From Schmidtea nova (taxonomy: Eukaryota): a stretch of 64,000 bases of DNA. Every line of letters begins with the position of its first letter. Position 1 is the first letter of the stretch. This document shows positions 1-64,000 of this stretch, piece after piece. Location: positions 357,926,001 through 357,990,000 of the forward strand of contig CM097883.1 in assembly GCA_044892505.1 (NCBI GenBank), in the 5' to 3' direction. The translations under genes were made by a program, and so were the position numbers. The notes under the pieces are model-generated. The model saw only the letters and a program-made list of their open reading frames with translations. It did not search any database and was not told where the DNA came from.

Positions 1-3000
1 GTGCAAGCGGCCATTTACCGAAATTCTATCTACATTAAAATATTAATTACATTTTTAAATTAGAAAACAGTCGTAACAAATGAAAATGGTTTGTAAATAA
101 TTTATATTTCTTGAAATATTTATTTTTAAATATTAAACGAGGGGGGTAACTAGGACCATTTTATAATCTTATATAATTAAAAAAAGCTCGAAATAAAATA
201 AAAAGCTCAAAAACTAAATGCAAATCAATACAAAAATGGAAAATTCAAAAAGTAATAATTTAGATGCAAAATTGATTAAAAATCTGAAAAAATTAAAATT
301 AAATATTTTAAGGGAAACTGGTATGGGCGGATGCCAAATGATAAGACAAATTCAAATATTATAATATGAAATCAAAGGGTCCCCAGAAATAAATATTAGG
401 AAAATATAAACAGTTGGGTTGATAGAGCCAACCTTTACAACATGAATCTACATAATAAGGTCAGATAATTAAATTAAATAGACGCTAATGAGAAAACTAA
501 ATAATAAATACATAAGGAAAAAGGAAAAGAATTAATAATGTAGGGTTATTAATGAGTAGTCAGAAGTAGCTGACTCCTGTGTTCTCTTTTTATCACGACA
601 ATAAATTAGACCCAACACAATAATTTTTATTTTTCGATTTAATAACAACACTTTAAATCACAGAAAGTTACAAACGTTCTGCACTCTGTGATAGGGTAGA
701 ACACCCAATGGGATATCTCCTTTTCTGGTACGCAGTAAATTGATAGATCGATACTTTATAACTTTTAATTACTGTTTCTGTTGTCCTTTCTACGTTCGGA
801 TTTCTTGCTTAACTCTTTGTATTTTTTTCTTCGACCACCTGGCAATATCGGCAACTTGTCCGCAGTTTATATACTGCCTTTTCCTGTCATCCTGTCGCCT
901 TAATTGGATCTGTCGAAAATAAAATAATTAGATTGGTTTGGCCGCTGCCTAATTGAATTTTGCTGACAATGGGTTTGCGACTTTTCCCGAGGCATCTTTA
1001 CTCATCCAATTTATTTGGATAATTAAATAATTTTGTTGATGCTCCGGGTTTCCCACAGCGCTCGGATTTCATATTAGGCGATTAATTTATATTTAATTAA
1101 TTTATATTTTCTTAATATTTATTTCTATGGGTCCCTTTTTAATTTTATATACCCATACTTGAATTCGTCTCATCATTTGGCATCCTCCCATACCAGTTTC
1201 TCCCGTTGAATCTTTATTTTTGAATTTTATAAATTTTTAATTAATGTTTGCACTTTTTTAATTTTTCCAATATTCGTATTTTTATCGATTTGCACATAGT
1301 TTTTGTGCTTTTTAATTTTTTATTTCAAGTCTGTTCAGCCAACCCCAACTATAATATCATAGTAAATTAACGTTCAAAGAAAAAATAATAGTGAAATAAA
1401 ATGGAGAACAACCAAGAAAGAAATGAATTAAAAGAATGAGATAATATTAAATTAGAAATAAAAATGATTAATAAAATACTAAATTGAGAAAAATCTAAAT
1501 CACTGAAACTATAAAACAAATTTAATTGTTTTAAAAACAAAATGATAAAACTCACCAATAGCGGGGGAGGAACTGTTTTGATTGGCTAGCTCAATTACCA
1601 AATAAAGAGCTAGCCAAATCAGTTCGATAATGGTTTTCATCTGGTTTTTCAATTTTTTTCTTTAAATCTGACCTTTGCACAATATGAACATAGAACTGTG
1701 GAAAAATAAAGTAATTTTTTTTGAATTTTATTTTATTTAATATTGATGATTTTGGATAAACCATCATGTTCTTTTCTTCACTAATCAATAAATAAAAGGT
1801 TTTCGGAACTTGGAGGTTAACCAACCACCATTTCCTAACGGGTGAAAAACTAGGTTCACAGAGGTGAATCTGGGTTTCCAATCGTTTCTCTGAAAAGTAA
1901 TCGAATATATTTTTCTGAAGTTTGGGTGGCTCACCAGTCTCCTAATTTCTAAGAGGTGGAAGACCTCAATTCACAAGGGTGAGCTAGACGTCGGATACCG
2001 CGGTCCTGAGCGCAGACAGGGAATACCAATTTTGTCAGGGTCATTCTAAAATAATAAGATAAAAAAGATGAGGTGGCAAAATCCATAAATTACGAGTGAT
2101 GGCATAGACAGATGATTCGAGTTTCCTATAATAAAGCGTACAAATAACGTAAACTCTTAGTGGGACAGTGATACCTTAAAAATGATTCAACCCTGATGTT
2201 CAAGCTAATATCAGAATTTTTAATGGATTAAGGGGACAAGCAAGAGTCAGAATCGCTACGTTCATTAACCAACTCCATCACGAATAGTATCCAGTGGTAA
2301 AGTTGACAACCATTTATTAATCATTCCACACTTGAGCAAGTTTCTATAGAAACCCGACGTACATCGAAAATTAACATAACTATCAACTGCACTGAGAGAG
2401 AGTGCGCATAATAAAACGGTATAAGTAGAATTATCAATTTGCATCAAGAAAGAGACCGCATAATTAATTCAAACTCGCTAAACGGAATAAATTATTGAAA
2501 CAATAGATCAAGTTTAACGGAAAGAGATATCCTAATTGAAAATAAACTTCTCGTAATAGGTAAAGTACCTATGGACGACAACTTATGTGACGCCGAAAGG
2601 AAGGAGATTTTGGGGGAAGTTGTGAGGATTGCCAACTATATTCCCAGCTTACTGATATATAATCGGGATACCCCGCAATGAATAAAGGGAATACAAAAGG
2701 ATAGGCTAACAGAGAGGATATTGCGAAATCATGAAGAGGATAATACTCTTTAGTGGGCCGGATGTATAAACTGTGTGGCATGGCAGCCACAATTGGCCAA
2801 TTAATAAAGAAGTCGATTACCACAGCCTTCCTTCATACTTCTAAGTAATCCCCAGTAAAATAGATGGCTTCTGGGAGATTCACACAAATGGGAAGATCCT
2901 TCAAGACGAATTGGTCAGAATCGGATGTCTCCTAATCCCAGATCAGCGACCTCAAGGCCAGAAAAATTGACTGCATTCGTCTAATTGAATATGATGTCTG

Positions 3001-5177
3001 TTTTTAATTAAAAATCTTTGTTTTCTCTCGTTCTTGAAAACTTTTCTTTGTTGTCAGACGTTCATAGAGATAGAGGGTTTAGATCCCTTGGTAATAAGTA
3101 AAGGGGGGAAGAATCGAACTAAGCGAGCTTATCAAAGAATTTAAACAAGAAAAAAGTTGTAGTATCTTGAATTGTATAATTTTAATTCTAGTGACTACAA
3201 TAAGGGAAAAGAATCTACGACTATGCAAGTGTGCGAAGCAAGAAACAGCTTGGGAGCAAATTAAAGAAGAGAATCATAGAGCTGGAGAGTTTGTATTTCT
3301 CCTCAGTCCAAATGAAAGATGCCCAAGTTAAAATTGAAAGACTCCTACTGGCGAACGAAGAGCTAAAACTAGAGTTGTGAGCCACTCGAATAGAATTAAA
3401 GCAGCTTTGGAAAGGGCATGAATCATGACTTTATCGAGAGAGAGTTGAGGGGAAAATAAAATGTCTTATCTTGGTAAAGTGTAATGAGCTTTATCCAACA
3501 CTATCTCCAGCAGAACAAGCAACTACTGAGATAACCCAATCATTACCGATCAAACAAAAACGTCAGAAACCCGAATCTTAGATGAATTAATTATTTTTAG
3601 GTAAATTTATTGAGAGACGCCGGCCAGTAATAGCATAATAATCGGGAAATATATTCAATTAGAAATAATCATGAAAAGAAGAAACAAATTCATTATTCTC
3701 GCCAGTTTGTCGATGAGATATTCGAGTAAATTCAGAATTAAAGAAGAGATAAGAAATAGGCAGTGTAGAGAAGATACTATCACTCAATCAAATCACATTT
3801 TTGCACCAGAAAGAGCATTTCCCGTTTGGATATTTACCTTATAGCAGCAAAAAGTGTAGACAAAAGAATGTTATTGACAAGTGTAAATTCAGCTCTAAAT
3901 TAAATAAAAATCTTTGCGTTGGGGGATTTTGATTGATTTAAATAAGAACACGAGGAGTCAGAAATTAATACCGACTTGAAATAAAACCCAATAATAGTAA
4001 TGTTGACCACCTTGTCTAATAAATTATATATTTGTTGAGAATGTAAAAATTAAAATTATGCAAAGGAAATTAATTAAAATAGCACTCGTTTATCCGTCGG
4101 CCTCGGTCTCCTAGGGAAAGGGGTGGATTAATAAACCGACAATCTACTATGTTATTTCAAAACTCGGAATACAGTATTCATTTCACCCTTTCGCCTCCGG
4201 CCAATTATGTTGCATATACAACTATAATATCCAACTATAAATGCACATTCCCAAAATGTGCAATCGAAGTGACAGCATTTGTCATAAATGAATGTTAGTG
4301 CTTGAAGTCTGTTAATCTTGTTTGTCTTTGTTTTTACACTTGTAGAACATGTTCATGACGTAAAACAGCTTCGACAAGACTAAACGCGTTCATTGCTTAA
4401 CTCATACTCTAAAGAGAATTGAAGAAGAAGAATAGTGTCAGCAGGTTAGACAGTAGTGGTAGGTTCAATTGGCTGGTGATCCACATCATCATCCTTTGTG
4501 TCATGCTCTTTATTGGGTAATAATTGTTTCTAAATCTCTTCGCCTGTTATCTGGTCATAAAGTGTATTGAGGATATTGAAGCACCTCCAGCTATTGATAA
4601 TTGAAGACGCCTTCACCTTTGCCCATGGTTTGGTAAGCAAGTACAAGGCTTCCTTGGTGGTAATCTTCAAATAAGAACGGTTTTTCAACGAGGTGAATAT
4701 ATATTTTGATTTAATATTTTTCTGTTTCGTTTTACGAAATATGTATTAGGCTTATAAAAATAATAATTGAATTGCACATTCATTATTATGCGGCAGACAA
4801 AAATGGTAGAAAATAAGTAAAGCATACAATAATAATAACTGCCGAAAAATAATCAAAATATTATTTATTATGAGTTTTAGATGACAACTACGATCATTGA
4901 GAGCAATGTTAATTATATGGACTACACAAAATTGCCAGTAAGTTGGCCGGAAACGGGTGAGAGATAAATGAATAAATGAGAATTAATTTGGATGATTATT
5001 AGTGAGGGGAAAGGTATTGTGAAGCAATCAGGTTAAAGTGACAAATTAAAAGGGGCAGTTATCCTTTGGATAGACATATCCTGAATCAGAATTGTATCAA
5101 TTATATAGAAAATAATTGAGCGCTTAGTACGAGGAGTCTGACGAATTAAAGTATTATCTTGTCAGTTGAATAACATT

Positions 5178-5203
5178 TAAAACATTTATTATTGTTATTA
5201 TTA

Positions 5204-5277
<74 letters not shown>
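5178..5277. repeat. (ATT)n microsatellite
   Basis: Direct reading of a long ATT/TTA run. Confidence 0.95.
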
Positions 5278-5279
<2 letters not shown>

Positions 5280-5452
5280 ATAAATTAATAGTTAACAAAA
5301 TAAGCCTTTGCTACAAAATAATATTTATTAATGGAAAATTTTCGATTATAAAATAATCGTCATCGATGAGGATTAATTTATAATCGAAAATTTTCCATTA
5401 ATAAATATTTTTTTGCAGCAAAGGCTTATTTTAATATCTATTAATTTATTTA
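5277..5452. repeat. ~175-bp near-perfect foldback (palindromic) element
   Basis: aataagcctttgctacaaaataatatttattaatggaaaattttcgattataaa is mirrored by tttataatcgaaaattttccattaataaatatttttttgcagcaaaggcttatt; a shorter relative lies at ~50210-50327. Confidence 0.85.
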
Positions 5453-5949
5453 ATACTTAAAGCTGTTACCNNNNNNNNNNNNNNNNNNNNNNNNNNNNNN
5501 NNNNNNNNNNNNNNNNNNNNNNNNNNNNNNNNNNNNNNNNNNNNNNNNNNNNNNNNNNNNNNNNNNNNNNNNNNNNNNNNNNNNNNNNNNNNNNNNNNNN
5601 NNNNNNNNNNNNNNNNNNNNNNNNNNNNNNNNNNNNNNNNNNNNNNNNNNNNNNNNNNNNNNNNNNNNNNNNNNNNNNNNNNNNNNNNNNNNNNNNNNNN
5701 NNNNNNNNNNNNNNNNNNNNNNNNNNNNNNNNNNNNNNNAATCATGTTTGTAACTGTCAATACTCCAACTATCTAAGTCTCTGTCCACGCTGTGTTGTCT
5801 TTTATGATTCTGAAAGAACAACTGGTATCATTTTTTTTATTTTGAATATTTAGGTCTAAATAATTATTGCTCAATCAACCGCGTTAAGGATCTGTGACCT
5901 TTAAAAAATTAATGCTAAAAACAAATTATAAATTCAACATTAGATTTTA

Positions 5950-6270
5950 GTGGTAACCAAATAATATATTTTGTTCATTTATCCCAGGTTCAAACTAGAC
6001 TAATACAATGCCAACTTGATAATATCAATCTAAATTTGCCAGATTATTCATAAATATTACCGGATAACCATAAAGTTGCAAAACACCAATCTGACAGATT
6101 TTTAGTTAGAATTTTAATTAAAATTTATGATAAAAAATGTAAGAGAAAGATTGGTATGTCTAATAATCATTATGAACGCATCATACGTGAAGCGTTGTTG
6201 ATAAGATCTTTGAATCCAAACGTTCATGTACAGAATGTGATGAACATGTGTATTCTGAATGTTTTTAAAT
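5950..6270 (+). mobile_element. Decayed Penelope-like element, GIY-YIG endonuclease C-terminal remnant
   Basis: Hand translation gives DNHKVAKH and SNNHYERIIREALLIRSLNPNVHVQN, resembling the PLE endonuclease tail (R..E...I....P.LN.Q); a hammerhead-like motif follows at 6540. Confidence 0.4.
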
Positions 6271-8769
6271 AGTTTTGATGTTTGTGTGGCTATGTTATCT
6301 TAATTAAGTTGATTAATAAAATTAGTTTTGTTGAAATTAAATAAATAATATTTTTTTTAAATTTAAAAAATTTACTAATAATTATAATTTCATTAATCAT
6401 TTTAAAAAAATTATTTTCCGATTCAATTTTAATAAATTACAAATATACTTATAAAATAATATTTAAAATTTATGTAATTATATTTTATGATCCATTTTAA
6501 TAAATTGAATTGTACATAGTATTTTTAGATGTCTATTGTCTGAAGATGACAGGGAGTCAGTACGAAGGTTATATGAGTGGCGATTGTTCATTAATTATAT
6601 TTTTACCCTGTTTTTTTAAGTATTTAAAATAATATTAATAATTATTTTAATAAAATCGACTTAATTTTTTATAGTTTGCTTGACAAATAAAAGATTTGAG
6701 ACCATTTTTGGTTTTGTGTTATATATTAATTTAAGAATTATAATTATTAATAATATTAAGAATTATATATTAATTTACATTTCGCCTACTCCAGTCGTTC
6801 TAATTTGTTTTTATTCTTAGTTATTGAATGAGTGACAAAGATGGGGGGATTTATATTTATTTCTCTGTAATTGGAAAATGTAAGTGTGGCGAAAAGTGCA
6901 AATTTGGTCAGCTTCTCAATATAATTCCTAATTATATGATTTCGGTAAAAATCGTTCGGAAATTCGTCTGTTTGCAGACTTGGAGATTCGTGCTATCTGA
7001 CTTCAAAAAGCTCCACTTGAATCTATAGAAAATGAGTAAACTAAATGTCAGATTGTGGTGATCACAGATTCACAAAGTCGTTAAAAATTAAATTAAAAAA
7101 ATAACTATGCGCATATAACAGTGAAAAAACAACTTTGTTTATATATAGGAATCTGTTTTATTTTAAATAAAACACTTTAACATGTACGTGTTTATTTTAT
7201 TTTACTATCAATTAATTAATACGATGGATATTATTTTGTTATTAAATTCATGCAATGATTTTTCGAATTTATTAACATTCCAAATTTCAATGCTTCAACA
7301 TGAACGTTCACAGTTTCAATAATGCCCACATCCATAATCAATATCTACGAAGTGATTATATTTTTTCAACTCATCTTTAATGTTTTTCATTTTCTTTTTT
7401 TAATGAAAAGTGTTTTAATTGATAATTTAATAATTATTATCTAAATTTTTATTTATATCGATAATTATCATAATTGTATGACTAAATCAAAATTTTTGAT
7501 TGTTAAGTACACAATATTTTGGCACAGTTTATATTAACTTTGAATTTCACACTTGATAAATGCTGTGCCGAAATACCGTGTACTTACCAACCAAAAACGT
7601 TTGATCTCTAGTCATACAATTATGAAAATTATTGATATAAATAAAAAGAGATCAAATGTGAAACCAAAAGATAATTATGATAAATTTTTATTATTGAGGG
7701 GTTCTGTGATATCTAGCAAGTCTTATCGGTGTTGTAATAAATTAGATGAATTCGAAGTTTTAAAAATTTTATTTCATGAAAACAAAATTGTTAACCATTT
7801 CCTCCGAAACCTTAATAGTGAAGCGAATGTGATTAATATCACCATTGACACAGCACTAATGATCCCCGAGATAACTACCCAAAAATTCCAGAAATAATCT
7901 AAAAAATGAGATCTTTAGTAATTTTAATACAAAATAATAAATCAGACATTATACCTTTACATTTTTATGGTCTCGGAAGCCCCTTTGGCCTGACCACTAT
8001 AATAATATAACTATCAAAGTAGAAGGCTAAGAACTTAGGTATTACATATGCAAGGTAGGGTGCCGTTCTATTTCATGAAATTTCTAATCATTATTTAAAA
8101 TTATTTAATAAAACAATCTAAGATTCCTGGTTTAAAAATGTTTCAAATATTTGCCCCGTGTATTAATTAAATGGGATTCTAAAAAAGAAACACACTTTTT
8201 TTAGATTAAAATTCGTGTCCTTGAAATTAACAAACAATGTTAATTTATAGTCTTTATATAAAAAAAATTACGATCAAATGTGAATGAGGTCACAGGTGAA
8301 AAATATTAAAGATGTCAATGATACTTTTTCCATCAATTCACTTTTGGGAATATAAATGGTTATAATATTCATCTACTTAAAAATACAACCTTGATAAAGC
8401 ACCAATGGACCAATTTTTATAGCAACAAGACTGCAGCTTTTTATTTAGAAATGAAAATTAAAGAAGCAATAAAAAATTTAGAAAGAACGAAATTATTTTG
8501 AGTCAATTTCCTATGAAACAACAATAAAATCTAATTTAAATAAAAAGAAGAATTTAATTAAAAGATTTAATTACTTTGTGAAAAAATGTTTAAAAAAATT
8601 ATTTTGATATTTGAAAAACAATTTGATTTAATCGTTTGTTTAAAATTGTAAATTAAATAAATTATATTTTGGTGAAATCTTGAATTATTTAAAATTGTGA
8701 ACAAAATTTTAATTTTCAAATTTATATTCCTCTTTTATGCCCGAAGAATTTGATAAAAAAGGAACCCAT

Positions 8770-9270
8770 ATTTTTGTTATCGCATTTATTTTTATACACA
8801 AAGCAAGAATTTAATACTGGAAAATAAAATTCATTTTAATTAAATTTATCTTAAGAAATTTCAATTTTTTTAATAAAATTTTAAATTAACTATATATTAA
8901 AAAATAATTTAACTGATAAAAATAATTTTAAAAATTAATTGTTTAGTTGGTAGAAGGGAAGTGAAAATTTTCTTTTAAAGAATCGAAAATTAAATACTCA
9001 AAAAAAGGAACCCATAAAAACAAGTTTTTAATGTAACTATCTTTTTCTCATGTTCTCGGTTAATTTTATTGTTGTTTCATTGTTTGGTAGTTTCTTGCCA
9101 ACAGTAAATTGAAAAATCACATTTTTCAACTTTTCAATGGAATAATTTGTGGGCCACTACGAGTCTGCTCGCAAATTTTCAGATCGATTGGATATCGGGA
9201 AGTGGGTTAAAAATCGATCCAAAGTTTGACAAGAAAACAAACAGAAATTAGAAGTTAAAAGAAAGAGTTA
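8770..9270 (+). repeat. Dispersed non-autonomous repeat (DINE-1/HINE-like appearance)
   Basis: 8770-8990 recurs at ~56158-56375; 9000-9265 recurs at ~12865-13147; a related inverted core occurs at ~61905-61950. Class assignment is inference only. Confidence 0.7.
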
Positions 9271-9271
9271 A

Positions 9272-9680
9272 AAACTAAAGGAAATTTAGCTCTAAAAAGT
9301 AGCAAGATCCAAGAAGCGATTTACAACAGATTCACTGGCTATTGTAAAATTAATCTTTATAAAGAAGCATTACATGATGCTGAAGAATGTATTTGATTAC
9401 GGTCCAATTGGTCTAAGAGAAACTGAAGGAAGGCAGCTGCTCTTGTATTTATGAATAGAGCTATTCATAGTGAAGATCAACGTGGAATATCGTTAGCTTC
9501 AACTTTAAATGATCCTAATTTCCTGAAAAAGTTGAGAAACCATACAAACCTTTATCTTAAATGGAAATGATGAAAAGCGATCCAAAACATTTAAATATGA
9601 TATTACAAGATCCACAAATATTGGCTGTTATTATGAATACGGAACTGGGAAATACTGAAATTAAACCACAAAATTAGGAA
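9272..9680 (+). pseudogene. STIP1: STIP1/Hop pseudogene fragment (TPR1 and DP1 regions)
   Basis: Translates KTKGNLALKSSKIQEAI-YNRFTGYCKINLYKEALHDAEECI*LRSNWSKRN*RKAAALVFMNR...NDPNFLKKL...MKSDPKHLNMILQDPQILAVI, matching remembered animal STIP1 (KEKGNKAL...NRSAAY...W.KGYSRKAAALEFLNR...LQDPRI); has stops and internal deletions. Confidence 0.8.
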
Positions 9681-10519
9681 ACAAATACAATCATTTTTCT
9701 TAACTTTCATCCTTTCGCTTCTATATCATAAATATTAAATGTTTTTTATCAATATAATTTTCATTTTTTTAGACTTGTTCAATCTTTTAAAAATAATACA
9801 AGAATTTTTGATACAGTCTTTTTCATAATCATATTTCATAAAAAAGGCTGTGTCGAAAATGTGTATACTTTTTTTGAAAAAAAAATTAATCTAGTCTTGC
9901 AAAAAATAAAATTTTCTGGAATGGGAAAGGAATTATCAGATGATTTGAATCGCAATATATCATTGGGGGGGGGGGGCATTCGTAAGAATGAATAAAGATG
10001 AGGCGCAATTATGTTTAGATTTTTGGTCGTTGAATAAAGTTTCTGCAAGGAAAGCATTTGTGATGTCAAAAATTGAGAAAGGAAATGTTAAATATTAAAA
10101 ATAAAGAATAATTAAAATTAAAATGATTTTTGAAATAATAACAGGGAGGAAAGAATATAAAATTGGAATATAAAATCATCAGCCATACAAAAAAGAGTAT
10201 AGGAAATGAGAAGAAATAAAAGAAAATCGCTAAACTTAGACAATAAAGTAAATATGCAAAACAAGATGGTGACAATGTACTAATTAATTAATAATTATTA
10301 ATTAATTAGTACATAAAGGAGGTGCAAACAAAAACAGAAAATAATTTCAAAAGCTCATCATAAATGTAATCAAAGGACGAGAGTATGATGTAGATCTTGT
10401 AGGAAGAGATAGTCAAGATTTCAGCGACAACTCAAAAATAAAAATATCAAATTGTAAATGTTTTATTTTTAATATTTTCATTAAATCGAATGCGAAAGTT
10501 CTATGTATTTCCCTTATGT

Positions 10520-11514
10520 AAGTTGTGTCACATTTTAGGCAGATGAGTTTTATAAACTATATTTTTTGGAAAAGCAAAAACATCTAATAGAGTTATTAGG
10601 CGTTGGTTTAAAAATTTTGATGACGGAGAAATTGATATTGAAAATATGCATCGTGATAGACCCAATATCAAGCTGTCAGGGGAAGATTTACATGAAGCTG
10701 TTGCTCAAAATTCAACAAAGTCTATTCGGGAACATTCAGTAAATCTGTTTGTCTCAAAAAACAACCATTCATGACATTTTAACGACAATTGGTATGGTCA
10801 AAAAGCTTCAAAATAGGTCCAACGTGAATTGTCTGAATTGCAGAAATTAAGGAGATTACAAACTTGCTTATCTCTTCAAGCACGACATCGAAAGTCATAT
10901 GATAATTGTAAGCGGTCAGGAAAATGTTGGATAAACTTCAATGTCCAAATCAGTTTCCAAAACTGGAACTTCGCCAAAAGAAAGTCATTCTCTCAGTCTG
11001 GTGGTCTAAGTATGGTGTAATACATTATCGTTTTCTGAAAATGGGTACAACAATCAATTCTGAACGATACTGTGTAGAACTTGAAAATAATGCATGAAAA
11101 ACTCACCATTAATCACATTGCAATTGTTAATAGAAAAGTTCCAATTATCCTGCATGATAACGCCAGACGTCACGTATCAAAAGTCAGTGTAAAATAATTA
11201 CAACTAAGGATATCAACTTTTAACGCATTCGCCTTACTCATCCGATTTATCACAAACTGATTTCCACTTATTAAGACATTTAAGTCTTTATATCAACGGC
11301 AGGAAGTTCAAAGATTTGGGGGAGATAAAATCGACAGTTATCACTTTCTTGAACTTCAGAAATGAGACTTTTTTAATGAAGGAATAGAAAAGCTCCTGCA
11401 ATCATGACAAGAGTGTATTAATGTTGATGGATCATATTTTGATTAAATAATAAATGTTTATACGCCTTTTGAATTATAATCCATTTAGCGGACATTTAAT
11501 TCCGGACAACCTAA
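10520..11514 (+). mobile_element. Degenerate mariner (D,D34D) transposon
   Basis: Fragments RRWFKNFDDGEIDIENMHRDRP (HTH), K*VQREL (WVPHEL-like), ILHDNARRH and PYSSDLSQTDFHL (YSPDLAP-like); 3' TIR-like ttccggacaacctaa followed by TA. Confidence 0.85.
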
Positions 11515-11677
11515 TAGCATTTATGCATACAAATCAACAGTTATTTCATTTAAAATTTTTACGTTTTATAAGAAAATTCTAAATATTTAAACAAAATTAA
11601 GTCATTATTTTGATTATTTGAAATTGAAATTTTTAATTTTATCTAAAATATTATTTTGAAATCCTAGGGAAAAGTAC

Positions 11678-11740
11678 CTTTATCTATGTCTGTTTTTGTA
11701 AACCGTTGAAGTACGACCAAATCTTTTCTTAATTGGAAAT
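11678..11740 (-). CDS. Predicted 63-nt mini-exon after A1 (DFQLRKDLVVLQRFTKTDIDK)
   Basis: 41-nt GT..AG intron followed by an open phase 1-1 exon ending AAG|GTACTT. Confidence 0.5.
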
Positions 11741-11781
11741 CTTAATAAAACGTAAAATTAAATATAAATTGGAAATAATAC

Positions 11782-12282
11782 CTGGAATGTAGAAATAATC
11801 CGCAATATGTATTTTATCTATCGCAGAACATAAATGAGATTCTCTATGTAAACTGTAATAATAATATTCTTGCGTAGTCCTCCACGAACTGAGAAGTGAG
11901 CAGTTTTGACAGACTTCTGGCATGAGGCATTCAGTTGAATACATTTTTGTGAAAGGAGAGGGTTTATAAATTATTTTCCTACATTTGAACATTGAACATT
12001 CGATTTCTGCGTGAGGATTCCAAAATGTATAATAATACGATTTTTTCTGTTCCATAGAGCAATTAAAAGTTTTTCTATTTAAAACAAAATTTCCGTTTGA
12101 TTGTAGCAAAGTCCAATTTCCTTTATACGAGCAATTTCTGCATGACTCTGGATGATAACAGTTGCTATGAGAGGTCTTTACTAAACCGTATCTTATCCCG
12201 TCAAAATAGAGCTTATAACTGTAAATTGCACATATTTCATATTTGCAAGTGATATCAAATCTTTCTTGTACCAATTTTTTGT
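11782..12282 (-). CDS. Cys-rich paralog A1: 501-nt phase 1-1 exon encoding two 6-Cys domains
   Basis: Open frame with 12 aligned Cys; ttaag acceptor at 12284-12283 and CAG|GTATT donor at 11781; homologous to A2, A3, B1 and B2. Confidence 0.75.
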
Positions 12283-12472
12283 CTTAAAATAAATAAATAA
12301 CAACTTCCAAAGTATATTGAATATCAAATTTTTACAATTGTAAAGTTTCAACGACAATAAGCAATAATTAATAGTTTGATTATCCTTGCCATTTTGTATC
12401 GAAACCTTGTGAGATGAAATAATAATCACCTCAATAAAATCTCGTTTTGATGTCACTTATTGTTGCTCTAAG

Positions 12473-12545
12473 TCAGGTGTGTCAAACCCGGCCGCCCAGG
12501 ACGGCTTTGAATGCGACCCAACAAAAGTCATATACTTAAAAACTT
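12473..12545 (+). mobile_element. Truncated hAT (Buster/Charlie-type) MITE terminus
   Basis: caggtgtgtcaaacccggccgcc resembles CAGGGGTGTCCAAAC-type termini. Confidence 0.45.
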
Positions 12546-14202
12546 TCTCAATTAATTTTTAAAACTAATTCATGTCGCTATTTCTTTAATTTGATAATAA
12601 AAAATTCATGAATTAATGAAGTTTAAATTACTTAAAATTGTTATACTGTACTCAATTATTCTGTACTCGAGTATTAGAGCATTTTCAATTGTGGATTATA
12701 GATTTTGTTTTCAATCATTTTGTTGTTTATAAATATGGAAATATTTATAAATATTCTTAAAAAATATTTTTTATAAAACAGAGAATATTATATTTTTAAG
12801 ATTAATTTATTTAAATTAAAAAAATTTTAATCGTTTTAAATTTTTTGACTATTTTAGAAAATTTATAAAAAAAGGAACCCATAAAAACAAGTTTTTAATG
12901 TAACTCTTTCTTTTTCTCATGTTCTCGGTTAATTTTATTGTTGTTTCATTGTTTGGGAGTTTCTAGGCCACAGTAAATTGAAAAATCACATTGTTTCAAA
13001 ATTTTTCAATTTTTCAATGGAATAATTTGTGGGCCACCACGAATCTGCTCGCAAATTTTCAGATCGATTGGATATCGGGAAGTGGGTTAAAAATTGATCC
13101 AAAGTTTGACAAGAAAACAATCAGAAATTGGAAGTTAAAAGAAAGTTAAAATACATTTTATTTTATTATTAATTTGTTTGATAAATCTTTTTATTTGATT
13201 TTTATTTGAATGGAAGATTGAGTGGCACCTGATAAAGAGAATTAAGTTCTCGAAATATATTGTGCAGAATATATTTTTGGATTGGCGTTTGGTTTTAATT
13301 ATTTTAGNNNNNNNNNNNNNNNNNNNNNNNNNNNNNNNNNNNNNNNNNNNNNNNNNNNNNNNNNNNNNNNNNNNNNNNNNNNNNNNNNNNNNNNNNNNNN
13401 NNNNNNNNNNNNNNNNNNNNNNNNNNNNNNNNNNNNNNNNNNNNNNCCTTTAGGGTTAGTATATTTTGTGTGGCTCAATATAACTCGTCTTCTTCCAATG
13501 TGACAAAGGGAAACGTAAAGGTTTGATACCTCTGATCCATGTCCTTCTTAAAATTTTACGTTTACTCATTTAATTTTATTTTCAATCTCCTTTTCCCTGT
13601 CTGTGAAAGCATATTGATTATTATTTTATTCTCTTTATATATTAAAATAATTCGTTTAATTATTATTTTTGGAACCAAATCACAATTGTTTGACAATCTT
13701 TAAACAACGTTTTTTGTGATATCCTTGGATATTGTTTGAAAAATAACAGGGTTAATTGATTTTCTATAAACCTTCCTCCCAATAACCTTCTCCATTCGCT
13801 TCATCAATCATAATACCATGATAATGGTTTCCTAATTTTCGCTTTTCCAATAACATACGTATTTAAAATTACAGTTTTTAGTGCGATATTCAATGCGATT
13901 TCTAATGGCATACGAGTTTTGAGCTTGTTTAGCGCCAACTGGCTCGAGATTCTTACATGAAATTGGTGAGAGCCAAATAAGTTCGAAAGGCGTATTTCAT
14001 TAGAAATTGCATTGAATATTAAATTAGAAAATTAATTGCTATCAGTCAGTCGTTTGAAAAGTCAAAAACGATTTTAAAAATATTTTTTATTAATTGAATA
14101 ATATTTTTTAATTTGTAATATTCTTCATATTTATATTTTTAATTTTTTTAATTTTCATTATTTTATTATTTGGAAGTTATTAAAAATAAAAATAATTCTT
14201 AC

Positions 14203-14715
14203 ATGAAAGGATGAAATAATCTTCAATTGGAATATTTTCTATCTCAAGACAAAATGAATTTCTCGTTAAAATACTTATAGAATTATTTTTTATTCCGTGA
14301 TGCCATGAACTGATATTACGGCAGCGTTGACAAACCGTTGACATTGGGCATTCTTCGGAATATATTTTAGTGAGAGGAGGGGGATATTGCCGATAGAATC
14401 GTTTTCTACAGTAACCACTTTGGCATTCAATGTCTCCTACTGTCGAGTAAGGGTCCGGAAACATTTCATTTGCAAATCTTTCTTGCTCAATTGAACAATT
14501 TGCAGTCTGTCGTTGTAAAGTATATTTCCCGTCTAATTCTAACAGAGCCCAATCTCCCTTGTATGTACAATTGTTGCATGAGGAGGGTTGGCAGTGTGAC
14601 TGGAAACCCTTCGTGAGGTTGTAGTTGACCCCATCAAAATAGAGTTTATATAGGAATATTTTGCATCGCCCATATTCGCAACTTATATCCTTTCTTGTGT
14701 GTACCAATTCTTTCT
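14203..14715 (-). CDS. Cys-rich paralog A2: 513-nt phase 1-1 exon encoding two 6-Cys domains
   Basis: Open frame with conserved C-x4-C, C-x3-5-C-x2-C, KGDW and LxR-x4-C; acceptor ttaag|AGAAAGAATTG, donor CAT|GTAAGA. Confidence 0.75.
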
Positions 14716-15736
14716 CTTAATAAAATATAAAAATTATTTTATTAAATTTACTTTAATTTATCGAAGAAATGGGAGAAATTAATCAAATCGAACGAAATGA
14801 AGAATCCGAGGAAAATCTTGACTAAATCCTCTTATTTGATGTTTATGAGATTCTCTGGTGGGACTCTTATTCATGTAACTGTTTAGGATAGGAAGATAAA
14901 TAATTTGTAAGGATGTTGTGAACATAATTAGGATTTGATTTTGTTAAAGCCANNNNNNNNNNNNNNNNNNNNNNNNNNNNNNNNNNNNNNNNNNNNNNNN
15001 NNNNNNNNNNNNNNNNNNNNNNNNNNNNNNNNNNNNNNNNNNNNNNNNNNNNNNNNNNNNNNNNNNNNNNNNNNNNNNNNNNNNNNNNNNNNNNNNNNNN
15101 NNNNNNNNNNNNNNNNNNNNNNNNNNNNNNNNNNNNNNNNNNNNNNNNNNNNNNNNNNNNNNNNNNNNNNNNNNNNNNNNNNNNNNNNNNNNNNNNNNNN
15201 NNNNNNNNNNNNNNNNNNNNNNNNNNNNNNNNNNNNNNNNNNNNNNNNNNNNNNNNNNNNNNNNNNNNNNNNNNNNNNNNNNNNNNNNNNNNNNNNNNNN
15301 NNNNNNNNNNNNNNNNNNNNNNNNNNNNNNNNNNNNNNNNNNNNNNNNNNNNNNNNNNNNNNNNNNNNNNNNNNNNNNNNNNNNNNNNNNNNNNNNNNNN
15401 NNNNNNNNNNNNNNNNNNNNNNNNNNNNNNNNNNNNNNNNNNNNNNNNNNNNNNNNNNNNNNNNNNNNNNNNNNNNNNNNNNNNNNNNNNNNNNNNNNNN
15501 NNNNNNNNNNNNNNNNNNNNNNNNNNNNNNNNNNNNNNNNNNNNNNNNNNNNNNNNNNNNNNNNNNNNNNNNNNNNNNNNNNNNNNNNNNNNNNNNNNNN
15601 NNNNNNNNNNNNNNNNNNNNNNNNNNNNNNNNNNNNNNNNNNNNNNNNNNNNNNNNNNNNNNNNNNNNNNNNNNNNNNNNNNNNNNNNNNNNNNNNNNNN
15701 NNNNNNNNNNNNNNNNNNNNNNNNNNNNNNNNNNNN

Positions 15737-15880
15737 NNNNNNNNNNNNNNNNNNNNNTAGACATAATTTGAATTTTTTATTTATTACAATTATCTTCTTA
15801 TATAAACAAATTTTACTTGTTTATATATATTTTAAATAAGTTTGGAATTAATTAACAAAATGAGTTAATTAAATCCAACA
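15737..15880 (-). repeat. 3' LTR (144 bp inferred; 15758-15880 visible)
   Basis: Starts TGTTGG just after the PPT; identical to the 5' copy where both are visible. Confidence 0.8.
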
Positions 15881-15889
15881 TAACTCCCC

Positions 15890-18883
15890 TCAAAGATTGG
15901 GTTCCGGCTCTATTGTTGCTCGCAGTCGATCAGCAGACACGATTTTATTTTTGTCGTTTATTGATATTTTGAATGTCTTGAGGTCTGGCGATCTTTCCAC
16001 TACTTTAAACGGACCATCATATGGAAGATCGAGCCCTTTGGTGATTGGCTTCTGTAACCATACCCTGGTGCATGTGGCCAGTTCTTTCTGTATGAAACTG
16101 TTTTGTTTTGAATCTATCTTCTTTTCTTTTGGTATGGGATTGTAGATGGTTGGGATATTGGATTCTTCTTCGTCAACTTCTGATGTTATGATCGATAAAT
16201 CGCCAGGTAATCTGAGTTTCGTTCCAAACACGAGTTCAGCTGGTGATGGTGAGTTATCTGAGGTGCAACAGCTGCGTAAACCTAGTAGTACTGTCGGGAG
16301 ATCATGAGCCCACGTTTTATTTGCGTCTGCCGCATGAGCCTTGAGCGAGTTCTTGAGACTTCTATGCCATCTTTCTACCTTCCCATTGCATTGTGGATGG
16401 TATGCTGTGGTTCGTCTATGTTCAATGCCCATATTTCTGCAAAAATTGTTAAATAAAGTAGATTCAAATTGCAACCCTTGATCACTGATGATAACTTCAG
16501 GTACACCGTATCTACTTATCCATTCTCTATTCAGTATTGTTACCACGTTAGAACTTGAGATTTCGTTAATTGGAATGGCTTCCCCCCACGACGTTGATCT
16601 ATCAATCATTGTAAGCATGAATCTCTTATTGCTTACTGGGGGTAATGGTCCTACGAGATCAATGTGAATGGTTTTGAATCGCCCAGTTGTTGGAATATCC
16701 ATGAGAGGGGTCTTAGTATGACGGCTTATCTTTGATTGTTGACATTTCTGACACTGACGATTCCAAGTTCTAATATCAGCTCGCATTTTTGGCCAAACAT
16801 ATCTTGATGCTAATAATCGCATCATTGGTTTGTAACCAGGATGTGAGATGTTGTGTAGCCTTTGAAATTCCTGGAATCTGAGTGATGTAGGAAGGATGAT
16901 TCTCGGCTTCCCCAGACTGATATCTACAAGGATACCATCTTTAGATTCACATAGATCCAGTGAAGTCATCTTTAGGTTTGCTAATAACTTGTCGGACTTT
17001 TGTTCTGTTAGGAGCTTTGCATTATCAAAGGTATTGATTGCTTCAATCTGGATCATGTCTATCTCCATAGAATGTTGTCTTGATAGAAGGTCAGCAGTTG
17101 CATTCTCTTTACCTTTAATATATTCGATCTTGAAGGTAAACTGAGAGAGATGTTCAATGATTCTCCATTGTCTTGTAGATGGCTCTTTCATCGACATTAT
17201 GTGAATGAGTGGCTTGTGGTCAGTATTTATTGTGAATGAAGAGGCTAGGAGATAGTGTTTGAAGTGTTTCGTTGCAAGTTGTATTGCCAGAAGTTCCCTG
17301 TCAAATGTCGAATATTTTATTTCGGATTTAGATAGCTTCTGAGAATAAAATGCGATTGGTATTAAACGATTTTCTGTATCTGTTTGATTTAGGCTTGCTC
17401 CAACGGCTACTGATGATGCATCCGTGCATAGTGTGAATGGCCTGGATGGGTCTGGATATCCAGTAGACACTTCTCTGCATAGGGCTGCTTTAGCTTGTTC
17501 AAATGCTCTATCATGGATTTCGTTCCAAATGAACTTTTTCTTGTTTCCTGAAGCTATTGTTATTAAATCATGCAATGGAGCCAAAATATCAGATAAATGT
17601 GGAGTCAACCAGTGGTAATATCCGATGGCGCCAATGAAGCTTCTTAGCATACGTACACATTTTGGTTTTTCTATTTTAAGAATGTTTGAAGTCTTTTCTT
17701 GAGATGCTCTTACTCCATTTTTGTCCAATTCGAATCCTAGAAATTGGATCCTTTCTTTATTGAATTCGCATTTGCTAATGTTGACTTTGAGACCGGCTGC
17801 ATAAAGGTTTTTCAGAACTGTTCTGACGTGAGATTTATGGTTCTCCAGGCTGTCTGAAAATATTAGAACATCATCTACATAAGCGACACAGAATGATTGC
17901 AAGTCTCTGAGAATGTTATCTATGTATCGTTGGAATGTCTGAGATGCATTCCGTAAGCCAAATGGCATCGTATTATATTGGAATAATCCAAATGGGGTTA
18001 TCACTGCAGTTTTGTCTCTGTCTTCTTCCGCAATCGGTATCTGGTGATAGGCTTTGATCATGTCTAATTTGGTGAAGTATTTGCTCCCAATCAGGCCATC
18101 AAGAATATCCTGGATTCTGGGAAGAGGATATTTATCTGGAATTGTGAGATTGTTGAGGAGTCTGTAGTCACCACAGGGTCTCCACGTTCCATCATGTTTT
18201 TTTACGACAACTAAAGGTGAGGCCCAACTACTTTTGCTTACTTGAATGACATTTTCTTTTAGTAATCGATCAAATTCAGCTTTGGTTGCTCTTAGTCGTT
18301 CTCCAAAAAGCTTACGAGACTTTTGAGATATTGCTTCTCCTTTTGTTATTATTTGCAATTGAACATCTGGTTTGGTGCTGATTATTGGCTTTTGTGGGTC
18401 AAAGATAATGTCATCATATTCACAAAATATACTATTCATCTTTGATACTTTTTGATAGCCTTTTGCGTATTCTGAAGTATTGATGTTGGAAATTTGCCTG
18501 TTCTTGCAACTGACATTCAGATCAAAGTGCGCCAAAAAGTCTGCTCCTATTATTGGTCTGCTGAGATTTGCTACGGCAAATATCCATTTGAATGGTTTTT
18601 GAAAGCCTTCAAATTTTAGCGATATTTCTCTGTCACCATAATACTCGATGATGGAGTTGTTGGCGCTGATTAATGTTCGCTTTCTGTCAAGTGATAGATT
18701 CGGTTCAAACAGTTTTGATGGCAATACGCTGGCATCGGCACCCGAATCTATGAGAAAGTCAACGCTGTGGTTGTTGGAGACAATTGCCGGTACGGTGAAA
18801 GTTTGATTTTGCTTCGGATTGTAGGCTGATGTGATCTCAAAGGTTCCAGGTACCGAATTTACTGGAACCTTCTCTCGTTTCCC
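15890..18883 (-). CDS. pol: Pol polyprotein (protease, RT, RNase H, integrase)
   Basis: FLIDSGAD protease, AYVDDVL RT, CTDAS RNase H, HHCC and DDE integrase, LPYDGPF GPY/F motif; no internal stops. Confidence 0.95.
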   Translation of the reverse strand, partial: GKREKVPVNSVPGTFEITSAYNPKQNQTFTVPAIVSNNHSVDFLIDSGADASVLPSKLFEPNLSLDRKRTLISANNSIIEYYGDREISLKFEGFQKPFKWIFAVANLSRPIIGADFLAHFDLNVSCKNRQISNINTSEYAKGYQKVSKMNSIFCEYDDIIFDPQKPIISTKPDVQLQIITKGEAISQKSRKLFGERLRATKAEFDRLLKENVIQVSKSSWASPLVVVKKHDGTWRPCGDYRLLNNLTIPDKYPLPRIQDILDGLIGSKYFTKLDMIKAYHQIPIAEEDRDKTAVITPFGLFQYNTMPFGLRNASQTFQRYIDNILRDLQSFCVAYVDDVLIFSDSLENHKSHVRTVLKNLYAAGLKVNISKCEFNKERIQFLGFELDKNGVRASQEKTSNILKIEKPKCVRMLRSFIGAIGYYHWLTPHLSDILAPLHDLITIASGNKKKFIWNEIHDRAFEQAKAALCREVSTGYPDPSRPFTLCTDASSVAVGASLNQTDTENRLIPIAFYSQKLSKSEIKYSTFDRELLAIQLATKHFKHYLLASSFTINTDHKPLIHIMSMKEPSTRQWRIIEHLSQFTFKIEYIKGKENATADLLSRQHSMEIDMIQIEAINTFDNAKLLTEQKSDKLLANLKMTSLDLCESKDGILVDISLGKPRIILPTSLRFQEFQRLHNISHPGYKPMMRLLASRYVWPKMRADIRTWNRQCQKCQQSKISRHTKTPLMDIPTTGRFKTIHIDLVGPLPPVSNKRFMLTMIDRSTSWGEAIPINEISSSNVVTILNREWISRYGVPEVIISDQGLQFESTLFNNFCRNMGIEHRRTTAYHPQCNGKVERWHRSLKNSLKAHAADANKTWAHDLPTVLLGLRSCCTSDNSPSPAELVFGTKLRLPGDLSIITSEVDEEESNIPTIYNPIPKEKKIDSKQNSFIQKELATCTRVWLQKPITKGLDLPYDGPFKVVERSPDLKTFKISINDKNKIVSADRLRATIEPEPNL
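18841..18883 (-). promoter_or_regulatory. -1 programmed ribosomal frameshift signal
   Basis: G GGA AAC heptamer in the gag frame (18883-18877), 6-nt spacer, then AGGTTCCAG/CTGGAACCT 9-bp stem; pol is in the -1 frame. Confidence 0.85.
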
Positions 18884-19620
18884 TGCTTCTGATTCTTTTG
18901 TTCCCATGAGCAGGGGGGTTGACATTTCTGGGCTTTTTCTCCAAACGTTCTATGATAATAACATAGAGTATCCAGTGATTGTGAAGGTGATTTGAGTGTC
19001 TGGCTGTACTTCAGTGCTGCTATTTGGTCTTCAACATTGTTTATTTTCATTAGATTATGCATAGCTTTCTTTTGATCCATTATGTTGTCCGCCATTTTCG
19101 CTATCTTCCAGATGTCTTCTTCGGACTGAAGGATCAGTGTATTTTGAATGTTTTCTGGTAACATTCTGAGGAATAGGTCCTTTAGCAGAACTAGAGATAC
19201 AGTTCCATTACCGTATTTAAATAGATTAGAATGAATGTCCTGGAGTGCTTCTGAGGGAGTACGATCTCCTAAATAACGATCGTTTAGGAGACTTTGAAGT
19301 GATACGGGATTGTTTCTGTTGTAATCTTCCAGCATTGCTTCTTTTAGATCTGTATAGGGCAATTTGCTTTCTGTTTCAAGCAAGTGAAAGAATTTTCTTG
19401 CGATTGCTGTTGGGATTGCCATTACTAAGTGCTGAAATTGGCTTCTTTCTGACTTGATTTTAGAGAATGCAAAAGCAATTTCCAGCTGTTTGATCCATGT
19501 GGGAAAATCACTGTTGTATATCGGTAATTTGATTGAGTTGGCTTGAATTTCTAGCTCTTCTACTGAAGATTCTGAGGCATTTCTGACACCATTGTTAAGT
19601 TTATCAAAAGAGATAGACAT
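18859..19620 (-). CDS. gag: Gag
   Basis: IKLPIY..FPTWIKQLEIAF N-terminal motif, LGDRTPS, and the CYYHRTFGEKAQKCQPPC (C-x2-H-x9-C-x3-C) knuckle. Confidence 0.9.
   Translation of the reverse strand: MSISFDKLNNGVRNASESSVEELEIQANSIKLPIYNSDFPTWIKQLEIAFAFSKIKSERSQFQHLVMAIPTAIARKFFHLLETESKLPYTDLKEAMLEDYNRNNPVSLQSLLNDRYLGDRTPSEALQDIHSNLFKYGNGTVSLVLLKDLFLRMLPENIQNTLILQSEEDIWKIAKMADNIMDQKKAMHNLMKINNVEDQIAALKYSQTLKSPSQSLDTLCYYHRTFGEKAQKCQPPCSWEQKNQKQGNERRFQ
19581..19591 (-). promoter_or_regulatory. Primer-binding site, tRNA-Leu(CAA)-like
   Basis: TGGTGTCAGAA lies 1 nt after the LTR end (...TTAACA); complementary to the ...UUCUGACACCA 3' end typical of animal tRNA-Leu(CAA). Confidence 0.75.
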
Positions 19621-19736
19621 AATTTGAATTTTTTATTTATTACAATTATCTTCTTATATAAACAAATTTTACTTGTTTATATATATTTTAAATAAGTTTG
19701 GAATTAATTAACAAAATNNNNNNNNNNNNNNNNNNN
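19593..19736 (-). repeat. 5' LTR (19593-19717 visible)
   Basis: Ends AACA, complementary to the TGTT start; remainder falls in a gap. Confidence 0.8.
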
Positions 19737-20272
19737 NNNNNNNNNNNNNNNNNNNNNNNNNNNNNNNNNNNNNNNNNNNNNNNNNNNNNNNNNNNNNNNN
19801 NNNNNNNNNNNNNNNNNNNNNNNNNNNNNNNNNNNNNNNNNNNNNNNNNNNNNNNNNNNNNNNNNNNNNNNNNNNNNNNNNNNNNNNNNNNNNNNNNNNN
19901 NNNNNNNNNNNNNNNNNNNNNNNNNNNNNNNNNNNNNNNNNNNNNNNNNNNNNNNNNNNNNNNNNNNNNNNNNNNNNNNNNNNNNNNNNNNNNNNNNNNN
20001 NNNNNNNNNNNNNNNNNNNNNNNNNNNNNNNNNNNNNNNNNNNNNNNNNNNNNNNNNNNNNNNNNNNNNNNNNNNNNNNNNNNNNNNNNNNNNNNNNNNN
20101 NNNNNNNNNNNNNNNNNNNNNNNNNNNNNNNNNNNNNNNNNNNNNNNNNNNNNNNNNNNNNNNNNNNNNNNNNNNNNNNNNNNNNNNNNNNNNNNNNNNN
20201 NNNNNNNNNNNNNNNNNNNNNNNNNNNNNNNNNNNNNNNNNNNNNNNNNNNNNNNNNNNNNNNNNNNNNNNN

Positions 20273-22311
20273 TGACTATAGATCAAAATTTTTTTTTATA
20301 AACAATAACACAATATTTCGGCACAGCCTTTATCAAGTGTGTATTTCTATCGTTATATTTACTTAATCCTAAATAGTAGCCTTAATTATTTTTTTAATAT
20401 TTTATAATGATTTTATTGGATGAAAAAATTTATTTTATTTTAATTTTTTGTGCGAATTGAATGTTGATGGAAGGTTTGTATTTTTTTATGAAAAAAGTCT
20501 CGGAAGCTAATCTTTGTAATGAATTTTTGAATCCCTCTTGTAGGATCTGGCATTTTGTTTCTTCTATAGATGGAGTTGTTTTATGTACTTTTTCCCAGTG
20601 TTCGTAATAATTACTGGTTTTGATTTTAGTATGTTCATTAAGTCGGGTGCGAAAAGTTCTATGTGTTTCTCCTATGTAAGTAGCGTCACATTTTTGACAA
20701 GAAAGTTTATATACTATATTTTTGGAAAAGCAAAAGCATCGGGTTGTGGAACGACAAAGACATTTATGTTTGGAGATGTTGGAAATTGGTGGCTTTCGGA
20801 GTTGTGATTTTAACGGTGCGGAGGTTATGAACGTTGGACGGATGTGGATAGGCAAATCTGTTTGATTAAAAATGTTGGTGATTTTGTTGGCTGTAGTGTC
20901 ATTTAGGAAAGGTAATCTTAGATATGTTGTGTGTTTGTTATTGTTATTGTGTTTCTGGCGTTTTCTATTGTTGCGTTTATTGTGGTATGGTTCGTTAAGG
21001 AAGTGTTTCTTTACAAAGTCTTCAGGGTATCCATTTTGGAGGAATCGTATTTTGAAGTTTTCTAATGTTTCTTGTATTTTGTTTGCGTCTGAACAGTTTC
21101 TTATGGCTCTTTTTCTTTCTCCTATTAGTAATGCGATTTTGCGTTGAAGTGGAACGTGGCTTTTCCATGGGAGGATATGACCGCTATGTAAACCTTTAGA
21201 ATATAGCTCGGTGTTTGCATTTAGTGTATCTTGGCCTTTTGTGAAACTTACCATGGTATCTAAAAACGGTATTTTACCTTCTGTGTTCGGTGGTTCAAAA
21301 GTAAATTGTATGTTGGTGTTAGTAGAATTTGCGTGTGATAGGATTTGATTGAGAGGGATTGTGGAGACTATGAAGATGTCGTCGATGTATCGTTTCCAGA
21401 AAAGTATTTTGTCCCCAAAAAAAGATATGATCTTAGATTCTATAAAGTTCATGTAGAAGATGGCTAAGATGGGAGAAAGGTTATTACCCATGGCTAATCC
21501 ATGAATTTGTTTGAATGGTTTTTCTTTAATTATGACAGTATCTGAATTTATTGCTAATTTTAGAAGTTCTATAAAGTCTTGTTTAGTTAAGTCTGCGAGG
21601 TCAGTATTGGCTTTATGAGTTTCAAAGAAAGAAGCTGCGATATCGAAAATGTTATTCTCTCCGTGAAGAGGAATAGATCCGTAAAGATTGGAAACGTCAA
21701 GAGATCCCCAGAAGTACTGTTGTCCTGAGTTTAACGGAAGAGACGTATTTGTAATTTCGGAGACGAATTCAGTTGTGTTTTTAAGATGAGAAGGAACCAA
21801 AGGCAAAAGTGTTTTTAGAATTTCTGAAAGAACTTTAGAAAGTGTTGTGGAAGGAGTGTCAACTGCAGATACAAGAGGTCTACCTTTTAAAGGACTTTTG
21901 TGATCTTTAGGTAACATAGTCATATTACTAGGTAAAGGCTCACTGCAGTTGCATTTTAAAAGTAAATCTTTGATTTGAAGGTTAATTTGTTTATTTGCAA
22001 GTGTTGAAAGTTTCTTATTGTATAAAATCTGAGTCGATGCAGGTAAGATTATTTTGTTTATCGGTTCATAGTTCGAGAGATGTTCTTCAAATAGAGTATT
22101 GTATTGTTCTGTGTCAAGGGCAATTAGTCGATTTGTTTTATCTGATGGAAGAATTGTGAAGTCTTTGGAATTCTTAATTTTCTTTATGTTTGAAGTGAAA
22201 GAATTTTGTGTTGAGCAATGTTTTTCAAGAAAGATAATTTGTTCTCTGACTAAAGTTTTGACTTTAGTTTCTAAACAGCTGAGTTTTTCTTCAAGTTCAG
22301 TCGAAAAGACA
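20273..22311 (-). mobile_element. Penelope-like retroelement, 5'-truncated copy 1
   Basis: Open RT (GSLDVSNLYGSIP, GLAMGNNLSP, RYIDDIF) fused to GIY-YIG (IVYKLSCQKCDATYIGET); 3' UTR carries a hammerhead-like motif. The track's start codon spans the junction and is artificial. Confidence 0.92.
20308..20342 (-). ncRNA. Minimal hammerhead ribozyme-like motif (PLE variant)
   Basis: Reverse complement of ACACAC-TTGATAA-AGGC-TGT-GCC-GAAA-TATT-GTGT. Confidence 0.55.
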
Positions 22312-23745
22312 GGGGATCTTGACGTTTCCAATCTTTACGGATCTATTCCTCTTCACGGAGAGAATAACATTTTCGATATCGCAGCTTCTTTCTTTGAAAC
22401 TCATAAAGCCAATACTGACCTCGCAGACTTAACTAAACAAGACTTTATAGAACTTCTAAAATTAGCAATAAATTCAGATACTGTCATAATTAAAGAAAAA
22501 CCATTCAAACAAATTCATGGATTAGCCATGGGTAATAACCTTTCTCCCATCTTAGCCATCTTCTACATGAACTTTATAGAATCTAAGATCATATCTTTTT
22601 TGGGGACAAAATACTTTTCTGGAAACGATACATCGACGACATCTTCATAGTCTCCACAATCCCTCTCAATCAAATCCTATCACACGCAAATTCTACTAAC
22701 ACCAACATACAATTTACTTTTGAACCACCGAACACAGAAGGTAAAATACCGTTTTTAGATACCATGGTAAGTTTCACAAAAGGCCAAGATACACTAAATG
22801 CAAACACCGAGCTATATTCTAAAGGTTTACATAGCGGTCATATCCTCCCATGGAAAAGCCACGTTCCACTTCAACGCAAAATCGCATTACTAATAGGAGA
22901 AAGAAAAAGAGCCATAAGAAACTGTTCAGACGCAAACAAAATACAAGAAACATTAGAAAACTTCAAAATACGATTCCTCCAAAATGGATACCCTGAAGAC
23001 TTTGTAAAGAAACACTTCCTTAACGAACCATACCACAATAAACGCAACAATAGAAAACGCCAGAAACACAATAACAATAACAAACACACAACATATCTAA
23101 GATTACCTTTCCTAAATGACACTACAGCCAACAAAATCACCAACATTTTTAATCAAACAGATTTGCCTATCCACATCCGTCCAACGTTCATAACCTCCGC
23201 ACCGTTAAAATCACAACTCCGAAAGCCACCAATTTCCAACATCTCCAAACATAAATGTCTTTGTCGTTCCACAACCCGATGCTTTTGCTTTTCCAAAAAT
23301 ATAGTATATAAACTTTCTTGCCAAAAATGTGACGCTACTTACATAGGAGAAACACATAGAACTTTTCGCACCCGACTTAATGAACATACTAAAATCAAAA
23401 CCAGTAATTATTACGAACACTGGGAAAAAGTACATAAAACAACTCCATCTATAGAAGAAACAAAATGCCAGATCCTACAAGAGGGATTCAAAAATTCATT
23501 ACAAAGATTAGCTTCCGAGACTTTTTTCATAAAAAAATACAAACCTTCCATCAACATTCAATTCGCACAAAAAATTAAAATAAAATAAATTTTTTCATCC
23601 AATAAAATCATTATAAAATATTAAAAAAATAATTAAGGCTACTATTTAGGATTAAGTAAATATAACGATAGAAATACACACTTGATAAAGGCTGTGCCGA
23701 AATATTGTGTTATTGTTTATAAAAAAAAATTTTGATCTATAGTCA
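22312..23745 (+). mobile_element. Penelope-like retroelement, more deeply 5'-truncated inverted copy 2
   Basis: Near-identical reverse complement of 20273-21709; has a 2-nt deletion at its start, a 1-nt T-run deletion near 22596-22601 and one synonymous substitution that I noticed. Confidence 0.92.
23676..23710 (+). ncRNA. Minimal hammerhead ribozyme-like motif (PLE variant)
   Basis: acac / cttgataa a ggc tgt gcc gaaa tatt / gtgt: stem I acac-gtgt, stem II ggc-gcc, palindromic ATAT stem III. Confidence 0.55.
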
Positions 23746-24690
23746 TTATGAGAATTATTGATAATAATAATAAAAAAAGATCAAANNNNNNNNNNNNNNN
23801 NNNNNNNNNNNNNNNNNNNNNNNNNNNNNNNNNNNNNNNNNNNNNNNNNNNNNNNNNNNNNNNNNNNNNNNNNNNNNNNNNNNNNNNNNNNNNNNNNNNN
23901 NNNNNNNNNNNNNNNNNNNNNNNNNNNNNNNNNNNNNNNNNNNNNNNNNNNNNNNNNNNNNNNNNNNNNNNNNNNNNNNNNNNNNNNNNNNNNNNNNNNN
24001 NNNNNNNNNNNNNNNNNNNNNNNNNNNNNNNNNNNNNNNNNNNNNNNNNNNNNNNNNNNNNNNNNNNNNNNNNNNNNNNNNNNNNNNNNNNNNNNNNNNN
24101 NNNNNNNNNNNNNNNNNNNNNNNNNNNNNNNNNNNNNNNNNNNNNNNNNNNNNNNNNNNNNNNNNNNNNNNNNNNNNNNNNNNNNNNNNNNNATAGTAAG
24201 TAAGTATTAAGTATGGTAAGTAAATAATATGATAATATTATGATAAAAATATTATGATAATTATTATAAAAAGTTATAATATTTAATCTCATATTTTTTC
24301 AAAACACTTCATTATGAATTCGCGTGGGTCGAGTTAGTTCCACGGTATACTCCTCATTAATACCATATTACTAAAAATGTCGGCTGCTTTCACTCAAAAT
24401 CTTTATAAGATAATTTCTTGGATTATTTATATAATTATTTCGAAAGTTTATTTAACCATAATTAAAACCACGTGTTACTGGGGGGATTTATATGATAATT
24501 AAAAGGGGAGGCCTTTGGTAAAAAAATATATATTATTAAAAAAACGTCAATGGCAATTTTTTAGCATATATTACTTAGACTTACACCCAATTTCACAGGC
24601 AGCGTAAAGGGTTAGCTTGGTAAGGTAGATGTTAAAATGATTTATAAATCTCGGAAAATTAGTAAAAAAGAAATGGAATAAAAGCTTTAC

Positions 24691-25237
24691 CTTGTAAATA
24701 GAAAGAACTTCCGAAACCAATGAGGCTTGCGGCATTGCAATTATGAACCTCCCTTTTGATTGTGTAATCATTTTCATAATTCTGTCGCCATAAACGAGAA
24801 GTGTGGCAATTCCTACAGGAGATATCGTCACACTTCAGCAGCTCTGTCACATAGAGAACGGTATTATATGCTTTATAAACAGGTAGGGTGCAGACGTAAT
24901 TGAGGCATTGGACTTCTGATATTGTTGAAACTGAGTCCGGAAATAAGTCGAGCAAATCATTTGTATCCTGTAACGCACAAGATTGTACCTCTCGTTTAAG
25001 ATTCCCGGTTGCTAAGAGGTAAGGAACATCCCATTCGCCTTTCACAAGGCAGTTATTGCAGTTCGTTCGAAAGCAAGGTTTTCTCTCTATTCCTGCAAAT
25101 GTAAATCCAGATCCATTTCTTAGAAAAGTGTAAGTGTAAAGGGTGCAATTGTTACTGAAGCAAGAGTTATCTGTAATCCTATAGTATTGTCCATTGAGGG
25201 CGGGTAGAATTAGTATTGCAAACACCTCCGGAATCAT
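24691..25237 (-). CDS. Cys-rich paralog B1: first exon with signal-peptide-like N-terminus and two 6-Cys domains
   Basis: MIPEVFAILILPALNG hydrophobic leader, 12 aligned Cys, phase-1 donor AAG|GTAAAG; the next mini-exon appears frameshifted. Confidence 0.75.
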
Positions 25238-26319
25238 CCTCCGCAGTTATTGTCAACAACGAGAATGATATGAAAAGTTAGTTAAACTTTATGTTAATGA
25301 AAATATTGCGATTGAGAAACAAGATCTCATTAATGCGTACTTATCACATGTTATACTATAATGGCGGTAGCATTTAGTGACGCCAGGGTCCCCTACCATC
25401 CAATCTGAAGCCGTGTATATTTTCCATTTGAGTTAACGTTTTACAGTAGGATGGGTAATTTGACTTGTTGAGAATAACAAATGCCGCCTCGAGAAGGTTT
25501 TCACTAATAAGTGAGCAATGTTTTTCATAGCCTCTACCTTCGCTAAAGGTCGCAGCAAAACGCTATTGAAAAGTAAACCTTGCAATTATTGAAACCAATA
25601 AATTATATTTATCCAACAAATGTCTTGGGAGATTTTATATTATTTTAATTATAATTTGAAGCATTACTTGAAGCTCCTCACCTTAGCTTAGTTAACCTTG
25701 ATTGTCACTTTATTTTCTATCTAAACGCACTCTGGAAAAAATGTTATTGGAGGGGTCACCATAATTATATATAATATATCTGCAAATAAAATCTGATAAA
25801 ATATTAAAGTCAAAATATCTCTACAAATTGCATTATTATTTAAAATATTTAATGTTAATAATTATGGATTGTCAGTGGGTATCTGACCTTCAATATCTAT
25901 GGTAACAAATGTAATTTAGCAGTCATCAGATAGGATTCCCTCTACTTCTCCATCGTTATCCCACGATATATACCAGTAAATTCGGAGCTAGGCACGTTCG
26001 CGTTGTTACTGTAATATGTAGTCGATATACTACTTCAGAAGTGAGCGCTCATCGCACTTTGAGCCCGCACCTACAAATTAATTACATGTGTCTATAGAAG
26101 GCACTTTTGAGTTTCAGCGTACCTTAACCAGGATTAGTCTTTCACTGATGCATGCTTCCAACATACATTTCATTGACAAACACTTTGACTGTTTATTTCT
26201 TTCTCAATTATGCCGAATCACCATCTCAGGCTTACACCTACTTTTAATTATACATCCAATAGTTTTCGAGAATTTTAAGCAGCGTTCTGCCTTATTTTTT
26301 AGTTCACATTTGGAATTTA

Positions 26320-26738
26320 CTGTAAAATCCCGAGTATAAGCTGCAGCTAATACGTACATTAAGGCAACATTTCTGAATTGCAGCTAATATGATGTGCAGC
26401 TTATACAACTAAAAAACAATTCAACTTCTTTTTTCTTTGCTGAACTAAAAGATCTTCGTTGTTTCTTTTGTTTTTGTTCCAAATCGTTATCCATTTTAAT
26501 CAAGGATTCAAAAAGTGCAATAAACAATATAAACGATATAAACGATTAAAACAAAATGGTTATTGTTTTTTTAATGATATTTGTTTTTTAATGATAGGTT
26601 TCTGATTTTAAAATCAGGTGTTTTCAACGCAAATGGTGCAGCTAATACGTGCTGCGGTTTATACGACTAAAAATACATTTTTATAAAAATGTCGTCTGCA
26701 GCTAATACGCGCTGCAGCTTATACTTGAGATTTTACAG
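26320..26738. mobile_element. Tc1/pogo-type MITE with ~30-bp TIRs and TA flanks
   Basis: ta|ctgtaaaatcccgagtataagctgcagc ... gctgcagcttatacttgagattttacag|ta; internal repeats of gcagctaata/gcagcttatac. Confidence 0.85.
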
Positions 26739-29039
26739 TACTAATTTATTTTAGTGGTTCGAAAAATTTTTAAAGGCTCTTGATTTTAGATTTGTTTCAG
26801 AAATATCTATGTCAATTTTCTTTCAAAGATTTTGCGTATGGATATGCTAATATTTCCTGAAAATATTCGTTGTAAATTCTTTTACAATTTATTTTTATTC
26901 CACGTCCTTAATAGAATCCAGAATTTATAGTTATCACACTGTTTAGGATGAATGAACTTATCGATGAAAAAAGTCCTTATCGAATTTTTTAATCCCATTC
27001 CGCAAAATTTTAAACGCAACTTTTATTTCTCAAGATCATTCCAAAAGATTGTGGATGGCGCATTGCCAGAGCCCAGATCTTCAGCAAAATGAACTCGAAA
27101 AGGAAAGTTCAGGTGTTTTATTAAACTCCATCTTCTTTGATTCCTTTTACATTGTTAGGAGTCATTTTACCTAAATGGGGATCAAATGAGTCAAAGCTTT
27201 ATCAAACAGAATTAAAATAAAAACTTCAGAAATTCATTTACAAAGGTTCTACTTCCAATTACACAAAAATAAAATACATCCTTGATTCCAAATCAATCCT
27301 TGATTTCGAAAAAAAATTGCAGAGTTATTTTTACGAAAACAACTTGGCGGCGATAACAAAGAATAACTATTGCAAAGTGAAATTAATGAATTCTGTGTAA
27401 CATATACACATTATGCTGTCGAGTTTCATATAAGTATAAATTTTTTATCGCAGACATTATGAGTCATAGCAGAGAAATTCATAGAATTTCAGAATTAGCA
27501 GCTTACGCCTACACTTGAATTTATTTTTATCGATAGGTATTTAATTTTAATTCATTTAATTTATCATTTTTAATTTAATCGCGATAATACGATGTGTTTG
27601 TCTATCATGGCATCGTTTTGTGTTTTTGATGTTTTATTTTTATTGTTAGCTTTACGAAATGTGGTTTTATGTTCCTACTATGTTAGTTTTGTGACATCTT
27701 GAATTTTAATATTTTATTTTTCTTATTTAATAAATCTCTTATATCATGTATTTACTTTGAGTTACTGAATGTGTTTTCATTGATTTTAAATTAACTTCTT
27801 GGGAGACTTATGTATTTTCAACTCATTTTAAACAAATAAAAAATTTCATTTTTGTCAGCTAAACAATAATTATATAATTACTTGTAATAAATCCCATTAA
27901 ATGACGGTCGCATTTTTTGAATAAATATAAAATTAGATATAGATGACGACGGAAAAATTTTAAAGTCAAAATTTAAACAAATTAAAATACTTTTTTAATC
28001 TAATATTAATACCAAAATTCAAGGAAAAGAAGAAAAGCAGGAAGAAGTAATAAGTCAATTGGAAAGAATTTCGTATTGCAGTTATCAGAATCTTTTACAG
28101 ATCTAAATAATTTATTGAATTAAACATTGCATTGAAGTTTAACTTTTTTTAATTTTATTATTATATTTTAAAAATATTTCGCTATCAATAAACAATAAAA
28201 GTTTTATATTTTTATTTATCTTAAATATTATTATTAATATCATAATTATCATTTTATCTCTTTTTTTAATTCAATAATTTTCATATTTATTTTAAAAGAC
28301 TATTGTTCGGGTTAAATAATAAAATAAGCTTAAATGTAAAATATAAAGCACAAAAAATCAATAGAAATAAAAACCATGAAAATTTATTAAAATTTGGAAA
28401 ATTTAAAAATATAAATTTAGCGAAGGAAATTTATATGAGTGTATACCGAATAATCAGATGAATCTAAAAATGGTAAAATAAAATTAAAGAGGGTCCACAG
28501 AAGAAAAGAATTAATAAATTAATAGAGTTAAATGGCTAATGAGAAACCCGATCTAATGGAGAATCCGAGTAGCGTGGGAAGCCCGTGTGATCAGTGAAAC
28601 AGTTAATTATCCAGCGGAAATTGATTTTAAACGAAATCAGAAATACCCAATTGATGGAAAGGTAATTAATAAATTTACTATAATGAATTTGGTTATTAAG
28701 TGTCAATTTGGAGGCACCCGCCAGACAACTTAATCAGATAAGCAAAATTCCTCAAGCTGGACAATATAAAAAGGAGATGCAAATTCCAAAGTTTGCCAGT
28801 ATGGTCGACGACAAAAGTTAGTAAATATCTGCAAGACGAGAGGTCGATAATCATTAGTGGTTAGATCAAATTAATTTTTATAGCGTACTAGAAAAGGAGA
28901 TCTTTATTTTGGAGACTTATCCCTACGATCAATCGGAAAAGCAGTGAGAATAAAAGTTGTTGAAATTGTATAAAGAGACTTATTATTATCAAAATTTGTG
29001 TCAAATAGTTGTTGTAAATACTTTCGAATAAATTTTACT

Positions 29040-30027
29040 ATGTTAGGTTTTTCTTGAATCGATCCTATAAGAACACCAAGAAGTCAGACAAACAGCAGCG
29101 ACTAATTTGTGATCCATATCCGGATGGGATGTGCAATTATCTAAAATCAATACAATTTTTCGATTAACAGTGCTTAATTCAAGATTCCAATCTAACAAAA
29201 TATTTCCCCATATTTCTTTTGTTATCCAGGCACTACAATTGTTCTTATAATTTACACCTAGATTTTGATCTTTATCTTTAAAGCATCACGGGTTTTTTAG
29301 CAGTAAGGGTTTCTATTTCCCCTAAAGCACTTGCACATACCCATACAGTAGTTCTCTCCTTAGATATGTTTACACCATTGCAAATATCTGTTTTAAATCG
29401 AGGTGTCGTCGAAGGAATGGCTTTGTAGTATAAACCTGTCTCATCTCTATTAAAAATATTCTTGTCCTCATATTCCTCTCTAATTAGCTTCCAGGTATTT
29501 TCAAGTCAATCTTTAACTACTCTCATATATAATCTGCCACATTCACCTGATAATTTTCCTCGTTTATTACCGTGTCGTCCACGAAAACGTTGAATCCAAC
29601 TGGTATCAATATTGACATCTTCCTTTCCAAGTTCCATCTTCAAATCATTAGCATCACACAATAATTTGGATTTTCCTAGCCCTCATGTTCGTAAACCATT
29701 TGAACAACCTTTCATCAATATCAACAAGCCCAAACTACCTTTTTGCTTTCTGTTTCCTTTTGCCCAAATCAACTTGGTCACTGATAAATTCTTTATTTTT
29801 TAATAAAGTCAAAAGGGTAGATGGTTGTATATCATTTTCCTAGCAACAAACGATTTTCTGTGACCTAAGTCAATTTCCTGTTTTCCATCAAAACTCATTC
29901 TCTTTCTATCGGATTTCATTAATTATAAGGATTAAATTAAATTCAATATTTCGCAATAAAAAATCAATTAATTCGCAATATAAAGTTTTTTCGCTATATA
30001 AAACTCGTTACTGACAGTTTATACTGT
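29040..30027 (-). mobile_element. Degenerate pogo/Tigger transposase
   Basis: Fragments WIQRFRGRHG, NRDETGLYYKAIPSTT and NRKIVLILDNCTSHP; TA|CAGTATAAAC TIR-like start. Confidence 0.75.
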
Positions 30028-31557
30028 ATATATTTGTTTTTAATTGTCATCTGCTTCCACTTTCTCTATGAAATATTTTGATGTTTATAATTTTTTGATT
30101 TTTATGCATAGATTGTAAAAAAGTATGAATTGTGCGCATTTGCTTCAAGTTTTATTAAATAAGAATTTTTAATTACTAAATAAACCTTTTCAGTTTAATA
30201 ATGTTCATGAATTTGTGTTTGGTTTTTATTTTGGGATCTTTAACGTATTTTAATCATTTAATTGAAAATAAAAATAAATTGTTTCTGGTCATATAAATGT
30301 GTGTGTGTGTTTCATCTTACAATATATCCAGCTGAATCTTTATTAATTTGCATCACTCTAGCACGTGTAAATCACCTTATCTTATTTATTTGAGGGTTGA
30401 ATATTTTTGAGTTTAGTGACGACTGGTCATTTAGGCTTTGGCTTTGGCCAATCATATTTACCTGCTCCGCGCTGTCTGATACATACTAAAAAATGGCGGC
30501 AAGGGGAAGTAACAAAAGTAATAGCTAAAATGTATTATTTGATCACAGTCAACCGATCAGCTTCCTGCAGAAACATAGCACCAAACTGAATGCAAATAAG
30601 ATCAGCACTGACACCGAACTGACGATCACTGAAATAATTACCCAATTGTTCCAGAATTGAGCTAAATGGAAATATCATTAATAAGTTAAATAATTGTATA
30701 AATTATTATATCAAATCTTCCTCTATCTTCTCTCGAGAGGTTATTACACTTCCCGGCATATCTCCAATTAAATGTTTGAGCCCTTTAATTGGAACCTTTT
30801 TTGTATTGGTAATTCCGAGGCCTTCTTTGGTCCCAATCTGGACCTGCTCTCATTGTTGCGGCTTGTGATGATTTCATTTTATTATTTCTGCTCCCATTTC
30901 TCCTTTTACTTCATCATCTTTCATAATTCTTTCTTTTTATTATCCAGAATTTTTTATAAAAAGTATTTTCAAATGTCTTTCACTTAATTAATTTCTCAAA
31001 ATATTTTCGAGAAAATTTTCTAGTTTTCAGAAAAATTCATTACTTGAATCTGATTCTTTTCTATGGGCTAAAGCAGTAAATTGCTGAATGCAAACTGCTT
31101 TTATAACTTTCTTCAATATTCCTTGAATCATATGTTCTTGTGGCTTGAATGGCAGAAATGCTTTCAGAAATTTTTCACCATGTTCTTCAGCCGTCTCTGT
31201 TAATTCGAAGAATTTTTCCACTTCACCCAACGATGAAAATCTCTGGAGGTTTAATAAATTGCAGCAGTCGAGGTCACCATATTAAGATCATTAATCTTAT
31301 TTTAGTACATAAGCAATAATTCGAAAGATTTTCCAAAATTTTATTATTAAAACAACAACGTTTTAGACGAAAAGAATTTATTAATGTCTTTTCATATTCT
31401 GTGCGATACTGATATAATTCATTCATTTACATAATAATTGATATTTACAGTTAACTAACTTGTTCCTCCAAACGGTTTTCGTGCTTTTCAATAATTTAAA
31501 AGACATTTGAGATAAATTTAACAATACACTTAAAAAATATATATATATATATATATA

Positions 31558-32032
31558 TAGGCCCGGATAGAGGGGGCTAGAAGGACCATATGGCACGGGC
31601 CCCGCTTTTAAAGGGTCCCAATTTCAAATTAATCAGGATAGAAATTTTAATTTTTAAACGAAGGAAAATATAACCATGTCATAAATAGTTCATTCGGCTT
31701 CTTCTAAAATTTAAAAATTGAGAAGTATTAAAAAATAATCCGAAAAAATTTAATACATGCTTTTTTATACCATTTTTTCTGACTATGCGTGAAAGGTTTA
31801 TTTTTCAAATATCATTAAAGAATTTGCTAATTCAAAAGCGCGCAAAGCATTTCTAAAATAATTAAAAGAAATTAAATTATTATGTAAATTAAATGTATAT
31901 CAGTAAATAAAAAATAATTGTTTTTGTTATAATTCAAACAACAAGACAGAAAATTAAATATTTTTTTTTTAATATAATTTGTGGGTCCCGAGAAATATTT
32001 TAGGCCCGGGCCCCATTGAAGCTTTCTGTGGG

Positions 32033-32036
<4 letters not shown>
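31558..32036 (+). mobile_element. Non-autonomous hAT derivative inserted in a (TA)n tract
   Basis: Termini taggccc...gggccta with GGGCCC subterminal motifs; internal IIKEFANSKARKA resembles a hAT transposase C-terminus. Confidence 0.65.
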
Positions 32037-32095
<59 letters not shown>

Positions 32096-32123
32096 AATAT
32101 GTTTAATATATAATTAATATTAC

Positions 32124-32174
32124 TTTCTGGTGGTGGCGATCGAGTAGTAGTTAAAGTATTACAGTTTAGAAACC
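32124..32174 (-). CDS. Predicted 51-nt mini-exon after A3 (GFLNCNTLTTTRSPPPE)
   Basis: 42-nt GT..AG intron followed by an open phase 1-1 exon ending GAAA|GTAATA. Confidence 0.5.
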
Positions 32175-32216
32175 CTAAATTTACAGTAAAATTAATTAAA
32201 AATTAATAAATAAAAC

Positions 32217-32726
32217 CAGGGACAATGAAAAAATCTGCCATATTTATTTTTTCTATTTCAGGACACAAATATGAATTTCTTGTTAGAAAGGCGCTGCTGG
32301 AATAGGTTAAATTCCATGAGCTGACATAAGAACAGTTTTGACAAATTTCTGACATTAGACATTCTTCCGGGTTCATTTTGGTTAGCAAACCTCCATATTG
32401 ACTATAGAATATTTTTCTACACTTGTGATTGCGGCATTTAATGTCTACTATTGTTGAGTACGATTCTGGAAGCGTTTCATTTACCATTCTTTGAGGTTCC
32501 ATTGAGCAAAAGGAAGTTTTTCTTTGTAAAAAATAACACCCATTTAAGTTTAATAAAATCCAATCTCCTTTATATCTGCAGTTATAGCATGAAGAAAGCT
32601 GACAGTTTGATAGGAAAACTTTCGACAGGCTGTAGCTGACCCCATCAAAATAGAGTTTATATCGAAATACTTGACAATGTCCATATTCACATCTTATGTC
32701 ATTTCTTTCATTTATCAATTCTTTCT
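32217..32726 (-). CDS. Cys-rich paralog A3: 510-nt phase 1-1 exon encoding two 6-Cys domains
   Basis: Open frame, same acceptor context as A2, donor at the aligned PG codon. Confidence 0.75.
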
Positions 32727-35055
32727 CTTAATTAAAAATAAAAACGGTCATATTAAATTTTATTTATATAGAAAATGACAGAATTTAATTTGATAAACAG
32801 AGAAAAATCTTTCTTTATTCCCCTTGAATATTACACATGGATGATGTCCCCTGTAAATTATACAAATAGGTGACAAAGCAATAAAGCATTTGCTCAAAAG
32901 GTTTGAGCCGTCGAATATGTTTTATAGTGGTGAATTCAAAGAATTATAAACGTATGGATAAAGTGATTAATGTCAATATGTATCTAAATTTGGTTACATC
33001 AGAGGGTTTCAAGCATTTTTTGCAAAGCAGCTCATTTTTATAATCTTTTGAAAAGTGGAACCCCAAATCTGAAAAAGAGGTAAAATAATAAAGATATTAT
33101 TAAGAATGAATAAAGTTTTACTTTTGTTTTTTTCCTAGGGCACCGCATAATACAGATTGAAAATCATTGGATTACATGACATAATTACACAAAGTATTAC
33201 ACATGTGTACATGTGCGCATGCAGCATGTTGAAGGTGTTGCTAACCTTTGTTCCCATTGCTGTTCATATTTGCACTGCAGACGCTCATTATAAACTGCAA
33301 TATGTATATAACTTCCTGACTGGAGACTTTTGGAAGGCCGGGGTACGATTAATATGCCCCTTAGTAAGGGATATGGTTAACATTTTAATACCTGTAGGTG
33401 TTGATACAAATATCTTATTGGTAAGGCCAATAACTGTTTGAGGAGTTGAATTAGTGATATTATAATGTCAATTTGAATAATAAATTGTTACTCATTTTTA
33501 TCTCGTGGCAAACTGTTTTTGTCAAATTGAAAAGAAATTTGTCCTTGCAACCCCTTTTGATTTAATACTGATTCTTATCAAGTTGATACAGGAAATTAAA
33601 TAAGTAAGAAAATGCATTAATTGTTGTTTTTTTCTAAAAAAAAATAAAACTAATTTGAACAAATACAAATAATTTATTATAGTGCAACAAATATCCAAAA
33701 CAAAGCTACGACATAAATTGCATCATCTCGCATTCCGCCATCTTATTACACAATGAGATTTGTTGCATATTTTGAATTTATGTAAAATTAATTTTATTAT
33801 CCGATTTCACTCGAAATAGATTCAAACTCATTTTTTATTCATTACAATCAATTTTACATACCACACTCACTTTCTACCAAATCACAAACATTTATCTTTT
33901 TACTGGAATACAGTCCTATAAATAAGTATGAATAGGTACTTCCCCATAGGCTTTCCTATATTTGTATTGAACTTCTAAATGCGGACACCGAAAATATAAC
34001 TATTTGCGTCTGTGTTATTGTGGCGATATTTTAGTGCTAGCTACTGTTGAAAGTTGGAAATTGAAAGATTAATGTTGAAAGTTGACAAATGAATGAAAAT
34101 ATCACCATTAACCATACCCACAAAATATCGTTGATAGCAAAAAAGTTCACCTCAAAATTGCAGACATGACGGAATGTGCAAATTTCAAATTGCTACCATT
34201 CACAGTTTGAGTGGATATCTGGTGACAGACATACAAGTTAGTGTATTTTCTGTTTTATATTATAGATTAGATATTTATGTCGAAAGATACACAAACNNNN
34301 NNNNNNNNNNNNNNNNNNNNNNNNNNNNNNNNNNNNNNNNNNNNNNNNNNNNNNNNNNNNNNNNNNNNNNNNNNNNNNNNNNNNNNNNNNNNNNNNNNNN
34401 NNNNNNNNNNNNNNNNNNNNNNNNNNNNNNNNNNNNNNNNNNNNNNNNNNNNNNNNNNNNNNNNNNNNNNNNNNNNNNNNNNNNNNNNNNNNNNNNNNNN
34501 NNNNNNNNNNNNNNNNNNNNNNNNNNNNNNNNNNNNNNNNNNNNNNNNNNNNNNNNNNNNNNNNNNNNNNNNNNNNNNNNNNNNNNNNNNNNNNNNNNNN
34601 NNNNNNNNNNNNACTGCGATCATAAAATGCTGTTATTATTTCGAACATAGTAATATATTAATATATTCTGATAAGTATATAATCTGCTTTTAGTTTTGGA
34701 AATAAAAAAGTGGAGTACAATATTTTATTACAGATAAATAACTTATCGTGTTAACTGAGGCATTTAGTTTTGAACATCTATTTCTGTGTGCGTAATTAAC
34801 ATCAAGCTATGGCGAGGATACGCGATAAAAGAATTTATCATGTTATAAATGTACAAGGTTATTCCAAAAAGCACTGGAAATAAATGTGTACCATGTTCCT
34901 TCGCTATGCCGCTAGGTAAGGATAGGTATATTGAAAAACCAACTTGCGAAATTACGACTTCGTAGGTATCTTTGAACTCTGCACAAATACAGGGGGTGGC
35001 AGTAATTTCAAAATTGCAAAAGCTTATTAAAAGATAAATAAAATAAAAACTATAC

Positions 35056-35602
35056 CTGGTAAATGGAAGTATTTTCCTGAATCAATTTTGTTAATAGCTG
35101 AGCAATTATAAACATATCTTTCAATAATATTATTTTTCGGAATGCGATGTTGCCATAAACGAGAAGTGTGGCAATTCCTACAGGAGATATCGTCACACTT
35201 CAGCAGCTCTGTCACATAGAGAACGGTATTATATGCTTTATAAACAGGTAGAGTGCAGACGTAATTGAGGCATTGGACTTCTGATATTGTTGAAACTGAG
35301 TCCGGAAATAAGTCGAGCAAATCATTTATATCCTGTAACGCACAAGATTGTACCTCTCGTTTAAGACTCCCAGTTGCTAAGAGGTAAGGAACATCCCATT
35401 CGCCTTTCACAAGGCAGTTATTGCAGTTCGTTCGAAAGCAAGGTTTTCTCTCTATTCCTGCAAATGTAAATCCAGATCCATTTCTTAGAAAAGTGTAAGT
35501 GTAAATGGTGCAATTGGTACTGAAGCAAGAGTTATCCGTGATCCTATAATATTGTCCATTGAGGGCGGGTAGAATTAGTATTGCAAACACCTCCGGAATC
35601 AT
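35056..35602 (-). CDS. Cys-rich paralog B2: first exon with signal-peptide-like N-terminus and two 6-Cys domains
   Basis: Same 547-nt exon length as B1, donor CAG|GTATAG, then a 33-nt intron. Confidence 0.75.
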
Positions 35603-36455
35603 CCTCCGCAGTTATTGTCAAAAATCAAAACTTTTATTTTGTTTCATATTAAAAATGAAAATTTTCGACATCAGTTTTGACAAATAGAAATATTTGCGTT
35701 TCTGAAATATAATCTAATTTAATGCAAAGTTTTAGACTTTTACTAGAATGGCATTTGGCGGTGTGTGAAATTCTAGAGTTCTGTTTAAAGTCGATGTGAA
35801 GGTCAGATTAAAATTAAGTTCCTAGTCAAGAATTTAGTCGAATAGAATGATTGTTGTCAAATTTGGAAAGTTCAAATATTGCTCATGACAATTTGGTCCG
35901 AATATGTTAAAAGTAAGGTTGCAATAAATACAGATAAAGAAATATCGTTTCGTTATTTAATTAGAATCCCTTTTACATTTAAGTCACCTGAAAAGGTCTC
36001 GGCCCTCACATCAATTAGATAATAAGTTGTAAAATATATATAAGCTGTCAAACATTATAATTTCATTTATTAGTATGACCTTGAAATTAAATGGTGTTTG
36101 TTTTTTATTTAAGAGTGCTTTATTTTAATTTGATTATGTTAATTTAATCTTTCATTATTATTATTATTATTACTATATATTTAATTTAATAAAAACTTTA
36201 ATTANNNNNNNNNNNNNNNNNNNNNNNNNNNNNNNNNNNNNNNNNNNNNNNNNNNNNNNNNNNNNNNNNNNNNNNNNNNNNNNNNNNNNNNNNNNNNNNN
36301 NNNNNNNNNNNNNNNNNNNNNNNNNNNNNNNNNNNNNNNNNNNNNNNNNNNNNNNTGAACAAATTAAGATAAACAACCAAAAATTTTTATTAAACATAAA
36401 ATAGATTGTTGTTACATGCTGCATTTCATTAACATGTTTGAACTCCATCTTCTCT

Positions 36456-36652
36456 TGCGTTTTCTTTTTATCTACTTGAACGGGCATTTTCTTTTTATCT
36501 AATTGAACGTGCATTTTCTTTTATCTGATTGAACGTGCGTTTTCTTTGATCTAATTGAACGTGCGTTTTCTTTTTATCTAATTGAACGTGCATTTCTTCT
36601 TTTAATCTAATTGAACGTGCATTTTCTTTTATCTGATTGAACGTGCGATTTT
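36456..36652. repeat. ~26-27-bp minisatellite (ttttctttttatctaattgaacgtgca), about 7 units
   Basis: Direct reading. Confidence 0.9.

Positions 36653-64000: not shown

Follow-up and report, generated by a model that had tools for sequence, protein, structure and literature searches.

Paired six-cysteine modules in a planarian locus: probable exons of two membrane-protein genes from an apparently flatworm-restricted family

Do the five cysteine-rich open frames clustered in this planarian DNA encode five proteins, or are they parts of fewer and longer ones? In the window (the whole 64,000-nucleotide stretch of Schmidtea nova DNA analysed here), five such minus-strand frames lie where the original prediction had placed them, at 11782-12282 (A1), 14203-14715 (A2), 24691-25237 (B1), 32217-32726 (A3) and 35056-35602 (B2), and a count of double-module copies by tblastn and a module HMM gives five and no more. 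Stop-free runs of this length (167-182 codons) would be expected 0.03-0.11 times per window at the same composition, and GC content is 0.32-0.42 in the exons vs 0.21-0.35 in their flanks. The 12 aligned cysteines that had been predicted form columns invariant in 5/5 frames, accompanied by constant Y, W, R, N, G and K positions; A3 has in addition a 13th, unpaired cysteine. The internal duplication is borne out as well: an HMM of the N-terminal halves scores the C-terminal halves at 10.8-21.3 bits, whereas none of 1,000 shuffles exceeds 9.4. The repeated unit had been put at ~75 residues; we find ~81 with a conserved terminal [DE]-x-F(-x-x-P) motif, and the consensus reads D-I-x-C-x4-C-x4-Y-x14-18-C-x4/5-C-x2-C-x5-W-x10-12-R-x4-C-x9-11-[DE]-x-F. 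Each module thus holds six invariant or near-invariant cysteines (C-x4-C...C-x4/5-C-x2-C...C), with no adjacent cysteine pair.

The copies evolve under constraint. Purifying selection on the scaffold, as had been supposed, is seen in dN/dS values of 0.19-0.38 between copies, and 60/60 scaffold cysteines are retained across the five exons at dS ~1-2. The B copies had been regarded as plain close paralogs, which describes their first 150 codons and fails for the last 32, where they are as divergent as the A copies. The near-identical tract (minus strand; 35153-35624 in B2, partner 24788-25259 in B1) extends from 22 nt upstream of the ATG to codon 150 with 9 differences in 450 coding nt, and pS reaches 0.59 in the next 32 codons; judging from this pattern of sequence identity, gene conversion is what homogenised the first 150 codons of B1 and B2.

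The frames are real, yet their coordinates delimit exons bounded by splice sites and not whole genes. Phase-1 GT donors close all five module exons. The three A exons open at a conserved T-rich tract and TTAAG acceptor; they have no ATG, and a stop codon closely precedes them. The hydrophobic leader noted earlier for B1 and B2 holds for these two exons, the only ones with an ATG, where, by hydropathy, a putative signal peptide stands immediately ahead of the modules; this leader has no basic n-region. Two homologous exons, each with a phase-1 acceptor, encode a transmembrane (TM) helix; they follow A3 and A1 alone, in collinear order, and a scan that recovers both of them finds no further such frame after B1, B2 or A2.

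Joined in order, the exons would make two genes on the minus strand. Gene X would begin with B2 (35056-35602: ATG, hydrophobic leader MIPEVFAILILPALNG, two 6-Cys modules, phase-1 donor CCAG/GTATAG), continue with A3 (32217-32726: symmetric phase 1-1, two 6-Cys modules, T-rich tract and TTAAG acceptor before its start, ending CCTG/GTTTTA) and close with a terminal exon at 30549-30661 (phase-1 acceptor TTTAG/CT, QFWNNW motif, TM helix, tail CFCRKLIG, then stop TGA); the predicted product is in frame and has 389 residues and four modules. Gene Y would run from B1 (24691-25237: ATG, leader as in B2, two 6-Cys modules, phase-1 donor CAAG/GTAAAG) through A2 (14203-14715) and A1 (11782-12282, ending CCAG/GTATTA), both symmetric phase 1-1 exons with two 6-Cys modules, to a terminal exon at 7774-7898 (phase-1 acceptor TTTTTTAG/AT, YFWNFW motif, TM helix, tail RFRRKWLTILFS, then stop TGA), giving a predicted in-frame product of 561 residues and six modules. 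Retroelement insertions (15890-23588) have enlarged what is predicted to be intron 1 of gene Y: Ty3/Gypsy-type pol and gag-like ORFs on the minus strand (15890-19620) and an inverted pair of an RT element (20430-23588). Besides the Gypsy and RT elements, Helitron elements also neighbour module exons.

The family is lineage-specific, as had been proposed: among 1.84 billion representatives it has seven relatives (P0001-P0007; UniParc UPI000602ED1E, UPI00060F2E8E, UPI00060176D7 and UPI000609C445, Logan SRR21676451 and SRR33002330, ENA ERZ27256860), which are true homologues by profile E-values of 3e-33 to 2e-12 and align with the window exons over the double 6-Cys module, keeping the Y, W, R and [DE]-x-F positions. 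Word-based searches for homologues, started from B2 and from 5- and 12-sequence profiles, returned nothing or P0006 again, and a literature search on a named planarian family and on the run and UniParc accessions found nothing relevant. In P0002, P0003 and P0005, signal peptide, double module, FWN/FWD motif (not clear in P0003) and TM helix follow one another within one ORF. The ending made of FWN/FWD, a single TM helix and a short tail is common to P0002, P0005 and the window exons at 30661-30549 and 7898-7774; P0003 has the helix without a clear FWN and P0001 the FWN without the helix. A phase-1 donor follows the module exon in L002 and L003, as in the window, and L001 is an mRNA-like contig.

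Since the frames are bounded by phase-1 sites, TM exons follow A3 and A1, and the relatives end in a TM helix, the frames most likely belong to two genes for type-I membrane proteins. We put at roughly 60% the probability that tandem duplication gave rise here to two spliced genes, both coding for type-I membrane glycoproteins of a small family restricted to flatworms. The original prediction of a secreted or surface protein is thereby narrowed: an extracellular character agrees with the leader, the even cysteine counts and the N-x-S/T sequons, and secretion does not agree with the TM exons and the relatives' TM ending. The sequence features, conservation, selection pattern and absence of matches are observed directly; that the two genes are spliced and expressed, and how their products sit in the membrane, form disulfides and function, is inferred. 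Each protein would start with a signal peptide and continue as a chain of ~81-residue beta-rich modules with three disulfides each; an FWN motif and one TM helix would follow, with 5-12 residues left as a tail. The modules would be paired, one pair per exon, and as all exon boundaries are in phase 1, pairs could be gained or left out with the reading frame intact. With no cytoplasmic domain, such a protein is likely to act in surface binding, adhesion, recognition or as a co-receptor.

The most serious competitor keeps the five paralogs of the original prediction as five genes, each with its own source of a signal peptide and its own TM exon and a product of ~220-260 residues; three TM exons and the leader exons of the A type would then have escaped notice, either by falling into assembly gaps or through small size or strong divergence. 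This would fit the relatives, which have one double module per protein (P0007 has a single module), so that proteins with several pairs are unprecedented. It would also fit the position of the gaps: no N run touches the five module exons or the two TM exons, the nearest being 238 nt from A2, 444 nt from B2 and 499 nt from B1, and every gap is located in a predicted intron; each predicted intron between module exons (B2-A3, B1-A2 and A2-A1) has unread sequence that could conceal a TM or signal-peptide exon, at 34297-34612, 23786-24192, 14953-15757 and 13308-13446, and exon linkage and order across the gaps are as given by the scaffold. Yet the gaps make up only ~7-18% of these three intervals, and the 139-nt A2-A1 gap leaves hardly enough room for a TM exon and a leader exon with an intergenic spacer between them; nor does the TM-exon scan, sensitive enough for the two real ones, find a candidate past B1, B2 or A2. 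Leader micro-exons upstream of the A exons fare no better: one weak candidate precedes A1 by 73 nt (12392-12356, MARIIKLLIIAY), but such candidates are about as dense as chance predicts, have poor donors and show no conservation from one A copy to the next, the 237 nt between A2 and its upstream gap contain no ATG, and an in-frame leader relic sought upstream of the A exons revealed the conserved T-rich tract and nothing else. Moreover, leader and module share one exon in all four genomic cases with a visible leader (B1, B2, L002 and L003). We therefore consider five genes unlikely, though clearly ahead of the remaining alternatives.

It is far less probable that the exons are neutral relics or pseudo-exons, decaying and silent. 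The matching sequencing runs from two run searches all come from one study and none is recorded as RNA; four of them yield collinear genomic contigs with Nextera adaptor ends, carrying no splice or expression signal, and an identical protein is absent from a collection of 15 billion proteins. These blanks, the retroelement load of gene Y intron 1 and the odd cysteine of A3 could be taken as signs of decay, but missing RNA data for the species are no proof of silence, none of the seven exons is disrupted, conservation extends to splice sites and phases, and a complete cysteine scaffold and low dN/dS at so large a synonymous divergence speak against decay. An origin from a transposon or virus, with the adjoining mobile elements bearing an envelope-like glycoprotein, is more improbable still: small glycoproteins with signal peptide, cysteine-rich domains and TM helix do sit here beside Gypsy, RT and Helitron elements, and P0002 has herpesvirus membrane glycoproteins as its weak neighbours in the Atlas (0.76-0.77), yet these scores are at noise level, a viral structure library gave no match (best E 0.022 at TM 0.18), and the exons are predicted to be spliced and lie outside the element ORFs. 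DNA contigs from independent runs cover B2, A3 and the gene X TM exon (0 differences in run X1), and exon depth in the DNA runs is that of single- or low-copy sequence, the neighbouring repeats being hundreds to thousands of times higher.

What kind of domain, then, would these two genes share? The statement that it is unrecognised stands, with no match by Pfam, PDB sequence search or any fold search, and none to EGF, TSR, Ly6 or the apicomplexan 6-Cys fold. The best Pfam E-values (0.0023-0.85) fall to unrelated families, each with one sequence and each under its cut-off; UPAR_LY6, Toxin_TOLIP, Activin_recp and QVR gave no match (exons at E up to 10; relatives and 23 modules at E up to 1), nor did PF07422 (s48/45) and PF00020 (TNFR). 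AlphaFold predictions, built on 12-23 sequences, are confident for the single module (pLDDT 90.4, pTM 0.77) and the double module of A3 (pLDDT 93.1, pTM 0.86), and the fold searches are blank against the PDB (Foldseek, an exhaustive VIA scan and a second look), the ESM Atlas and the viral library. Could the module belong to a known disulfide-rich superfamily, such as the three-finger Ly6/uPAR class, and have diverged so far that the searches overlooked it? Two-domain membrane-anchored tegument proteins of flatworms belong to this class, and the combination found here of signal peptide, two small cysteine-rich domains and membrane anchor presumably recalls its architecture. Clusters of Ly6/uPAR, Toxin_TOLIP, QVR and Activin_recp are weak neighbours in a language-model feature search (0.76-0.77), where Ly6-like and herpesvirus glycoprotein scores (0.77 each) are at noise level. 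The Ly6/uPAR signature comprises an N-terminal C-x2-3-C and a C-terminal CC-x4-5-C-N; this class (PF00021 and its clan) gives no profile match, the CC-x4-5-C-N signature is absent from the module, and none of the fold searches brought up a three-finger structure. We regard such membership as quite improbable. With no match in these searches, the module makes a good candidate for a domain family of its own, possibly a new fold. More tentatively, and with somewhat less than even odds, it may be a new disulfide-stabilised beta fold defining flatworm-restricted surface receptors, whose ectodomain grew from two modules to four and to six as neighbouring gene copies became internal phase-1 exons.

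Modular disulfide-rich ectodomains are familiar; the ~81-residue module has no Pfam family, solved relative or structural neighbour despite confident predictions. The family appears confined to flatworms, which include the planarians used as regeneration models and major parasites and in which surface proteins specific to a lineage are of practical interest, and the locus illustrates surface-protein remodelling by phase-1 exons, tandem duplication and gene conversion. The closest comparison is with the seven relatives, which share the module, the FWN-TM ending and the phase-1 donor after the module exon; they differ in having one double module and a signal peptide directly before the ERxDIxC start, whereas the A exons of the window have no leader and are apparently internal. 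Ly6/uPAR proteins are similar in being small disulfide-rich beta units of ~70-90 residues, sometimes in tandem, with signal peptide and membrane anchor, in their lineage-specific expansions and plausibly in their role, surface binding without an intracellular domain; they differ in having 8-10 cysteines instead of six and the CC...CN signature missing here, and the anchor of the window proteins is a TM helix preceded by FWN. TNF receptors are likewise type-I membrane proteins with an ectodomain made of a chain of 6-Cys repeats; their cysteine-rich domain was set aside on the absence of a PF00020 or structural match and on repeat length, ~40 mostly loop-forming residues vs ~81 with long predicted strands, and against their signalling the window proteins would set a tail of 5-12 residues without a signalling motif. 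The apicomplexan s48/45 domain also has six cysteines per module, tandem module pairs, a surface location and a restricted lineage, yet it is a beta-sandwich of ~120 residues with three disulfides, vs ~81 residues here, with other cysteine spacing and no PF07422 or structural match, and the likeness is one of name only.

The five minus-strand Cys-rich frames are real. All those listed in the original prediction are present in the window, which is AT-rich eukaryotic DNA (GC ~29%) where 0.03-0.11 equally long stop-free runs are expected per window at this composition; their flanks are GC-poorer. Across the five aligned frames 12 Cys are invariant, as are Y, G, N, K, W, L and R positions, and tblastn together with a module HMM found exactly these five copies in 64 kb. 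Judged from sequence, each frame is an internal duplication of a six-Cys module: the C-halves score 10.8-21.3 bits with an HMM of the five N-halves, against a maximum of 9.4 for shuffled C-halves (n=1,000). The frames, B2 (35056-35602), A3 (32217-32726), B1 (24691-25237), A2 (14203-14715) and A1 (11782-12282), are predicted to be exons: their coordinates stood as exact exon limits, but what had been described as open frames are exons with predicted phase-1 splice sites. A phase-1 GT donor closes 5/5 frames at the homologous position (CCAG/GTAT, CAAG/GTAAAG, CCTG/GTTT, TCAT/GTAAGA). B1 and B2 start with an ATG and a hydrophobic leader; A1, A2 and A3 lack an ATG and start in phase 1 directly after a T-rich tract and TTAAG, a stop codon lying shortly before. 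Neutral sites between A3 and A2 are saturated, yet the 35 nt before their acceptors (32727-32761 and 14716-14750) are conserved (AAATTTAAT...TTTTTAT.TTT.ATTAAG), probably reflecting branch-point and pyrimidine-tract constraint. The A3 stretch also contains an in-frame ATG, after which the frame stays open for 6 codons before a stop; a search for a leader relic upstream of the A exons found only the conserved T-rich tract.

Comparing the DNA 3' of A1 with that 3' of A3 found a single conserved block. Transmembrane (TM) exons lie at 30661-30549 and 7898-7774 (both minus strand), each following a phase-1, pyrimidine-rich TTTAG acceptor and coding for [YQ]-F-W-N, then a hydrophobic helix and basic residues before the stop; there are none elsewhere in the window and none after B1, B2 or A2. 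The minus-strand order is B2, A3, TM, then B1, A2, A1, TM, and we favour, with a probability of about 0.6, two genes formed by predicted splicing: gene X (B2, A3 and the first TM exon; joined frame 389 aa, 27 Cys, 6 N-x-S/T sequons) and gene Y (B1, A2, A1 and the second; 561 aa, 36 Cys, 11 sequons). All other exon combinations are likewise in frame, B plus TM giving 219 and 223 aa. The original count of five genes is probably wrong, given the phase-1 exons and just two TM exons. Five genes, their missing TM and leader exons concealed in assembly gaps, would agree with the single double module carried by all relatives, but the relevant intervals are only 7-18% gap, leader candidates occur at chance density and are unconserved, and the visible leader sits within the module exon in 4/4 genomic cases; we consider this arrangement unlikely.

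Exon order across gaps is, for the two-gene model, as given by the scaffold. The window has 14 N gaps, which we read as all falling within predicted introns; no exon is in contact with one, the distance being at least 238 nt. B2, A3 and the TM exon downstream are covered by contigs of independent DNA runs (0 differences in one run, X1), and the same contigs end at the borders of gap 34297-34612. Among runs on record as RNA, none contains the B2 or A3 exon; every run that does belongs to a single study, and the four of these runs that were examined behave as genomic DNA. Exon depth in DNA runs is that of a single- or low-copy sequence, while two repeats in gene X predicted introns, at 33055-33408 (summed contig depth 19,000-189,000) and 31462-31992 (2,500-3,900), are very high-copy, against ~50 for flanking unique sequence in run X1, which argues against a transposon-borne gene.

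The predicted first intron of gene Y (10 kb) is filled with a Ty3/Gypsy-type element and an RT element arranged as an inverted pair. The former (15890-19620, minus strand) is apparently intact, oriented as its host gene and has gaps at its flanks; its 1011-aa Pol carries RVT_1, RNase H, integrase zinc-binding and rve domains and is overlapped by a 253-aa gag-like ORF with DUF7041. The latter is a head-to-head pair (20430-23588; ORF 20430-22331 minus, ORFs 22099-22650 and 22764-23588 plus) whose ORFs have identical protein stretches in common. Pfam finds RVT_1 only (8e-8); a GIY-YIG-like motif seen by eye at the C-terminus suggests a Penelope-like element. A ~300-bp repeat lies in the same orientation in two predicted gene Y introns, A1-to-TM (8965-9266) and A2-to-A1 (12832-13146); since its copies (84-93% identical) are far more similar than the surrounding exons, the fragment is young, either mobile or duplicated. 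At 51043-55957 (plus strand), a Helitron with three consecutive ORFs (465, 394 and 746 aa; Helitron_like_N in the second, 2e-58, PIF1 helicase in the third, 9e-56) accounts for the GC-richer block at 50-56 kb.

Word-based homologue searches gave no match; a profile search run exhaustively over 1.84 billion representatives returned seven proteins (E 3e-33 to 2e-12, 120-273 aa), 0/7 with a name or Pfam domain. P0002, P0003 and P0005 each read as a signal peptide followed by ERxDIxC, a single double module and a stalk, then a TM helix with a short tail; FWN/FWD stands ahead of the helix in P0002 and P0005. The source contig of P0002 (946 nt, 5' UTR, uninterrupted ORF) resembles a spliced mRNA. 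For P0004 and P0007, genomic contigs show that the module exon is again followed by a phase-1 donor, P0007 having one module only ahead of it. Adjoining the P0007 gene on its ENA contig (L003:1-162), a fragment resembles by eye a Tc1/mariner-type DDE transposase (DNASIHK...LPAYSPFLNP). The second module of P0004 and P0005 has an additional Cys pair (FFC/AFC before the module, LNC in the second-to-third-strand loop), missing in every other member; one subfamily thus appears to have gained a fourth disulfide.

Tree reconstruction placed the A exons in a single clade (98/100) lying among the relatives; the B exons sit apart on a long branch of their own. The dN/dS comparison of paralogs proposed in the original prediction (Nei-Gojobori) gave 0.29 for A2/A3, 0.38 for A1/A2 and 0.19 for A1/A3, at dS ~1-2. 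Only 9 differences separate B1 from B2 in codons 1-150, against pS 0.59 and pN 0.40 for the final 32 codons. At the DNA level their similarity runs out within about 30 nt on either side of the exon-1 frame: 22 nt before the ATG and, past the donor, at the in-frame stop 32 nt on. This pattern is consistent with tandem copies of old origin in which one tract (35153-35624 and 24788-25259) recently underwent gene conversion.

The ectodomain is conserved, selected, modular and Cys-rich, and accompanied by a leader, sequons, a TM helix and a minimal tail. The protein would enter the secretory pathway, form three disulfides per module, be N-glycosylated and insert as a type-I membrane protein, with a Cys adjoining the helix on the cytoplasmic side as a possible acylation site. 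Secretion, as originally suggested, is probably wrong, since downstream exons encode a TM helix. Without an intracellular domain, its probable mode of action is cell-surface binding, whether for adhesion or recognition or in the role of a co-receptor.

Structure prediction and fold comparison, also proposed at the outset, gave confident AlphaFold models for the A3 double module (12-sequence alignment; pLDDT 93.1, pTM 0.86) and a single module (23 aligned modules; pLDDT 90.4, pTM 0.77). Each module is predicted to comprise three long antiparallel strands, a short helix at C-x-N-C, a hairpin, and a short strand and helix at the [DE]-x-F end. Fold searches gave no match in the PDB (Foldseek; double module, best E 0.0075, TM 0.13; single module, E 0.46), the ESM Atlas (TM at most 0.36 and 0.45, respectively) or, for the double module, the viral library BFVD (E 0.022, TM 0.18). 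The exons match nothing in Pfam and literature searches found no account of the module family. The original prediction was right on the domain, and these modules are a real, undescribed domain family.
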